Positions 1 through 64,000 of a stretch of DNA of 64,000 nt are shown here, piece after piece. Origin of the DNA: Pirellulales bacterium. GTDB lineage: Bacteria > Planctomycetota > Planctomycetia > Pirellulales > PALSA-1355. A model generated the notes under the pieces. That model was not told where the DNA came from. It worked only from the letters and a program-made list of their open reading frames with translations, and searched no databases. The translations under genes and the position numbers were made by a program. Numbering within the stretch: the first letter of the stretch is position 1; every line of letters begins with the position of its first letter. Where the stretch lies: assembly GCA_963733035.1 (NCBI GenBank), contig CAVTBU010000004.1:384001-448000 (forward strand), written 5' to 3'.

Positions 1-55
1 TGATCGACAACACCGCGGCAAAGATCGGTCGATCGATGAAGAACCTGGAAAACAC
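1..55 (-). CDS. N-terminus of a second HAE1-family RND efflux transporter (runs off the window)
   Basis: Reverse strand reads GTG-FSRFFIDRPIFAAVLSI, nearly identical to the N-terminus of the RND at 70-3507; purine-rich RBS upstream. Confidence 0.85.
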   Translation of the reverse strand, partial: MFSRFFIDRPIFAAVLSI

Positions 56-69
56 TCGCTACCCTTTTC

Positions 70-3000
70 TCACTCGTATAGAACCGGTTCCGAAGACTCG
101 TCGCTCGTTTGCCTGGTCGCTCTCGAATTGCGACGTGATTTCTTCGGCAAGGTCAGATTCGATAGTGGCCGGAAGACTCGCTTGGGCAATTCCCCGATCC
201 AATGCATGACTCGCGACGCGAAGAACCGCGTCCCGCTGATCCAATCGATTGTGTAGAAAAACACCGGCGTCAAAAACACGCCGAACAGCGTGACACCCAA
301 CATGCCGCTGAACACCGCGGTTCCCAAGGTTTGACGCATTTCCGCCCCGGCACCCGTGGCCAGCATCAGCGGCGCCGCACCGAGAATGAAAGCGACCGAC
401 GTCATCACGATTGGCCGCAACCGCAGTCGGCACGCTTCCAGCGCGGCCTGACGGCGGCTTTCGCCCGATTCGCGTTTTCGTTTGGCAAATTCCACGATCA
501 GAATCGCGTTCTTGCTGGCCAGCCCCACCAGCACGACAAAGCCGATCTGCGTGAAAATGTTGATGTCCATGTGGGCCATATTGACGCCGATGATCGCGCT
601 TAACAGGCACATCGGCACGACCAGGATCACGGCTAGCGGTAGCGACCAGCTCTCGTATTGCGCCGCGAGCACCAGAAACACCATCACGACCGCCAGGGCA
701 AAAATGATCATCGCCGTATTGCCGGCCATCAATTCCAAGAACGCCATTTCGGTCCACTGGGGGGTCATGCCACCCGTCAGCTCCCCAGCCGCCAGTTGTT
801 CCATGATCGCCAGCGCATTTCGAGAACTGACGCCGGGGATACTCGAACCGTTGATCGAAGCCGCCGGATACATGTTGTAGCGCGTGAGTACGAGCGGGCC
901 ATTGACGTGTCGGACCGTGGCCAACGACCCCAGCGGCACCATGCGTCCCTCATTGTTGCGAACCTTCAGCTTGGAAATGTCCTCGAGCTCGTCGCGATAT
1001 GGGAAGTCCGCCTGCACGAGCACTTGCCACGTGCGGCCAAACAGGTTGATGTCGTTGACGTACAGCGAGCCTTGATAGACGCGCAGGGTTTCGGCAAAAT
1101 CGCGGAGTGAAACGCCCTTCTCCATGCACTCGCGCACGTCCGGATCGACGTCGAGCATTGGCACGTTTGCCCGAAATGCCGAGAACGCCTTGGCCATTTG
1201 CGGATGCGCATTGGCGGCTCCGACCAGTTGTTCGGTCTGGGCCTGCAGCGCCGCCGGCCCCAGGTCGCCACGATCCTGGATCATCATCGTGAAACCGCCG
1301 GCGCGGCCCACTCCGCGCATCGGCGGCGGCGGAAATACCTGCACCATGGCGTCGGTGATTTTGGTGAACGCCTGATTCAACTTGCCCACGACCGCCATGC
1401 TCGACCGGCTCGGATCGCGCCGCTTGTGGTATTCGTCGAGCCCGACAAACATCGTGCCGAAGTTCGAACCGGCCGCATTCAATGCGAACGACTGACCGCT
1501 GATGCCGGTCACATGCCGTACGCCGGGAGTCGACATCACGGTTTTTTCGATCTGCCGGATCACCGCGGCCGTCCGTTCCTCGGAAGCCGAGTCGGGAAGC
1601 TGGACGCTGATCAGCAGATAGCCCATGTCCTGACCGGGAATGAATCCCTTCGGCGTGCTGACGAACTGCTGGTACGTGAGCAGGACCATACCTCCGTAGA
1701 CGACGAGCACCAGCACGCTGACTCGCAGTAGCAAGCCGACGCCAAACGTATAGACGACTCCCAGCGCGTCAAAGGCGCGATTGAACGCCCAGAATGCGGT
1801 GCCAAGCACCTTGTTCGCGGGCCACGCCAACAGGATTCCAGCCACGGTACCAAGGGCCGTCGCAACCCAAGGAATCGATTCGGGCGCCCATCCGGCTGCC
1901 AGTGGAGAATTGCCAAGCGGCTCGACCAAACGCGCCCAACCCAACCAGCCACCGGCCGCGGCAAAGGCGAACCAAGGCAAAACGCCCGATCGCTTCTGTT
2001 CTGCCTTGGGGCGCAACAGGAGGGCCGTCAGGGCTGGGCTAAGCGTCAGCGAGTTGAACGCCGAGATGATCGTCGACACCGAGATTGTCAGCGCGAACTG
2101 TCGAAAGAATTGTCCGGTGATGCCACTGATGAAAGCACAGGGCACGAATACGGCGCTAAGCACCGCGGCCACGGCCACCACTGGTCCGGACACCTGTTGC
2201 ATCGCCAGCACCGTTGCCGAACGCGGCGACATGCCCTCCTCGATGTGATGCTCGACTGCCTCGACGACCACAATCGCGTCGTCCACAACGATACCGATGG
2301 CCAACACCAGACCGAACAACGTGAGATTGTTCAAGCTGAAGCCGAATAGCGCCATCGCCGCAAACGTGCCCACGATGGCCACCGGCACCGCCAGCAGCGG
2401 AATGATCGCGCTGCGCCAATTCTGCAGGAATACCAACACCACGATCGCGACCAGAATGATCGCGTCGCGCAGCGCCTTGAACACCTCGTTGATGCTCTCG
2501 CGGGTATACGGTGTCGTGTCGAAGCCAATCTCGAAACCCACTCCGGCTGGAAAGGTCGCCTGCAACTCGCGCATCTTTTCGAGCACCAGGTCGTGCGTTT
2601 CCAGGGCGTTGGCCTCCGGCGTTTGAAAGACCACCAAGAGCACCGTTGGCTGGCCATCAAACATGACGTCGAAGTCTTCGTTCTTGGCTCCCAACTCGAC
2701 ACGGCCGATGTCCTTGATGCGAACCAGCCGCCCCTCGGGCGTGCTCTTGACAATCACATCTTCGAACTGTTTGGCATCCTCCAAGCGTCCTAACGTGCTG
2801 AGCGTGACTTCAATTTGCTGCTCACCGCGTATGGGCGGAGCGCCTATCATGCCGGTTGCGACCTGGGCGTTCTGCTCGCGAATCGCGCGAACGACGTCGC
2901 CGGCCGTCATGCCGCGGGCAGCCAGTTGCTCCGGATTGACCCACACGCGAATGCTGTAGTCTCGCTGGCCCATGATCACGATCTCGCTGACCCCCTCGAC

Positions 3001-3507
3001 GCGCAGCAACTCGTCGCGGATCTGCATCAGGGCGAAGTTACTCAGGTAGAGCTGGTCGTATTGCCGATTCGGCGAAATGACCGACAACCCCATCAACACG
3101 TCCGGAGTTCGCTTGCTCACGCGCACCCCGGTCTGCTTGATCACATCGGGTAAGGAGGGCAGCGCCAGGGCCACGCGGTTTTGCACAAGCACCTGGGCCA
3201 TGTCCAAGTCGACGCCTTGCTGGAACGTTACCGACAGACTGTAACCGCCGTCATTCGTGCAACTCGATGACATGTAGAGCATGCCCTCGACGCCGTTGAC
3301 CTGCTGCTCGATCGGGGCGGCCACGCTTCCAGCCACGTCCTCGGCGCTCGCGCCAGGATAAGCACAAGTGACGCTAACGTTGGGTGGTGAGATGGAGGGA
3401 AACTGGGCCAGCGGTAAATTGAAGACCGCAATCCCACCGGCCAGTGTGATCAGGATCGACAGCACGGAAGCAAAGATCGGGCGATCGATGAAGAATCGTG
3501 AAAACAC
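70..3507 (-). CDS. RND efflux permease, AcrB/HAE1 family
   Basis: 1145 aa; FFIDRPIFA start, GIVVDDAIVVVE (TM4), KNAILIVEFA (TM10), RLRPIVMTS (TM11). Confidence 0.97.
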   Translation of the reverse strand: MFSRFFIDRPIFASVLSILITLAGGIAVFNLPLAQFPSISPPNVSVTCAYPGASAEDVAGSVAAPIEQQVNGVEGMLYMSSSCTNDGGYSLSVTFQQGVDLDMAQVLVQNRVALALPSLPDVIKQTGVRVSKRTPDVLMGLSVISPNRQYDQLYLSNFALMQIRDELLRVEGVSEIVIMGQRDYSIRVWVNPEQLAARGMTAGDVVRAIREQNAQVATGMIGAPPIRGEQQIEVTLSTLGRLEDAKQFEDVIVKSTPEGRLVRIKDIGRVELGAKNEDFDVMFDGQPTVLLVVFQTPEANALETHDLVLEKMRELQATFPAGVGFEIGFDTTPYTRESINEVFKALRDAIILVAIVVLVFLQNWRSAIIPLLAVPVAIVGTFAAMALFGFSLNNLTLFGLVLAIGIVVDDAIVVVEAVEHHIEEGMSPRSATVLAMQQVSGPVVAVAAVLSAVFVPCAFISGITGQFFRQFALTISVSTIISAFNSLTLSPALTALLLRPKAEQKRSGVLPWFAFAAAGGWLGWARLVEPLGNSPLAAGWAPESIPWVATALGTVAGILLAWPANKVLGTAFWAFNRAFDALGVVYTFGVGLLLRVSVLVLVVYGGMVLLTYQQFVSTPKGFIPGQDMGYLLISVQLPDSASEERTAAVIRQIEKTVMSTPGVRHVTGISGQSFALNAAGSNFGTMFVGLDEYHKRRDPSRSSMAVVGKLNQAFTKITDAMVQVFPPPPMRGVGRAGGFTMMIQDRGDLGPAALQAQTEQLVGAANAHPQMAKAFSAFRANVPMLDVDPDVRECMEKGVSLRDFAETLRVYQGSLYVNDINLFGRTWQVLVQADFPYRDELEDISKLKVRNNEGRMVPLGSLATVRHVNGPLVLTRYNMYPAASINGSSIPGVSSRNALAIMEQLAAGELTGGMTPQWTEMAFLELMAGNTAMIIFALAVVMVFLVLAAQYESWSLPLAVILVVPMCLLSAIIGVNMAHMDINIFTQIGFVVLVGLASKNAILIVEFAKRKRESGESRRQAALEACRLRLRPIVMTSVAFILGAAPLMLATGAGAEMRQTLGTAVFSGMLGVTLFGVFLTPVFFYTIDWISGTRFFASRVMHWIGELPKRVFRPLSNLTLPKKSRRNSRATRQTSDESSEPVLYE

Positions 3508-3601
3508 AGCCCGAACCTTTCACCGCCCACGACCGCCGCGCGACTTGGCTCCCTTGGCCAAACGGGGCGGTTGTTGCTCGCAGGAACCTACGCTTCTAGT
3601 G

Positions 3602-4825
3602 TCATCTCGTTTGGCCCGCCGCCGCTTCGGCCATCTCCGACTGTCCGCCGGCGGCCGGTGCCGTGTCGCCGGCGGGTTTCGGATTAACCTCGGCGCCCGG
3701 TCGCACGCGCTGCAAACCGCTAACCACGACACGCTCGCCTGCGGAGATTCCCCCCAGGATCACGCGCTGACTCTTCTGCAGCTTGCCCACCTGCACTCTC
3801 CGATATTGTGCCTTGTTCTGATCGTCGACGACGTACACAAACTTCTGTCCCTGGTCCGTCCCCAAGGCTTGCTCGGGGAGCAGCAACGCGCGATACGGCT
3901 CGCCGATCGGCAAGCGCACGCGCACAAACATACCCGGCGACAGCATCCGATCGGCGTTGCTGAATACGCCGCGGGCCTGCAACGTGCCGGTGCTTGGGTC
4001 GAGTTGATTGTCAAAGTAGTTCACGACACCGTCGTGCGGATATCCGTCCTCGTCAGCCAGGGCCATCTTGACCGGCACGCTCCGTTCATTGCGGGTATTG
4101 ATCGCGCCCTGCTGCTCGGAAGATCTTCGCAGTCGCAGCAGCGTTCGTTCGTCGAGCTCGAAGTAGGCATCCATGGGCTCCATCGAGACGATCGTGGCCA
4201 GCACGGTTTCGTCCGCCCGCACCAGGTTTCCCTGGTCGAGTTGCGTGCGACTAACGCGGCCACTAATCGGTGCCTTGACCTCGCAATAACTCAGGTTCAA
4301 CTTTGCGAGGTCTAAATTGGCCTGCATGATCTCGACCTGCGCCTTGGCTTCCGCCCGATCGCCGGCCACCTGGTCGAACTGCTCTTGGGTAATCGTGCGA
4401 GTCGCGACTGTCTTGCGGGCCCGATCGTAATCGAGCTCGATGCGTTTCAGTCGAGTGGCCGCTTGCAATAAATTTGCTTCGGCACGAGCGACCTCGGCCT
4501 TGTAGAGGCGCGGATCAATTTCGAACATCACCATCCCTTCTTCGACGTCGCGGCCCTCCATGTGTTCAAAGTTGACCTTGTCGATGTAGCCGGTAACTCG
4601 AGCACGCACGTCGATCGTCTTGTCGGCCACGGTGCGACCCGTGAAATCCTCATAGTCAGTCACTTCGCCGGCATGCGGTAATGCAACGAGAACTTCCGGC
4701 GCCGCGGGCGGACCTGGGGGCCCGATTTCGGCCTTGGCCGGCACGCCGCTCTTGGCGCAACCAACGTGGGTCGCGGCCAAGAGCAGCAACAGTAGCCCAC
4801 AGACTTGTCGAACGGCGATCATCAC
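3602..4825 (-). CDS. RND periplasmic adaptor (MFP), probable lipoprotein
   Basis: VRARVTGYI, IDPRLYKA, VKAPISGRVSR, PGMFVRVR motifs; GGAGG RBS at 4836-4840 favours a start at 4825/4822 rather than 4891; lipobox-like HVGC. Confidence 0.93.
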   Translation of the reverse strand: MMIAVRQVCGLLLLLLAATHVGCAKSGVPAKAEIGPPGPPAAPEVLVALPHAGEVTDYEDFTGRTVADKTIDVRARVTGYIDKVNFEHMEGRDVEEGMVMFEIDPRLYKAEVARAEANLLQAATRLKRIELDYDRARKTVATRTITQEQFDQVAGDRAEAKAQVEIMQANLDLAKLNLSYCEVKAPISGRVSRTQLDQGNLVRADETVLATIVSMEPMDAYFELDERTLLRLRRSSEQQGAINTRNERSVPVKMALADEDGYPHDGVVNYFDNQLDPSTGTLQARGVFSNADRMLSPGMFVRVRLPIGEPYRALLLPEQALGTDQGQKFVYVVDDQNKAQYRRVQVGKLQKSQRVILGGISAGERVVVSGLQRVRPGAEVNPKPAGDTAPAAGGQSEMAEAAAGQTR

Positions 4826-5604
4826 GAGCGAGAATCCTCCTCGGGCAGGAGCCCCGAGTTTGCCTTTCGGTTCGCGGTCGAGGCATCGCACTCAACCGAC
4901 TGGCAGTTCTGTTTAAATCGGACTGAGTCGGTGAGGATGCCGTTAAAAACCACGTCGAGAATGTCTTCGGCCTGCGCCTCCGGGGACTTGGTTTGACCGC
5001 TGAAATAGTTGGTAAAAATAGTTCCGTAGAGCAGGTTACCGACCACGTCGGTGATCCGCTCGACCGGCATGCCACGAACCTGCCCGTCGGCAATCAGCCC
5101 TCGATAAATGGCTCGCCAGCGTTCGATGTTGAGCTCGCGATGCTCCATGAACGTGGGGCGCGTACGGTCTTTGAATTGAGCCCGCTCCTGCATCAAGAGT
5201 TCGACAAAAGCGGGATGTTCGGCGAAGAAATCAAGAAAGGCAAGAATGCCGCCGCGGATGCGTTGGAACGAGTCGGTCTCATCGCCGATGCTGGTTTCGA
5301 TGTGCTCGCGAAGCATTCGCATCACACGATCGGCCGCCGCCAGAAACAGGGCTCGCTTGCTGGGAAAGTACCGATAAACCGTTCCCTTCCCGACGCCGAT
5401 CGTCTCGGCGAGCAACTGCGTATCACAATTGGAGTAGCCATGCTCGGCAAACAGCCGCGCGGCCTGGACCAGGATTTCTTCGCGGCGGCCAGCTAGCCGC
5501 TCATCGCATTCAACAGTCTGTTTTTCCGGAGACGGCGCCACGGCACGGCATTCGGTAGGCAGTTTTCGAAGTACGTCAGCCCGACGGACTGACCAGTCAG
5601 TCAA
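4822..5604 (-). CDS. TetR/AcrR family transcriptional regulator (true start probably ~5541)
   Basis: HTH RREEILVQAARLFAEHGY...IGVGKGTVYRYFPSKRALF; stop overlaps the MFP start. Confidence 0.93.
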   Translation of the reverse strand: MTDWSVRRADVLRKLPTECRAVAPSPEKQTVECDERLAGRREEILVQAARLFAEHGYSNCDTQLLAETIGVGKGTVYRYFPSKRALFLAAADRVMRMLREHIETSIGDETDSFQRIRGGILAFLDFFAEHPAFVELLMQERAQFKDRTRPTFMEHRELNIERWRAIYRGLIADGQVRGMPVERITDVVGNLLYGTIFTNYFSGQTKSPEAQAEDILDVVFNGILTDSVRFKQNCQSVECDASTANRKANSGLLPEEDSRS

Positions 5605-5637
5605 CCCATACTAGCACCACCGAACAAAGTTAGTCAA
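5587..5637 (-). promoter_or_regulatory. Sigma70 promoter of the tetR-MFP-RND-RND operon with a palindromic operator
   Basis: Minus strand TTGACT (5637-5632), 18 nt, TAGTAT (5613-5608) with an extended-10 TG; GACTGAC-CA-GTCAGTC inverted repeat at 5587-5602. Confidence 0.7.
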
Positions 5638-5760
5638 TCATTGCACGGATGCGCAAATTCCGCCGTCTTTTGGCTTTACTGCCGGTCTGCTCCCGGCTGA
5701 TGCGCCACGGCGACTTGGGCCGTCGTTTGGACAGGTGATGGCCCAAGCGACCGCGAAAGC

Positions 5761-7860
5761 TCAGGACTTCGACGCCGGCTGCGGAACCAGGCCGAGTTGC
5801 AACCACGCACCGACGAGTTGAACGCTTTCAACCCGAAGTGTCGTTTGCTCGTCTCCCGTCAGCGGCAAACGGATGTCCGTGCCTTCGAGTTCTGGTGTGA
5901 GCACCTTGGCCAGTTTTCGTTCAACCGCCAAACGAAGCGTCTGCTGCCGACCACTGACTACGGGAGCGTTACCGTCGCCCGACGCCAGCGGCCTGACCCG
6001 CACGCGTCCCTCCCGCAGAAACACCATGCGCCCGTCGCGCGCCTCGGGCCGATACGAGACATCAACCGTCATCGCCGGGTATTGAACGTCGGCCGAGTCA
6101 AACTTCGTGACGTACAACCGCACGCGTACGAGCCCCTCCTCGAATCGAAAGTCGCAAGGATCTTCGGCGAAAGCGACGTTGAACGAGTCTTTGCTCTCCG
6201 ATTCGCCCTCTTCCGACGTGCGCCCCATTTTCTCGAGTAACTCGGCTCCCGTCAGTTCGCGCCCTGCCAAACCGACAATTGCCTGCTCTTCAAGGGCCGA
6301 GGCAGCGATGTTGAAGACGACTTGGGCGTCACCTGGAGAAGGCGGCGGCGGCGTAGGCGCACCGAACGTCCGCTGTCCCTCGAGTAAACCTTGCCAACGC
6401 AGACGCCCGTCGGCAAAACGGATGCGAATCTCTGGGCTCGGGCGTAGCGATCGGATCCGCGGGTCACGCAACTGCTTGTAATAGGAAGCGTTAAAGTCCT
6501 TGGCCACTTTATTGGCTTCCTCTTTGACCCGTCCCAGAATTGAACCGCGAGCATACGATGCGCTTTCGCGCTCGGCCTGTGGCCGACGGGCGTACGTCTC
6601 ACTGACCGCCTGGCTGCGTCGACGTGGCAAGCCGGGAGAGTCGATGCTTTCGTATACGATGTCGGTCTTTGCGCCGGCGGTCGCCACCCCTGGCTCCAAG
6701 CCGCGTGCGTCAAGCCGAAACGGCTGGGTCGCCGCCAAACGCGTCGTGGCTCGACTCACCACGCGAACCCGGTCCTGACTTCCACTGGTGCGGGCCGTCG
6801 ACGTGCCGCCAAACTTAAGCAACCAACGCCCGACGGCGCTCGACGGCAAGATCTCCGCGCGCATCGTACCCACCAACCGACCGCTTCCAACGCTACGAGT
6901 GCCCGCGAAAACGTCGTTAACCTGATACGGTTCGTCGATCTCTTGCTTGAATTGCGATTGAAGCCACTCGGCGTCGATTTGCACCTCCAGGTTCGGTCGC
7001 GAAAATTCTTTGCGAATCGAGGCCGTCAGACGCGAGGCCTCACCTAGCCGTTCGCGTTGCGAAACCGCGGCGGCGACGCGCGATGTATCCGACGTCTCAG
7101 TCGCCATGGCTACCAGTAGTTCGCCGAGTTCTCGCCAGGCGGCGGCATGTTGCTGGCGGGTTTCACCCGCCAGATACCCTCGCAACAAGCGGATGTACGT
7201 TCGAGCTGCCAATGAGGCCTCGTAAAGCGTTTCGTCGTCCCAGACGGCCGGGGCCGACTGCCAGCGCGTTTCCAGACGATCGAGCAATTCTCCGACTGGC
7301 TTCACGCCGGAAGCTGGAGACGCCAGTGCCCGCGATTCCGGCCAAAACAAGAAAGTTCCCCACTGGCTGTCGGGGTCGCGCACCGATGGCAAGACTTGTT
7401 CAAACTGGTCGAGTTGCCGTTGCCATTTTTCGCGAGCCGCCTCGAGACCTTCGACGGTGCTCGGCTCGTACTCCTCCGCCAAGCGCACGCATTCGCTTGG
7501 CCACTCTGACTGCGGTGACACGATGAGCTCTTGGGCTCGTTCATCCAGCGCTTTTGCCAGCCGCGCGAACGGCGGCTCACTATATTCCGACACGCGTCCT
7601 GACAGCAGTTCGACGACCGCCGCGGACATCACCTCGGGCTCGCCGCGCTCGCCCGCGAGTAGCTCGTACTGCACGTCGGGCAGGTTCAACGCAGCGGCCC
7701 AGGCATTCCAGTCGGCATGGCTATCGTAGCGATTTCGCACCTCCCGCAGCGCCTGTCGCGCTTCGAAGGCTGCAGGAGTGTCGACTTGCCCACTGGCCGC
7801 TGGGAGGGTCGTGACTGTCAACAAAAACAGTAGCGCGACGGTGGAAAAAAATCGAGCCAT
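5761..7860 (-). CDS. Secreted hypothetical protein (699 aa)
   Basis: Long ORF with signal peptide MARFFSTVALLFLLTVTTLPAASG; helical N-half, beta-rich C-half. Confidence 0.85.
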   Translation of the reverse strand: MARFFSTVALLFLLTVTTLPAASGQVDTPAAFEARQALREVRNRYDSHADWNAWAAALNLPDVQYELLAGERGEPEVMSAAVVELLSGRVSEYSEPPFARLAKALDERAQELIVSPQSEWPSECVRLAEEYEPSTVEGLEAAREKWQRQLDQFEQVLPSVRDPDSQWGTFLFWPESRALASPASGVKPVGELLDRLETRWQSAPAVWDDETLYEASLAARTYIRLLRGYLAGETRQQHAAAWRELGELLVAMATETSDTSRVAAAVSQRERLGEASRLTASIRKEFSRPNLEVQIDAEWLQSQFKQEIDEPYQVNDVFAGTRSVGSGRLVGTMRAEILPSSAVGRWLLKFGGTSTARTSGSQDRVRVVSRATTRLAATQPFRLDARGLEPGVATAGAKTDIVYESIDSPGLPRRRSQAVSETYARRPQAERESASYARGSILGRVKEEANKVAKDFNASYYKQLRDPRIRSLRPSPEIRIRFADGRLRWQGLLEGQRTFGAPTPPPPSPGDAQVVFNIAASALEEQAIVGLAGRELTGAELLEKMGRTSEEGESESKDSFNVAFAEDPCDFRFEEGLVRVRLYVTKFDSADVQYPAMTVDVSYRPEARDGRMVFLREGRVRVRPLASGDGNAPVVSGRQQTLRLAVERKLAKVLTPELEGTDIRLPLTGDEQTTLRVESVQLVGAWLQLGLVPQPASKS

Positions 7861-7869
7861 ACTGGAAAC

Positions 7870-9718
7870 CTATTCCTCGCGGCGCAAGGCGTAATCGTGA
7901 CGTTCCAACTCTCGCCGTCCGGCGAAAATGTGATGCTTGCCGGCGGCAACGACGGTCGCAATCGATCGAATGCCGGCGCGGCCGAGGTGGGCACGTTCGC
8001 GTTCTGCGAGGCGTCTCCAAACAACAGTATTCTCCACAAGCCCGACAGCGGTCCACCTTGCGAGCCGTCGTCCTCGTCGTTCGGTGGTTCCGACGTGGCC
8101 TGAGCATACGATGGCGCCAAGACGTCGTCGAGCCTCGCCATTGCCCACAAGGCACCCGCGGCACCGGCGCGGTCCCTCATCGATTTCCACATTCCGGACC
8201 AGGCGGTCTGGTCTTTCAAAAGTTCACTCCGTGGACCTCCGGCCAGTGTCGAACGCAAGAGTCCCTCGTCCGTGCCAAACAGCATTCGACCTTCTCCCAG
8301 GGCTAGCGCCCGAACGCTAACGACCGAGTCGCTTTCTCCTTCGACAAACAGCGATGCTCCTTCTGGCACCGTCCAAATGTCGTATCCCCCTTTTCGTTCG
8401 TGGCGGACGCGATCGTCGCCCTTGTAAAACCGCGTGAGTGCGCCGGCTACGATCGGCACGTCGCGAACCTGGGCCACGTACAGCGTGCGGTCGCCGTGGG
8501 GCAGAATTTCCGTTTTTGGTCCCTGACGATCGGTGATGTTCAGAATCTCGGGCCCAAGTTGTTCAAAAACCTCGCGACGAAGGTCCACCTGCACGCCCTC
8601 GGGATCATCACGAAGGCCGTCGAGCATATCCTCGAACAATCCGACCCCGTCCGGCCCCGGTTCATTGGCTTCGTCGAACAAGTTGCCGAATCCTTTCATG
8701 GCCTGCGAAAAATTCCATCGCCAGAAAGTGACGCTGGTGATATCGGCAGCGATATATTCCGGCAGTTCCGGCATTGGACCGGGCGGCATGTCGAGCATCC
8801 GGAGCGCTTTCTCGTAGGGGGGGGGAACTTCCATGCGGACTGCGATTTCCCAATCCCGCTGGCTACTCGCCGTGAAGGAAATCCGCCCGGCCAAGGCCTG
8901 GATCGCATCGAAACCGACTTGACGGCTGGAGGCCATTGGATCGGTGGTCGTTTTCTCCGAGGCTCCCTCTTCGGTCGTGCTCGGGGGCGCGTTCGATTCG
9001 GGTTTCGACGTGCTTACCAGTTCCCAAAGTTCCATGGGTCGAATCAACAGCCGCACATCGCCTGGTAGTGACGCGACATCGGTGCCCGCAACAACCATTT
9101 GCTGCCAACTGGGAACGTCGCCCAACGAATTGTCGCGCGTCACGTGCAGCAGTGCGTCAGCCGCGGCGGGAGAATTGGCCACGCCATAAATTCCTGGTGC
9201 GGCAAACAAGACTCGAGGAGACTCGTCATTCCTGTCCGCGGGTGGAGTCAAAGTTGTCAGGGTCGCCCCCGACTGCTTTTCGGTTTTGCTACGAAAGCCT
9301 TGCTCACCAAAGTACTTCGCGGCCGCGGTGAGCGGTCCCTGAGTATCCGAGCCCGTTCCAATGAATATCCAAGCCATTCCCAGTTTGTCGCCGTCCAACG
9401 GAAATACGAACAAACCGCCTGCGTCATGCAGCGATTCGAGTTCGGCCCAATCGAATCCAACCACGGGCGCAAGTTAAGCGGCCCACCCAATTGCCGCCGC
9501 CGCAATTCGGCAATTAACGGCTGGAAGTCCAAACCGGTAAGCGTTTGGCCAATCCGCGTTCGCTGAAACTCCTGGCAGGTCTGCCCGATGTCGCCGCTCA
9601 CAAGCGCCAGGCAGGCCGAACTTGGCACGCGCTCGACGAGACTGGCAATTCCATCGCCCCGGGCAACCGCGCTCGCAAGAAATATTGCCAGGACAAACCC
9701 GAAATGCACCTTGCTCAT
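7870..9718 (-). CDS. Secreted hypothetical protein (Planctomycete type, possibly DUF3352-like), split by apparent frameshifts at ~9460 and ~7890
   Basis: Signal peptide MSKVHFGFVLAIFLASAVARG in ORF 9257-9757 continues into ORF 7818-9464 (GFDWAEL...LRDDPEGVQVDLRREV); restoring one base gives the end VTITALRREE* at 7870, just before the next start. Confidence 0.7.
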
Positions 9719-9986
9719 CAAAAAACCCGCTTCCTCAGCCCCTGTCTCGTGGCCCATTCGCGTGCCGCAAACCGGCGGTACGTTGGGAGGTTACTTGCCC
9801 AGAGCCAAGATTGCAGTTTAATGTATGATGGGAGATTTAGGAAATCTGCGTTAAACTGCCGCGTCCAGGTGCGAATCGGCCAAGAAGGCACCCAGCAAAT
9901 GCCCGTCCCGCATTGGCCGGCGCATAAGATGACGGGGCCATTGTCCACGCCCCTACGTTTTGCCCGACCACCTCTCCGGTTCCCCC

Positions 9987-10715
9987 ATGTCGCTACTCGT
10001 CGCCAAGAACGTTTCGAAGGAATATGGGACCGGATCGGTCAAGGTTCAGGCACTGCGTCAGGTGGACGCGGCCGTTGAACTCGGCGAATTTCTGGCGGTG
10101 ATGGGGCCTTCGGGCTGCGGCAAGAGCACGCTGCTGCATGTGCTCGGTGGCATCGATCCGCCGACCTCGGGCAAGGTGTTGCTCGACGGCAAGGACTTAG
10201 GGGGCCTGGACGACACGGCTCGCAGCATTCTTCGTCGGCGTCGCCTCGGCTTCGTATTTCAGCGGATCAATTTGCTGCCCACACTTTCGGCAGTGGAAAA
10301 CGTGGCGCTTCCGCTGCGCATCGATGGCATCGGCCGCAATATCGCACATGCTCGAGCGGCGAGTTGTTTGGAACGCGTGGACATCGCCCATCGGTCGGCT
10401 CATTACCCCCATGAAATGTCCGGCGGTGAACAACAGCGAGTGGCCATTGCCCGGGCGTTGGTAATCAATCCCGCGGTGATCATGGCCGACGAACCGACCG
10501 GGGCGCTCGATAGCCACACGGCCCATCGCATCCTGGAGCTCTTGGTCGATTGTGCTCGTCAAGGACAGACGATCGTAATGGTCACGCACGACCCAAACAT
10601 GGCCCGGCAGGCCAGCCGCGTGCTGGTTATGCACGACGGCCGCATCCAGGACGCTGCCGACCTTCCTGGTGCCGATCAAGCAGCGAGTCTGCCCACGTGG
10701 GGCGAAACGCGATGA
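9987..10715 (+). CDS. ABC transporter ATP-binding protein, LolD/MacB-like
   Basis: Walker A GPSGCGKS, signature MSGGEQQRVAIARAL, ADEPTGALD, VTHD. Confidence 0.96.
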   Translation: MSLLVAKNVSKEYGTGSVKVQALRQVDAAVELGEFLAVMGPSGCGKSTLLHVLGGIDPPTSGKVLLDGKDLGGLDDTARSILRRRRLGFVFQRINLLPTLSAVENVALPLRIDGIGRNIAHARAASCLERVDIAHRSAHYPHEMSGGEQQRVAIARALVINPAVIMADEPTGALDSHTAHRILELLVDCARQGQTIVMVTHDPNMARQASRVLVMHDGRIQDAADLPGADQAASLPTWGETR

Positions 10716-13219
10716 ACCTGCTATTCCTCATTGCGCGCGGCTGGCGGCAGCGTCCGGGACGCACCATTTTATCGGCAGCGAGCGTGACGATCGCCATTGC
10801 CGCCGTGCTGGGCACGGCCCTCGCGCAATCGAGCGTGCGGCGTGGAATGCGCGAACTGACGCGTGTCGTCGACAAATATCCGGCGGTCGAAGTCGTTTCT
10901 GCGTCAGGCGGCCGATTCGAGTCGTCTCACGCGCCAAATCTCTCGCAATTGCCAGGCGTCCAGAGCGTCGTTCCCGTCGTGGCCAGGGCCACCATGGCCA
11001 GGGTCAATGGCAAGCGATTTCGCACGGTGCTCGCGGGCCTGCCGGTGTCGAACAAGACGGCGTGGAAGACGCTCGCGGTGGCCGAAGGCCGCGCGTGCGA
11101 TCGGGAAGGCCAGGCAATACTCTCGTCCTCAGTGGCCAAGAGCATCGGGGCGGGGCTCCAAGATCGTGTCACCGTGATCACGCGACGGGGACCGCGCTCG
11201 GCCACAATCGTCGGAATCGCCGACGCCGGAGCTTTGGCAGCCTATGCGCCGGGGGCGGGCCTCGTCATGCCGCTGACGGACGTGCAAAGCTACTTCGGGC
11301 TCACCGGTCAGCTTGACCGCCTCCGTGTGTTGCTTCACTCACCGGATGACCGCCAGGAAGTTCTGGACGCCGTGGCCGGGCGGCTTCCTGACGCGTTAAC
11401 GGTGCAAGCCCCGTCAACACCGACGGAGATGATCGACACAACGTTGCGCTCCACCGAACTGGCATTGAGGCTGGCCGGGGCGCTATCGATGGCGATGGCC
11501 GCGTTCATTATCTTGAACACGTTACGTTTGAATTTTAGCGAACGGCGTCGCGATTTTGCCGTTGTCCGCGTGCTTGGTGCAACTCGAAGGCAACTGGTCG
11601 GACTACATCTACTCGAAGGTCTCTGTCTGGGGGCCATCGGCGCGATGGTCGGCGTCCCGCTCGGCTTCGTCGTGGGGCGCGGCCTGGAACACGCCATGGC
11701 CGCGCTACTCGGAATCGAAGCCATGACCGCCGAGACGCCCTTTGGCGTGATTATCTTCGTCTTGGTCTTGGGGCCCGCCGTCGCCGCGCTAGCCGCGCTG
11801 GTCCCGGCACTGCAAGCCCGCCGCGTGTCGGCCAGCGAAGCCATGGGAGAAACGGAACTTCGGCGCGCCGAGCACTTCCCCTTGTGGGCCGCGGGCCTGG
11901 GCGTGTTGTCCTGGTCTGTCGCCGTCACGTTGGTGCTCCTGGTCGTCCAAGGGCGACTTCCTCCCGAGGCGGCAATTCCGTCGGGTTTGTTGATGCTCGT
12001 GGCCTTTATTACGGTGATTCCCGCCGTCGTCAAACCGGTGGTGCGAGCCGCGGGCTGGGGGCTTTCGCCATGGTTGCGAACCGAAGGAGAACTGGCCGCC
12101 GATCAACTGTTGGCCCGCTCAACTCGCACCGGCCTGACTGTGGGAGTGTTAGTCGTGGCGCTTTCATCCGGCCTCGGATTGGGCACCGCGATCATCAACA
12201 ACGTCGACGACGTTCGCGGTTGGTATCGGCGGTCGCTCTCGGGCGACGTGTTTCTGACGAATTCGGCCGCCTCCGAGGAAACAACCGCCGCGCCAGGTCC
12301 TGGCTTAGGATCGCAACTGGCCGAACAGCCGGGTGTCCAACGGATTGTCGAAATACGCCTGCTGTCGGCCAAGGCGGAAGGGCAGCCAGGCATGTGCGTG
12401 GTGCGCAATTTTGATCCCGAGGTTGAACTTCCCTGGATACTCTCTCCGTCGGCGGAGACGGAACTGCGAGCGAAGCTCAAGGCCGGCGAAGTTGCACTGT
12501 GTGGCGTCATGGCAAAAAAAATTGGGCTCGCGCCCGGCGACCAATTGCGCCTAGAAATCCAAGGCCGGGTATTCTCGTTGCGGGTTGCCGCTTTGGTGAA
12601 TGACTACATGCTTGGCGGCCGCGTCGTTTACCTCGACCAAGCGGCGGCCGAAAAGTTGTTCCCGCTCGGTGCGGCCAGTTTCATGATCGTGCAGGCAAGA
12701 CCGGACACGTCGAGCGATGAGCTAGCCGCCACACTTGAAAAACGCTTCGACGGCCAGGGTATTGTCGTACAGTCGTTTGCCGAAATGCGCCATCAACTCG
12801 ACACGTTGATCGATGGCGTGGTGGCCGCGCTATGGGGCCTGTTGGCGGTCGGTTTTCTCGTGGGAGGTGTCGCCGTGAGTAACACGCTGACGCTCAACGT
12901 GCTCGAACAGACGCGCGAACTGGGACTTCTCCGCATCATCGGCATGACGCCCGGCCAAACGAGGCGTCTCGTCTTTTGCGAATCGCTGTTGCTCGGCCTG
13001 CTGGGAGCGCTGATGGGAACACTGGGCGGAATTACCACGGCCATTGTGATTCACTACTGCAATGAACCGGTACTAGGTCGTTCCATCCCGCTTCAGCTGC
13101 ATGGTTGGCTGTTGGCGGCAAATGCGGGGGGCTGCTTGCTGATTGCGCTTGCGGCTGCCTGGAGACCATGCGTCTGGGCGACGCGTCTTAACGTGCTATC
13201 AGCCATTGCGTACGAGTAG
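10712..13219 (+). CDS. ABC transporter permease with duplicated MacB/FtsX-like domains
   Basis: ATGA overlap with the ATPase; two repeats ERRRDFAVVRVLGAT and EQTRELGLLRIIGMT; multiple TM segments. Confidence 0.94.
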   Translation: MNLLFLIARGWRQRPGRTILSAASVTIAIAAVLGTALAQSSVRRGMRELTRVVDKYPAVEVVSASGGRFESSHAPNLSQLPGVQSVVPVVARATMARVNGKRFRTVLAGLPVSNKTAWKTLAVAEGRACDREGQAILSSSVAKSIGAGLQDRVTVITRRGPRSATIVGIADAGALAAYAPGAGLVMPLTDVQSYFGLTGQLDRLRVLLHSPDDRQEVLDAVAGRLPDALTVQAPSTPTEMIDTTLRSTELALRLAGALSMAMAAFIILNTLRLNFSERRRDFAVVRVLGATRRQLVGLHLLEGLCLGAIGAMVGVPLGFVVGRGLEHAMAALLGIEAMTAETPFGVIIFVLVLGPAVAALAALVPALQARRVSASEAMGETELRRAEHFPLWAAGLGVLSWSVAVTLVLLVVQGRLPPEAAIPSGLLMLVAFITVIPAVVKPVVRAAGWGLSPWLRTEGELAADQLLARSTRTGLTVGVLVVALSSGLGLGTAIINNVDDVRGWYRRSLSGDVFLTNSAASEETTAAPGPGLGSQLAEQPGVQRIVEIRLLSAKAEGQPGMCVVRNFDPEVELPWILSPSAETELRAKLKAGEVALCGVMAKKIGLAPGDQLRLEIQGRVFSLRVAALVNDYMLGGRVVYLDQAAAEKLFPLGAASFMIVQARPDTSSDELAATLEKRFDGQGIVVQSFAEMRHQLDTLIDGVVAALWGLLAVGFLVGGVAVSNTLTLNVLEQTRELGLLRIIGMTPGQTRRLVFCESLLLGLLGALMGTLGGITTAIVIHYCNEPVLGRSIPLQLHGWLLAANAGGCLLIALAAAWRPCVWATRLNVLSAIAYE

Positions 13220-13572
13220 TTCTCGCTCACTTATAGTTGCCCAAACTACCCCGGCCGATGCGACGGACTGTAGGGATTGTGTAACTTCGGCAGCAGTCTC
13301 TCTAGACTCGCCTTGGCCTGCCCGATTTGACAGCGGAAGTGCTGGAAACTCTGGATGCACGTCCGAATTCCTTCGATTTGGGCCCAAAAGTTGCCGTTAA
13401 AGTTTGACTGGTTCGCCAGACACCCACAATCGCCGCGGCTTGACACTCTCCAAAGTGAGAAGATAATGGCCGCTTGATGTAAAGATGCGGGCGATGCGAC
13501 AAATGGCGTAAATGCATCGATCCAATTGACTTTGAAACTTTTGGCTACCTCCAACGGTTTAGGCAGTTGTAG

Positions 13573-14928
13573 ATGACCCAGCTATCGAACGGAAAAGTGT
13601 TAGAGACGACCACCACCGGTTCCGAGCGACTGCTAGCACGTGCTCGGCAAAGTATCGCCGGTGGAGACAACAGCACGATGCGTGTCCTGCCGTACCATCT
13701 GCCGCTGGTCGCTACTCGCGGCGAAGGCTCGCGGATCTGGGATGTCGATGGGCAAGAGTACGTCGACCTGAACATGGCCTATGGGCCGCTGATCTTCGGG
13801 CACCGACCGCCGGCAATCGTAGATGCCGTCGTGCGTCAAATCACTGAGAGTGGCTCGCAGCTCGGCTTCCCGGCCGAGGTCTCTGTGCGGGTGGCCGAGA
13901 AGGTCAAGCGGCTATTTCCGCACATCGACTTGCTGAGGTTTTCAAGCACGGGTACCGAGGCCATCGTGGCGGCGCTGCGGTTGGCGCGAACGTTCACGAG
14001 TAAGAAATACGTGATCGCATTTGAGGGCCATTACCACGGCTCGAGCGACAACATCTTCCATCGCTACCATGCACCGCTCGATGAACTACCCTCGGGGCCC
14101 TATGGGCCGGCCTTGCCGGGTACGTTGGGCATGAACGGAGCGCCGCGCGACGTGTTGGTCTGTCGCTGGAACTCCCCCGAGGCGCTGGAGCAGTGTCTCA
14201 ACGACCACGCCGGTCAAGTAGCAGCGGTCATCATGGAACCGGTCATGGGCAACGGTGGCGTTGTTCCGCCAAACCCTGACTTTTTGGACATCGCCCGCGC
14301 GTTGACCAAGGAGCACGAATCCTTGTTGATCTTCGACGAGGTGATTACGGGCATGCGGGTGGCCGCGGGGGGAGCTCAGGAGCGATTCGGCGTTGAGGCC
14401 GACATCACGATTCTCAGCAAGGCCATGGGAGGCGGGTTCCCCATTTCAGCCCTGGGCAGCACGCGTGAGATCATGCAGTGCATTGCGGAGGGCAAGCTGT
14501 TCCACGGCGGCGTTTATTCGGGCAATACCCTGGTGATGGCCGCCGCCGACGCCGTGCTGGACGAAATGCACCGCGACGGCGAGGCAATTTATGCTCATCT
14601 GGAAAGCATTTCGACTGCCTTGGCGACGGGAGTGGACGAGATTTTCAATCGGTTGGGAATCCCGCATCAGGTACAATATGTGGGCCCGATGATCTCGATG
14701 CTGTTGACCCATGAAGACGTCGGCCCGCTGACGAACTACCGCGAAGTGCGCGCGAGTTGCGACTTCGACAAGTTCATCCGCTTCCAGCATCAGTTGCAAC
14801 GATCGGGCGTGTACTTTCACCCGAACCAATTCGAGCCGATGTTCCTCTCCACCGCGCACTCGCATGCCGACATCGCCAGTGTCCTGGATCGGATCGAGGA
14901 CGGTGCTCGCGCCGTGCTGTTGGCCTGA
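13573..14928 (+). CDS. Class III PLP aminotransferase, GSA-aminomutase-like paralogue (biosynthetic AMT)
   Basis: WDVDGQEYVD, FEGHYHG, LIFDEVITG, PLP lysine in SKAMGGGFP; HGGVYSGN replaces the HemL QAGTLSGN motif. Confidence 0.92.
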   Translation: MTQLSNGKVLETTTTGSERLLARARQSIAGGDNSTMRVLPYHLPLVATRGEGSRIWDVDGQEYVDLNMAYGPLIFGHRPPAIVDAVVRQITESGSQLGFPAEVSVRVAEKVKRLFPHIDLLRFSSTGTEAIVAALRLARTFTSKKYVIAFEGHYHGSSDNIFHRYHAPLDELPSGPYGPALPGTLGMNGAPRDVLVCRWNSPEALEQCLNDHAGQVAAVIMEPVMGNGGVVPPNPDFLDIARALTKEHESLLIFDEVITGMRVAAGGAQERFGVEADITILSKAMGGGFPISALGSTREIMQCIAEGKLFHGGVYSGNTLVMAAADAVLDEMHRDGEAIYAHLESISTALATGVDEIFNRLGIPHQVQYVGPMISMLLTHEDVGPLTNYREVRASCDFDKFIRFQHQLQRSGVYFHPNQFEPMFLSTAHSHADIASVLDRIEDGARAVLLA

Positions 14929-14932
14929 GAGC

Positions 14933-16396
14933 ATGGACCTGTCGCCACAACCGATCCTGGACGCAGCCGAAAGGTATCGGGGCACGTTTGTCGATCTCGA
15001 TGCCGGGCTCGTCGTCGACGCGGCCGATTTCCATGCCGCGCGTTTCCAACTCGCCGAACGCCTCAGTTCGCTCGGGCTATCTCCTGGCGAGCGGGTGGTT
15101 GTCTCGGTCGGAAATGGCCCCCAGTTCGTGGTCACGCTGCTTTCGGTTTTAGCTGTCGGCGGATCGCCACTGCTGGTGCATGCGAAAACACCGGCCGCGG
15201 AGCTGAAACGGACGGCACTGCGGTATGGCGCGCATCTGGTTCTCAGCGATGAATGCCCGCTCGCGGATCTTGAAGCCGCGGGCTTGCCAATTGCTGCCCT
15301 GTCAGCCGGCGAGTGGCTGCGACTTGGCGCGGGTAAAATCGATCCTGGCTTATCGGGCTTCAACGGTGGCTACGTCGAACTGGCCGGAGTGCCACTTCAT
15401 CCCACATCGGGCACGACGGGAGTTCCCAAAGTTGCCGTGCGGCCAGGGCTCGCCGCGACAGAAGAGGCCCGGCATTACATCGAAACAATCGGCATTACCG
15501 CCGACGATACCATCATGGCCATCGCGCCGATGTGCCACGCCTACGCGTATGGGATGTGCGTCATGGTGCCATTACTAAGTGGCGCGTCGATCGTCTCGAT
15601 GCGCGGCTTCCAGGCGAGTAAGGTCTTTCAAGCGGTCGGCGATCATGCGGTCACGATTCTGCCCGCCGTCCCGGCGATGCTTGACGTGCTGCTATTCGGG
15701 GCCGGAGATCGCCTGCGCGGTGCCGCGCGGACCGTGTTATCCGCCGGCTCCCCGCTGTCCGAGCGAACGGCCGAACGTTTTCACGGGAAGTCGGGCCTGA
15801 GGGTCCGGCCGCTCTACGGCACGACGGAAACCGGCGGCATCACGGTCGCTCCCCCGGGCGAGCTGCAGATCGCCGGCAGCTGCGTCGGCCCGCCGATGGA
15901 AGGCGTCGAAGTCCAGGTTCGCCCCCACCCGGCCCATGCCGATTCGCAGCCCGGCGTCGGCAGACTATTTATCCGATCGAGTTCCATGATGGCCGGTTAC
16001 CTGGGGACTGACGGCATCGATGCGTCCATGCTGACCGATGGCTGGTTCGAGACGGGCGATTTGGCGCGGCTCGACGATTCGGGTTTCATTCACCTGTTGG
16101 GGCGCGAAGCCGAGGTCATCAACGTCGAAGGACTGAAAGTCATTCCCTCGGAAGTCGAGGAAGTTATCGCGGCGATTCCGGGAGTCGTCGAAGTCAAGGT
16201 GTATGCCGGAACGCGTAAGAGCGGGGGGCAGTACATCAAGGCGGCGGTCGTCGTCGATAATGGATTGGACGTGCAGGTCATCCGCGCCCACTGCGAACGA
16301 AATCTCGTCTACTACAAACGGCCGGAGCGGATTCTGCCGCTCGACGCCCTACCACGCTCGGCTGCCGGAAAGATCCTTCGCGAGCAGTTGCCGTAG
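14933..16396 (+). CDS. Class I adenylate-forming enzyme (acyl-CoA/acyl-AMP ligase)
   Basis: TSGTTGVPK P-loop, YGTTETG, WFETGD, LLGR, C-terminal LPRSAAGKI. Confidence 0.93.
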   Translation: MDLSPQPILDAAERYRGTFVDLDAGLVVDAADFHAARFQLAERLSSLGLSPGERVVVSVGNGPQFVVTLLSVLAVGGSPLLVHAKTPAAELKRTALRYGAHLVLSDECPLADLEAAGLPIAALSAGEWLRLGAGKIDPGLSGFNGGYVELAGVPLHPTSGTTGVPKVAVRPGLAATEEARHYIETIGITADDTIMAIAPMCHAYAYGMCVMVPLLSGASIVSMRGFQASKVFQAVGDHAVTILPAVPAMLDVLLFGAGDRLRGAARTVLSAGSPLSERTAERFHGKSGLRVRPLYGTTETGGITVAPPGELQIAGSCVGPPMEGVEVQVRPHPAHADSQPGVGRLFIRSSSMMAGYLGTDGIDASMLTDGWFETGDLARLDDSGFIHLLGREAEVINVEGLKVIPSEVEEVIAAIPGVVEVKVYAGTRKSGGQYIKAAVVVDNGLDVQVIRAHCERNLVYYKRPERILPLDALPRSAAGKILREQLP

Positions 16397-16409
16397 CCCG
16401 GGAGTCGAC

Positions 16410-17258
16410 ATGCAATTGGGCAATTGGCAACTCGACACGATCAACGGCGGCCTGTTTCGATTGGACGGCGGCGTCATGTTTGGCGTCGTGCCGCGAACCA
16501 TCTGGAAAACCGTCGCGCCGCCCGATGAGATCAATCGCATCCAGTGCGCCAACAACTGCGTGTTGGCCCGCGATGGAACGCACACGGTGCTGATTGATAC
16601 CGGTTACGGTGGCAAATTCGCGCCCCTCGACCGGCGGTTCTACGCAATGGAAGAAGGAGCGCCGCTACTGAAGGGTCTGGCCGAACTCGGCGTGGCACCC
16701 GACGAAATTGACACCGTCGTTTTCAGTCACTTGCACTTCGATCATGTCTGCGGTGCCACGGAATTTGATTCGGCTGGTCGGCGTGTGCCAATCTTTCCGC
16801 GGGCCCGCCATATCGTCGGCCGCACCGAGTGGGAAGACGCAACCTCCGGTTCGCCGGAACTCGAAACGGCGTATCCGATGGAAGACATTCTGCCACTCTA
16901 CGAAGCGGGACTAATGCTGGTCGTCGAAGACCGGCAGGAAATCGTGCCGGGCTTGCGCGGTGAGGTCACTGGCGGTCATACGCGCGGCCACATGGCGCTG
17001 TTTTTCGAGTCGGGGGGCCAAACAGCGGCCTATCTCGGAGACATCTGCCCCTCGACCGTCCACCTGCGACGAATGTGGCACCTGGCCTACGACACCTATC
17101 CGCTCGACACGCGTCGCCGCAAACCCGAGTTGTTGGCCCGGGCCGTGGACGAGCAGTGGTGGATCATGTGGAATCACGATCCGCGTGTGAGTGCCAGCCG
17201 GGTCGTGCGCGATCCGAAGCGCGAGTTCGTCCCCATCGAGGCTCACCCGAGGGCCTAG
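16410..17258 (+). CDS. MBL-fold metallo-hydrolase, YtnP-like
   Basis: FRLDGGVMFGVVP, LIDTGYG, SHLHFDHVCG, GGHTRGH, NHD; GGAG RBS before ATG 16410. Confidence 0.93.
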   Translation: MQLGNWQLDTINGGLFRLDGGVMFGVVPRTIWKTVAPPDEINRIQCANNCVLARDGTHTVLIDTGYGGKFAPLDRRFYAMEEGAPLLKGLAELGVAPDEIDTVVFSHLHFDHVCGATEFDSAGRRVPIFPRARHIVGRTEWEDATSGSPELETAYPMEDILPLYEAGLMLVVEDRQEIVPGLRGEVTGGHTRGHMALFFESGGQTAAYLGDICPSTVHLRRMWHLAYDTYPLDTRRRKPELLARAVDEQWWIMWNHDPRVSASRVVRDPKREFVPIEAHPRA

Positions 17259-17348
17259 TTCGGTGGGCGGTAACGGTTGCGGAATCCGCAAAACCTGCCT
17301 GTCCAGAACACCCAATCCAATACCCGCAGTTTACTCATTTACGCCATG

Positions 17349-17377
17349 TTGACGTTGTCAAAACCCACTTGTAGAAT
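17349..17377 (+). promoter_or_regulatory. Sigma70 promoter for the reductase-PKS unit, with a palindrome over the -35 box
   Basis: TTGACG (17349-17354), 17 nt, TAGAAT (17372-17377); TTGAC-GTT-GTCAA at 17349-17361. Confidence 0.65.
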
Positions 17378-17476
17378 CGGGGCTTACGCCGCCTGCCTCC
17401 CGCCTGCAAGCCTTGCTGCTGGAAGGCGGTACGACGTATCAAAATCGAATACTCCGGCAATAGAGAATCTCCGTTT

Positions 17477-18960
17477 ATGTCCTACCTCCTGCTGACAGGT
17501 TCGACAGGTCTCGTTGGCCGCCATTTGCTAAGAGACTTGCTGGCAGCCGACGTTCCGGTGGCCGCCATGGTTCGCCCCGGCAAGGGCGCCGCCACACTCG
17601 AGGGCATCATGGGCCACTGGGAACAGCAGGCAGGGCGGCGCTGCCCCGACCCGTGGTCATCGGGGGCGACCTGTGCCTGGAGGAGGTCGTACCCGACGAG
17701 GCCCAGCGACGCTGGGTGGCGACACACTGCGACCGGATCTTGAGTTGCGCCGCCAGCATGACGTTTCGCGAAGATAAGCGCGGCGAGCCGTTCCGCACGA
17801 ACGTCGAAGGCACGAAGCATCTGCTCGAGTTGTGCCGCACGAGCGGAATCCGACACTTTCACCAGGTGTCAACCGCCTACATCTGCGGCCTGCGGCAGGG
17901 CAAGATTCTCGAAAGCGACATCGACGTAGGCCAGACGCTCGGCAATGTCTACGAGCAGAGCAAGCTAGCGGCCGAAAAGCTTATTCGCTCGGCTGACTTC
18001 CTTGATCAAAGATCGTTCTATCGTCCCGCCAGCGTGGTCGGCGACTCGAAGTCGGGCTATGTCACCAGTTTCCACGGCTTCTACTTGCCACTGCAACTGG
18101 CTCATGCGATGGCGGGCCGCGTGCCGGTGCGCCAGATGGACGAGCGGTTTTTCGCCAAGCTGGGCTTGCAGGGTCACGAAGGCAAGAATCTCGTGCCGGT
18201 CGATTGGTTGTCGGCGGCCATCGTGTATCTCGTGACGCATCCGGAGCACCACGGCCAGACCTACCACTTGGCCAATTCCGAGCCGGTGCCCGTGGTCGAG
18301 ATCCAGCGGGTGATCGCGGAAGCCATCGAGCGCTACTATCCAAAGCCGCTGGCCACGACGATCTCCGAACAGGAGTTGCAAGCCCTGGAGGGGATGTTCT
18401 ACGAATACATGACGATCTACCAGTCGCATTGGCGCGACGATCCAAAGTTCGACCTGACGAACACCCGCAGGGCATTGCCCCACCTGCCGTGTCCGCGAAT
18501 GACGTACGACGTGCTAATGAAGATTTCGCGTTATCCGGTGGAGCGGAATTTCATCGCTCCGCGCCACGAGAAACCTGCAGTGGCCTGCGACGTCGCTGAG
18601 CAGTTGGGTGAATTACTTGGGGCATCGCGCCCGACGAATGCGTCTCAAGTTGGTTTGCAGGTCACCGGTCCGGGCGGGGGCCAGTGGCAATTGCATCTGG
18701 CCGGCGGCCTCGTTTCGGCGGCCGAGCGTGGGCTGCCGACCGCGAGCGCGGCCGGTTTTCATTTGAACTCCGCCACGTTTCGTTCGCTGTTGGCGAGGGA
18801 ACTGTCGGTTGACGAATCGATCAACTCCGGCCGCCTGGTGGTCCAAGGCCCCAGCCAACGGCTCGGAGAATTGAAGAGCGCGCTTGAGCAAGTCGTATCT
18901 TCTCGAACCGGTGACCATCGGACCGTCCAAGCCATAAATGCCCAAGCGATGAAAGCATAG
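17477..18960 (+). CDS. Standalone thioester reductase (extended SDR, NAD_binding_4 type) with C-terminal SCP2-like domain; apparent frameshift ~17638
   Basis: LLTGSTGLVG, TNVEGT, VSTAYICG, YEQSK, YRPASVVGDS, NLVPVDW; C-terminal GLQVTGPGGGQWQL...SGRLVVQG; adding one G gives GRALPRPVV and joins ORFs 17477-17743 and 17653-18960. Confidence 0.85.
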
Positions 18961-19150
18961 CTCAGACGCGTCGTCAGGCGGTCGACCACGCCTTGTTGGG
19001 CACGGCCGTCACCCGCCCGGCAGACCTTGCCGGGCGGCGCACGCGTTTCAAGACAAACTAGCCCAGGGAGGGAAAGCGTCCGCGGTACTATCGCCGCAAC
19101 CAGGGAGGTGAATTCAAACCGCAATCAGACACACGAAGTGAATCACCAAC

Positions 19151-22100
19151 ATGGCCGATCGCTACTCTCCGCATCAAACTCCGCTGGCCATTGTAGGCAT
19201 GGCTTGCCGCCTACCGGGCGCCGACAATCTCGATCAATATTGGCGGATGCTCGTCGAAGGGCGTCACGCCGTGGTGGAGTTGCCCCCCGATCGCCTTGAT
19301 CAGGACATGTACTTCGATCCTGAAGTCGGCGTTCGCGGCAAGACCTATTCGAAGCTCGGCGCGATCATCAACAGCCGTACGGTCGACTTCAACCGACTAC
19401 CAATCGACCCCAAGCTGGCCGCCAGCGTCGACATCGCCCACCTCCTGATGTGCGACGTCGCCGCTTCGGCCCTGCGACATGCCGGCATCGACCCGTTCAA
19501 CGTGCCGCTGCGCAACACGGGCGTCTACGTCGGCCACGCTCAGGGCAGCACACTCGCCGGCGATCAAACCTATTCGAGTTGCATGCAGGAAGCGGCCGAG
19601 TTCCTGCGCGAAACGCCCGCGTTCCGTCAGCTGCCCCCGGCCGAACAGGAAGCCCTGATTCGCGAACTCGTTGAGCGCGTTCGTGCATCACTACCACATC
19701 CCACGGTGGAAACACCGGACGTTTCGGCCAGCCTGGTAGCTGGCACGATCAACAAGGCCTTCGGCCTGAACGGTCCCTACGTGGCAATCAACTCGGCGTG
19801 TGCCTCGTCGCTACAGGCAATGCTGTTGGGCGCTGCGCGCTGCAACTCGGCCGAGTTGACATGGCAATCGTCGGCGGCGCATCGGACTGCAAGAGCGATT
19901 CGCTCGTGCTGTTTTCGAACGCTCGGGCCATGAGCGCCACCGGCACGCGTCCCTTCGACTCAGAGGCCGACGGCCTGATCTGCGGCGAAGGCTACGTGGC
20001 CGTGGTCATGAAAACGCTCAAGCGGGCGCTCGACGATGGCGACCGGATCTGGGCCGTCGTCCGCGGTTTGGGTGTCTCCTCGGACGGGAAAGGCAAAAGT
20101 CTTTGGGCCCCTCGCAAGGAAGGCCAGACCAAGGCCATGGAGCGGGCGTACCGTGAGGGACTCGACGTTGGCGATTTGGACTATATCGAAGCGCACGCCA
20201 CGGCGACCAAACTTGGCGATGCCACCGAACTGAACACACTGAAAGACATCCTGGGCAAACATTTTCCGCCGGGCAAAAAGATTCCGATCACCAGCGTCAA
20301 GGCAAACATCGGCCATACGCTAGAAACGGCCGGGATTGCCGGCGTGATCAAGGCCGTGCTCGCGATCAACAACGAGACCGTCGCGCCGGCCATCAACATC
20401 AACCAGCTCAATACCAACATCGACTGGGCCAACTCTCCGGTCTACGTGCCGACCACGGCCCAACCGTGGCCCAAACGGGCCGACGGCAAACCGCGCCGCG
20501 CCGGTTGCAATGCATTCGGCATTGGCGGCCTGAACATGCACGTCGTGGTCGAGGAATTCCTCGAATCCAGCCGCGCGCTGGCAGCCGCCGTGCCCGGGCC
20601 ACCCATGCAAAACCTGTCGGCCGACGAGCAGGCGATCGCCGTGATCGGCTTGGGTTGCGTGTTGCCGGGCGCCGAAAACCCCGCGGCATTTTGGAATCTG
20701 CTGGCCGCCGGAACCGACCCCAAGTCGCCCGTGCCGGCCGACCGCTGGCGCCCAGAGGTGGCGATGAAAGGCGCGCCGCACCCGACGCCCGAACCGAATT
20801 CGCTCGTGGGCGGCTTTATCTCGGGATTCGAGTACGACTGGAAGCGTCACAAGGTTCCGCCCAAGCAAGTGCAGCAGGCAGACCCGCTGCAGTTCATGCT
20901 GCTGGAAGCCACGGATCAGGCGATGCAGGACGCCGGCTACGACCAAAAGGCATTCAACCGCGAAAACGTTGGCGTGGTAGTGGGCACGGAATTCGGTGGC
21001 GACTTCTCGTTTCAATTGCAACTTGGGCTACGTCTGCCCGAACTCGAACGGCACATCGAAGCACTGCTCACCAAACGCGGCCTCCCCGTCGAAGACGCCA
21101 GGCAGGCCGGCAAGGACTACGCCACGGCGATGCTCAAGAAGTGGCCCGCACTCATTGACGAAACCGGAAGCTTCAGCACCAGCTCACTCGCCTCGCGGAT
21201 CGGCAAGACCTGGAACCTGATGGGCGGAGCCGCGGCAATCGACGCCGGACAGTCGTCCGGACTCGCCGCACTGTCGACGAGCGTCGACATGTTGCTGGCC
21301 GGCGATTGCGACCTGATGATTTGCGCCGCCGGACAGCGCCGCATGGGTTGGCCCATCTACGAGAGCCTGGCCCTGGGTGGCGATCTGGCACAAGGCCAAC
21401 CTCGATCACCGCTTGACGCCGATGCCCAGGGTTGCGTGCCGGGCGAAGGTGTCGTTGTCGTACTGCTCAAACGACTGGCCGATGCGAAGCGCGACGGCGA
21501 CCACGTCCATGCAATCTTGCGCGGGGTTGGCGGTGCCCACGATCACAATTCCTGGGGCAAGGCGCTGGAACTGGCCATGGAGCGATCGTTCGCTCCAAAT
21601 GCAAAATCGTCCGACGTGGCCGTGATGGAACTCGATGCTTTGGGAGACAAGGATGCGACGGCCGACGAAGTGCGCGCCGTGGCCACCGTCTACGGCAAGG
21701 ACGGCCGTCAGCAGCCGCTGATGCTCAGTTCGGCAATCGGCCAGCTGGGCAATACACAAGGCGCCGTATCGCTTGTGTCGCTATTAAAGGCCGTTCTGGA
21801 AGTCAGCCATGGCGAATTGCCCCCACCGGTTGGCATGCAATCGCCGGCGCCGTTCGTCAACCAGCACGGCAACATTGTTTCCGCGCCGACCGCCAAGACG
21901 GCAATCGACCTGACCACGGCCGATGGTCGTCGATTGGCCGCCGTCGGAACCTGCTCCCGAGGTTTGGCCTACCACGCAATCTTGGAGTATGGCAGTCGCG
22001 TCGAAGTGAAAGCTGGAACTCCAACTCCGCAAGCGGCCGCGGCACCGGCAACAGCGAAAGCCGTTTCGACGGTCGACCTGAGAGAGTTGGAAAAATTCCT

Positions 22101-25100
22101 CATCAACTTCGTCGTCGAACAAACGGGCTACCCGCCGGAAGTCGTTGAGCTCGATGCCGACCTCGAAGCCGACCTGGGGATCGACAGTATCAAGAAGGCG
22201 CAGATGTTCGGCGAGTTGCAAGAGTACTTCGACGTCACGCCAACCGACGACCTGACGCTCGATGATTTTCCCACGCTGCGGCACATCGTCGAATTCCTCG
22301 CCAAAGCTCCGACCAAGGAGGGCGCGCCCGTCGCCACGACGGCCGCGGCGTCTCAAATAGCACCGCCTCCGCAGCCCGCACCTGCGCCGATAGCGCAGCC
22401 AGGGGCTCCGGCGCCCGTTGCGCAGCCGGCGACCTCGGCAACGGCCAAAGATGCATCGGTGAACCTGGCCGAGCTCGAGCAGTTCCTGATCAACTTCGTC
22501 GTCGAACAAACGGGCTATCCGCCGGAAGTGGTCGAACTCGACGCCGACCTGGAAGCCGATCTGGGCATCGACAGTATCAAGAAGGCCCAAATGTTCGGCG
22601 AGCTGCAAGAATACTTCGATGTTACGCCGACCGACGACCTGACGCTGGATGATTTCCCAACGCTCCGGCACATCGTCGAATTCCTCGCCAAAGCGCCCAC
22701 CAAGGAAGGCGCGCCGGTGACGACTGCGGCGTCGGCTACGCCACCTGCCGTGGAACCGGCCCGACCACGGCCTGCGGCGATGCAAGCTCCCGCCCCCAGC
22801 GTGGCGGCAACGGCTGTCGCACCCTCCCCTGCAACGACGGCCCCCGCAGCGCAACCTGCGCCCAGCGCTGCCGCCCCAACTGCCGGCTGGCAAATTTGTC
22901 GCTTCGGCGCGGCCGACCCAGCGACGTTGCGTGCCTTGCTCACGGCGGCTCAGCAGGACGCCTCCGCCTTCCAGGCCTCTTCGCGGCGGAAATTCCTCGC
23001 ACCAGACACGTTCCGCCTGGCCGTCGTTGCCGACAGTGCCGCCACACTCAACACTCGGTTGGCCACGGCCGTCAAACAGATGGACAATCCGGCCGCTCAA
23101 ACCGTCCTCGAACAACAAGGCGTGTTCTATCGACAGGCCAATCCCGACACACGAATTGCCTTCCTGTTCCCTGGCCAGGGGTCTCAGTATACAGGCATGC
23201 TGCGGCAACTCGTTGCCGACGTGCCGGCAGTCGCCAGGCAGCAGGCCGAAATCGACGCCACGATGACCCGGCTCGGATTTCCAACCTGGGCTCAGCTCGC
23301 CTGGGATGAGGCGTCGCCACTGGGCAAGGATGTCTGGACAACGCAAATTTCGATGTTGTTGGGCGATGTGCTCGTGCTTGCGGCACTTCGCGACCGTGGC
23401 ATTCAGCCCGACCTCGTCGCTGGGCATAGCTACGGTGAGTACCCGGCGCTGTTGGCCGCTGGTGCCTGGAATCTCGAACAAGCGATTCGGGTGACGCGAC
23501 GCCGCTGCGAGTCGATCGACGCCCAGCCGGGCGGTCAAACCGGAATGTTGGCCACCACGGCGACGCCAGAGATCGTCGAAAGTCTGACACCGCGCCTGAA
23601 CGGCCCGGCCTACGTCGCCAATCACAATGCCCCCGATCAAACGGTGGTCGGGGGAACGCTCGCCGCATTGGCCGAGCTCGAGCCAATGCTGCAAGCCGGG
23701 TTGTTCGAAACCCGCAAACTCGCAGTTCCCAGCGCATTCCACACACCCCTGATGCGCGAGGCCGCCGACCTGTTTGCCCGGCACATTGCCGCTGAGAAGT
23801 ACGCGATGCCGCGAGTGGCCACGTACAGTGTGGCAAACAACGAAGCGGTGACGGATCCAGTACAGATCGGCAAGAACCTGGTTGCCCATTTGACGACGCC
23901 GGTTCGCTATGCCGATCTAATTCGCAAGTTGGCGAGCCAGGCACCCACGGTGTTCGTCGAAGTGGGTCCGCAGCAAGCGCTGAGCCGTTTGAACCGGCGC
24001 ATTCTGCCCGCGCACGAACTGACCGGCATCGCGGCCGACAATCCGTCGCGCCCCGGCATCGAGCAATTGGTGCGCGTGCAGGCGCTTTTGGAATGCTGCG
24101 GCGCATTGGATCGACCGCGAGCAGAAAACACTCCGACAGCGGCACCACCCGCCTCGTTAGCCAAGGGTCAGATTTGGCACTTTGACGCCACGTCCCGGCG
24201 CCGCGATAAGATGCGAGCTTCGGCCAACAAAGGTGCCAAACCCGCCGCTAGCCGCGCTGCCCCGCCGGCGGCACCGCCGAATCCGGCTCCGTCTCCAGCA
24301 CCGGCGCCGGTGGCTCAAACTCCGGCCCCGATCCCCGCTCCGGCGCCAGCGCCGGCACCTGTCGTGCAGGCCCAGCCGCAAGCGGCACCATCGCCCCCGT
24401 CGCCACCACCAGCGGCACAGCAGACGACGGCGGTCGACACGTTGGAATTGGAGAAGTTCCTGGTTAACTTCGTCGTCGATCAGACCGGTTATCCACCGGA
24501 GGTCGTCGAACTCGACGCCGACCTGGAAGCCGACTTGGGCATCGACAGCATCAAGAAGGCCCAGATGTTTGGTGAGTTGCAGGAGTACTTCGACGTCACG
24601 CCGACCGACGATCTGACGCTCGATGATTTCCCCACGCTACGCCACATCGTGGAATTTCTGGCCAAGGCGCCCACCAAGGAAGGCGCGCCGGTTTCGACCG
24701 CAGCCACCCCTTCTCTGACCGCGCAAGCGCCGCCCGCTCCGCAACACGCTGCCGCGCCGGCAGCCGTGCAGCCCCACCCGACAGCCGCGGCGACCAGCGT
24801 GCCCGCCACCGGCTCCGCACCGTCCGTCGATACCTCGGAACTCGAAAAGTTCCTCGTCAACTTCGTCGTCGAGCAAACCGGCTATCCGCCGGAGGTCGTG
24901 GAACTCGACGCCGACCTGGAAGCCGACTTGGGCATCGACAGCATCAAGAAGGCCCAGATGTTCGGCGAACTACAGGAGTACTTCGACGTCACGCCGACCG
25001 ACGATCTGACGCTCGACGATTTTCCCACGCTGCGGCACATCGTGGAGTTTCTGGCCAAGGCGCCCACCAAGGAAGGCGCGCCGGTTTCAACGGCGGCAAG

Positions 25101-28100
25101 TGCTCCCGCGCCAGCTCCCGCTGTAACAGAGTCGAACGGCGCGGCCGGCGTTTCAGCTTCCGCCTCGGCGCAGATCGACGTACTGCACGTTAGCGGAACG
25201 CCGTATGAGCTCGGCTACCAGCAGGGCGCGGAAAAAAAAACGGAAATTCGAGCCCTCCTGAAGCGCGTCGCTGATCTCACCGACGGCGATTGGAGTGAAT
25301 TGCCGATTCCGGCCGAGGCGCGCAAAAATCCCGAGCGGTTCTTTAGCCCCAACCAATGGGAAGAACTGCGGGGGATGGCCGACGCCGTGGAAGTGCCGCT
25401 GGGCAACCTGGCGGCGCTGAATCTGGCCGTGCTCCCCGACTTCGCCGCCAGCGCCGCGCAGGTGGCGCTGGTCACCCACGTTGGCACGCAAATCCAGGTG
25501 CTGCATGGGCTGGCGGGTGAACTTTCGCTGCCGCCGGCCCTCACGGAAATGCTGACACCCCTGGTGCTCGTTCGCGAGCCGTCGCAGGGGTGGGCCTGTG
25601 CCACGGTCAGCTTCGCCGGCGTAATTGGCAGCCTGGTCGGACTGAACGGAAACGGCCTGGCCGCATCGACAGGCACGCTGATCGACACCGTAGCCACCCA
25701 GAACGGCAGCGCAGCCAGTTCGACCGTGAGGGTCGACGGACTGCTGCAGCGCAACGATACGTTGGAACATGCGGCCGAGGGTTTGCGGCATACGCATGCG
25801 ACCCGTGGCTGGACGGCCTGCCTCAGTCATCAGGGACAAAACCGAGTGGCGGCCGCCGAACACAACGGCTCGTCCTTCACCCAACAGTTTGCCGAGCAGG
25901 CCGTGTTCGCCGCGAACCATAGCGTGCTGCATTCGTCCGGCACGGCTGCTCCGGCCGCGTCGGTCGAACGTTTCAACTGGCTCAAGGCTCAATTGTCTTC
26001 CGCCCAACAGCCGCGCGATGCCGGAGAACTGTTGACCATGCTCGGGCGGATGCCGTCGCGGGGGTCGCTCCGCTTGTTGGCCGTGGTCGATGCGTCGCGC
26101 GGCGACCTGCTTGTTGAATGCGGCTCGGTTCGCGAACGCGTGCACATTGGAGCGTTGCTGCCGACAGCGCCCGCCGGCGATCCCGCGACGTTTCGCTCCA
26201 ACGGAACCGCACCGGCTCCCATAGCCAAACAAGCCCCGGCAGCGCCAGCACCTGCGCCGACCTCGTCAGATCTGAAGCAGCCGGCGGAAGTCGATCCGGA
26301 AAGCATGCGGTTCGTACTTCGCACAGTGCCGAGCCCGTGGCCGCAACAGCCCGCTGACTTCCCCATTTGGAAAGGCGCCGTGGCGATCCAGGGAGAAAAC
26401 CCGCTGGCCGACGCGCTGTGCGAACGAATCACCGCCACCGGAGCGACCGTGGTGCGTCTCAGGGAAACTGGTTCGACCGAGGCCGCCGTGGCAGAACTCG
26501 AGCGGCATTGGCAGCAGCAACCCATCACGCATCTCTTTCTGACCACGCTCCGCGATGAGCAGACACCCGACCGCACAAATGCCGAGGGCTTTGTGCAGGT
26601 CTGCAACCGCCAGGTGATGCTTCCCTACTTTCTCTGCCAGCGGCAAATGCAACTCGCCGGCGATGCCAAACGGCTGAGCGATTGCACCGTCGTGGCGGCA
26701 ATTGATCTGGCGGGCGACCTCGGTTTTTCGGGCAACGTCGCTTCGCCCGAGTCGGGCTTCGTCACGGGGCTGATGAAGTCCCTGTTGCTCGAATACCAAA
26801 TCATGCGCGAGCAGAAGGGCTTTCTGGCCAAAGCCATCGACGCCCCAGGCAGCGAACCCGTCGCGGACCTGGCCGCCAACATTTGTCGCGAACTGGCCCA
26901 TGGCACGAACGACTATGAGGTCGCATTTGTCGGTGGAAATCGGTATCTGCAAGTTGGACTGCCCGTCGCGGCCGAGATGCAATCGACCAGCGACGTCCGG
27001 CCCGGCGGCACGTGGGTACTCACCGGGGGCGCCCGCGGCATCACGGCCGATTGCGGCCTGGAATTGGCAAAACGCTTCGGCCTGAAGCTTCATCTGCTTG
27101 GCACGACTCCGCCGCCGACGCTCGACCCGGCGTGGCGCAATCTCGACGAGCAACAAACCGCCGCCCTGCGCGGCAAGGTGATCATCGAGGCACGCCAGAA
27201 CGGACAGAAGCCCAACGAAGCCTGGGCTCGAGTGGAAAAGGCGATCGAGATCGACCGAAACCTGCGGGCATTCGCCGATGCCGGCATCGACGCGACGTAT
27301 CACGTGTGCGACGTGACGGATCGCGCCGCGCTGGCCCGCGTGCTCGATGACGTCCGCCGCAAGGACGGTCCAATCGAAGGTATCCTGCACGGCGCCGGAA
27401 TCGAGCAATCTTGCCGCTTCGAAAAGAAGACGCCGCAAGCCGTGCAAGCGACGGTTGGAGCCAAGGTGGTTGGCGCCTACTACCTGATGGAGCTCACCCG
27501 CGTAGATCCGGTGAAACATTTCATCGGCTTCGGTTCGATCAGCGGGCGGCTCGGCAGCAACGGCCAGACCGACTATGCGGCCGCCAGCGACATGCTTTGC
27601 AAGTTGATCGGTTGGTACCACACGCAGCGACCCGAATGTCACGCCATCGCCTTCCATTTCCATCCGTGGGATGGCGTGGGCATGGCCGCCAGGCCCGACA
27701 CGGTAGCCATGCTCAAGGCGAGCAACCTGCGACTCATGCCCAAGCGCACCGGGCTGGCCCATCTGCTCCGCGAATTGTATGCCAGGCCAGCGGATACCGA
27801 GCTGATGATCACCGACTGGGAGTATCACCAGCGCTATTACGGCACGACCTTCACCGAGACCGCAAAACGCACCGACCTGCTTGGCGCACCCGGCCAAGCC
27901 GTGCCAACGTTCGGAGCGCCGCGGCAGGATGGCAGCCAACAGCCTGCCACGCCACATATTGCCGACCGCGTGGTGCTCCGCATGGCCGACGCACCTCTGC
28001 CTGGCGCTGGTAGCCAGCCGCTGCCAGCCTCGGCATTTTTGCTCGGACAGAATTCCGATGCCGACGCATTGGCCCAAGCGCTTACGGCTCGCGGTGTGAG

Positions 28101-30432
28101 CGTCGTGCGGCTTCCGGCCGAAGGAGATGCCAACGCGGTATGTGCGGCTCTGGAAAAATCGTATGAGCAGAGTCCAGCCCGCTGTCTTTTCCTTTGCACG
28201 GCCCGCGACGCGGAAGCCGCGAACCTGAACGACCGAGCAAGTATCAGCCAACGGGTTCAACGCGGCGTCTACCTGCCCTATTGGGTCACGCGGCGTTGGT
28301 TCCAACTGGTCAGCAAGAACCCCGAGCCCGCAACCGTCGTCGCGGTCACGTCACTTGGCGGCGACTTTGGTTTTGGTAATCCCGTGCCAAGCCCCGAAGG
28401 AGGCTCGTTCACCGGCCTGCTCAAGTCGATCTTCGTTGAAGACGCCCGCTACGACCACGCCCGCTTCAAAGTAAAAGTGATCGATGCTCCCGCCAATGAG
28501 CCGCCAGCCCAGCTTGCGGACGCCGTTTGCCAGGAGCTTGGCGGCAGTGGACCGGAAGTGGAGGTCGCCTGGTCTGGCGGTAAACGTCAGGTGGTGGCCG
28601 TCTCGCGCGAGCCGGTGGAGAATCTACCGCTAGGCGATCTACCGCGCGGCGGCGTATGGGTGATCACCGGCGGCGCCCGGGGCATCACGGCTGCAACGGC
28701 GCTCGAACTGGGCCGCCGGTATGGCCTGAAATTGCATTTGCTCGGCAAAAGCCCAGCGCCCGAGGCGAACCCGCCGTGGCGAAACTGCACCGACGAGGAG
28801 CTCAAGAAGATCAAGGCCGAAATCGTTCGCAAGGCCACGCTCGAAGGGCGTTCGCCCACGGACGATTGGGACCGCGTTCGCAAGGATCGGGAGATTCAAG
28901 AGTCGCTCGACAAATTTGCAGCGGCCGGCGTCGCGGCGACCTACCACTCGTGCGACGTTGCCGACTGGGACGATATCGACCGCGTGCTCAAGAACATCCG
29001 CGCGGCCGATGGTCCCATCTCCGGAATTGTGCACGGTGCGGGCTACGCCAAGAGTTTTCGGTTCGGCACCGGCGTGGGTAATAAACTCGAGGCGACGATT
29101 GCGCCCAAAATCGACGGCACGCTGGCGCTGATGCACCTGACCGCGGGCGACCCGCTCAAGTATTTCGTCGGCTTTGGTTCACTCAGCGGCCGTTTCGGCG
29201 GCAACGGGCTCAGCGACTACGCGGCCGCCAACGACGCTCTTGCGAAGATCTGCGGCTGGTTTCGGCAGCGACGGCCTGAGTGCCACACGGTTTGCTTCCA
29301 CTGGCAAACCTGGGACGCCGTCGGTATGGCGCTGCTGGCAGACGGTGTCGGGATCACCAAGAATGCGTTCAAGATGGACTTCATTCCGCCGGAAGAAGGC
29401 GTTAACCACCTGATCGACGAACTTCGCGCCGGTGCGCCAGAGAGCGAAGTGCTGATCACCGACGGTTTTTTTCAACGACAGTTTTATCCTTACGATTTCG
29501 AGCGGCCGCTGCCCGGTTCGAGCGGCGCCTCGGCGGCGGCACCGCTTCGAGCACCCGCGGAAAAACCATCCTCGCTCGGTCCGCTACTTTCGGCCTGGCA
29601 GCCAGGCTCCGTCGCGGCGGGCACCGCGCGGATTGACTTCGATCCCGAGTCCGATCCTTTTCTGAAGGAACATCGGCTGAAGCAAAAGCCTTTCCTGCCG
29701 GGAGTGGTCGGCGTTGAAGCCCTCTGTGAAGCGGCGCGTTGTGCGCTGGGTCGCGATGAAATCCGCGAGATTCGCAACGTCCGGATTGTTAATGGCATGT
29801 CGTTTCCGACCGGACCACTGACGGCGCGCGTCGAAGTAACGCCGACAGAAAGCGGGCTCGGCTGCCGGTTGCTCACCGAGCAGCGCGACCGGCAAGGCCG
29901 CTTGATCGATGCCAACCGTCTGCACGTCGAAGGTGTGGTACCCACGGTAAGTAGCGGCCACCCAATCGCAGCCGACCCGCCCGGGCGACCGCCGCTGGGC
30001 TGGTTCCCGCATGCCTATCCGGATGACGGACTGTTGTATCACGGGAATGGGCTCCGCTGCCTGAAAGCCTGCGCCTATCAATACGACGGTGGCTGGGGAC
30101 AAATACTTGCTCCGCCGCTCGCCGAATTGGCCGGACCGCGAGGCGGCGAGGGCTGGATCACGCCGATCGCCGTCATGGACGCCTGCGTGGTGGCCTGCGG
30201 CAGCTTCCTGTTCCTGCAGTTTGGCGGCGTCGTCGAAGTGCCTTACGAGTTCGAACACATGCAGATCGCCAGGCATCCCCGGTCCGGCGAGGAATGCATG
30301 GTCCGACTCTATTTCCGCGAGCGAGACGAACGACACAGCCGCTTCGATTTTACCCTCTTCGGTGACAGCGACGAACCACTAGTGAAAGTCGTTGGCTATC
30401 GCACGATTCGAGTCGGCGCGGGAGGCCGATAA
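19151..30432 (+). CDS. Iterative PUFA-synthase-like type I PKS, ~3760 aa: KS-KS0-ACP2-AT-ACP2-AAT/C45-like-KR-KR-DH; apparent frameshift ~19834
   Basis: KS1 [23 protein letters not shown]2 DAGQSS; four LGIDSIK ACPs; AT GHSYG/SAFH; two TGGARGI KRs with [17 protein letters not shown]; adding one C gives LLGARALQLG and joins ORFs 19151-19933 and 19798-30432. Confidence 0.93.
22078..25085 (+). repeat. Four near-identical ~250-bp ACP-coding repeats (~22078-22330, ~22465-22720, ~24442-24692, ~24835-25085)
   Basis: Identical peptide [70 protein letters not shown] four times, with synonymous DNA differences. Confidence 0.97.
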
Positions 30433-30436
30433 CGCA

Positions 30437-31159
30437 ATGAGCGTCACACGCACGCGCTACGCTCGACTCTCCGAACTACCGCCGGATGCGGCTGCGCGCT
30501 GGCTTTCAGCGGACGAACGCCACGCGTACGGCACGCTACGTTCGCCAGAGCGACGCACCACCTGGCTGGCAGGTCGATTCGCGGCAAAGCGATTGCTTTT
30601 GGAAATGCTTGCCGAAGAGGGCGGCGAGCCCCAACCGGTCGCGGCCGATGAGATTCACATAGAATCGCGATCGTCGCGGTTTGGCCATGGCGAACGGCCC
30701 CTGTTGTATTTCCGCGGTCGTCCAATGTCCTACGCCATTTCGATTGCCCACACGAACCGAGGCGTCGTCGTGGCAGCAAATCTATGCGCCGAGGTTGCGC
30801 TCGGTGTCGACTTGGCACCGACTTCAACGTCGACACGCGGCTCGCTTAATTGGACGTTCACGGCTGCCGAGCGGCGCTGGCTGGCAACGACCCATGCCGA
30901 GCAATTCCAGGCAGAACGTCTCTGGACAATGAAAGAGGCCCTCTACAAAGCATGCCAATGCGGCGAGGGCTTTGCACCTCAGAATATCGAAGTGGTTCCT
31001 GGCCTTCCGCCACGCTATCCGTCATTCGATTCGGCCAACTTGCGACAACTCCAATGTTGGCAAGTCGACGGTCATATCGCGTGTTTGGCCATTGTCAAGA
31101 ATGTTCACAAAGCCTTGCCGACGAATCCGGCGAACGACATGCTTCGCTCGGCCGCGTGA
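30437..31159 (+). CDS. 4'-phosphopantetheinyl transferase (Sfp-type)
   Basis: WLAGRFAAK, ISIAHT, LGVDL, WTMKEALYKA; starts 4 nt after the PKS stop. Confidence 0.92.
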   Translation: MSVTRTRYARLSELPPDAAARWLSADERHAYGTLRSPERRTTWLAGRFAAKRLLLEMLAEEGGEPQPVAADEIHIESRSSRFGHGERPLLYFRGRPMSYAISIAHTNRGVVVAANLCAEVALGVDLAPTSTSTRGSLNWTFTAAERRWLATTHAEQFQAERLWTMKEALYKACQCGEGFAPQNIEVVPGLPPRYPSFDSANLRQLQCWQVDGHIACLAIVKNVHKALPTNPANDMLRSAA

Positions 31160-31225
31160 CCATACACAGAATTCGTGCTCCTTTACCATACAATTCACCT
31201 GCAAATTGCCTGAGAGAATAAAGCG

Positions 31226-31990
31226 ATGATTGATCTCACCGGAAAAACGGCCCTCGTTACCGGCGGTTCCCGAGGCATTGGCCGTGCCTGTGCCACGCGA
31301 TTGGCGGAAGCGGGCGCGGACGTTGTGCTCAACTACGTCACGAGTTCGGCGGCCGCCGACGAAGTGGCCGAAGTTGTCCAGGCGATGGGCCGCAATGTGG
31401 CGGTCGTCAAGGCCGACGTGAGCGAACGGGACGACTGCGAGTCGATGATGCAGTTCATCGGCGAGACGTTTGGCAAGCTCGACATCCTGGTGAGCAACGC
31501 TGCCACGGGCGGGTTTCGGCCGATGCTGGCCATCACGCAGAAGAACTTCGAATCGACGATGAAGACCAACGTGATGGCCCTGATCCACCTGGTGCAGGCC
31601 GGCTACAAGTTGTTCCAGAAAGCCGACGGCCGTGCCAAGGTCGTAGCCATCTCCAGCCACGGATCGCACATGGCTCTGCCAATGTACGGAGCGGTGGGTG
31701 GTTCCAAAGCCGCTCTGGAAAGCTTCGTGCGGCACTTCGCCCTCGAACTCGGCGGTCAGGGCATCAATCTAAACATCGTGAAAGCCGGGCTCGTCGATAC
31801 CGACTCCACCCGGAGAATCCCGTACGCCGAACAGTTGTTTGCCGCCCGCGGAATGCGCAGCATGACCGGCGATCGGTACCTGCTGGCCGAAGATGTCGCC
31901 AACTGCGTGCTGTTTCTGTCGAGCCCGCTCAGCGATATGGTGCAAGGCGAGACACTGACGGTCGACGGCGGAGCAGCCGTGCACGCTTAG
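31226..31990 (+). CDS. SDR oxidoreductase, FabL-like enoyl-ACP reductase
   Basis: TGGSRGIG, LVSNAATGGFRP, SSHGS, Y-x6-K motif YGAVGGSKAALES as in FabL. Confidence 0.8.
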   Translation: MIDLTGKTALVTGGSRGIGRACATRLAEAGADVVLNYVTSSAAADEVAEVVQAMGRNVAVVKADVSERDDCESMMQFIGETFGKLDILVSNAATGGFRPMLAITQKNFESTMKTNVMALIHLVQAGYKLFQKADGRAKVVAISSHGSHMALPMYGAVGGSKAALESFVRHFALELGGQGINLNIVKAGLVDTDSTRRIPYAEQLFAARGMRSMTGDRYLLAEDVANCVLFLSSPLSDMVQGETLTVDGGAAVHA

Positions 31991-33366
31991 TCACTCGTTG
32001 AACTCAGCGTCCGACGCACTTGCGCGGCAAATTGGTCGAGCAGTTTTTTGGACGCGGCCGCGTCAAAGTAGTGCGGATCGGTACGTAAGCAAAGCGATGT
32101 GCGGCCGGCGTAGTCAATCACGATCACCGCGGCACGTGTCAATGGCCGCACGGGCGGCACTCCGCCGATCCACTCGAGCGTCAGGTCGCCACAAGTCCAT
32201 GGGTCCCCGAGTTTCGAACTCGTGGGGTCCGCCACGTATCGGCCCACGTTGCTTAGTACGGCGGTCGCAAACGACCGCCGCCGGCGCATCGCCCACGGAA
32301 GCAAACCCGGAATATTTCTCGCGAAGGCCACGCCCCCCAGGAAATACAGCGCCAGTTTCCAGTTCTTGATACGAGCGGTTTCCGCTTGTACGACGTCCAG
32401 TAGCTGCTCCGGGTCGTTGGCCTCGGCCATTGTGGCCGTGACAAAGCCATAGCCGATGCGATTGGCTGCGGGCATCGCCGCCTCGGCTCGCGTTCGCACG
32501 CTAACCGGCACGTTGATCCGCAGACGGCCTTTCGCCGGTCCGCGATGTTCGAGGTTCCAGCTGCGCAGGACCAGCAGCATGTCACGCAGCAAAAGATCGT
32601 TCGTGGTCGTCCGCTGCCGTTTGGCCGCCTGCCGGAGATCAGAGGATTCCTCGAGCGAGAGCGTTTCGATGTCGAATGCGAGCGGCTCGCGTTTGGACGA
32701 ATTAGGAGTGCGCGGTGGTGCGGCAAGCACCCGCGGCGCGCGAAACAGAATCGCCGCCCATACCTTAAGCGTATACCAGGCATCGCGCACACCGCCCCAG
32801 ATCGATGGGGCACGCGATCCATCGCTTGCGATTGCGCCGCGCTGTCGCAAGACGTTCGGCTCCAGCAGCCGCAGCGATGCGGGCTCACCACCACTGGCAG
32901 CGCGATAAAGCCCGAGAAAATCCTGCACGAATTGCAACCCGGCGAGGCCGTCGCAACAGGCATGGTGGAATTCAAAAACAACCCGAGCCGATTCGCTTCC
33001 CGAACGCACCCAGGTACGCAGACCAGTCTGCTTCCTCAGGTCGAGGGCACCGCCCGCGGGATAAGCCAGCGGCGCGCCGCCCGGCCCCCAATCCAAGCAC
33101 GGTGCTTCCGATGCAGCAGAAACCCAGCGTGGGAGTCGACCGCTATCGTCCACGCGGGCGTGCAGCAACGGGTGCCGCTGAATCGCTTCGGTCAAGGCTC
33201 TTTCGAATCGCTGCCGGTCGAGTTCACCGATGAAGTGCAATTCAACCGGAAACGTCGTTGGATACGAGGGCCCGTCGTCGAGGTAGTAGTAGTACTCGAA
33301 CGGCGTGAACTCCAGCGGCAGCAGCGAGGCCGCGGATGCCAGGTCGTTGCCAGTGCTAGGGTGCAT
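31987..33366 (-). CDS. Standalone condensation-domain/PapA5-like acyltransferase
   Basis: RHPLLHARV, FHHACCDG (HHxxxDG), TTNDLLL, VPVSVR, VLSNVG; start taken at ATG 33366. Confidence 0.85.
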   Translation of the reverse strand: MHPSTGNDLASAASLLPLEFTPFEYYYYLDDGPSYPTTFPVELHFIGELDRQRFERALTEAIQRHPLLHARVDDSGRLPRWVSAASEAPCLDWGPGGAPLAYPAGGALDLRKQTGLRTWVRSGSESARVVFEFHHACCDGLAGLQFVQDFLGLYRAASGGEPASLRLLEPNVLRQRGAIASDGSRAPSIWGGVRDAWYTLKVWAAILFRAPRVLAAPPRTPNSSKREPLAFDIETLSLEESSDLRQAAKRQRTTTNDLLLRDMLLVLRSWNLEHRGPAKGRLRINVPVSVRTRAEAAMPAANRIGYGFVTATMAEANDPEQLLDVVQAETARIKNWKLALYFLGGVAFARNIPGLLPWAMRRRRSFATAVLSNVGRYVADPTSSKLGDPWTCGDLTLEWIGGVPPVRPLTRAAVIVIDYAGRTSLCLRTDPHYFDAAASKKLLDQFAAQVRRTLSSTSD

Positions 33367-33577
33367 CCGTCCCAGTGCCGCCCGAGTGGATCTCGTCGCC
33401 GGCCGGGTTTTCGCCGGGCACGTCGCCGCCGGTGCCCGTGGGCCCGGAACCTTCGCCACCGGTGCCGCCGGAGATGCCCGAATCACCAATTCCAGCCCCA
33501 ACCGGATCGCCGTTTTTACTGCACCCGGCAAGGCCCAAAAGGCATGCCAACGTGGCGGTGAAAAGTAGATGTTTCAT
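33356..33577 (-). CDS. Small Gly-rich lipoprotein (73 aa)
   Basis: GGGAG RBS; MKHLLFTATLACLLGLAG-C lipobox; low-complexity G/S/T/D/P tail; stop overlaps the acyltransferase start. Confidence 0.75.
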   Translation of the reverse strand: MKHLLFTATLACLLGLAGCSKNGDPVGAGIGDSGISGGTGGEGSGPTGTGGDVPGENPAGDEIHSGGTGTDAP

Positions 33578-33704
33578 CGAAGTACTCCCATGCTTGATTG
33601 AGACGATGCCTCCGAGCGGTCGCCGCTTCCGTATTCTATCGTAGAGCGCCGCTGGCGACGACTCGTAATCAACCGCCCGGGCTCGCCTCCACCCGTTAGA
33701 CAGG

Positions 33705-36700
33705 TTAGCCGGTTTGTACCTTTTCGGCTGCCGGTTTGGTGGCTGCCGCGTTGCCAAAAACACGTTCAATGACGTAGTAGAAGACCGGCGTCAGGAGCAG
33801 CCCAAAAGCCGTGACGCCGAGCATGCCGCTGAATACCGCGGTGCCCAGCGTGCGTCGCATTTCCGCTCCGGCCCCGGTGGCAATCACCAGCGGAGCGACG
33901 CCGAGAATAAAAGCGAACGAGGTCATTACGATCGGCCGCAAACGCGTCTTGCTGGCAGCGATCGTGGCATCGAACGCGCTGAGGCCCTGCACTCGGCGAA
34001 GTTCTCGGGCGAACTCCACCACCAGAATCGCGTTCTTGCTAGCCAAACCCACTAACACGACGAAACCGACCTGGACGAAAATATTGATGTCCATCCGCGC
34101 CATCGCCACGCCGACCACGGCACACAATACACACATGGGCACCACCAGAATCACGGCCAGCGGCATCGACCAACTTTCGTATTGCGCGGCCAACACGAGA
34201 AAAACGAGCACCACGGCACCGATAAAGGCAAAGACTGCCGTGTTGCCCGCCCGGATTTGCAGGTAGGTCAGTTCCGTCCACTCGGCGGTCATGGCTTCCG
34301 GAAGCGTTTCGTCGGCAAGGGTGTCCATCGTCCGGATGACCTGGCCGCTACTCGTGCCCGGCAACCAGGCGCCGTTGATGCCGGCCGCCGGATACATGTT
34401 GTAGCGGGTGAGCAGAATTGGACCGGTCGTGTCCTCGATTTTTGCTACTGTCCCCAGCGGAATCATGTCCCCCTTGTTGTTACGCACCTTGAGTTGCTGC
34501 ACTCCCGCGGCGGTTAGTCGATACGGCGCCTCGGCCTGCACGTTCACCTGCCAGGTGCGGCCAAAACGGTTGAAGTCGTTGACGTAATATCCACCCAGGT
34601 AGTACTGCAGCGTGTTGAACACGTCGGACAGCGCGACCCCCATCATTTTGCACTTCGTGCGGTCGACGTCGACAAACAGCTGTGGGGCATCCGCCCGAAA
34701 TGTATTAATGACCCCGACCAATCCTGGCTGGTCGTTGGCCAGCTCGACCAGCTTGTCGGCTTGCCCTTGCAGAACGCCGAGCCCCAAGTCGCCCCGGTCC
34801 TCAATCATCAGCTTGAAACCGCCGGCGTTACCCAGCCCGTCGACCGGCGGTGCCCCAAACACGGCAACCCGGGCTTCTTGAACTTCCTTGTACGCGCGCT
34901 GCCGAAGCTGCATGGCCACAGCGTCGGCCGACATCTTCACGCCGCGGCGATCGTGAAACGGTTCCAGGATGACAAACATGGAACCAAAATTGGAACTAAC
35001 GGCATTCAGCACGAACGATTGCCCGGGAATCGATACCGTGTGCTCGACTCCGGGAATCTCCTGGGCGATCTTTTCGACCCTGGCTGCCACTTCGATCGTG
35101 CGCTCGAGCGAAGCCGAGTCCGGCAATTGCATGTTGACAAGCAGGTACCCCTTGTCTTGATTGGGAATGAAGCCCGTCGGTACCGTCGTCAGGCCAACAT
35201 AGGTAAGTCCCGCCAGGCCGAGATAGACGATCAGCACCACGACACTCAGCCGCATACCCCAGGCGACGGTGACGCCATAAAACTGCGTGACTTGATCGAA
35301 AACCCAGTTGAAACCTTTGAATACGACGGCAAGGATCTTGTTCACCGGTCGCGACAATAGCGCGCCAGCGACCGCCCCGGGCGACATCAGCCCCAGGTAA
35401 ATCGTCCAGGCACGCCAACCGCTGCCACTGGCGTCAAGGCCGACCTTGGCAGCCAGCGGGACCAGGATCAACGCGCTGAACCAACCAAACAGAAGTGCCA
35501 CGCCCCACCACGGCAGCGCCTCCTGACCTTCCAGGTGGCCGTGCTTATCGACGGTGCGATGCTTGAAAATCGCCGCGGCACGCGCCGGCGTCATCGTCAT
35601 GGCGTTGGTGGCCGACAAGATCATCGACGCGGCGATGGTAAGTGCAAACTGACGATAAAATTGGCCAGAAATGCCGGGAATCAGGGCGCTGGGGAGGAAT
35701 ACCGCGCACAGCACCAGGGTGATCGCGATGATCGGCCCGGTGATTTCGCCCATCGCGCTGATCGTCGCCTCTCGCACGCCGACTCCCTTGGCCAGCCAGC
35801 GTTCGATGTTTTCCAGCACGACGATCGCGTCGTCGACGACGATGCCAATCGCCAGTACCAGTCCGAACAGCGTAAGGTTGTTCAGCGTGAAGCCCATCGC
35901 CAGCATGATCGCGAACGTGCCGACTAGCGAAACGCCAACGTCGATCATCGGAAGGATGACGCTCTTCCAATCCTGAAGAAAGAAAAGGATCACAATCGCC
36001 ACAAGAATCACCGCGTCGCGCAGGGTCTTGAATACTTCGGTCACCGACTCTTCGACAAACGGTGTCGTGTCGTAGACAATGGCGTATTGCAAGCCTCGGC
36101 GAAACGCCCCTCGCAGTTCCTCCATCCGCGCGCGTATCCGCTCCGCCGTCTCCAACGCGTTGCTACCGGGCAACTGAAAAATGGCCAGCCCGACGCTGGG
36201 TTTGCCATCGAGCATGCAGCGCGTGTCTTGGTTCTTGGCACCTAATTCGACGCGAGCGATGTCCTTTAGCCGCGTAACTTCGCCGTCGGTGCCTGTTTTG
36301 ACGATGATATTCTCGAACTGCTCCGGTTCGGTCAGCCGTCCGAGCGTGGTCATCGTATACTGAAAATCAACGCCGCCAGGCACGGGGGGCTGGCCCAATT
36401 GGCCCGCCGCCACCTGCACGTTCTGCTCCCGGAGCGACGCCACAATGTCCGACGCCGTCAGATTCCGCGTCTGCAAGCGATTCGGGTCGAGCCACACCCG
36501 CATGCTGTAGTCTTGCTGACCGAGCAGCGTGACATCGCCCACGCCGTCAATACGCGCGAGTTCGTCGCGAATTTGGATCGTGGCGTAGTTCGACAGGTAG
36601 AGCTGATCGAAAAAGGGCTTCTTGGTTTCTGGGTTCGTGTCCGAATAGAGGTTGACCACCAGCAGGATGCTGGGTGACCGTTTCTTGACCGTCACGCCGG

Positions 36701-37073
36701 TGGCCTTCACGACGTCGGGCAGCGTGGGCATCGCCTGCGAGACGCGGTTTTGCACGAGCACCTGGGCCATGTCCAGGCTGGTGCCCAGCTTGAACGTGAC
36801 GGTCAGGTTGTAGCCCCCGTCATTCGTGCACTGTGAAGACATGTAAAGCATGTCCTCAACGCCGTTGACCTGCTGCTCGATTGGGGCAGCGACCGTATCG
36901 GCAACGACCCGCGCACTTGCGCCTGTATACTGACACGAGACCTGAACGGTCGGAGGCGTGATCTCTGGGTATTGCGCGATCGGTAAAAAGACGACCGCCG
37001 CCAAACCGGCAAACACGATCACGATTGAGATCACCCAGGCAAAGATCGGTCGATCGATGAAGAACCGTGCCAT
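33705..37073 (-). CDS. RND efflux permease, AcrB/HAE1 family
   Basis: MARFFIDRPIFAW, GIVVDDAIVVLE, KNAILVVEFA, RLRPIVMTS. Confidence 0.97.
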   Translation of the reverse strand: MARFFIDRPIFAWVISIVIVFAGLAAVVFLPIAQYPEITPPTVQVSCQYTGASARVVADTVAAPIEQQVNGVEDMLYMSSQCTNDGGYNLTVTFKLGTSLDMAQVLVQNRVSQAMPTLPDVVKATGVTVKKRSPSILLVVNLYSDTNPETKKPFFDQLYLSNYATIQIRDELARIDGVGDVTLLGQQDYSMRVWLDPNRLQTRNLTASDIVASLREQNVQVAAGQLGQPPVPGGVDFQYTMTTLGRLTEPEQFENIIVKTGTDGEVTRLKDIARVELGAKNQDTRCMLDGKPSVGLAIFQLPGSNALETAERIRARMEELRGAFRRGLQYAIVYDTTPFVEESVTEVFKTLRDAVILVAIVILFFLQDWKSVILPMIDVGVSLVGTFAIMLAMGFTLNNLTLFGLVLAIGIVVDDAIVVLENIERWLAKGVGVREATISAMGEITGPIIAITLVLCAVFLPSALIPGISGQFYRQFALTIAASMILSATNAMTMTPARAAAIFKHRTVDKHGHLEGQEALPWWGVALLFGWFSALILVPLAAKVGLDASGSGWRAWTIYLGLMSPGAVAGALLSRPVNKILAVVFKGFNWVFDQVTQFYGVTVAWGMRLSVVVLIVYLGLAGLTYVGLTTVPTGFIPNQDKGYLLVNMQLPDSASLERTIEVAARVEKIAQEIPGVEHTVSIPGQSFVLNAVSSNFGSMFVILEPFHDRRGVKMSADAVAMQLRQRAYKEVQEARVAVFGAPPVDGLGNAGGFKLMIEDRGDLGLGVLQGQADKLVELANDQPGLVGVINTFRADAPQLFVDVDRTKCKMMGVALSDVFNTLQYYLGGYYVNDFNRFGRTWQVNVQAEAPYRLTAAGVQQLKVRNNKGDMIPLGTVAKIEDTTGPILLTRYNMYPAAGINGAWLPGTSSGQVIRTMDTLADETLPEAMTAEWTELTYLQIRAGNTAVFAFIGAVVLVFLVLAAQYESWSMPLAVILVVPMCVLCAVVGVAMARMDINIFVQVGFVVLVGLASKNAILVVEFARELRRVQGLSAFDATIAASKTRLRPIVMTSFAFILGVAPLVIATGAGAEMRRTLGTAVFSGMLGVTAFGLLLTPVFYYVIERVFGNAAATKPAAEKVQTG

Positions 37074-37150
37074 AGTCGCACCAGGCTGCAATCGCGAGGA
37101 TGTGTGAGCGGGTGAGAGCCAGTCCGCCCCGGAGGCCATCCTTTAGGCGT

Positions 37151-38383
37151 TCACCTCGGATCCTTTTGCTGGGTTTCACGCGACGCTTCCGGCGGTTGGG
37201 CAGTCGCTGGAGTCTTTGAACCTGGCGACTCGCCGGTACCTGAACTGGTCTTTTCGGCAGGCTGTGGATTCACTTCAATGCCGTCACGAACCCGCAATAG
37301 ACCGTTGACGATCACGCGCTCGCCGGGCTCAATGCCGGCGGTAATAACGCGCAGGTCTCCCTCGAGTGGCCCCAAGGTGATCGCCCGCTCGCGGACGCGG
37401 TTTTCGTCGTCGACGATGTAGGCGATCTTGCGACCCTGATTCGTGGCAATGGCCCGCTCTGGAATGGCAAGTGCCCGATAGGGCTCGCCCATTGGCAACT
37501 TGATTCGGGCGTGCAAGCCCGGTGCGAGCGCTTCGTCCTTGTTTGGGAAAACCCCTCGAATCTTGAGCGTCCCGGTGTGGGGATCAATGTGATTCTCGAC
37601 AAAGTCGACCACGCCCTCGTAAGGATATCCCTCTTGGATATCCAACCCGAGGTACACCTTAATTTTGCCCGAGCGCGCCGAATCGAGCTTGCCCTCGCGA
37701 ATGGCGGCGCGAACCTTCAGGACGGTCGGTTCGTCGACGTCGAAGTAAGCGTAGATTGGGTCCATCGAAACGATGGTCGTCAGTAGCGTCGTATTGGCCG
37801 TCACCAAGTTGCCCACCGTGACAAGCGTCCGGCTGATTCGCCCGGAAATCGGCGACTTGATGGCCGCGAAGTGCAAATCGAGATTCGCCTTGTCCATGGC
37901 GGCCTCGCGCGACTTGAGTTCCGCCTCGGCCGCGGCGTGATCGGCAAATACGCGGTCGTACTCCTCCTGAGTGATCGTTTTCTTGGGTAGCAACTGGGTG
38001 GCCCGCGCCAGGTCTTTGTCCAAGCGGTCGAGTTGCTTTTGCACCCGATTGACCTCCGCCGTGGCCTGGTCGTAGGAAGCCTGGTAGGGACGAGGATCAA
38101 TCAGAAACAGCGGATCGCCTTCCTTGACGTCAGCGCCGTCTTGAAAATAGACCTTGCTCAGGTACCCGTTCACCTGGGCATAGATTTCGACGGTCTCAAC
38201 CGCGGCCGTGTAGCCTTCGTAGTAGTAGGTGTCCGTTACCTCAATTTCTTGAGGCTCCTCGACCGTGACCTCCTCCGCGGTGATTTTTACTGGCGGCATG
38301 GCCGGCCTTCCACAGCCGGCCATCAACAGCGCGCAAGTCACCCCGAGCAAAAAACCGCGGCCAATGCTCGTGTGTCGGACCAT
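37151..38383 (-). CDS. RND periplasmic adaptor (MFP), lipoprotein
   Basis: LLMAG-C lipobox, IDPRPYQA, IKSPISGRISR, PGLHARIK. Confidence 0.95.
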   Translation of the reverse strand: MVRHTSIGRGFLLGVTCALLMAGCGRPAMPPVKITAEEVTVEEPQEIEVTDTYYYEGYTAAVETVEIYAQVNGYLSKVYFQDGADVKEGDPLFLIDPRPYQASYDQATAEVNRVQKQLDRLDKDLARATQLLPKKTITQEEYDRVFADHAAAEAELKSREAAMDKANLDLHFAAIKSPISGRISRTLVTVGNLVTANTTLLTTIVSMDPIYAYFDVDEPTVLKVRAAIREGKLDSARSGKIKVYLGLDIQEGYPYEGVVDFVENHIDPHTGTLKIRGVFPNKDEALAPGLHARIKLPMGEPYRALAIPERAIATNQGRKIAYIVDDENRVRERAITLGPLEGDLRVITAGIEPGERVIVNGLLRVRDGIEVNPQPAEKTSSGTGESPGSKTPATAQPPEASRETQQKDPR

Positions 38384-38408
38384 CGCTCACGTCTTGCTGG
38401 GGTAAACG

Positions 38409-39326
38409 TCACTTTGCCGCGGCCGCGTCAAAGTCCGCCTTGGCCTTGGCTTCCTGGGCACTCGACACGTCCGGATTCGGCGTCGCATCACCCGGTTCCA
38501 AGCCTAGCATCCATTTGATGCCCCCCAGCAGCGATTGCATGTATTTCTCGTTGGTCCAGACGTCTTCACGATGCCCCAGGCTCATGTGCATCACCTTGCC
38601 GTCGCCGTAGTTTTTGACCCAGGCAATGGGCACTTGGTAGGGCTTTTTGAGCTTCGTCTTGGCCATGTTCAGGCTCATCAGCACGTGAACCTTTTCGGGC
38701 TGCCAATGCTTGAACTGATAGATCTCGTCGGTGATGACGAATTCGTCGCCCCACGGCAGGCTGGCCGGGTGATTCTTGTCGTGCACGGTGACGGTGACGG
38801 TTTCTCCGGAACCCCAGGGATGCCCGTTGAAGGTACCGCCGATCATGTCCCAATACGGCTCATAGTTGTGATAGGTGTCGGCGGCCGAATGCACGCCCAG
38901 AAAACCGTGTCCCTTCTTCTTCGCCCATACGTTGAACAAGTAGTCGCGAACGTCGTCCTTAAACGGCAGGTCGCCGGTCGTGTAGAACATCACCAGGTCG
39001 TAGTTGTCGAGCTGCTCCTTGGTGAGCGTGCTGACATCCTGTGTCGTGTCGACACGGAACAGATTGCTGGCAATGCCCAACTCGGTCATGGCCCGTTCGG
39101 CAGGCGAAAGCTGTCCCTCCTTGCGGGTCACCGATCCGTGCTTGAACCCGGCACTTTGCGTGACCATCAGCATGCGAGCTGGCTTTTTCGGCGCGCTGGC
39201 GGCGAAGAGGTTCGCGGTTAACACACTGCCGCCAATTGCCAAGGCCAACACGCCAAACGCTCGTCGAGTGATCACGGTAGTCGCTCCTGGTTGCGGGAAG
39301 GGTTGTGGTTGCTTGTCAGTATTCAA
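38409..39326 (-). CDS. ThuA-like domain protein, exported (possible Tat signal)
   Basis: TRRAF signal, GFKHGS, FYTTG, GVHSAADT, FNGHPW, DEIYQ, SLGHREDVW. Confidence 0.88.
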   Translation of the reverse strand: MNTDKQPQPFPQPGATTVITRRAFGVLALAIGGSVLTANLFAASAPKKPARMLMVTQSAGFKHGSVTRKEGQLSPAERAMTELGIASNLFRVDTTQDVSTLTKEQLDNYDLVMFYTTGDLPFKDDVRDYLFNVWAKKKGHGFLGVHSAADTYHNYEPYWDMIGGTFNGHPWGSGETVTVTVHDKNHPASLPWGDEFVITDEIYQFKHWQPEKVHVLMSLNMAKTKLKKPYQVPIAWVKNYGDGKVMHMSLGHREDVWTNEKYMQSLLGGIKWMLGLEPGDATPNPDVSSAQEAKAKADFDAAAAK

Positions 39327-39438
39327 ACATGTCGTCGGCCCAGACGCAAATCACCGCTCGTCTGCCCAAATCCCTCCACCTTCGAGTGGCGGGGCGCCGC
39401 CTCCGCAGCCCGGAACCACGGATCCTGCCGTTCAACGG

Positions 39439-42120
39439 CTAGGCACTCTCCCTTCCGCGACGCTTCACTCGCGGGGCTGGCTCGTCTTCCTCTTCGTCTT
39501 CCTCCTCTTCAAACTCGCCCTCCTCTTCCTCGTAGTCATCCTCCCCGTATTCCTCGGCGTCCTCGTCCGAATCCTCTTCGTACTCCTCGTCCTCGTCGGT
39601 CTCGTACTCCTCTTCTTCGTCCTCATCATCGATTTGCGGTTGCGAACGAGGCGCGACGGTCAGCACGCGTCCACTGCGCGAGGGCGCCGGCGATGTTGCC
39701 GTCGGCGCCTTCGCTGCCGGAGCGGCATCCGCGGCCGAGCCGCCGGCGCACATGGCTTCCCATTGCTCGACAGTAATCGTTACCTCGCGGGCTTGTGAGC
39801 CGTTGTATTGACCGACGATGCCGTCCTCGGCCATGTAGTCGACCAACCGCGCGGCGCGGCCATAGCCGATGCCAAGCGCCCGCTGCAACAGCGACACGCT
39901 GCCACGTCCCTCGCGCACCACGACGTCAACCGCTGCTTCATAGAGTTCATCGCGATTCGTAAGTTTCTTGCCGCCGTCCGCGCCGCCGTTTGCGTCCGTG
40001 GCCTTGAGTTGCACCAATTCCTTGACGAACTGTTGCTCGTTGGTTCCCACGAAGTCAACGACCGCGTTGATCTCGTCGTCACTGACGTAGGTACCCTGAC
40101 CACGCAACAGCGTGCTCGTGCCGGGCGAGAGGAATAGCATGTCACCGTTGCCGAGCAACTTGTCGGCCCCCATCTCATCCAGCACCACGCGGCTATCCGT
40201 CCGGCTGGCCACCTGGAAAGCGATCCGGGCCGGCAAGTTCGACTTGATCAGACCCGTGATCACGTCGACCGTCGGTTTCTGCGTGGCGAGCACCAAGTGA
40301 ATGCCAACCGCTCGACTCTTTTGAGCCAGGCGAATGATGTGCTGTTCCACTTCCTTGCCCGCGGTCATCATCAGGTCCGCCATTTCGTCGGCGATAATCA
40401 CGATGAACGGCAGCGTGGTCGGAATATTCTTGCGTTCTTCGTCGTCCTCCGGCTGCAAACGGTCCATCAGTTCGTCATGGCCCAGTTGGTTGTACGAACC
40501 GATATGCCGCACCCCGGCCCGGGCGAGCAGCGTATACCGCTCTTCCATTTTCTCCACGGCCCAGGCCAAAATCGCCTCGGCCTTCCGCATGTCGGTCACC
40601 ACCGGGTGCATCAAATGCGGCAGCTTCTTGTACGGGCTGAGTTCGACCATTTTTGGATCGATCATCAACATCCGCACTTCATCCGGCTTGCGCGTCATGA
40701 GCATCGAGACGATGATCGAATTCAAGCACACGCTTTTGCCGGTGCCGGTGCGACCGGCGATCAGCAAGTGGGGCATCGTGCTCATGTCGACCACCATCGA
40801 CTTGCCAGAGACGTCCTTGCCCAAGTAGATCGGAATCCGCATCTTGCTGATGCTCGCGCTCGATTCCTCGATCACCTCGCGGATGCGCACCAGATGCCGT
40901 TCGGTGTTCGGCACCTCGATACCAACCGTATTCTTGCCAGGAATCGGCGCAACGATTCGGACGCTCGGCACGCGCAGGGCAATTGCCAGATCGTCGGCCA
41001 GGCTGGTAATCTTCGACAATCGCAATCCGGCCTCCAACTCGACTTCGAACTGAGCGATGACCGGACCAGTCTCGATTTCGACCACTTTTACCTTGAATCC
41101 GAAGTCGGCGAAGGTCTTTTCCAGGATCTTTGCCTGACGGCGTACTTCCTTCTCGTGCTCCTCGTAAGAAATCTCTTCGCCGGGCATCAGCAGATCAATC
41201 GCCGGAAGCTCATACTCGTCGGATTCTTCTGTCCGGCTGGCGGCATCCAGCTCTTCCATCACCACATCTCGATCGCTTTTCTTTGGCCGCTTGAACCGCG
41301 GCTCGCGAACCGCGGGCGGGGCGGAATTCGTAGTCGCGACCTGAGCTTCGACCTCCTCGCCCGCTTCTTCCTCTTCTTCCTCAAGCTCGTCCTCGAGCTC
41401 CTCCTCGTCTTCCTCTTCTTCCTCGGCGATCTGCAGTTTCGCGCGCGATGCGGCAGCTGATTTGCCACCGATCTTGATCGCCGGTTCATCGTCGTCGACT
41501 TCGTCGAGATCCGTTCGAGATGACCGCGCGGCGGCGTTCTCGGCTGCCTTCACGGCGCGTGCCACGCGCATCGAACGGTATGCGCCAATCGGTCCGGCCA
41601 GAACTCGCCCGGCCAGTCGGGGTAGAAGATATTCGGTGCACAGCAGAAGACCGCCGATCAGTGTACTGAGTGTCAGGATGTACGCACCGGCGCGAGCAAA
41701 GTGCAGCTCAAGCAGCCCCCGACCGGCGGCGCCTAAGTAACCTCCGGGCCCAATCACCGGTCCCAGCGACCAGGTCGTGGCAAGCGACGCCAGCGTGCAC
41801 AGCGATACGAGCGACATCGCCCAACCGAGCGCTCTGAGTGCCGGCTGCGTGACAGGACGACGAGCGAGTAGCCAGCCGTCCAGAAGCGCCAACGAACCGA
41901 CCAGGTAGTACGCACCGACGCCGAGACCTTGCAATAGCAGATCGGCCGCCAACGCACCCGAACGGCCGCAGGCGTTTTGTATCTTGGCGGTCGGCGGATA
42001 AACGAGTCCATCAAGCGACTCGGCCCGGTCGTAGGTCGCCAGGGACATACCCGCAAAGACGCAGATGGCCAGCAGGGCCAGTGCCGCCAAATCGAGTTTG
42101 ATGCTCCGTGCTTCAGCCAT
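39439..42120 (-). CDS. ftsK: DNA translocase FtsK
   Basis: 4TM N-domain, PHLLIAGRTGTGKS, IDPKMVEL, DEMADLMM, ATQKPTVDVITG, gamma domain SVSLLQRALGIGYGRAARLVD. Confidence 0.97.
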   Translation of the reverse strand: MAEARSIKLDLAALALLAICVFAGMSLATYDRAESLDGLVYPPTAKIQNACGRSGALAADLLLQGLGVGAYYLVGSLALLDGWLLARRPVTQPALRALGWAMSLVSLCTLASLATTWSLGPVIGPGGYLGAAGRGLLELHFARAGAYILTLSTLIGGLLLCTEYLLPRLAGRVLAGPIGAYRSMRVARAVKAAENAAARSSRTDLDEVDDDEPAIKIGGKSAAASRAKLQIAEEEEEDEEELEDELEEEEEEAGEEVEAQVATTNSAPPAVREPRFKRPKKSDRDVVMEELDAASRTEESDEYELPAIDLLMPGEEISYEEHEKEVRRQAKILEKTFADFGFKVKVVEIETGPVIAQFEVELEAGLRLSKITSLADDLAIALRVPSVRIVAPIPGKNTVGIEVPNTERHLVRIREVIEESSASISKMRIPIYLGKDVSGKSMVVDMSTMPHLLIAGRTGTGKSVCLNSIIVSMLMTRKPDEVRMLMIDPKMVELSPYKKLPHLMHPVVTDMRKAEAILAWAVEKMEERYTLLARAGVRHIGSYNQLGHDELMDRLQPEDDEERKNIPTTLPFIVIIADEMADLMMTAGKEVEQHIIRLAQKSRAVGIHLVLATQKPTVDVITGLIKSNLPARIAFQVASRTDSRVVLDEMGADKLLGNGDMLFLSPGTSTLLRGQGTYVSDDEINAVVDFVGTNEQQFVKELVQLKATDANGGADGGKKLTNRDELYEAAVDVVVREGRGSVSLLQRALGIGYGRAARLVDYMAEDGIVGQYNGSQAREVTITVEQWEAMCAGGSAADAAPAAKAPTATSPAPSRSGRVLTVAPRSQPQIDDEDEEEEYETDEDEEYEEDSDEDAEEYGEDDYEEEEGEFEEEEDEEEDEPAPRVKRRGRESA

Positions 42121-42418
42121 GGTCGGTCGCGATTCGTCCTTTCTTGCCGGCGATATCCGCTCGCCGACAAACGCCAGGCACGTTGTGCCCTGGCAAAGTC
42201 CGTTCTTTGATTTTGGCCGGTTGGTGGGGAGCCCTAAGACGACTTGGCAAAGCCGTCGAATACAGGGCTCGGGGTGCTAGCTCCAATGGAAAGCTTAGCA
42301 CGAACAACAGCACGCGGTCGGACCCAATCGTTCGCGAGACGAACTCCGTCTCAAGCACGTTGCGGGTTGTGCTGATTCTGCAGAATGTGAACACCGCCGG
42401 CGGCTGAATCTGGGAAAG

Positions 42419-43300
42419 CTAGTCCGCGTGCGAAAAGTTCTTCGCCGCCCGCAACGAACCGTCTGGGCGCCGAGCCAGAATGGCGACCAGTCGACCGGAA
42501 TCGTCATAGGCCGCGCAACGGTCCCCAGCGACGTCGGGTATGGAGACGGCAAGACCGTGCGCGACGCGTTGCCGCGCGGCGAGGTCCAGCGTAACCCCTT
42601 CCATCATTCCCTGTACGGCGAGCTTCGCGTCCAGCAGATATTCGGCCAGGTTGTAGCGAGTCAAAAGCTCGGGGTCGAGTGCCGACTCGAGTTCAAACGG
42701 TCCCACGGCAGTACGCACCAACGCCGACATGACGGCAGCCGAACCCACCATCTCGGCCAGGTCGCGACCCAGCGATCGAATATAGGTTCCCCCTCCGCAT
42801 TCAACGTCCAGACATAGCTCCGGATACTCGTAGCGGACAATCCGCACGCAATCCACGCGCACGACGCGAGGCGGCAAATCTGGCGGTTTGCCGGCTCGAG
42901 CCAACTCGTAGGCCCGCGTTCCGTCCACCTTCAGTGCGGAAAACGCCGGCGGGCGCTGTTCGATTTCTCCTCCACTGAGCCGCGCCGCGGCCATTTCGAG
43001 CTGCTCGCGCGTCGGTTGCACGGCGTTTGGCAGTTCGGTAATCGCGCCCTCGACATCCTCGGTAGTGCTCGACCGGCCGAGCAAGAATGTGCCGCGATAG
43101 CGCTTCGGCATCTCGTGCACATATTCAACCAATCGCGTGGCCTGGCCGACGCCCAGCACGACGACTCCCGTGGCCAATGGATCGAGTGTGCCGCTATGAC
43201 CGACCTTCACGGAACGATCGAGTCGCTGCACCAGGTCGACCAGGCGCCGCGAGGTAATTCCACTCGGCTTGTTCAGGTTCAGCAGTCCGAAAAGTTGCAT
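42419..43300 (-). CDS. truB: tRNA pseudouridine(55) synthase
   Basis: LNKPSGITS, VGHSGTLDPLATG, PPAFSALKVDG, GTYIRSLGRD. Confidence 0.96.
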   Translation of the reverse strand: MQLFGLLNLNKPSGITSRRLVDLVQRLDRSVKVGHSGTLDPLATGVVVLGVGQATRLVEYVHEMPKRYRGTFLLGRSSTTEDVEGAITELPNAVQPTREQLEMAAARLSGGEIEQRPPAFSALKVDGTRAYELARAGKPPDLPPRVVRVDCVRIVRYEYPELCLDVECGGGTYIRSLGRDLAEMVGSAAVMSALVRTAVGPFELESALDPELLTRYNLAEYLLDAKLAVQGMMEGVTLDLAARQRVAHGLAVSIPDVAGDRCAAYDDSGRLVAILARRPDGSLRAAKNFSHAD

Positions 43301-43416
43301 CAGACCTCATGCGGGCTGGCGGCCGCTTGGTTTGCATCGGAATTTCGCATCGGAACCTTGTCGCCAGTCCGGTAAGGATCCCGCGGCACGATCCATTTCG
43401 TAAAAAAGGGCGTTCG

Positions 43417-44933
43417 CTAGCAATTTACGATCTGGAAGTCGTACAGGTTCGCGATGTCATCGGCCGATTTCTCCGCGATCCTCGTAAAACGTTGATAGAG
43501 AGCGTCGACATCCTTGACGCCCAACGACGCTAGCGTCCTGAATTTGTGCTCGAGCAGCGCCGGCAGGTTACCGCTCGTGTTCCGCGCATGACCTTCGGGA
43601 TACATCACCAGCCCACTGGTGAGCTTGCCAAGCTTCGCATGCTCGATGTCGAGCGTCGTGGGGATGCCGTCCGGATATTTTTCATCGTATTCCCGCCCAC
43701 CGTGACGGAATTCGATGCGGTCAATAATCTGTCGCGTCAGTGGATCGATCAGGCTGGCATCGTCGTAGTCTTCGGGCACCAACATCAACTCGCGCCAGCC
43801 GGCCTGTTTTCTTTCAAACGCCTTTCGCAACAGTGTCGCGACGATGTAAACCATCGAGTGATCGGCGCTTTGCCGGGTGCGAGGGTCGCGCTTGGCTGGA
43901 TCGCCAATAATACCGAAGGCCGGCTCGTAGATCGTGATGCGAACTTTTCTCAGATTCGCCGGATCATCGAGCAAGCCTGGATTCTTAATCAGCAGATCCA
44001 TCAAACCGCCAATCGCCCCGGCCGACTGATGCTCGTAGAGTCCCAGCTTGAAGTGCATTCCCATGACGGCAAAGTCGTCACCGCTGACCCCCAACGCCAG
44101 ATCGAAGGGGCTGGTATTCTTTTCGGCCGGTTTTTCGAAGAGACAGAAGATGGCCTCGGGATTGCGGAAGATATCGGCGGGACCGACGAAGCCGTGCATC
44201 GCCCGCCGCATGCTAAGCACCGCAACCTCCGCGCTAATCGCGGCCGACGCCCCCTTCGAATCGGATAGCTGCTTGCCGGCGCGGATTGCCCGAAACGGGA
44301 TGTAGTGCGCCACGACCATCCCAATGGCCGACTCGATCTGCTCGGGCCGGGCACCCAACACAGCACCAAACGTTGCGGCCGAGGCAATCGCGCCGTGTAC
44401 GACGTGGTCGATCTTGTAGTTCTTCAGGGCGAAGACCTCGGCCAGCCGGCCCCGTATCTCGTCGAGCAGGATCATGGCCCGGAGCGTTTGACGGCCGTCG
44501 CACCCTTGCAACTGGGCGGCAGCCACGGCCACCGGATAGAAATCGTTGTGACCGAACTCGCCCCGCGTCGCGCCGCGAGACGGGTTGTATCCAAAGTTGG
44601 TCCCGTTCGCATCCCACTCACGCACGGCCGAGCTATTCGCCACGACAGCCTTCTCGGGCATCACGTGAACTCGCGCACGAATACGGGCACCCCCTCGCCA
44701 AGTTCGTGGCACACATAGTCCAAGGCTTCCTGCCGGAGCACGCGCGGGGCGTTGGTGCCGCAGGCCAGTGCCGAAACGCCGCAGGCAATGCTGTCCAGAT
44801 GAAATTGCTCGACTTTCTGGTAGACGCTCTCGGCGGGCTCGCCGAGTTTTCCGGACATGAAATCGCAGGCATACTGACCGATGCCCCGCGCTTGGTTTTC
44901 AGAACGCGACAGGACCACAAACTCATTCGACAC
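43417..44933 (-). CDS. MmgE/PrpD family protein (2-methylcitrate dehydratase-like); apparent frameshift ~44675
   Basis: ANSSAVREWDANGT, GHNDFYP, SADHSMVY, YPEGHARN; N-terminus in ORF 44661-44951 with GGAGG RBS before GTG 44933. Confidence 0.85.
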
Positions 44934-45185
44934 GCTCAATGACCTCCGCAAGTTGCAGGCTGGCTTGGGGTTTTGCGACCCTGCAATCTACCGGCGGCGC
45001 ACGGGAGTTGTAAACCCGCCCTGCCTCTGGCTCACTGGCCGATTGGCTCGACCCCTGTTACGATAAGGTCAACGCCGTATTACACTTCCACCGCATCCTT
45101 CTTGAGCCGACGCGCGGATGGCCAATGTGACGACGCGGTTCGCATCGCGTGCACGTCGGTCCGCTGGCAAGCGGCAACGACTCCC

Positions 45186-46932
45186 ATGCAGTTCGAGCAG
45201 CTCGGGCCCTATCGCCTGGGAAAAAAACTCGGTCAGGGCGGCATGGGTGCCGTCTACGAGGGCATTGACCGCGAAACGGGCGACTCGGCGGCAATCAAAG
45301 TCCTCTCACCTCGCCTGGCGGTCGACGACGGGTTTCGCGTTCGATTTGAAGCCGAGATTGAATCGCTCAAAAAACTGTGCCACCCGAACATCGTGCGACT
45401 ATACGGTTATGGGGAAGAGGCCGGCACGCTGTTCTATGCGATGGAGTTGGTGCAAGGCCATAGTCTCGAGGATGAGCTGCGCCGGGCGGCGGTTCGAATG
45501 GCGCGAAGTCACAAAGATCGCCATCAAGCTCTGCCGAGCTTTGAAACACGCCCACGATCACGGCGTGATCCATCGCGACCTGAAACCGGCCAATCTCCTT
45601 CTTACCGAGGACGGCGACATCAAGCTGTCCGACTTTGGCATCGCCAGACTCTTCGGCAATACGCGATTGACGGCCGATGGCGGTGTGTTGGGAACGGCCG
45701 AGTTCATGGCGCCAGAACAGGCCGACGGACGCCAGGTAACCGACCGATGCGACCAATACAGCCTGGGCGGCGTGATGTACGCGCTGCTGACGGGTCGGCC
45801 ACCATTTCGAGCAAAGACGCTGGTCGAAATGTTGCAACTGCAGCGCTACGCGGAACCTGAACCGGTTACGCGTTATGCCCCGCAGACACCGGCCGAACTC
45901 GCCCGAATCATTCATCAACTATTGGAAAAGGACCCGCAAAAACGGTTCGCCAATACGATGATTCTGGCCCGCAGCCTGGAAGCGATGGAACGGGGCCTCT
46001 CGATTTCAGCCAGTCGACACGGCGACGACTTCGTGCTGACGCCGCCTGAGGAATCGCCGCCCGCGTCGTCGGCCATCGTTCCTCTGGCGCCGACTTTGTC
46101 GCCAACGCAGTTGGCGGCCGCGCAGGCCGAATCGGGCGCTCCGCAAACCGGCCAAGCCACGGCCGCGACCATGGCTTTTGCGCCCGCCGCGGAAAAACAG
46201 ACCCCGCATAACGCTGCCGTCTCGGATACCGCAGCCGCGCGATTTACCAAGGTCAACGAGCAACATGAGGATTCGAGCGGACTCCGCGATTGGCTCGCCG
46301 GCCTGCTGGCGCCGCAGACGCTGGGACTGGTTGCCGCGTTGGCACTGCTCATCGCGGCCGGCTGGTATTTGATGCGGCCCGAAAGTGCCGATGCGCTTTT
46401 CACACGGATCGAAGCGGCCGCATCCTCCGATGATCCCGATCGTCTCAAATCGGCGCACGACGACATTACGAGTTTCCTGGAGATTTATCCGGACGACCCA
46501 CGCATCGAGCAGGTGCAAGAGTACGAGGAAGAATCGCAACAATCCAACCCGATTCAGCGTGCCTATAGCGAGGCGATGCGGTATTCCTTGGTCAATCCGG
46601 AACTGGCCTTACTCCGTTTCGATGCATTGGTGGACGTATACGACGATGGCAAGCAGAATTCGGAGGCTGCCCGGCATTACGTCCGACTGGCCAAACTTCA
46701 GCGGAAGAAATTGCAAGCGCGAGTCAGTCGCTACGTCGAAGATGGCCGCGCGTTGCTCGCCACGCGGCTCAAGAAAGCTGCGTCCTTGTCAACGGACAAC
46801 CCGGCGAACGCTCGAAAGATCTATCGGGGCATCGTTGAGCTGTATGGCGATAAGCCTTGGGCCGCCGATCTCGTGCGTCAGGCGCAGGAGGCCCTCCAAC
46901 AATCGACACCTCAACAAACAGCCGCGGAATAG
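45186..46932 (+). CDS. Membrane-anchored Ser/Thr protein kinase; apparent frameshift ~45482
   Basis: LGQGGMGAVY, AIK, HPNIV in frame 44973; HRDLKPAN, DFG, APE in frame 45118; one TM segment then an extracytoplasmic helical domain. Confidence 0.92.
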
Positions 46933-46975
46933 CCGATTGGCCTTTCTGGTCGCCGGCAAGCTATAAAGGTTATGT

Positions 46976-47983
46976 ATGGAACATTCCTCCGGGCCATCGT
47001 TTCCGACCACTCGCCTGCGGCGTCTTCGCTACCATCCGGCTGTGCGCCGCCTGGTGCAAGAAACGCAACTCGCGCCGGCACACTTCATCCTGCCGCTCTT
47101 CGTGCGGCCCGGCACGAAACAACGGCAGCCCATCAGCTCGATGCCGGGGCACTACCAGATATCGCCGGATCAATTGGCCCCGGAGCTCGAGGCGGTTCAG
47201 CGGTTGGGCCTGGGAGGAGTGATCCTGTTTGGAATCCCCACGGAAAAGGACGCCACCGGCAGCGACTCGACCAGCGACTCGGGCATCGTGCAACAGGCCA
47301 TCGCGGCCGCCAAGAAAGCCGCACCCGAGGTGCTTCTAATGACGGACGTTTGTTTCTGTGAATACACCGACCACGGTCATTGCGGCATCGTCAACGACCG
47401 CACCGGCCGTATGGATGTCGACAACGATGCGACCCTCGAGCTGATCGCAAGCCAGGCCCTGAGCCATGCCCGGGCTGGGGCCGACGTGGTAGCTCCCAGC
47501 GGCATGATGGACGGCATGATTGGCGCGATTCGCCAACGATTCGACGGCGCCGGATTTGCGCACGTGCCCATCGTCAGCTACGCGGCAAAATATGCCAGCG
47601 CTTTCTACGGGCCGTTCCGCGAAGCGGCCGAGAGCACGCCCCAATTCGGCGATCGCCGCACGTATCAAATGGACCCTGCCGCGGCCGCCGGCCAGGCGCT
47701 GCGAGAAGTAGAACTCGACCTGGCCGAAGGTGCCGACGTCGTGATGGTGAAGCCCGCACTGGCCTACCTGGACATCATCCGTGACGTGCGTGAGTCCTTT
47801 CCAGGCGTGCCGGTTGCGGCCTACAATGTGTCCGGCGAATTCAGCATGATCAAAGCCGCCGCCGAGCGTGGCTGGATCGATGAACGAGCCGTCGCCCTCG
47901 AGTCTCTGTTGGCCATGCGACGAGCGGGCGCCAGCATTCTGCTGACTTATTGGGCAAAACAAGCGGCCGAATGGCTTCGCTAG
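46976..47983 (+). CDS. hemB: Porphobilinogen synthase (Zn-type)
   Basis: [47 protein letters not shown]. Confidence 0.98.
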
Positions 47984-48048
47984 TCGTCGCGTCCATATTG
48001 CCCGGCCTCGCCCCTCGCCATCCCCTAACCGCGGAATGTTTGCCTGCC

Positions 48049-49349
48049 ATGACGCATACATCCTCTGACGCCGCTCGTGCAAAAAGTCACGCTGCCTTTG
48101 CCCGAGCCAAACGGCTCATGCCCGGTGGAGTCAACAGCCCGGCCCGGGCCTTTGGCGCCGTTGGCGGAGAGCCAATCTTTTTCGAACGGGCGCAGGTGCC
48201 TATCTTTACGACATCGACGGCAATCGCTATATCGACTACATCGGATCCTGGGGACCGATGATCCTGGGGCACAACCATCCACGCGTGCTCGAAGCCGTTC
48301 AACAGGCGGCGGCGCGAGGCACAAGCTTTGGCGCGCCGACGGAAGCCGAAAGCGAGCTGGCGGAACTCATCGTCGAAGCCGTTCCCTCGGTGGAAAAAGT
48401 GCGGTTGGTGAATTCCGGCACCGAGGCCACGATGAGTGCCCTGCGGCTCGCTCGCGGTTTCACGGGCCGCGACGTCGTCGTCAAATTCGCGGGCAACTAT
48501 CACGGTCACGTCGACAGCCTGTTGGTGGCAGCCGGAAGCGCAGCCGCCACGCTGGGCGTGCCGAACTCGCCCGGTGTTACCGCCGGAACGACGAAGGACA
48601 CGCTCGTTCTCGAATACAACGATCCGGCCGGACTCGAGCGGGCGTTCAACGAGCTGGGTTCCAAGATCGCCGCGGTGATTTTCGAGCCCGTGGTGGGCAA
48701 CATGGGATGCGTCGTTCCGACGCCCGAATTCCTCCGCGCGCTTTGCAGTCTTACAACAAAGTATGGGGCCCTGCTGATCTGCGACGAGGTGATGACCGGC
48801 TTTCGGGTCGCCTATGGAGGTGCGCAGTCGCTCTGGGGAATAGCGCCTGATCTGACGACTCTAGGCAAAATTGTTGGCGGCGGCCTCCCCGTCGGAGCCT
48901 ATGGCGGGCGGGCGGAAATCATGGATCACGTGCTGCCGGCCGGAAAGGTGTTTCAGGCTGGCACACTCAGCGGCAATCCGCTGGCGACGGCGGCCGGAAT
49001 CGCCACGCTGAAGGTATTGCGCGACGACGCACCGTACGAGTATCTAGAACGCATCAGCGCGCGTCTGGCGGTGGGACTCGACCAGGCCGCCGCAGGCGTT
49101 CCGCATACGATCGCCCGCGTGGGCAGCATGCTAACGCTCTTTTTCTCTTCCGAACCGGTTGTCGACTGGCCCTCGGCCAGCAGGGCCGACGTTGCGCGGT
49201 ACGCGCGGTTTTTCTGGGGGCTGATCGAGCGTGGCATCTACATGCCGTGCAGCCAGTTCGAAGCCCTGTTCGTGTCGAGCGCTCACGATGAGGCTCAGAT
49301 CGAGGCGACGGTTTCCGCGGCCAGGCAAGTTTTCGAATCTTGGGCGTAA
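48049..49349 (+). CDS. hemL: Glutamate-1-semialdehyde 2,1-aminomutase; apparent frameshift ~48195
   Basis: [47 protein letters not shown]; adding one G gives [13 protein letters not shown]. Confidence 0.95.
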
Positions 49350-49560
49350 TGCTTGGGGAAGCAGGAAGGTATGGGTGACCGGCAGGGCCTGCGCTCTCCG
49401 GTAATTTTTCCGCTTATTCTCGCCCCTCGTTTGCCGCAAAACCGGTCCCCCAGCGAACCATAAATCCCCCACTCGAAGTATTTTCCTGTACAGATTGCCG
49501 GTGTTTTTCGCAACGATAAGTGCGGAAAACGACACCACATGCGACAATTCGCGACCCTGC

Positions 49561-49621
49561 TTAAAAAATTCCTTAAAAATTTCTGCGAAACCTTGAAACC
49601 TGCCCCATCCGGAACTATAGT
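49561..49621 (+). promoter_or_regulatory. Strong sigma70-type promoter with UP element
   Basis: AT tract ttaaaaaattccttaaaaattt, TTGAAA (49593-49598), 17 nt, TATAGT (49616-49621). Confidence 0.65.
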
Positions 49622-50156
49622 CGGGACATGTCAGATTCCAGCGGTTGTAACGCTGGTATCGATCAGAAGTTTCGCAACGCTCTACAGATCGAGACCGCTG
49701 CTGTAAACAGGGGGCCGCTAATGCATTGATTCTGGAGCTGACCGCTGCGGTCTATTCGGTTGAGCTCATCCTAACTTAGATGCACCATGCTCCGCGGGTT
49801 CCCTGTCTGTCGGTCGACCACTTGATCCCGGCCACCCAGTCATGCGACCTGTCGCTTGACGAAATTTAGGGCAAGTGTGGTCAAGATTGCCGCCTGTGGG
49901 TTCTCTTTGCCAAGGAAGTCGCACCGCTTTGCAGCGCTTTGCGTGGCGGACGTGCAGCCGAGTTAAGGTGGTTCTCGACCGCCCAGCCACGTCGCCGCAA
50001 CGCGACTTGGCAGTGTGCCGTAAAACTTCCTGCAACCTCCCCAAAGGCCACGGTAGTTTCCGGCGTTTCGCAACAAAGAAGACGGCTAGTTTGGAAGAGC
50101 TTGTTCGGTCCAAACATCAAAAAGAGTTCCTTGGTATTCGTAAAGGAGACTGCTAA

Positions 50157-50969
50157 ATGCCTACGCCTATTACGGGTTGTTTACTGCGCCGCGCCTTGGT
50201 CGTCGCAGTCGCCCTGTGCCTGTTTGCCTCGTCGGCTCAGGCCGCACGTCTTACGGTTGATCCCAACCAAAGTTTCCTCGCGATTAGCGGCAACATCGAC
50301 GCAAGTTCGGTCGGTGGCCCTTCATACGCGAATCTTCCTTACCTTGAACAGGCCACCGGTTCGATGACGGCCACCTACGCAGGGTGGGTAGACATCGACC
50401 TGCAGCCCGGCACGATTCAGTTGCTGCCTGGCTCCAACATGGTTGCCGCCACGACTGGCATCTGGGCGCCAGCCGATCCTGGTCCGGGCAACGGCGATCC
50501 GTCCGGCGGCGCTAGCCCGGCCAACTACGGTATCTCGATTCCTCAGCTCGGAGTCTTGGCGGAGTACAACACGCTACGTCTCGATTTCGGTGCCCTGGCC
50601 TATTCGATTCCGTCGACCCCAATGGCTTTGTCCGGCCCCAGCTTTGACTTGACCGGACAGGCCATGAGTTTTTCGACTGGCCGATCGGCACTCGTTTCTG
50701 GTCTGGGTAACGACGCGAGCGATGTCTCGGGTTTCCCCACCATCTTTAGCACCAACGGCGCCGACGTCGGTACTTGGGATGGAACGACCCTGACGATCCC
50801 GGTCCACTCGACCGTGACCTACGAGATTTCGTCTTCGCCCCTTATCTACAACACGGTTCAGTTCACGGGTCAAATCGTGGCTGTGATTCCCGAGCCGTCG
50901 ACCATGATTATGGCCGGCCTCGGCGTCTTCGGTCTCGTTGCCGTGGGCTATCGCAAACGCAAGGCCTAA
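50157..50969 (+). CDS. PEP-CTERM sorting domain protein
   Basis: AAAGGAG RBS, signal peptide ending AQA, C-terminal IPEPST + TM + RKRKA. Confidence 0.95.
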   Translation: MPTPITGCLLRRALVVAVALCLFASSAQAARLTVDPNQSFLAISGNIDASSVGGPSYANLPYLEQATGSMTATYAGWVDIDLQPGTIQLLPGSNMVAATTGIWAPADPGPGNGDPSGGASPANYGISIPQLGVLAEYNTLRLDFGALAYSIPSTPMALSGPSFDLTGQAMSFSTGRSALVSGLGNDASDVSGFPTIFSTNGADVGTWDGTTLTIPVHSTVTYEISSSPLIYNTVQFTGQIVAVIPEPSTMIMAGLGVFGLVAVGYRKRKA

Positions 50970-51011
50970 GCAGTCTCCGAGTTCCTGTGACTCGGCAGAA
51001 TGCATGCATTC

Positions 51012-51052
51012 ACTGGGCTTGTCGACTTCGCGTCGGCAAGCCCAGTTTTTTT
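51012..51052 (+). terminator. Rho-independent terminator
   Basis: ACTGGGCTTGTCGAC-TTCGC-GTCGGCAAGCCCAGT followed by a T run. Confidence 0.9.
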
Positions 51053-51063
51053 ATGACTGAGCG

Positions 51064-51768
51064 TCAGTGAAGCAGGCCGTCGGCGTTCGGATGTTTTCGA
51101 TCCCACTGTTCCTCGGCCGCGGTCCGACGAAAATACTGTGGCGCCAGCTGCAGCACATCGCCGCGTCTTCCGGAGGCGAATAGCTGCCAGCCGATCCACC
51201 CCACCGAGGCCGCGGTCGGTTGCCACAACGCTGGCCGCACCACGCACACGCCCGGACACAGGCGCTCTGCCCACTTCCGCAGCCCCGGACCGGTAATCCA
51301 GCTACCTTCTTTCAAATCGGAAATCAATCGTTCGGCGGGCACGATTCGCGTGGACTCCTCGCCGACGAACATTCCGCTGGAATCTCGCGAAAGTTCGGCA
51401 GAGAACAACTCATTTCGCTGGGCGTCGATGACCGCCGTGAATTGACGTACTTCGACAGGCACGCGGCAGCCAATGGCAAGCATCGAATGGACGCCCAGAA
51501 CCTGACAGCCCGTCGCGTAGGCGAAGGTCTTGGCCGTGGTAACACCAATTCGCAGCCCCGTAAACGAGCCCGGCCCGGTGGCCACGGTGACCAATTCCAC
51601 GCTGTCGGGTTGCCAACCAACCTGCTTCAGGAGTTGGTCGATGCCAGGCACCAGCGACCGCGCACTGCGCTGCGTGGGATCAAGCACCCGCTCGGCCACA
51701 GGTGTGCCGTCCACAAGCGCGGCCACCGACCCTGTCTTGTCGACCGTTTCAATTGCCAGAATCCGCAT
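51064..51768 (-). CDS. tsaB: tRNA threonylcarbamoyladenosine biosynthesis protein TsaB
   Basis: MRILAIET, GPGSFTGLRIG, IDAQRNE, LAPQYFR. Confidence 0.95.
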   Translation of the reverse strand: MRILAIETVDKTGSVAALVDGTPVAERVLDPTQRSARSLVPGIDQLLKQVGWQPDSVELVTVATGPGSFTGLRIGVTTAKTFAYATGCQVLGVHSMLAIGCRVPVEVRQFTAVIDAQRNELFSAELSRDSSGMFVGEESTRIVPAERLISDLKEGSWITGPGLRKWAERLCPGVCVVRPALWQPTAASVGWIGWQLFASGRRGDVLQLAPQYFRRTAAEEQWDRKHPNADGLLH

Positions 51769-51992
51769 TCGTTGGCCACCGAGGGGCTGGAAAGTGTCGT
51801 TCACAAGCGGCGTCGACAAAGAATTCGACGTTCGTAATTTCTCTAGAAAGCAAAGCCTTCACAAGGTGTATTGACGGCGTCAGCCACATTTGGAGCCAGG
51901 AGAGCGACCCAAACAATTGCATCGGCAGACGTTAATGCGTTATACTCCGCGGCGGCAGCGATGCTCGCCAGTGCGATTTTGGAGCACGGATC

Positions 51993-53395
51993 ATGTCCCA
52001 TGCGAACGGTTTGACTCGGCACGGCCACGCCCACCTCCAGGCAACCGGTTCCCAACCGCTGTTGCCCCCCGCGACGGACTTGGTGCGAATCGGCTCGCGA
52101 CGCTGGTTTCTGCAAACCGGGCTGGCCGGATTGGCCGGACTTTCCTTGGCCGACACCCTTCGCTCGGCGGTTCACGCGGCTCCCACGGGAGCAACAGGAC
52201 CCAAAGGGCGAAAGGCCGTGATCCTGTTTTGGTTGTCGGGTGGTCCCAGCCATATCGACATGTGGGACCCCAAGCCGAGCGCGCCCGCGGAAATACGCGG
52301 TCCTTATCGAACCGTATCGACCAACGTTCCGGGCATTCAGGTTTGCGAGCATTTACCGCTCCAAGCCAAAATCATGGACAAGCTCTCGATCATCCGCTCG
52401 GTCGATTGCTCGGCCAGCAATCATACGCCGATCACCATGCAGGCCGGCAATCCGCTGGCACGGCGCACCGACGACGGCAACGACGGCGGCGGCTACCCTT
52501 CGATGGGTTCGGTGGCTGCCAGGTTTCGTGGCCCGAACGTGCCTGGCATGCCCTCGTTCGTGGGTCTGGCCGACAGCATGAAGGCCGACGTATGGGCGCG
52601 GGCCACATGGGCAACCAGTACGAGCCCCTGCAGGGCAAGGAATTGACTGGCCGACTGGCGATGCCCAAGGGGATCGACGTCGCTCGATTGCAAGACCGCC
52701 ACGAACTTCGCCAACAGTTCGACCGGCTTAACCGCGAATTGCAACGTACGGCGGCGCTGCAACCGACCGACCGCTACACGCAGATGGCCTACGACATGGT
52801 CGTCTCTGGAGAAGTGCAGCGAGCGTTCGACGTGGCACGGGAGAGCGACGCGACGCGCGATGCTTACGGCCGCGAGAGCATCGGTGAGAAGGCTCTGCTT
52901 GCTCGACGGTTGGTGGAGGCCGGCGTGACTTTCGTGCTGGTCAGCGGCGCCTGGGGCTACTTCGACCACCACGGAGACGAAGTGCGCTGGGGGGGCATCG
53001 AAAAGGGACTCACTCCCCTGCTCCCCAGGGTCGATCGCGTGATGTACGCCCTCGTTAGCGACCTCCAACAGCGAGGTCTGCTTGATTCAACTTTGGTCCT
53101 CATGATGGGCGAATTTGGCCGTTCTCCGGTCATGACCCAAACAGCCGGTCGCGGGCACTGGACGCCGGTGATGTCCATGCTGGTGGCGGGAGGCGGATTG
53201 CCATGCGGCCAGGTGATCGGTAGCACGGACGACAAGGGTTATGCCATCCAACACGGTCGAGTCACGCCGCAGGACTTGGCCGCCACCACCTTCCGCCACT
53301 TGGGCATCGACCCAAGCGCGTATTGGACCAACTCGCAGGGTCGACCGATTCCGATTATTCAAGAAGGCGGCCGGCCGATTCCGGAACTTAGCTAG
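51993..53395 (+). CDS. DUF1501 domain protein; apparent frameshift ~52596
   Basis: SRRWFLQ Tat-like motif, GGPSHIDMWDPKP, LLARRLVEAGV, MGEFGRSP, GRGHW. Confidence 0.9.
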
Positions 53396-53425
53396 CACAT
53401 TGGCCGCCGACGAACGCGTCGGGGA

Positions 53426-55773
53426 CTACGGCTGCGTGCCCAACAGACGCTTCGATTCTTCGAGCAGGAAGGTGGCGTCGGTAAACGGCTCGTAGCTGAT
53501 GTCGTGCCAGCGAATGAGCCCCTGGCTATCGATCAGAAACACCCCGTGCAGCGGCATGTTTTCAAAGTCGTCGAAGGCCCGATACGACTTGAACACGTTC
53601 ATTTGAGGGTCGGCAGCCAAGGCAAACGGCACGGATTCGTTGAGAGACAGCTTGGCCAGCGATCCTTGCAGTGTGTCGAGCGGCTCGCTGGAAATGGCCG
53701 CGAGCGAAATACCGGCCGCCTCGAACTTGGCCGTTTCCGGAGCAAATTTCTGAATCTGTTCGACACAGTGCAGGCATCCGGAACCGAGATAGAAAATCAA
53801 GACCAGAGGGCGACCATGATAGTTTTGAAGCGAAACGTTTCGACCGTCGGCACCCGCTAGCGTCCAACTGACGGCCGGCGTCGGCGCCCAGCGAAATGGC
53901 CCGAGGGTCGATAGGTCGGGGCGCTGTCCCACATCGACCGACGCTTGACGCAAACCGCGCCAATCTTCGGGTAGGCCAAATTCCTTCGCGATTGGAGCAA
54001 GGCGTTGGAAGACGCGCGCGTCGAGATCGGCGTAGGCGGCCAAGGGCGCAACTTCTCGAACTGGGCACGGGCGTCTGCCTTCTTGTCGGCCCGATAGAGC
54101 ACCTCGACAAGCACGGCCTGCGGATAGACCTCGCCGGGGCTCTTCTCGGCGTGCTCGCGAGCGATCGTCTCGGCCCGCGCATGATCGCCTGCCAGCGAAT
54201 GCAGCCGCGCCAGGTGGTCCTGCTGGAGATCCGAAGCGTCCTTCAGTTTTTCCAATTCGACTTTCGCAGTCGCCTGGTCACCGCCCGCGAGCGCCGCAAC
54301 TGCCTTCAACTCGGCGATCGCCAGTTCGATCTTTCGTACGGACGCAGCCTTCAATTGCAGCGCGTCAGCCATGGCCTTCGCGATGTCGGCTTCCGACTTT
54401 TTCTCGCCGCGGGCTTTGGACTCGGCCTCGTCCGCCGCCTTCACGCGTGCCGCGCGTTGCTCGTCGAGCAAAGCCTCCAGGGCCGCAATCTGCTTTTTTC
54501 CCGCAGCCGGGTTGTTCAACCCGAACTGCGCGAGTCCTGTTAGCCTGTCGCGATCGAGTCGCTCGTCCGTGTCGTCAGGGCTCGCGTCAAACAACATCTT
54601 TCCCGCGTCGCCAACGATCGCATCCCAGCATTCGTACTGCTCCAGGACGTTCCGAAGCCGCTCATGGCCGAAGCTCGCGCTGGTGCCGCGCTTGTCGCGC
54701 GTGTTGTACTTCGGGTGTCGGGGGAGCGAGATCATGTTTTCCGCCAGGGCAATCGCGTCGTGCAGACGCCCCAAAAACGCCAGGTTCCGTATCAGCCATT
54801 CGTTGTTGTGGGCGTAATTGTGAATTTGGTCAGGCAGAATGCCGTCGCGCATCATGTGAGCATGATCCGCGCGTGCCGAGGCCTCCTGCTGCCAAACCGC
54901 GTCGGCATAGCGATGGAGCCGCGAATAGATATGCCCCGGCATGTGCCACATATGGGCAATACCCGGCGAGCTCTGGCCACCCAACGACGCCGAAATCAGC
55001 GCGCGAGCTGGCTTTTCGGAATCCCAGAGATGAATTCGATAGTGATGCGCCGGGTGCATCGGATTGAGTGCAAAGACCTGATCCAACAAGGCGTCGACCG
55101 CCTGGTGGCTGGATATCGGCAGTTGCTTTTTCTTTTCGGTCATCCAACTGCCGTTCTTCCAGATTTGCAGGGCAAGAAACGCCTTCGCCTCGACGTCGTT
55201 CGGATCATCTTGCACCAGGGCCTCCAGGTCGCGAACGTATTTGCGCCGCCGCTCGGTGTTGTCCTCGCTGGCATACCAGGCCGACAGGGCGTCGATCCAG
55301 GCCGCCTCGCGTGCAGACGCGCTACCCTTCTTTTTGGCCGCCGTTTCGATGAACGACTTGGCCCGTTTGTCGTTGTTATCGTTGGCCATCGCCATGCCCC
55401 AATAGGCCATGGCACATTCGGGATCGAGCGCTGCCACCTGACGAAAGGAACGTTCGGCTTCGAAGTACCAGAACCCGTGCAATTGCGACACGCCCTGATC
55501 AAAAAATGCCTGTGCATCAGGCGCATTGGTAGTAATGGGAAAGTGCACGTTTGCCATGCCGGCCATCAAATAGGCTTTTTGCCGGGGACCTTCATCAAAC
55601 GCCTCGCCGTGCATCGAATGCCCGGGTTGAATCTCGGCGTCCGTGGATTTCGCCTCGGATTTAGCGGTTTCCGCGGGAGGCGCGTCAGTACTCGCGTCCT
55701 TTTCGGCGGCGTTGCCGTGGGACCACCAGGTGAGTGCAAGAATCAAGGACAGCAAACTTGTTCGCGGAAACAT
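53426..55773 (-). CDS. Secreted TPR-repeat protein fused to a C-terminal AhpC/TSA redoxin domain; apparent frameshift ~54045
   Basis: AQAFFDQG...HGFWYFEAERSF, AHHYRIH, HMWHMPGHIY in ORF 53857-55797; FYLGSGCLHC, HGVFLID in ORF 53426-54043. Confidence 0.8.
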
Positions 55774-55976
55774 CTGTACCTCGGCGGGGATGAACAACGC
55801 ATGGCGGGAAATCAGAGCATCCGCTCAACCTTACCGCCGGCCTCGGGCGAATGCAACTTTCCGCAAATCGTCGAAGTTGGGTTTGTTGCCAAAACGATAT
55901 ACTTCAGTAGATCACTGGGCCAAGTGGCTGAACGCCATCCGCGCGACACACATTTCGACGATAGGAAGAAACGGGC

Positions 55977-56759
55977 ATGAGCATCTTTGATCGTTTTCGT
56001 CTCGACGGAAAACGCCTGTTTATCACCGGCGGAAGCCGCGGTTTGGGGCGGGAGATGGCAATTGCCCTGGCCGATGCCGGCGCCGATGTCGTGCTTGCCG
56101 CGCGAGACGCCGCGGCGCTCGAAGATACCGCCTCCACAATTCGTGCGCTCGGACGCGATGCTGTGACGATCGCCGCTGATTTGAGTCAGCCCGATACTTG
56201 TCAGTCGGTCTGCGAACAAGTCATCGGAGATCATGGGCCAATTGATGTCCTAATCAACAATGTGGGCGGTCGACGGTACAACATCCCGATGGGACAGATG
56301 CCGCTCGACAAATGGGAGGAGATCCTGCGGCTGAATCTGACGAGTACCTTTGTCTGTACACAGGTCATCGGCAGTTCGATGCTTGCCGCCCGACATGGTG
56401 GGCGAATCATCAATATCGCCTCGATGTCGGGAATGATCGTCAACCGGGGCATCGGCGGACGCAGCTACGAGACTGCCAAAGCGGCCGTCATTCATTTCAC
56501 CAAGACCACCGCGGCCGATTGGGCGCCCCATGGCATTACCGCCAATGCCATTTGTCCGGGGTTCTTCATGACGGATCCCAACGTGCGATGGTCGCAGCAG
56601 CATCCCAAGCTGTTTTCGCTTTACAAAGAACAGATTCCCATGGGGCACTTTGGCCAGGCCGAGGACGTTGGTCCGCTTGCCCTTTATCTGGCCAGTGATG
56701 CATCGCGTTACGTGACGGGGGCAACGTTCGTCATCGACGGTGGCTACATGCTATGGTAA
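55977..56759 (+). CDS. Classical SDR oxidoreductase (gluconate 5-dehydrogenase-like)
   Basis: TGGSRGLG, NNVG, YETAK, ICPG, IDGGY. Confidence 0.9.
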   Translation: MSIFDRFRLDGKRLFITGGSRGLGREMAIALADAGADVVLAARDAAALEDTASTIRALGRDAVTIAADLSQPDTCQSVCEQVIGDHGPIDVLINNVGGRRYNIPMGQMPLDKWEEILRLNLTSTFVCTQVIGSSMLAARHGGRIINIASMSGMIVNRGIGGRSYETAKAAVIHFTKTTAADWAPHGITANAICPGFFMTDPNVRWSQQHPKLFSLYKEQIPMGHFGQAEDVGPLALYLASDASRYVTGATFVIDGGYMLW

Positions 56760-56911
56760 TGGCCCAAGCACCTTGGTTGTCGATCTCGAGACGCATTTTC
56801 ACAAACCGGGATGCTTAGCGGGTTATTTACCGCCGGATCGCGGCTGGTGCTGGATTTGTCACCCGCGGTGTTCGTAGAATGGTCACGTTCCGTCACCATG
56901 GGAGGACTCCG

Positions 56912-57832
56912 ATGCACCGCTGTCGTTGCAACTTGTTTTGCCGAATTTTGTACTTCTCTTGCCTCGTTCCGCTGGCGATTCCGTTTTCCGTGTCGGCCGC
57001 CGAACCGGATACCAAGCTGCGAATTATTTGCTTCGGTGCCCACCCGGATGATGCGGAGTTCAAAGCTGCCGGAGTTGCAGCCAAATGGGCGGCGGCCGGG
57101 CATCAGGTGAAATTCGTCTCGGTCACCAATGGCGATATCGGCCACTGGCGGATTGCCGGTGGCCCCTTGGCGCAGCGCCGCGGCCACGAGGTTCAGCAAG
57201 CAGCCAAGGTGCTGGGGATCGAGACCGAAGTGCTCGACATTCACGACGGCGAACTCGAGCCCACGCTCGAAAACCGCCGAAAGATCACAAGACTCATTCG
57301 CGACTGGCAGGCCGACGTGGTAATGTCGCATCGACCGAACGACTATCATCCAGACCACCGCTACACAGGCATCTTGGTCCAGGACGCGGCGTTCATGGTT
57401 ACGGTGCCTTTCTTCTGCCCGGACACACCGCCGCTCCAAAAGAACCCGGCGTTTTTCTATTACTCCGACCGTTTTCAGAAACCGAATCCTTTCACGCCCG
57501 ACGTGATCGTGGCGATTGACGACGTGCTCGACAAGAAACTAGAGGCGGTGCACTCCCTACCTTCGCAAGTCTATGAGGGAGGGGCCTCGGGTTCCGAGGA
57601 ATTTGAGTCCGAGATTCCCAAGGATGATGCCGGCCGTCGCGCCTGGGCGAAGAAAGTCCACGGCGGACGATACGCGGCCGTGGCCGACAAGTACCGCGAT
57701 GCTTTGATCAAGTGGTATGGAGCCGAACAGGGCAAACGCGTCGCGTACGCCGAGGCCTTCGAGATTTGCGAATACGGCCGTCAGCCGGACGAAGCCGAGC
57801 TGAAGAAGCTGTTCCCGTTTTTCGGACCGTGA
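56912..57832 (+). CDS. PIG-L/LmbE family deacetylase, exported
   Basis: GAHPDDAE, VTNGD, YHPDH, AEAFE; GGAGG RBS; signal peptide. Confidence 0.92.
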   Translation: MHRCRCNLFCRILYFSCLVPLAIPFSVSAAEPDTKLRIICFGAHPDDAEFKAAGVAAKWAAAGHQVKFVSVTNGDIGHWRIAGGPLAQRRGHEVQQAAKVLGIETEVLDIHDGELEPTLENRRKITRLIRDWQADVVMSHRPNDYHPDHRYTGILVQDAAFMVTVPFFCPDTPPLQKNPAFFYYSDRFQKPNPFTPDVIVAIDDVLDKKLEAVHSLPSQVYEGGASGSEEFESEIPKDDAGRRAWAKKVHGGRYAAVADKYRDALIKWYGAEQGKRVAYAEAFEICEYGRQPDEAELKKLFPFFGP

Positions 57833-57863
57833 GCAGGTACTTGGCCAATCTTCAAATTAAAGT

Positions 57864-57898
57864 GCCCCGGAGAAAGTCGGACCGACTCTCCCCGGGGC
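57864..57898. terminator. Hairpin between convergent genes, probable terminator
   Basis: GCCCCGG-AGAAAGTCGG-A-CCGACTCTC-CCCGGGGC; T-rich tail on the minus strand. Confidence 0.6.
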
Positions 57899-57934
57899 CC
57901 TGGTTCGATTCGATCAACCACGCCGTCCATGCGT

Positions 57935-58570
57935 CTAGCGTCGTGCGCCAGGCGGAGCAATTGGGCGGTTGGTGGTCGGCGGCGTGGTGCCACGGTTCAG
58001 GCCATCGAGGACCACCGAGGTGACGTCGAGATTGTTTTGATACACGATCGGTTTGTGAATTTCCTGCAAAATGATCCGCGGGTCGGTCAAATTGGGCGGG
58101 TCAGGATTGTCTCGCAGAACGATCTGCGTGCCGGATGCCTGCGAGAACCGAGCCAGCTCGTCGCCAAGCTCTTTCATCAATCCCATGACGATCTTTGCTT
58201 CACTGTCGCGGATGTCATCGGTAATGCGTTTTCCCTTAATCTCGTAGTCCGCCCGCATCTTCAGCAGATCCTGCTCGAGCTGCTTCCGTTTTGGGGAATT
58301 CGACGGTAGTTGCCGTAGCTCTTCGGTCAGCTGATTTCCGCGCTCGCCGTCCTTCTTGAGTTCCTCGGCCTTGGCCTCGTACTGGGCCTTCAGCTTCTCC
58401 ATCGCCGCATTGAAGCGATTCGAGCTCTTCATGATTACGCCCGTATCGACCAGCGCAGCGCCCGTTTTCGAAGTGGCCGGACTCTGCGGACGTTGGGCCA
58501 ACGTGGGAAGCGCCGCCAGCAACCCGATACAACCGGCTATGCCAAACGCGACCACCAATGACTTATTCAT
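57935..58570 (-). CDS. skp: OmpH/Skp family outer-membrane chaperone
   Basis: Signal peptide, ALVDTGVIMK, long coiled coil, IVYQNNLDVTSVVL. Confidence 0.85.
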   Translation of the reverse strand: MNKSLVVAFGIAGCIGLLAALPTLAQRPQSPATSKTGAALVDTGVIMKSSNRFNAAMEKLKAQYEAKAEELKKDGERGNQLTEELRQLPSNSPKRKQLEQDLLKMRADYEIKGKRITDDIRDSEAKIVMGLMKELGDELARFSQASGTQIVLRDNPDPPNLTDPRIILQEIHKPIVYQNNLDVTSVVLDGLNRGTTPPTTNRPIAPPGARR

Positions 58571-58876
58571 CTCTGCAGAACTCCTTCCAACTGCAAATCG
58601 GAACGAAAATGTGCAAAAAAAGGGGCTCTCGCAAAGGTCACCCCTTCACCCCGTTTTTCGCGGGCGGTATTCTGCCGACAACGCGGTGCGGGGTAAAGGT
58701 CAATTGGACCTCCGTTTAACGGTTTTTCGCCTGCCGCTGGGTCAACTTGCGAGATATGGTTACCTTACGGCAAGCGGGTGACATCGTTTCCCGCGCCGCA
58801 TCCCCAACACGGTGCGGCCCGCACACGACCTTCCCGGTACGTGAGCTGCCAACATTTATCCGAGGAGCTGGTTCGC

Positions 58877-59428
58877 ATGACGCATCCGTGGCACGACGTT
58901 ACGCCCGGAGAAAGCCTGCCGCGCGAGTTCACGGCGGTCATCGAGATTCCGATGGGTTCGAGCGTGAAATACGAGCTCGATAAGAAGACCGGGTTGCTGC
59001 GCCTGGACCGCATCCTGTATTCGGCCGTCTTTTATCCCGCGAATTATGGTTTCATTCCCCAGACACTGGCCGAGGATGACGACCCGCTCGACGTGCTGGT
59101 ATTGTGCCAAGAGGCGGTGGCCCCCCTCACGCTAGTGCACGCCCGCGCCATCGGATTGATGACGATGATCGACACCGGTCGTCGCGATCATAAGATTCTC
59201 GCTGTGGCATCCGACGATCCGGAGTACCATGGCGTTCGCGATTGCCGCGAGCTGCCTTCACATCGGCTAATGATGTTGCGACGGTTTTTCCAGGACTACA
59301 AGACACTCGAACAAAAGGCCGTTGAAGTCGACGATTTTCAGGAGGCGGCAGCAACGCTGCCCGTAATCGAAGCAGCTTTGCAGGCCTACAGCACCCAACG
59401 CCGACGCGGCTTTCACGTTCCCGATTGA
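58877..59428 (+). CDS. ppa: Inorganic pyrophosphatase (family I)
   Basis: HPWHD, KYELDK, YPANYGFIPQT, DDDPLDVLV, FFQDYK; GAGGAG RBS. Confidence 0.96.
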   Translation: MTHPWHDVTPGESLPREFTAVIEIPMGSSVKYELDKKTGLLRLDRILYSAVFYPANYGFIPQTLAEDDDPLDVLVLCQEAVAPLTLVHARAIGLMTMIDTGRRDHKILAVASDDPEYHGVRDCRELPSHRLMMLRRFFQDYKTLEQKAVEVDDFQEAAATLPVIEAALQAYSTQRRRGFHVPD

Positions 59429-59460
59429 CCCTCGACCTCGGCGACTTTCGCCGCGCATGC

Positions 59461-61047
59461 ATGTCGATTCCCGGAATCACGATCAACCCGTACGACGAAC
59501 TCCCGTTTCCCACCCAGCCGTTGCCTCAAAGTCATCCGGACCGGTTGGCAGCCGTTGCGCATTTGTTTGGAATCCCCTCGCCACCGGCAAGTCGCTGCCG
59601 GGTGCTGGAGTTGGGCTGCGCCACCGGCTGCAACATCATTCCCATGGCGGACCGCTTTCCCGAAAGCGAGTTCGTGGGTGTCGACTACTCGCGCTCACAG
59701 TTGCTTGTTGGCGAGCGTCAGGCTGCTCAGCTTCAGCTATCAAACCTCAAGCTGCTGCATGCCAATCTGGCGGATCTGGGCAACTCGCTCGGACAGTTCG
59801 ACTACATCATTTGCCACGGCGTCTTCTCCTGGGTGTCGACGGATCTACAGGACAAGATTCTGGAGCTGTGCCGCTCGTTGCTTACGCCACAAGGCGTTGG
59901 TTACATCAGCTACAACGTCTATCCGGGCTGGCATATGCGGATGTCGCTGCGAGATATGATCTTGAGCAGTACGTCGGATTGCGCCGGTATCAACGAACGA
60001 CTCGCAAAAGGGCGCGAAGTGCTCGAATTCGTGGCCAAAGCAGCCGCGCGCGAGGCGACACCCTATGCCCAGCTTCTCAAGGCGGACGCCGAGACCATCC
60101 TCAAGACGCCGGACGGCTATATCTACCACGAGTATTTTGAGGCCGAAAATCATCCCATCTACTTCCACGAATTTGCTTCGCGTATTTCTCGCTACGATCT
60201 GCAATATCTCGGCGAGACGTCGCTGGCACTGATGTTCATGAGCAACTTCGGGCCACACGTGGAAGACCAGTCAACGAAAATGGGCCTCGACCTGGTCGCC
60301 ACTGAACAGCATCTGGATGTGATTGCCAACAGCGGCTTTCGCCAGTCGCTCGTTTGTCACTCGAACATTACCCCAAACAGAAACCTTTCAGATAAGAGCC
60401 TCGAAGGACTGTACTTCTATGGTCGCATGGCACCCGAGAATCCGGCCATTGACCTGCGAGCCACGGGCACGGAAGCGTTTCAGTCGCCAAGAGGACTAAC
60501 CCTCTCCACATCCGCTCCGGCGCTCAAGGCCGCGCTCTGCTATATGAACGATCAATGGCCGCGTGCGTTTACACTGGACGAGTTGCTCGTGGCCGCGGGC
60601 CGCCTGGTCGGGGTGCAAGAGACCGCTGCCAGTCGCCCACCCGAGGCAGCAAGAGAAGCCTTCGGACAAAACCTCGCGCGTTGCCTGGTAAACGGCCTCA
60701 TCGATGCCAACAGCGCCCCGGACGACTTCGTCAGCACGATCAGTGAACGTCCCCAAGCAAGCCGCCTGGCTCGGCTTGAAGCACAAGGGGGGAACACGAT
60801 TACAAATCGTCGTCACGAGTCGGTCAAAATCGACGACGCCAGTCGACATATTCTCATGTATCTCGACGGTCAACATGACTGGCCGGCACTATTGCAGGAG
60901 CTGATCGAAGCCGTTAATCGAGGCGACGTTTCGATTCTGGTGGGCGGTCTGCCCGCGAAAGACGGCCATGCCGTGGCGCAAATCCTGGAACAAACCCTCA
61001 ATCAGTCCTTACAAAGCCTCGCCGCCAATTCCCTGTTGATCGCATAA
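59461..61047 (+). CDS. Class I SAM methyltransferase with methyltransferase-regulatory domain (Rickettsia PKMT-like), copy 1
   Basis: YDELPF..SHPDRL, VLELGCATGCN, FDYIICHGVFSW, SYNVYPGW, YHEY, FRQSLVCH. Confidence 0.88.
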   Translation: MSIPGITINPYDELPFPTQPLPQSHPDRLAAVAHLFGIPSPPASRCRVLELGCATGCNIIPMADRFPESEFVGVDYSRSQLLVGERQAAQLQLSNLKLLHANLADLGNSLGQFDYIICHGVFSWVSTDLQDKILELCRSLLTPQGVGYISYNVYPGWHMRMSLRDMILSSTSDCAGINERLAKGREVLEFVAKAAAREATPYAQLLKADAETILKTPDGYIYHEYFEAENHPIYFHEFASRISRYDLQYLGETSLALMFMSNFGPHVEDQSTKMGLDLVATEQHLDVIANSGFRQSLVCHSNITPNRNLSDKSLEGLYFYGRMAPENPAIDLRATGTEAFQSPRGLTLSTSAPALKAALCYMNDQWPRAFTLDELLVAAGRLVGVQETAASRPPEAAREAFGQNLARCLVNGLIDANSAPDDFVSTISERPQASRLARLEAQGGNTITNRRHESVKIDDASRHILMYLDGQHDWPALLQELIEAVNRGDVSILVGGLPAKDGHAVAQILEQTLNQSLQSLAANSLLIA

Positions 61048-61112
61048 CTGGGGGCAGCCACCGATTCGGGGCCATCATCGAGACGAATTCACCGAATTCC
61101 CAAAGCCGAACG

Positions 61113-62685
61113 ATGTCGCAAACCTTGGCTCAGCCGTACGACAATGTCCGTTTTCCCAGTTTGCCAATCGCGCGCTCACAGCCCGACTTCCTGGCCAGCG
61201 TCGCACAACTACGAGGCGTTCGGCCCACCGCGCCAAGTCGCGCGCGTGCTCGAATTAGGATGCGCCGCCGGACAGAATCTGTTGCCGCTCGCCGAGCGGT
61301 TTCCCGAGGCAAGCTTTGTGGGAGTGGACATCTCTCCCAATGAAATAGCCGCCGCGAAACAGCTGGCCGGCGAATTGGAACTGTCGAACGTCGAGTTCCG
61401 ACAGCAGGACATTCTTGCCGTCGATGCCTCGCTTGGCACGTTCGATTACATCGTGGCCCACGGCGTTTACTCTTGGGTCGAGCAGCCCGTGCGCGAAAAA
61501 CTCCTGACGATTTGCCGAGACAATCTGGCCGCCCAGGGAGTCGCATACGTCAACTACAAAACCTATCCAGGTTGGCGCCTGCACGACATGGTCCGTCACA
61601 TGATGCTTTACGACTCGCGGAATGCCGCTAGTTCTGCGGAGAAAATGACTCGCGTGCGGATGTTCCTCGATTTTCTCTCTCAGTGTTTCGACAACGACAC
61701 GGCATACAGCCAACTGATCCGGCAAGAAACGCAGCCGCTGGCCCTGCAAAGCGACGCTTATCTCTGGCACGACCATCTGGCTCCGGTAAGCCACCCGGTA
61801 CGCTTCGAGCAGTTCGCTTCCGAATCAGAGAAGCACGACTTGCAGATTCTTGGCGAGGCAACGCTGGGCATCCGGCCGACCGACTCGTTAGACGCCGATC
61901 TTGAACAACAGCTTGCCGCGATTACTTCCGACCCGATCAAACAAGAACAGCTGCGCAACATGGTCCGCAACCGCGCCTTGCGTCAATCGCTGTTATGTCA
62001 TCGCGAAATCGAGCTTAGTCCAACCATGTCGTCGGAGTTGCTGCTAGGCATGTATCTGGCCGGCAACCTGCGGCCCACGACCGCGACGGTGGACCTCGCC
62101 TCCACGGATGTCGCCCATTTCACGTCCGTCGGCGGCGCGAGGGTCGGCACCGCGCTCCCGTTGGCCAAAGCGGCCCTCCTGCATCTCGGTGAAATCTGGC
62201 CATCGTCAATCAGGACGGAGGAACTGCTGTCGGCCGCCGCCGCAAGAATTGACGAAACCACCGCAGCGGCGACACTGCCGCCCGATAGTATTCATCGACT
62301 GCGCGACAACCTGCTGCATTGTTGCCTGGCCCAGGTCGTGCAGGTTCGGGCGGAACCCGACGCGTTTGTCCCGCGGCCAAGCGATCGCCCGATGGCCAGT
62401 CCCCTGGCGCGGTGGAGGGCCGCTCGCACGGATATCGTGGCCAATCGTCGACACGACGCGGTTAAATTGGACTCGTTCGATCGGCACGTGTTGTGCTTGC
62501 TCGACGGCGAACACGACACCGATCAACTGCTTGAACAATTGGTCCAGGCGGCCGAGAAGGGGCAGCTCGTGGTGACCGATAGCGAGCGTCACGCGAAGTC
62601 TGGCGCTGAGGTGCGTCAGGCGTTTGCCGAAGCGCTGCCGGAGGCGCTCAACCGGCTCGCCCACTCCGCGCTGCTGATAGCCTAG
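61113..62685 (+). CDS. PKMT-like SAM methyltransferase, copy 2; apparent frameshift ~61243
   Basis: PYDNVRFP in ORF 61113-61343; VLELGCAAGQN, FDYIVAHGVYSW, NYKTYPGW, LRQSLLCH in ORF 61144-62685. Confidence 0.85.
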
Positions 62686-62708
62686 TGCAACGTGCTCCGC
62701 GGCAGACT

Positions 62709-64000
62709 TTAGCCGCGCAGGGAACTGAGCACGAGCGCGGGCAGCTTCCACACGGAAGGTTGGTGGTACAGTCCGAGTACCTTCCAGGCGATCGGCTCGG
62801 GATCGCGATGGGTCGGAAACCAGAATGGCTTCGGCCAGATGGAAATGGGACCTTCCAGCACCGTCTTCAGCACGTGCTGCAACATAAACGTATTGTGCAC
62901 CGACCCAATCCCACTCTGCACGTTGGCTAGCGCTGTCGAGGGGTATCCGCCCCAAGGCGGGCTCATCATCGCATAGACTAGTGCGGGCCAATGGTTCACG
63001 CCCACGGCGCCGTGCCGCAGATTGGAGAGCGCGGCATTGAAGCAAGCCGCGCCCGCCGGATCACGGCGAAAGGTCGGATGCACGGTGATCGCCGCGCTCA
63101 GCGTCCCCCACAGATTTTCGTTGGCAAACTCGACCGCCCGGTCGACGAAGTCGCGTTCGTTGTCAGCCGCGAGCGACGTTTCGGCACATACGCACACAAA
63201 GGATTCTTCGCAAAACAGTTGGGGTGCCCGCTCGGGATCGGTATCGCGCATGAGCGTCCAGGGCAACGTTCCCGAGGAGTCGTCCGGGGCCGCCCGTCCG
63301 GTAAACTTTTCGAAGCGCTCGCGTGCCCCGGGATAGTAGGCCTTGCGCGGCGGCACCCGGCCGAGCACGTCGTTGACCAGATCCAGAAAATGCTGCCGCT
63401 GCGGCCAATTCTCCCAAGTGACGATCATCTTCGTCGCCACGCAGTTGAACGACGCGTTGTTTGCGATCGAGGCGGCAACGTTCTCCGCCTGGAACTTCAG
63501 TTGGGCTTCTGAGTAAGGTCCGGGAACGATGATCCAGGGGCTCACGTTTCCCAATTCGCTCGTGATAGGCTTCTTGAGCACCGGATCGTTCTCGCGCTTC
63601 CGCCGCTCCCGGTCCGGCCCGGGCGGTCCCCAGACAATCGCATCGTGGGAATGGATCGAGCCGGTGATGTGAACTTCGTCGACGCCCGCATGTTCCACCG
63701 CCGCCGCCCCCACGTCGGCGCCCCCGTAGATGATACGCACATACCCGTAATCGACGAGTCGCGCGAACAACCGCTGGAAAATCGGCCCCAGATACTCGTT
63801 CACGGGGTTCATCTTCAGCAAGACGACATGCCCCTCTTGAAAGATCTTCGAAACGGCGTCGGTCGCGGGAATGCTCGAAACGTTGCCGGCGCCAAGCACG
63901 AGGACCGTCTTGGCCGGCGCCAAACTTTGCAGATGACTTCCCAGCCGGTCGAGTTCCTGCCGAGTTACCTCGGGGCCCAGCACTGCGGTGGCCTTGAAAC
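62709..64000 (-). CDS. Aldehyde dehydrogenase family protein (5' end outside the window)
   Basis: LVLGAGN, LKMNP, HITGS, catalytic Glu in TSELGNVSP, catalytic Cys in FNCVA, EESF. Confidence 0.9.
   Translation of the reverse strand, partial: FKATAVLGPEVTRQELDRLGSHLQSLAPAKTVLVLGAGNVSSIPATDAVSKIFQEGHVVLLKMNPVNEYLGPIFQRLFARLVDYGYVRIIYGGADVGAAAVEHAGVDEVHITGSIHSHDAIVWGPPGPDRERRKRENDPVLKKPITSELGNVSPWIIVPGPYSEAQLKFQAENVAASIANNASFNCVATKMIVTWENWPQRQHFLDLVNDVLGRVPPRKAYYPGARERFEKFTGRAAPDDSSGTLPWTLMRDTDPERAPQLFCEESFVCVCAETSLAADNERDFVDRAVEFANENLWGTLSAAITVHPTFRRDPAGAACFNAALSNLRHGAVGVNHWPALVYAMMSPPWGGYPSTALANVQSGIGSVHNTFMLQHVLKTVLEGPISIWPKPFWFPTHRDPEPIAWKVLGLYHQPSVWKLPALVLSSLRG

Follow-up and report, generated by a model that had tools for sequence, protein, structure and literature searches.

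What does a planctomycete make with a polyketide synthase (PKS), an aminotransferase (AMT), a thioester reductase (TR) and an acyltransferase encoded side by side? We analysed a window of 64,000 nucleotides from a Pirellulales bacterium that holds such a locus. An earlier note on this DNA had read it as a planctomycete pathway to an exported amino lipid, built from zeamine- and fabclavine-like parts. Pfam and NCBIfam searches found all nine of the gene products it named, between positions 9987 and 33366 (Table 1), and the planctomycete setting is borne out by the named relatives, which are Pirellulales and Planctomycetota metagenome-assembled genomes. A literature search found no published description of the cluster.

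Table 1. Features of the locus, with positions in the window.
Feature	Positions	Strand	Evidence
ABC transporter ATPase, LolD/MacB/DevA-like	9987-10715	+	Pfam ABC_tran 115 bits
Duplicated FtsX/MacB-type ABC permease	10712-13219	+	Pfam FtsX (two stretches) and MacB_PCD
HemL/4zm3-like class III PLP aminotransferase (AMT)	13573-14928	+	Pfam Aminotran_3 223 bits
Adenylate-forming acid-CoA ligase	14933-16396	+	AMP-binding 157 bits and AMP-binding_C
MBL-fold hydrolase, YtnP lactonase-like	16410-17258	+	Lactamase_B 70 bits
Stand-alone thioester reductase with C-terminal SCP2 (TR)	17477-18960	+	Pfam NAD_binding_4
Iterative Pfa-like type I PKS	19151-30432	+	Pfam domains; PfaA model 946 bits (cut-off 1010)
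Ntn-hydrolase (C45/IAT-like) domain in PKS	25165-26187	+	NCBIfam C45_proenzyme 79 bits (cut-off 85)
Sfp-type phosphopantetheinyl transferase	30437-31159	+	ACPS 50 bits
FabL-like SDR	31226-31990	+	adh_short_C2 198 bits; FabL model 256 bits (cut-off 328)
Stand-alone HHxxxDG acyltransferase (condensation/PapA5/WS-DGAT superfamily)	31987-33366	-	Condensation 38.8 bits
RND pump (AcrB) and membrane-fusion protein	33705-38383	-	ACR_tran 1054 bits; HlyD_D23

Gene content of the cluster

The 11.3-kb PKS gene encodes a polypeptide of 3,790 residues with the domain order KS, CLF, two ACPs, AT, two ACPs, an Ntn/C45-like domain, two KRs and DH. Its motifs include the ACASS cysteine, GHSYGE, SAFH, four GIDSI and two TGGARGIT. 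The Cys-His-His triad of the KS is intact, the CLF has no cysteine, the AT is of the malonyl type and the DH of the PKS type; no FabA-type DH reaches the Pfam cut-off. Orthologues are single open frames of 3670-3814 residues. The AF2 model of the embedded Ntn domain (pLDDT 90.6) matched IAT (TMq 0.70), acid ceramidase (0.69) and NAAA (0.66) in Foldseek. Alanine occupies the nucleophile column in the window, and 4 of 25 homologous domains retain cysteine; without the nucleophile cysteine, the domain appears to be dead. The single malonyl-type AT, the lack of a KAS III or loading domain in the PKS and the putatively dead Ntn domain speak against an aryl-acid starter.

The phosphopantetheinyl transferase is syntenic in all relatives compared. 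In each relative the FabL-like SDR ranks first or nearly so in identity (63-91%), and in the synteny comparison it always lies at the 3' end of the PKS, where we infer that it serves as a trans-acting enoyl reductase. The TR motifs TGxxGxxG and YxxxK are invariant in eight relatives, and its best solved relative is MxaA (4u7w). In the window its SCP2 tail falls just short of the cut-off (20.2 against 21.3 bits); it reaches 27 bits in the intact orthologue of G003, which has a full NAD_binding_4 domain. The acyltransferase gene, convergent to the PKS side, carries the motif HHACCDG, in which H134, H135 and D139 do not vary across 28 homologues and G140 is at least 90% conserved among them. The protein falls below the cut-offs of the WS/DGAT (54 bits, cut-off 310) and PapA5 (35 bits, cut-off 396) models; its AF2 model (pLDDT 88.6) matched NRPS C/Cy domains and PapA5 (1q9j) in Foldseek.

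Exporters border the cluster on both sides. The ABC ATPase starts with the ATG at 9987; its best NCBIfam matches are LolD, DarD and MacB, each under its cut-off. It is kept upstream of the cluster in G003, G016, G009 and G023, and the permease is syntenic in four relatives at 57-66% identity. The RND pump and membrane-fusion genes lie upstream of the acyltransferase in the same orientation. AcrB is syntenic in G001, G002, G003 and G009; the synteny comparison did not find it beside the cluster in G016 or G023.

Two genes of the cluster are out of frame through the loss of a single nucleotide, near 17637 in TR and near 19834 in the first ketosynthase. Contigs of a ~94%-identical soil relative have an extra C behind each position, and each restores the frame. 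Since hemL in the same window is likewise frameshifted and the relatives are in frame, both deletions are probably sequencing or assembly errors. If they were real, the source genome would carry a cluster of decaying pseudogenes, with no product here whatever the intact relatives make. Both frameshifts do stand in the deposited sequence, and no sequencing run with the source strain was found (best word share 0.16). However, a broken housekeeping hemL nearby points to assembly indels, every other cluster gene is open, and outside the two sites the broken genes hold no other stops and match intact orthologues at 79-83% identity. We consider decay rather doubtful.

Conservation and variants

The order of the whole set is kept in all four relatives whose contigs reach both ends (G003, G016, G009 and G023), so the clustering is not due to chance. 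The same set, reordered, occurs in family f18 (G230 and G410), in Blastopirellula marina DSM 3645 (L098) and in L103. In f18, TR, AMT, ligase and acyltransferase are contiguous on one strand; in arrangements 2 and 3, an MMPL gene or about 5 kb lies between AMT and TR. No ABC transporter lies beside the cluster in the f18 relatives, where an MMPL transporter is found instead (G230 and G410). The reordered clusters of G230, G410 and L098 gain a Rieske ring-hydroxylating oxygenase, which a query did not find at L103. Further variants have an O-methyltransferase fusion and an FAD oxidoreductase (Bythopirellula) or a TrpF-TrpA-like fusion (G009). By annotation, all of these additions would be tailoring genes of an aromatic type.

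We surveyed the best 80 of at least 584 TR-SCP2 loci. TR adjoins a PKS in 46 of them and AMT is present in 17 (58-86% identity, where the hemL decoy gives 34-39%); of the PKS-bearing loci flanked by 6 kb or more on each side (24 loci), AMT occurs in 9 and is absent from 15; the AMT and PKS counts are not independent because the 80 loci are related to one another. On the TR tree (30 loci), AMT state requires at least seven changes. An acyltransferase homologue lies just past the PKS in 5/5 further genomes tested, with or without AMT. Judged by these distributions, the acyltransferase is a core gene of the cluster and AMT an accessory gene of the cluster family. Co-occurrence of AMT, TR, PKS and acyltransferase is complete in the four collinear relatives and partial across the wider family: homologous PKSs often lack AMT and keep the acyltransferase. 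The broader picture of the earlier note, a conserved, uncharacterized PKS lipid cluster with reductive release, acyltransferase and exporters, is upheld. We read the locus as a cluster for a secondary lipid, of a kind typical of Pirellulales.

The aminotransferase and its partner genes

AMT keeps the PLP lysine and scores 375 bits against the hemL model of NCBIfam (cut-off 527); the true hemL of the window lies at 48082-49340. The GntE model, named for an aldehyde transaminase, scores 343 bits. Among solved structures, 4zm3 and 4zm4 match AMT best (320 bits), with a small margin over HemL (301 bits). AMT and 4zm3 have in common a lid insertion and the motifs DLNMxYGP, FEGHYHG and YFHPN..EP.FLSTAH, all missing in HemL 2e7u. 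We take 4zm3 and 4zm4 to be PctV (3-aminobenzoate synthase), as wild type and K276R; the PLP lysine of 4zm3 is an arginine in 4zm4, which fits this identity. A literature search on the two codes found no paper, and the structure entries are named merely 'Aminotransferase'. PctV is the maker of 3-aminobenzoate in pactamycin biosynthesis according to excerpts of PMC12836137 and PMC5879953. The AMT domain of MycA, which acts on beta-ketoacyl thioesters, matches AMT at 187 bits only.

AMT is tied to two neighbours. The ligase gene starts 4 nt past the AMT stop and lies directly downstream of AMT in 17/17 AMT-bearing loci among the best 80 of at least 584, and the MBL gene always follows the ligase. 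The nearest solved relatives of the ligase are MenE, FadD13, 4CL and malonyl-CoA synthetase, which are aryl, small-acid or fatty CoA ligases, and no FAAL is among the 19 solved chains matching it at E<=1e-30; the label 'acyl-AMP ligase' given to it earlier is therefore replaced here by CoA ligase. The MBL hydrolase scores 191 bits against the YtnP model (cut-off 425) and matches 3esh best in the PDB (162 bits), followed by OPH, MPH and AiiA.

Four AMT-less clusters (L052, L056, L059 and G022) carry an ammonia-lyase-like gene in AMT's place, directly upstream of the orthologous ligase-MBL pair. Its product scores 520 bits against Lyase_aromatic and 548.5 bits against hutH (cut-off 539), which suggests an aromatic-amino-acid (histidine/tyrosine) ammonia-lyase-like enzyme. 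Because it scores as a histidine ammonia-lyase, just over the cut-off, the swapped acid may be urocanate rather than a phenylpropanoid. An enoyl-CoA hydratase gene lies near the lyase, and one lies between the ABC genes and AMT in G023. At L061, a fragmented ligase and an MBL gene stand with neither AMT nor lyase. The presence of a lyase before the same ligase points to a role for AMT in making the ligase substrate.

Proposed pathway and alternatives

We tentatively favour a pathway in which a PKS chain, released reductively, is coupled to a nitrogen-bearing acid that AMT and ligase provide, and the product is exported. The PKS and the FabL-like trans enoyl reductase would build a long, largely reduced acyl chain, and TR would free it as an aldehyde or alcohol. 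AMT would head a mobile cassette of three genes, AMT-ligase-MBL, with no zeamine-type amination of the growing chain. Together with the CoA-type ligase it would make and activate a small nitrogen-bearing carboxylic acid, most likely amino-aryl by comparison with PctV and 3-aminobenzoate. This acid would be either the PKS starter or the acyl group moved by the HHxxxDG enzyme, which would form an ester or amide, and the lipid would be exported to the envelope. With the cassette acid joined to the PKS chain, the product would be a long-chain lipid capped with a nitrogen-containing, probably aromatic, acid. A nitrogen-bearing product, as the earlier note proposed, is likely.

That note had placed the nitrogen elsewhere. 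AMT would convert the TR aldehyde into a long-chain amine or amino alcohol, which the HHxxxDG enzyme would N-acylate with the ligase-activated acid to give a ceramide-like or cationic amide lipid for export. TR, AMT, ligase and acyltransferase are all there and conserved, and the contiguous f18 order, with AMT directly after TR, also suits terminal transamination. HemL-family enzymes use aldehydes, and the GntE match (343 bits) fits transamination of a TR aldehyde. Polyketide amines are made by TR release and subsequent transamination in established pathways, such as those of actinobacterial polyketide alkaloids. Excerpts of PMC5811116 and PMC3870968 describe the zeamine AMT as GSA-aminotransferase-like and as transaminating the released aldehyde. 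However, AMT goes with the ligase-MBL pair and not with TR, from which it stands apart in arrangements 2 and 3, and an ammonia-lyase replaces it before the same ligase in the four AMT-less clusters. Moreover, the ligase is as much like aryl and small-acid CoA ligases as fatty ones, and clusters without AMT have the acyltransferase no less than those with it. This route, the chief alternative, fits the gene neighbourhoods worse than a starter or acyl-unit role of AMT and ligase, and we judge it possible but unlikely.

Very improbable is programmed amination as in zeamine and fabclavine, with AMT turning selected beta-ketoacyl-ACPs into beta-amino groups during elongation, the two KRs in the roles of Zmn10-KR and Zmn13, and TR releasing a polyamino chain: the locus has the inventory of Zmn10-14 (KS, CLF, ACPs, AT, two KRs, DH, ER, AMT and TR; PMC5811116) and a stand-alone C-type enzyme, as Zmn19, but AMT is unfused to a PfaD-type ER, the ER is an SDR, AMT is closer to 4zm3 (320 bits) than to the MycA domain (187 bits), and its state changes at least seven times on the TR tree. 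Furthermore, the 15 of 24 PKS-bearing loci that lack AMT have an otherwise identical PKS layout with both KRs, so the two-KR programme is independent of AMT.

Relation to known systems

In excerpts of PMC12134224, the SgaAB sphingolipids of Pseudomonas fluorescens MYb115 likewise arise from an iterative bacterial PKS feeding a long-chain amino lipid; nitrogen enters there through an alpha-oxoamine synthase, whereas this locus has none and would rely on a class III transaminase for its nitrogen. The zeamine (zmn10-14, zmn19) and fabclavine (fclC-G) clusters of Serratia, Dickeya and Xenorhabdus resemble the locus in their Pfa-like KS/CLF/ACP/AT/KR/DH synthase with an extra KR, GSA-aminotransferase-like AMT, stand-alone TR and condensation-type enzyme, and export genes (PMC5811116, PMC9113149). 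Their AMT is fused to a PfaD-type ER (Zmn12/FclE; PMC5811116, PMC9113149), and Xenorhabdus bovienii is already known to carry an fcl cluster of the polyamine-only kind that has no NRPS (PMC9113149). Membership of the locus among these systems is not supported: here, in another phylum, a single 3,790-residue polypeptide with an embedded, apparently dead Ntn domain replaces PfaA/PfaC/PfaD-like proteins, AMT is separate and accessory and goes with genes for a CoA ligase and an MBL hydrolase, a FabL-type SDR takes the place of PfaD as ER, and no FabA-type DH reaches the Pfam cut-off.

The locus also resembles systems in which a ligase supplies an acid. Wax-ester and alkyl hydroxycinnamate logic in bacteria and plants combines a fatty acyl reductase, a CoA ligase and a WS/DGAT or BAHD HXXXD acyltransferase. 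The NAD_binding_4 ('male sterility') reductase, CoA-type ligase and HHxxxDG acyltransferase occur together here as well, and in the sister clusters an ammonia-lyase gene stands ahead of the ligase gene; unlike in those systems, the alkyl chain would come from a dedicated PKS, and the WS/DGAT model gives just 54 bits (cut-off 310). In pactamycin biosynthesis, PctV is paired with an AMP-forming ligase and an ACP. A HemL-like PLP enzyme likewise stands beside an adenylate-forming ligase near a PKS here, and shares indels and motifs with 4zm3/4zm4, presumably PctV; the pactamycin PKS is small whereas this one is a giant iterative lipid synthase, and the AMT substrate here is putative.

Mycobacterial PDIM, phenolic glycolipid and sulfolipid-1 loci combine PKS, FadD, PapA and MmpL, and in phenolic glycolipids an adenylate-forming ligase brings in p-hydroxybenzoate. 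They share with this locus an iterative or reducing PKS, an acid-supplying ligase, a stand-alone HHxxxDG acyltransferase of the PapA5 fold (1q9j) and an RND/MMPL exporter. The resemblance stops short of sequence-level orthology (PapA5 model 35 bits, cut-off 396); judged by its nearest relatives the ligase here is unlike FAALs, TR-SCP2 is the release enzyme and the host is a Gram-negative planctomycete. The cluster, conserved in planctomycetes of soil and water, most likely makes a long-chain lipid with a nitrogen-bearing acid group and exports it; the route is like known lipid pathways and itself undescribed. The predicted lipid would be, in its logic, a Gram-negative counterpart of the mycobacterial PKS, FadD, PapA and MmpL lipids.

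A conserved PKS gene cluster with interchangeable exporters

Open reading frames, start codons and Pfam and NCBIfam assignments place eleven co-located genes (ten of them tabulated) on 9987-33366, all on the + strand except the last. This confirms the gene set that an earlier note had read from the DNA by eye. GC content is even across the cluster region. RND efflux systems lie on both sides of the cluster, and two conserved planctomycete ORFs run divergently from the ABC genes. Neither ORF has a Pfam match, and a protein atlas returned only DUF3352-like and hypothetical planctomycete clusters for them (the former in one case, by language-model features). Rfam families gave zero matches in 5000-38000. 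A promoter and terminator scan found two promoter-like sites against 2.4 expected from shuffles, which is not above expectation and provides no evidence of regulatory sites. Sigma-70-like matches at 13440-13467 (11/12) and 17349-17377 (10/12) lie in the widest two gaps between genes, ahead of the class III aminotransferase (AMT) and of the thioester reductase (TR).

Features of the cluster and its surroundings, in window positions
Feature	Position	Strand	Remark
TetR-MFP-AcrB (RND system)	70-5604		left of cluster
Hypothetical ORF	5761-7860	-	conserved in planctomycetes
Hypothetical ORF	7818-9464	-	conserved in planctomycetes
ABC ATPase	9987-10715	+	
Duplicated FtsX/MacB permease	10712-13219	+	
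Class III aminotransferase (AMT)	13573-14928	+	separate 451-aa gene
Adenylate-forming ligase	14933-16396	+	start 4 nt past AMT stop
MBL-fold hydrolase (MBL)	16410-17258	+	
NAD_binding_4 thioester reductase with SCP2 tail (TR)	17477-18960	+	
Type I PKS	19151-30432	+	
Ntn-fold domain of the PKS	25165-26187		between last ACP and first KR
PPTase	30437-31159	+	
FabL-like SDR	31226-31990	+	
HHxxxDG acyltransferase	31987-33366	-	
MFP-AcrB pair (RND system)	33705-38383		right of cluster; same orientation as acyltransferase, directly upstream of its gene
Ser/Thr kinase	44973-46932		
hemL	48082-49340		next to hemB (46976-47983 region)

Within the window, the TR gene and the first ketosynthase (KS1) of the PKS are each broken across two frames. 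Soil-metagenome contigs of a relative (~94% identical) have an additional C at two places, behind 17637 and behind 19834, exactly what reconciles the two frames, and every PKS orthologue is one uninterrupted frame of 3670-3814 aa. The breaks are quite probably assembly indel errors. The housekeeping hemL is also frameshifted, near codon 45, suggesting indel errors throughout the assembly. A Ser/Thr kinase gene looks split into two overlapping ORFs. A sequencing-run search found no run containing the window (best word share 0.16).

In six relatives the PKS piece is matched over its full length. Four of their contigs (from genomes G003, G016, G009 and G023) reach both ends of the cluster, and all four preserve the complete gene set and its order from the upstream hypothetical ORFs through the acyltransferase; the remaining two stop inside the PKS and retain the downstream half. 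Both upstream ORFs are syntenic in G003, G016 and G023, and only the first in G009, where the fetched stretch ends. A second family, f18 (genomes G230 and G410, same order Pirellulales), has a rearranged cluster: a divergent MMPL gene, then MBL, PKS, PPTase, a Rieske oxygenase, the FabL-like reductase, TR, AMT, ligase and acyltransferase. We left the two upstream ORFs out of the cluster because they are absent beside f18-type clusters. Blastopirellula marina DSM 3645 (locus L098) and another TR locus, L103, share the downstream part of the f18 order; a Rieske oxygenase query gave no match at L103. Since the parts list survives rearrangement while the exporter switches between ABC/RND and MMPL types, we read these genes as one pathway with an exported product.

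An alignment search of species-representative genomes with TR-SCP2 recovered at least 584 relatives, nearly all from Planctomycetota, and we examined the best 80 of these loci with 10-kb flanks. A PKS lies beside the TR in 46 of the 80 and an AMT (58-86% identity, against 34-39% for a hemL decoy) in 17; since the loci are interrelated and a selected top slice, these counts are a description of the family and no test of it. Flanks of 6 kb or more on each side are available for 33 loci; 24 of these carry the PKS, nine with AMT and 15 without. A 30-locus TR tree requires at least seven changes of AMT state, at least five of them forced by starred branches. The acyltransferase is more constant in the family than the AMT. 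Besides ten loci, a homologue sits just past the PKS in five of five further genomes (two with AMT; three without, among them Bythopirellula polymerisocia Pla144), and none was found near the PKS in genomes G310, G436 and G022. Many planctomycete TR-SCP2 homologues have an MMPL-type transporter as neighbour but lack a PKS within 10 kb (loci L065, L066, L068, L074, L079, L083, L099 and others), a pattern suggestive of a broader lipid module made of reductase and exporter.

A proposed swappable acid-forming cassette

The AMT and the ligase always occur together in these loci: the ligase is directly downstream in 17 of 17 AMT-bearing loci, and MBL comes next in all 15 that have that region in view. 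The distance of this trio from the TR varies, being adjacent, across an MMPL gene or ~5 kb away. Four AMT-less clusters (L052, L056, L059 and genome G022) carry an orthologous ligase-MBL pair (~52% identity), each with an aromatic-amino-acid ammonia-lyase in the AMT's place upstream of the ligase and an enoyl-CoA hydratase nearby. The lyase scores 520 bits with Pfam Lyase_aromatic and 548.5 with the hutH model (cut-off 539), and lower with tyrosine aminomutase and TAL models; its product could be either urocanate or a cinnamate. In clusters of the Bythopirellula type, MBL is preceded by a different ligase, and an FAD oxidoreductase and a fusion of luciferase-like monooxygenase and O-methyltransferase are present too. 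Locus L061 has a fragmented ligase and neither AMT nor lyase, and in G023 an enoyl-CoA hydratase stands between the ABC genes and AMT. A TrpF-TrpA-like fusion (PRA-isomerase/tryptophan-synthase-alpha) lies between MBL and TR in G009 (L016:17993-19486), a hint of anthranilate or aryl-amine chemistry. The simplest reading of these arrangements would be a swappable cassette running from an acid-forming enzyme to the ligase to MBL, and on that reading AMT would act ahead of the ligase in the pathway and not after TR.

The individual cassette enzymes were compared with solved structures. AMT is closest to 4zm3 and 4zm4 (320 bits), followed by HemLs (~250-300 bits); the AMT domain of MycA, whose substrates are beta-ketoacyl thioesters, reaches 187 bits. 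The window's AMT retains the PLP lysine, and a lid insertion and several motifs that it has in common with 4zm3 are missing in HemL. Both entries are labelled only 'Aminotransferase'; the PLP lysine of one is Arg in the other, fitting what we take them to be, PctV, which turns 3-dehydroshikimate into 3-aminobenzoate, and its K276R mutant. Passages of two reports describe PctV as producing 3-aminobenzoate for pactamycin (PMC12836137, PMC5879953). We rejected a housekeeping hemL identity for AMT because a separate hemL (560.7 bits) lies beside hemB in the window and AMT reaches 375 bits against the 527.3-bit cut-off of the hemL equivalog. The ligase had been labelled an acyl-AMP ligase in the earlier note, and this label is not supported: the 19 solved chains that it matches at E<=1e-30 are without exception CoA ligases (MenE, FadD13, malonyl-CoA synthetase, 4CL, chlorobenzoate and feruloyl), which act on aryl, small or fatty acids. 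There are zero FAALs among them, so that by its nearest solved relatives the protein does not group with FAALs such as FadD32/FadD28, in which an insertion blocks the CoA reaction. MBL is lactonase/phosphotriesterase-like.

A PKS with an embedded Ntn-fold domain

The PKS reads KS, CLF, ACP, ACP, AT, ACP, ACP, Ntn/C45-like, (psiKR)KR, (psiKR)KR, DH. KS1 has its Cys (ACASS) and both His intact. The second KS lacks the Cys, with Gln in the window, G003 and G016 only, while elsewhere among the orthologues the residue is Glu, Thr or Ala; this restriction of Gln led us to reject decarboxylative priming by a 'KSQ'-type CLF. The AT motifs are GHSYGE and SAFH, those of a malonyl-type AT. Both KRs retain the Rossmann motif and the Lys/Ser/Tyr residues, and the DH is PKS-type, matching the FabA model only at E 0.0028. 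With 946.1 bits against a cut-off of 1010.1 for the PfaA model TIGR02813, the protein falls outside PUFA synthase PfaA, and no PfaB/C/D partner genes occur in the cluster. The four ACPs and their linkers (21.9-23.0 kb and 24.3-25.1 kb) are near-identical at the protein level and form two tandem pairs flanking the AT. Relatives have three or four ACPs, and the number in the window may be uncertain since near-identical repeats are prone to assembly collapse.

The AF2 model of the Ntn-fold domain (pLDDT 90.6) shares its fold with isopenicillin N acyltransferase (IAT), acid ceramidase and NAAA; Foldseek matched IAT at TMq 0.70 and E 3e-16. At the nucleophile column of the Gly-Cys autoproteolytic site of C45 the window has Ala, and the nucleophile Cys is retained in only four of 25 PKS-embedded homologous domains. 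We therefore rejected N-acyl transfer by this domain for the window lineage. A search for Ntn-domain fusions in longer proteins yielded only four fragments of the same PKS family, and we found no report of an Ntn-hydrolase domain inside a PKS among the papers that the search covered. This PKS domain type, an Ntn-hydrolase fold minus its nucleophile, is seemingly undescribed.

Enzymes of a proposed reductive release and acyl joining

The nearest solved relative of the TR is the myxalamid reductase MxaA. The TGxxGxxG and YxxxK motifs are invariant in eight relatives; the G003 orthologue contains a full NAD_binding_4 domain, which the window copy shows only after the 1-nt correction at 17637. With 20.2 bits the SCP2 tail falls just short of its 21.3-bit cut-off in the window, and with 27 bits it passes in the intact G003 orthologue. 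The acyltransferase has the motif HHACCDG, with H134, H135 and D139 invariant and G140 nearly so (at least 90%) across 28 homologues. Its AF2 model (pLDDT 88.6) matched NRPS C/Cy domains in Foldseek at E to 1e-20, PapA5 at rank 15 and fungal O-acyltransferases as well. These results place it in the Condensation/PapA5/WS-DGAT superfamily, which is marked by HHxxxDG within a two-lobed fold like that of chloramphenicol acetyltransferase, and it reaches no single subfamily cut-off.

Relation to known systems and proposed pathway

The inventory parallels Zmn10-14 and Zmn19 in the parts of PMC5811116 used here, and FclC-G in those of PMC9113149. The window and the zeamine/fabclavine loci both place a TR and a condensation-type enzyme, each standing alone, next to a KS-CLF synthase of the Pfa-like kind. 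In zeamine and fabclavine, however, AMT is integral, constant and fused to a PfaD-type ER (Zmn12/FclE), and the synthase follows the PfaA/C/D split. Here the split and the fusion are missing, there is no PfaD-like gene within the cluster, the sole ER candidate is the FabL-type SDR and AMT is dispensable (present in nine of the 24 PKS-bearing loci whose flanks reach 6 kb or more on each side). The cluster thus resembles zeamine/fabclavine in part and is not a member. SgaAB sphingolipids use an alpha-oxoamine synthase route, as outlined in part of PMC12134224, whereas the window cluster has no such synthase. The portions of the Shulse and Allen 2011 survey used here give only types I and J for planctomycetes and lack the word aminotransferase (PMC3098273); those of a 2026 landscape paper on hybrid PUFA-type lipids leave planctomycetes unmentioned (PMC13291983). 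We found no published description of the cluster in the literature, although papers' supplements might list such clusters; literature on the codes 4ZM3 and 4ZM4 likewise gave no description of the cluster or the Ntn domain. Closer in logic than zeamine/fabclavine are mycobacterial lipid loci with PKS, FadD, PapA and MmpL, and likewise wax ester and alkyl hydroxycinnamate systems that combine a reductase, a CoA ligase and an HXXXD acyltransferase. By kind, this cluster would be a new version of a known scheme that pairs a Pfa-like secondary-lipid synthase with reductive release and acylation of the PapA5 type.

From the conserved parts we infer the following chemistry. The PKS and the FabL-like trans-ER would build a long reduced chain that TR-SCP2 would release as an aldehyde or alcohol. 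AMT and the ligase would make and activate a small nitrogen-bearing acid, probably amino-aryl, which could join the chain as a PKS starter or via the HHxxxDG enzyme. The ABC, RND or MMPL systems would then export the lipid. We tentatively favour this joining of an AMT/ligase-supplied acid to a reductively released chain; against its aryl-acid form, aryl-CoA entry is hard to fit with a PKS that has a single malonyl-type AT. The earlier note also has TR release an aldehyde, which would instead be converted to an amine and N-acylated before export. That route is the main rival but less likely, given an AMT that travels with the ligase, and its author's wider interpretation holds in part. Zeamine-like amination within the chain, to which the shared TR, condensation-type enzyme and KS-CLF could point, is very improbable with AMT missing from 15 of 24 PKS loci and no ER-AMT fusion. 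What probability remains falls to roles we did not foresee.

With AMT, lyase or no cassette and ABC or MMPL export, this modular family offers natural experiments for comparison. It is widespread, and cultured type strains carry both the AMT variant (Blastopirellula marina DSM 3645) and the AMT-less one (Bythopirellula polymerisocia Pla144), so that comparative lipidomics could link genes to a new lipid class. Planctomycetes have many orphan biosynthetic clusters and very few lipids or natural products tied to genes. A broader reading, possible though rather doubtful, is that Pirellulales and their relatives make an unseen class of envelope lipid with very long PKS alkyl chains, swappable head-group acids, reductive release, PapA5-like joining and ABC/RND/MMPL export. 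Under this envelope-lipid reading, head groups would be an amino-aryl acid with the AMT cassette, an aryl- or imidazolyl-acrylate with the lyase cassette, and oxygenated or methylated variants. If true, planctomycetes would have their own counterpart to mycobacterial phenolic glycolipid/PDIM biology, built on a PKS with a unique dead Ntn-hydrolase domain.

Follow-up and report, generated by a model that had tools for sequence, protein, structure and literature searches.

A giant single-protein, PUFA-synthase-like megasynthase in a soil planctomycete, with a probably inactive embedded C45 domain and a proposed amine-lipid pathway

The heterocyst glycolipid synthase releases its chain reductively. 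Its HglC is described as a KS-CLF-AT fusion (PMC3098273), and antiSMASH tags some planctomycete clusters as hglE-KS (PMC13190842). In its account of secondary lipid synthases, the former source also defines a 'Type R' (Shulse and Allen 2011, PMC3098273), in which a single pfaA homologue encodes KS, MAT, CLF, three to six ACPs and KR and is followed by a PPTase gene; the product is given there as uncharacterised. Zeamine II synthesis, as set out in PMC5811116, relies on Zmn10-14 together with Zmn19, yields a long-chain amino-alkyl product that is afterwards N-acylated and exported, and employs a stand-alone, NADH-using thioester reductase.

We analysed a 64,000-nucleotide stretch of DNA from a Pirellulales bacterium, a soil planctomycete (hereafter the window). 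Its gene at 19151..30432 on the plus strand encodes a fatty-acid/polyketide synthase that is one giant protein; reading across a frame change after 19834 gives ~3760 aa. Pfam and NCBIfam models place along the chain, in order, KS, a Gln-type KS (CLF), two ACPs, AT, two ACPs, a C45/Ntn fold, two KRs and DH. An earlier, sequence-only reading had proposed this order with approximate coordinates, and every one of its domains was recovered, the duplicated KR included; it was also correct that the chain itself carries neither ER nor TE, and that a PfaC-like KS-CLF is fused here to a PfaA-like AT/ACP/KR/DH on one chain, together with the embedded C45 and two KRs. The span given for this single-chain gene stands, but not the single open frame, which shifts between 19826 and 19845: the first piece (P0001, 19151-19933) has a Pfam ketoacyl-synt match, and the 3544-aa frame that follows (P0002, 19798-30432) holds two KS, four PP-binding stretches, Acyl_transf_1, two KR and PKS_DH_N/PS-DH by Pfam. 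Our literature search found no biochemical characterisation of the fused KS-CLF/AT/ACP/C45/KR-KR/DH architecture, nor any paper on the single-chain, C45-bearing synthase family.

KS1 (19151..20560; all domains lie on the plus strand) matches Pfam ketoacyl-synt, Ketoacyl-synt_C and KAsynt_C_assoc and is of the active Cys-His-His type, with its Cys in INSACASS and its two His in EAHATAT and NIGHT. KS2 (20629..21990; Pfam 3.6e-46) has Gln in place of the Cys (IDAGQSSG) and neither His, and is therefore of the chain-length-factor/KSQ type; the alignment to PDB 6riw is contiguous over KS and CLF (query residues 15-511, E=3.7e-74). ACP1 and ACP2, with a GIDS motif (22067..22730), and ACP3 and ACP4 (24428..25097), each pair seen as two PP-binding stretches, stand either side of the acyltransferase (23161..23985; Pfam Acyl_transf_1; GHSYG and AFH), whose region scores 167.6 bits with TIGR00128 fabD and whose specificity is presumably of the malonyl type. 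KR1, including its N-terminal structural half (26299..27840; Pfam KR 2.7e-28), and its tandem duplicate KR2 (27955..29490; 3.6e-29) each carry TGGARGIT and YAAA(S/N), and are 42% identical over 512 aa, the duplicated unit being the entire ~510 aa. The chain ends in a double-hotdog dehydratase (29575..30420; PKS_DH_N 9.7e-9, PS-DH 2.7e-4) with its His in a ten-residue motif; a FabA Pfam match inside it is weak (E=8.4e-4), and the DH present is of the PKS type only.

The sequence-only reading took this arrangement for a distinct megasynthase class. As a unique architecture it does not survive a homologue search, which returned 1462 proteins at E<=0.001 among 2475 scored candidates. Nearly all of the best 120 of these 1462 read KS-CLF-AT/ACP-(C45)-KR-(KR)-DH, most commonly as KS-CLF-AT-ACP3-C45-KR-KR-DH, and the family's usual order can be generalised as KS-CLF-AT-ACPn-C45-KR(-KR)-DH. 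The C45 domain is PKS-embedded in at least 42 genome loci, and the family has acidobacterial relatives (P0066, L027, L033); a lone oddity is ruled out by this spread among database homologues. Nor is a single-chain KS/CLF/MAT/ACP3-6/KR synthase with a PPTase new in itself, as the Type R description already catalogues it (PMC3098273). Our conclusion is that the family is widespread, though unstudied, with long-chain amine-type lipids as its probable product.

Upstream of the megasynthase, on the plus strand, lie an ABC transporter ATPase (9960..10715; Pfam ABC_tran E=5.3e-33), syntenic in two related genomes (G003, G016); a MacB-type permease with two FtsX and a MacB periplasmic core (10550..13219; FtsX 5.4e-28, MacB_PCD 6.3e-16); a class-III, HemL-like aminotransferase (13573..14928; Pfam Aminotran_3 5.2e-66); an acyl-AMP/CoA ligase (14930..16396; Pfam AMP-binding 7e-46 with AMP-binding_C) whose orthologues align from ~14930; an MBL-fold, YtnP-lactonase-like hydrolase (16410..17258; Lactamase_B 2.8e-19; NF047919 191 bits, under the cut-off of 425); and a stand-alone thioester reductase (17478..18960), in which a start ATG and the motif LLTGSTGLVG can be read and which is broken near 17626-17653, with NAD_binding_4 on both pieces. 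The aminotransferase scores 375 bits with TIGR00713 hemL (cut-off 527.3) and 343 bits with a GntE-like model, again below cut-off; we rejected it as hemL itself, since it is a paralogue and the genome encodes the true hemL (560.7 bits) at another place. The gene for a 4'-phosphopantetheinyl transferase (30392..31159, plus; Pfam ACPS 3.1e-13) overlaps the megasynthase 3' end. Beyond it follow a FabL-like SDR (31226..31990, plus), a proposed trans enoyl reductase that could instead be a ketoreductase because it falls below the FabL cut-off (NF005975, 256.4 bits against 328), and, on the minus strand, a Condensation/WS-DGAT/PapA5-type acyltransferase (31987..33531; HHACCDG; Pfam Condensation 6.3e-10), whose TIGR02946 and PapA5 matches are both under their cut-offs. 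No PfaD-like match occurs among the cluster genes by Pfam or NCBIfam, the sole reductase candidate being the FabL-like SDR, and a scan of the ORFs between 1 and 44712 revealed no NRPS module. We propose that enoyl reduction and chain release are provided in trans by these conserved neighbours, the FabL-like SDR and the thioester reductase.

The cluster is conserved across Pirellulales, in some relatives with its genes rearranged. Its order ABC-FtsX-AMT-AMP-MBL-TR-PKS-PPT-FabL-(C domain) is unchanged in four genomes (G003, G016, G009 and G023) that belong to other genera or species, the permease adjoining the cluster in each. A fifth genome, G004, has the same gene set rearranged as MBL-PKS-PPT-FabL-TR-AMT-AMP-Cdom-FtsX, with the permease standing after the reshuffled cluster, and the set recurs at L042-L047, L052, L054, L055 (Blastopirellula marina DSM 3645) and L056. 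Within 10-kb flanks around the C45 domain at the 42 PKS-embedded loci, many of them cut by contig ends, we counted FabL at 32, PPT at 31, TR at 23, the C domain at 13, MBL at 12, AMT at nine and the AMP ligase at eight; the low counts for AMT, AMP ligase and C domain arise partly because such flanks fall short of these genes. In G015, TR, FabL and the C domain are present, and AMT and the AMP ligase are absent within the 35 kb examined.

The analysis directly shows the domains and motifs, the family membership, the conservation of the cluster, and the C45 fold with the loss of its catalytic residues; from this gene content we infer an iterative mode, an order of steps and the nature of the product. 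With confidence somewhat better than even, we favour an iterative, PUFA-synthase-like 'secondary lipid' megasynthase with a proposed amine-lipid pathway, a dead C45 domain and a frame shift due to assembly error. The neighbouring PPTase would activate the four near-identical ACPs, onto which the AT would load malonyl units; the Gln-type KS2 would pair with KS1 for priming and chain-length control, with KS1 carrying out elongation. The two KRs, the DH and the FabL-like reductase may then process each round, giving a long chain that is largely saturated and may carry hydroxyl groups, and no PUFA is expected because a FabA-type DH/isomerase is absent. The thioester reductase would release the chain as an aldehyde, which the HemL-like aminotransferase, acting perhaps on beta-keto intermediates too, would convert to an amine. 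Acylation of the product by the acyl-CoA ligase and the HHxxxDG acyltransferase, and its export by the MacB-type ABC system, are the proposed last steps.

A tenable though tentative alternative is that the product is no amine but a fatty aldehyde, alcohol, diol or wax-ester-like lipid, on the logic of the heterocyst-glycolipid aglycone or of PapA5/WS-DGAT, with the aminotransferase serving another step. TR, PPT and FabL occur at more loci than any other partner, AMT is limited to Pirellulales loci, the top NCBIfam matches of the C-domain protein are WS/DGAT and PapA5, and Zmn14, according to PMC5811116, is able to take aldehydes on to alcohols. Against this, the aminotransferase stays in the cluster even where gene order is reshuffled, the genome has a separate housekeeping hemL, and no cluster gene is a glycosyltransferase by Pfam.

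There are two possible explanations for the broken frames. The first, and most likely for the PKS, is that the change after 19834 is an assembly error and not biology. The shift, as if one base were missing, lies ~10 codons past the KS1 active-site Cys, where intact orthologues read AMLLGAR(A/Q)LQLGRVDM and where a metagenome contig, 92% identical, has a C inserted behind 19834. In the thioester reductase, a 502-aa orthologue from G003 aligns with residues 7-71 in one frame and 64-502 in another. Housekeeping hemL, which the window also contains, is frame-shifted too, and both it and the thioester reductase in the same (-1) direction; because all three genes are broken alike, we read all three changes as assembly errors. 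The second explanation, which we consider unlikely, is that the missing bases of the PKS and TR are true mutations, making a real pseudogene set and a pathway dead in this strain. Two frame changes <=2.2 kb apart in one cluster could indeed mean decay, and near-identical contigs (runs X1, X3) leave 19528-20281, and with it the PKS site, uncovered. However, 3544 codons follow the break with neither a stop nor a second shift, identity to orthologues is 75-80% throughout, hemL, which carries the same shift, is essential, and an assembly of 10 contigs that reaches only 92% completeness fits consensus indels.

The C45/Ntn-hydrolase-fold domain (25174..26160, plus; NF040521 and AF2/Foldseek) scores 87.3 bits with NF040521 (C45_proenzyme) over 25174-26298, above the cut-off of 85; Pfam AAT by itself is weak here (E=0.013). 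Structure modelling, which the sequence-only reading had suggested, gave for this segment a confident AF2 model (pLDDT 91.1, pTM 0.88) with an IAT-like, alpha-beta-beta-alpha Ntn fold, for which the best Foldseek match is IAT (2x1c, E=9.6e-16), followed by acid ceramidase and NAAA (TM 0.64-0.68 for IAT and the Ntn amidases). With IAT and other Cys-Ntn lipid amidases (MEROPS C45; PDB 2x1c/2x1d, 5u84, 6dxw) the domain shares fold and family model; unlike them it sits inside a megasynthase and lacks the nucleophilic Cys and the NxD. At the nucleophile column the window has Ala (P0002 residue 1886, window 25453-25455), reading Ser-Ala (SAAQVA) and not Gly-Cys. To assign the column we relied on the AF2 model together with an alignment of the family and a comparison with stand-alone C45 proteins; we equate it with Cys103 of IAT on account of the G-C-T motif and of its place where strand 94-103 begins, Ala1886 (model residue 94) being the predicted first residue of that strand, but a HMMER pairwise alignment puts Cys103 four to five residues off this column. 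Stand-alone C45 proteins have Cys in this column in 33 of 37 cases, and the same 33 hold the Asp of the xxD motif, expected ~17-20 residues further on (GQNWD in IAT), where the window has AGE. Family proteins keep Gly-Cys in 31 of 106 cases, and all 31 have NxD. Without the Cys and NxD, the known mechanism allows no self-cleavage and no acyl-Cys intermediate, and the domain in this clade is most likely a well-folded, catalytically dead relic, a fossil scaffold that may act as a spacer or scaffold between ACPs and KRs. That it still transfers the ACP-bound chain to an amine or an alcohol through another nucleophile strikes us as quite improbable. Its strong conservation and confident fold, its structural kinship to lipid amidases and acyltransferases and the missing TE speak for such activity, but besides the Ala and AGE, adjacent residues in the clade include no conserved Cys, Ser or Thr, Blastopirellula and Bremerella carry Glu there, and TR is available for release.

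We are still more sceptical that the gene encodes a true PUFA or olefin-precursor synthase. The PfaA model TIGR02813 is the top NCBIfam match, and the tandem ACPs and KS-CLF pair of PUFA/secondary lipid synthases are present in one product. The score for P0002, which misses ~216 N-terminal residues, is 946.1 bits against a cut-off of 1010.1; intact orthologues straddle this value, with 1015.6 for P0004 (75% identical) and 912.9 for that of B. marina (P0043). Gene and cluster lack the FabA-type DH/isomerase pair and the PfaD-type ER, and release appears to be reductive, which argues against PUFA synthesis.

The AT between ACP pairs had raised the worry of a chimeric assembly across the repeats. 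The four ACP copies (22067-22343, 22454-22730, 24428-24704 and 24821-25097; 277 nt each) are mutually 82-90% identical in DNA, and are therefore not of the perfect kind that collapses assemblies. The same order recurs, in one open frame each, in five independent assemblies: G003 (3769 aa), G016 (3814 aa), G023 (3753 aa), L018 and G009 (3670 aa, with one ACP ahead of the AT). It occupies one derived subclade, with a single change on the KS-CLF tree, and on that tree reads as a derived local variant. Misassembly is barely credible given this recurrence and divergence, even though the repeats are similar, the entire stretch is not spanned by any one metagenome contig and run X2 shows three short-sided joints, whose sides are 20-24 letters at 90% likeness and which often come from other organisms.

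Turning to known systems, the window gene has in common with PfaA and PfaC of pfaABCDE the iterative type I KS, malonyl-type AT, tandem ACPs, KR, PKS-type DH and KS-CLF, and a dedicated PPTase gene adjoins in both. It differs in being one chain and not two, in its extra KR, embedded C45 and ACPs either side of the AT, in lacking the FabA-type DH pair and PfaD ER, and in its presumed reductive release in place of PfaB. The KS-CLF-AT fusion and, presumably, reductive release are shared with the heterocyst glycolipid synthase (HglE/D/C/B), which, unlike the window gene, comprises several proteins with a glycosyltransferase partner and has neither aminotransferase nor C45.

By domain content, the closest described type is Type R: KS, MAT, CLF, ACPs within the range of three to six, and KR are found in one window gene, with a PPTase gene. 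The domains are arranged differently, and C45, KR2 and DH come in addition; the Type R description itself (PMC3098273) lists no Planctomycete and mentions no C45, second KR or DH.

By kinds of gene, and as an analogy, the closest characterised logic would be that of zeamine II as PMC5811116 describes it. The zeamine synthase is divided among three proteins and the window synthase is one; the zeamine AMT is fused to a PfaD-type ER and that of the window stands alone; and the zeamine acyl partner is supplied by an NRPS/PKS line of which the window has no counterpart. A PUFA-like iterative synthase, an extra KR, an aminotransferase, a stand-alone thioester reductase and a stand-alone condensation enzyme are nevertheless found in both, and the zeamine-type quartet of synthase, TR, AMT and condensation enzyme, present by Pfam in this cluster, recurs reshuffled in other genera.

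The synthase lies on two overlapping pieces of the ORF listing in different frames: P0001 (19151-19933, 260 aa), which Pfam identifies as the N-terminal half of a KS, and P0002 (19798-30432, 3544 aa), which carries the remaining KS part, a second KS, four PP-binding domains, an AT, two KRs and a PKS-type DH. Between the fourth ACP and KR1, at 25174-26298, lies a domain of the Ntn-hydrolase fold, C45, matched by NCBIfam NF040521 (C45 autoproteolytic acyltransferase/hydrolase) at 87.3 bits (cut-off 85); the match of Pfam AAT alone to this region is weak (E=0.013). The order KS-KS-ACP-ACP-AT-ACP-ACP-C45-KR-KR-DH put forward by the sequence-only reading is thus borne out by Pfam and NF040521, at about the limits it proposed. 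In the translation, KS1 has the Cys (INSACASS) and two His (EAHATAT and NIGHT), whereas in KS2 Gln replaces the Cys (IDAGQSSG) and neither His is present, which places it in the chain-length-factor (CLF)/KSQ type. GHSYG and AFH are the motifs of the AT, GIDS is found in each of the four ACPs, and KR1 and KR2, tandem copies of a whole ∼510-aa unit at 42% identity, both retain TGGARGIT, the Lys and YAAAS or YAAAN. The best NCBIfam match is TIGR02813 (PfaA), with family members on both sides of its cut-off of 1010.1 (1015.6 for the homologue P0004, 912.9 for Blastopirellula marina). The nearest PDB KS structures are 7zma and 6riw, the alignment to the latter running across KS and CLF; we take 6riw, named only 'ORF10' in the structure table, to be the PfaC KS-CLF didomain. 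We consider it very probable that the protein belongs to a conserved family of PfaA/PfaC-like secondary lipid synthases that work iteratively.

The two frames join at 19826-19845, in ...GGCGCTGCGCGCTGC..., ∼10 codons past the active-site Cys of KS1. In intact homologues the sequence through the junction is AMLLGAR(A/Q)LQLGRVDM, and the window is one base short of the same reading; a soil-metagenome contig of 960 nt (run X2), from a 92% identical relative, has a C inserted after 19834. This relative alone spans the break, near-identical contigs of runs X1 and X3 leaving 19528-20281 uncovered, and the metagenome runs matched contain 0.09–0.12 of the sampled words. Two further genes on the plus strand are broken in the same -1 direction. 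The thioester reductase (TR; 17478-18960, start ATG at 17478) changes frame near 17626-17653, its orthologue splitting on the window into query residues 7-71 in one frame and 64-502 in another. The genuine hemL (48082-49349; TIGR00713, 560.7 bits, above cut-off) starts in a different frame, which it leaves after ∼45 positions, at a break near 48190-48216. Since the essential hemL is broken in like manner, and the source assembly comprises 10 contigs at 92% completeness, consensus errors are the likeliest cause, and we regard the frame changes as probably an artefact of assembly. That they are real lesions is unlikely. The Rossmann motif of the TR (LLTGSTGLVG) falls on the short upstream piece of the broken gene. 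Orthologous synthases and their neighbours are also split into many short frames at L011-L014 (in genomes G004 and G015), L019, L021, L024, L046 and L054, which looks like the same sort of indel noise in these long-contig MAGs.

A chimeric assembly across the ACP repeats, which the sequence-only reading named among the findings that would refute it, can be rejected: the four repeats are 82-90% identical across 277 nt, and the window's domain order recurs in a single open frame in independent assemblies (G003, 3769 aa; G016, 3814 aa; G023, 3753 aa). Loci L016 and L018 have the same order, and the synthase of G009 (3670 aa) has one ACP ahead of the AT. Three joints were seen in run X2 with sides of only 20-24 letters, and joints of this kind often come from other organisms.

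A whole-length search returned 1462 proteins at E≤0.001, with 2475 candidates scored. Using the domains of the window as phmmer queries, we labelled the best 120 of these 1462 and the synthase of the window itself. Among them the commonest order is KS-CLF-AT-ACP3-C45-KR-KR-DH (19 proteins), which takes in relatives from Blastopirellula marina, Bremerella and Bythopirellula; the exact order of the window occurs in five further proteins of the best 120, where other variants have one KR, two DHs or 0-5 ACPs. On a KS-CLF tree (FastTree, 113 rows), which is rooted at the midpoint and so speaks for clustering and counts changes, not their direction, an ACP ahead of the AT is a single change: the 16 rows that have it form one group (local support 96), which lies within a larger group of 61 two-KR rows (support 100). 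At L031, L032, L035, L037 and L049 an array of 3-4 ACPs is encoded by a gene of its own, with the TR on one side and a KS-CLF-AT-C45-KR-DH gene on the other. Where the carrier domains sit clearly varies within this family: in a separate gene, behind the AT or flanking it, the movable array shows how freely such domains can be placed in iterative synthases. The proposal that the window synthase is a distinct megasynthase class is half right. Among the PUFA-synthase-like lipid synthases it represents a variant that is real, conserved and so far unstudied, but no singleton, and the AT between ACPs, one of the features offered for the class, is a minor derived one. One homologue, P0098 (3558 aa), has the KS-CLF pair doubled (KS-CLF-KS-CLF-AT-C45-KR-DH) and sits on a long branch of the tree.

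By sequence, the window's C45 resembles isopenicillin-N acyltransferase (IAT) weakly (2x1c, E=0.0057), with the homologous domain of P0066 reaching 3.7e-9. An AlphaFold2 model from a 65-row alignment (pLDDT 91.1, pTM 0.88) has as its top structural matches IAT (E=9.6e-16, TM 0.64-0.68), acid ceramidase, NAAA and bile-salt hydrolases, all of them Cys-Ntn enzymes that act on acyl amides. Within the family, 31 of 106 proteins have Gly-Cys-[TSAV]-[QH]-F-A, and all 31 have N-x-D ∼20 residues later, the Maioricimonas and Sulfotelmatobacter types being examples of such Gly-Cys/NxD members; among stand-alone C45 proteins, 33 of 37 have Cys in the nucleophile column together with the Asp of xxD. We took this family column as that of the nucleophile on the strength of the G-C-T motif, and infer that it corresponds to Cys103 of IAT. 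Ungapped pairwise HMMER alignments, which place Cys103 4-5 residues past the family Cys column, were not relied on. The window has Ser-Ala-Ala-Gln-Val-Ala at the nucleophile site and Ala-Gly-Glu at the NxD site. Its Ala (segment residue 94, P0002 residue 1886) opens the strand 94-103 directly after the helix 76-91, a modelled position that matches the site of an Ntn nucleophile. The loss of catalytic residues is common to the closest relatives (P0004, P0005, G002 and G003); P0006, P0008 and P0009 have a Cys without the preceding Gly or NxD, and Blastopirellula and Bremerella have Glu at the nucleophile position. As judged from sequence and model, the C45 of the window has kept its fold well but lacks the known machinery for catalysis, and it is most simply taken as a scaffold. 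The two states of C45, catalytic-looking or degenerate by lineage, amount to a natural experiment on the gain and loss of offloading domains. In the five loci with a separate ACP gene, C45 reads GG[VL]HFA, with Gly for Cys, and retains NE[DE]. A catalytic C45 does not rule out a TR, nor the reverse, since G015 has GCTQFA/NED and a TR. Stand-alone proteins of ∼400 aa account for 37 of the 79 C45 loci, in Planctomycetota, Omnitrophota, Hydrogenedentes, Sumerlaeota, Desulfobacteraceae and Chloroflexota.

Scanned with Pfam and NCBIfam, the neighbourhood shows an ABC ATPase with a MacB-type FtsX permease, a HemL-like class-III aminotransferase (375 bits against a hemL cut-off of 527), an AMP-binding acyl ligase, an MBL-fold hydrolase and a stand-alone NAD_binding_4 TR. 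After the synthase come a PPTase and a FabL-like SDR (256 bits against a cut-off of 328), with a condensation/WS-DGAT/PapA5-type protein, its HHACCDG motif intact, on the opposite strand to the synthase. Gene order is identical in G003, G016, G009 and G023. In G004 the same set is reshuffled (MBL, PKS, PPTase, FabL, TR, aminotransferase, ligase, condensation (C) domain, FtsX), an order found again at L042-L047, L052, L054, L055 (Blastopirellula marina DSM 3645) and L056. That the gene set survives this reshuffling is good evidence that it forms a functional unit. Across the 42 PKS-embedded C45 loci, many of them ended by contig ends or the 10-kb flank, we counted FabL in 32, PPTase in 31, TR in 23, the C domain in 13, MBL in 12, the aminotransferase in 9 and the ligase in 8. 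PPTase, FabL and TR look like the core of the cluster, and the aminotransferase, ligase, C domain and MBL protein like a Pirellulales addition. Two minus-strand RND efflux pairs, each an AcrB-type pump with a HlyD-type adaptor, flank the region at 70-4891 and, downstream, at 33705-38383; we count the downstream pump outside the cluster, as its synteny extends only to the closest genomes. Two long minus-strand ORFs (5761-7860 and 7818-9464) have no Pfam match; in G003, G016, G009 and G023 they recur in synteny with the cluster (41-59% identity).

Parts, motifs and conserved neighbours are observed; for the working steps we draw on PUFA synthases, type II CLFs, FabL, NRPS/PKS thioester reductases and the zeamine pathway, as described in the available sections of PMC5811116. 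The PPTase would prime the four ACPs and the AT would load malonyl; KS2, with its Gln, would act with KS1 in priming and in limiting chain length, KS1 extending iteratively. Each round would be reduced by KR1/KR2, the DH and the FabL-like reductase in trans, the two KRs perhaps serving different stages or stereochemistries; different roles are proposed for the Zmn10 KR and Zmn13 in zeamine (PMC5811116, same sections). Since a FabA-type DH/isomerase is absent, we expect no cis-polyenes. The TR would release an aldehyde, from which the HemL-like aminotransferase would make an amine, possibly acting at beta-keto stages too, as in zeamine; the ligase and the HHxxxDG enzyme would add an acyl group, and the MacB-type system would export the product. 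By analogy, an amine or N-acyl-amine is a tentative assignment, its chances slightly short of even. For the explanation as a whole, of synthase class, working and product, our confidence is moderate.

A broader reading, which we think rather doubtful, is that an embedded C45 may mark an undescribed family of lipid megasynthases in Planctomycetota and also in Acidobacteriota. A C45 with Gly-Cys and NxD would either process its own synthase into two or pass the ACP-bound chain to an amine, releasing it as an amide; in the Pirellulales clade with two KRs, which includes the window, this step would have passed to the stand-alone HHxxxDG acyltransferase, leaving C45 a scaffold. The cluster would then produce envelope lipids of a new, ceramide-like class, long-chain amines or N-acyl-amines.

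In the main texts of open-access papers and bioRxiv we found no description of C45 in a PKS or FAS and no characterisation of this planctomycete synthase, nor was either found in the available sections of PMC13291983 and PMC12078418. Planctomycete genome papers, in the sections available, label such clusters merely 'type I PKS' or 'hglE-KS' (PMC12992917, PMC13190842). Three points are new here: the reductase/aminotransferase/acyltransferase cluster is conserved, the frame changes are probably artefacts, and C45 is dead in the window whereas it looks catalytic elsewhere. In planctomycetes many biosynthetic genes have no assigned product and little is known of the lipids; this cluster is kept across several Pirellulales genera, and since one copy (L055) belongs to Blastopirellula marina DSM 3645, a type strain in culture, its product can be sought by knock-out or expression. 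The closest catalogued type to the window synthase, as far as the available sections of Shulse and Allen 2011 (PMC3098273) go, is their Type R: a single pfaA homologue with KS, MAT, CLF, 3-6 ACPs and KR, with a PPTase gene after it. Its hosts there are Acidobacteria, Elusimicrobium and Roseiflexus, with Pirellulales genomes absent from the list in those sections, and since the present family also has members in Acidobacteria (P0066, L027 and L033), it may be linked to Type R.
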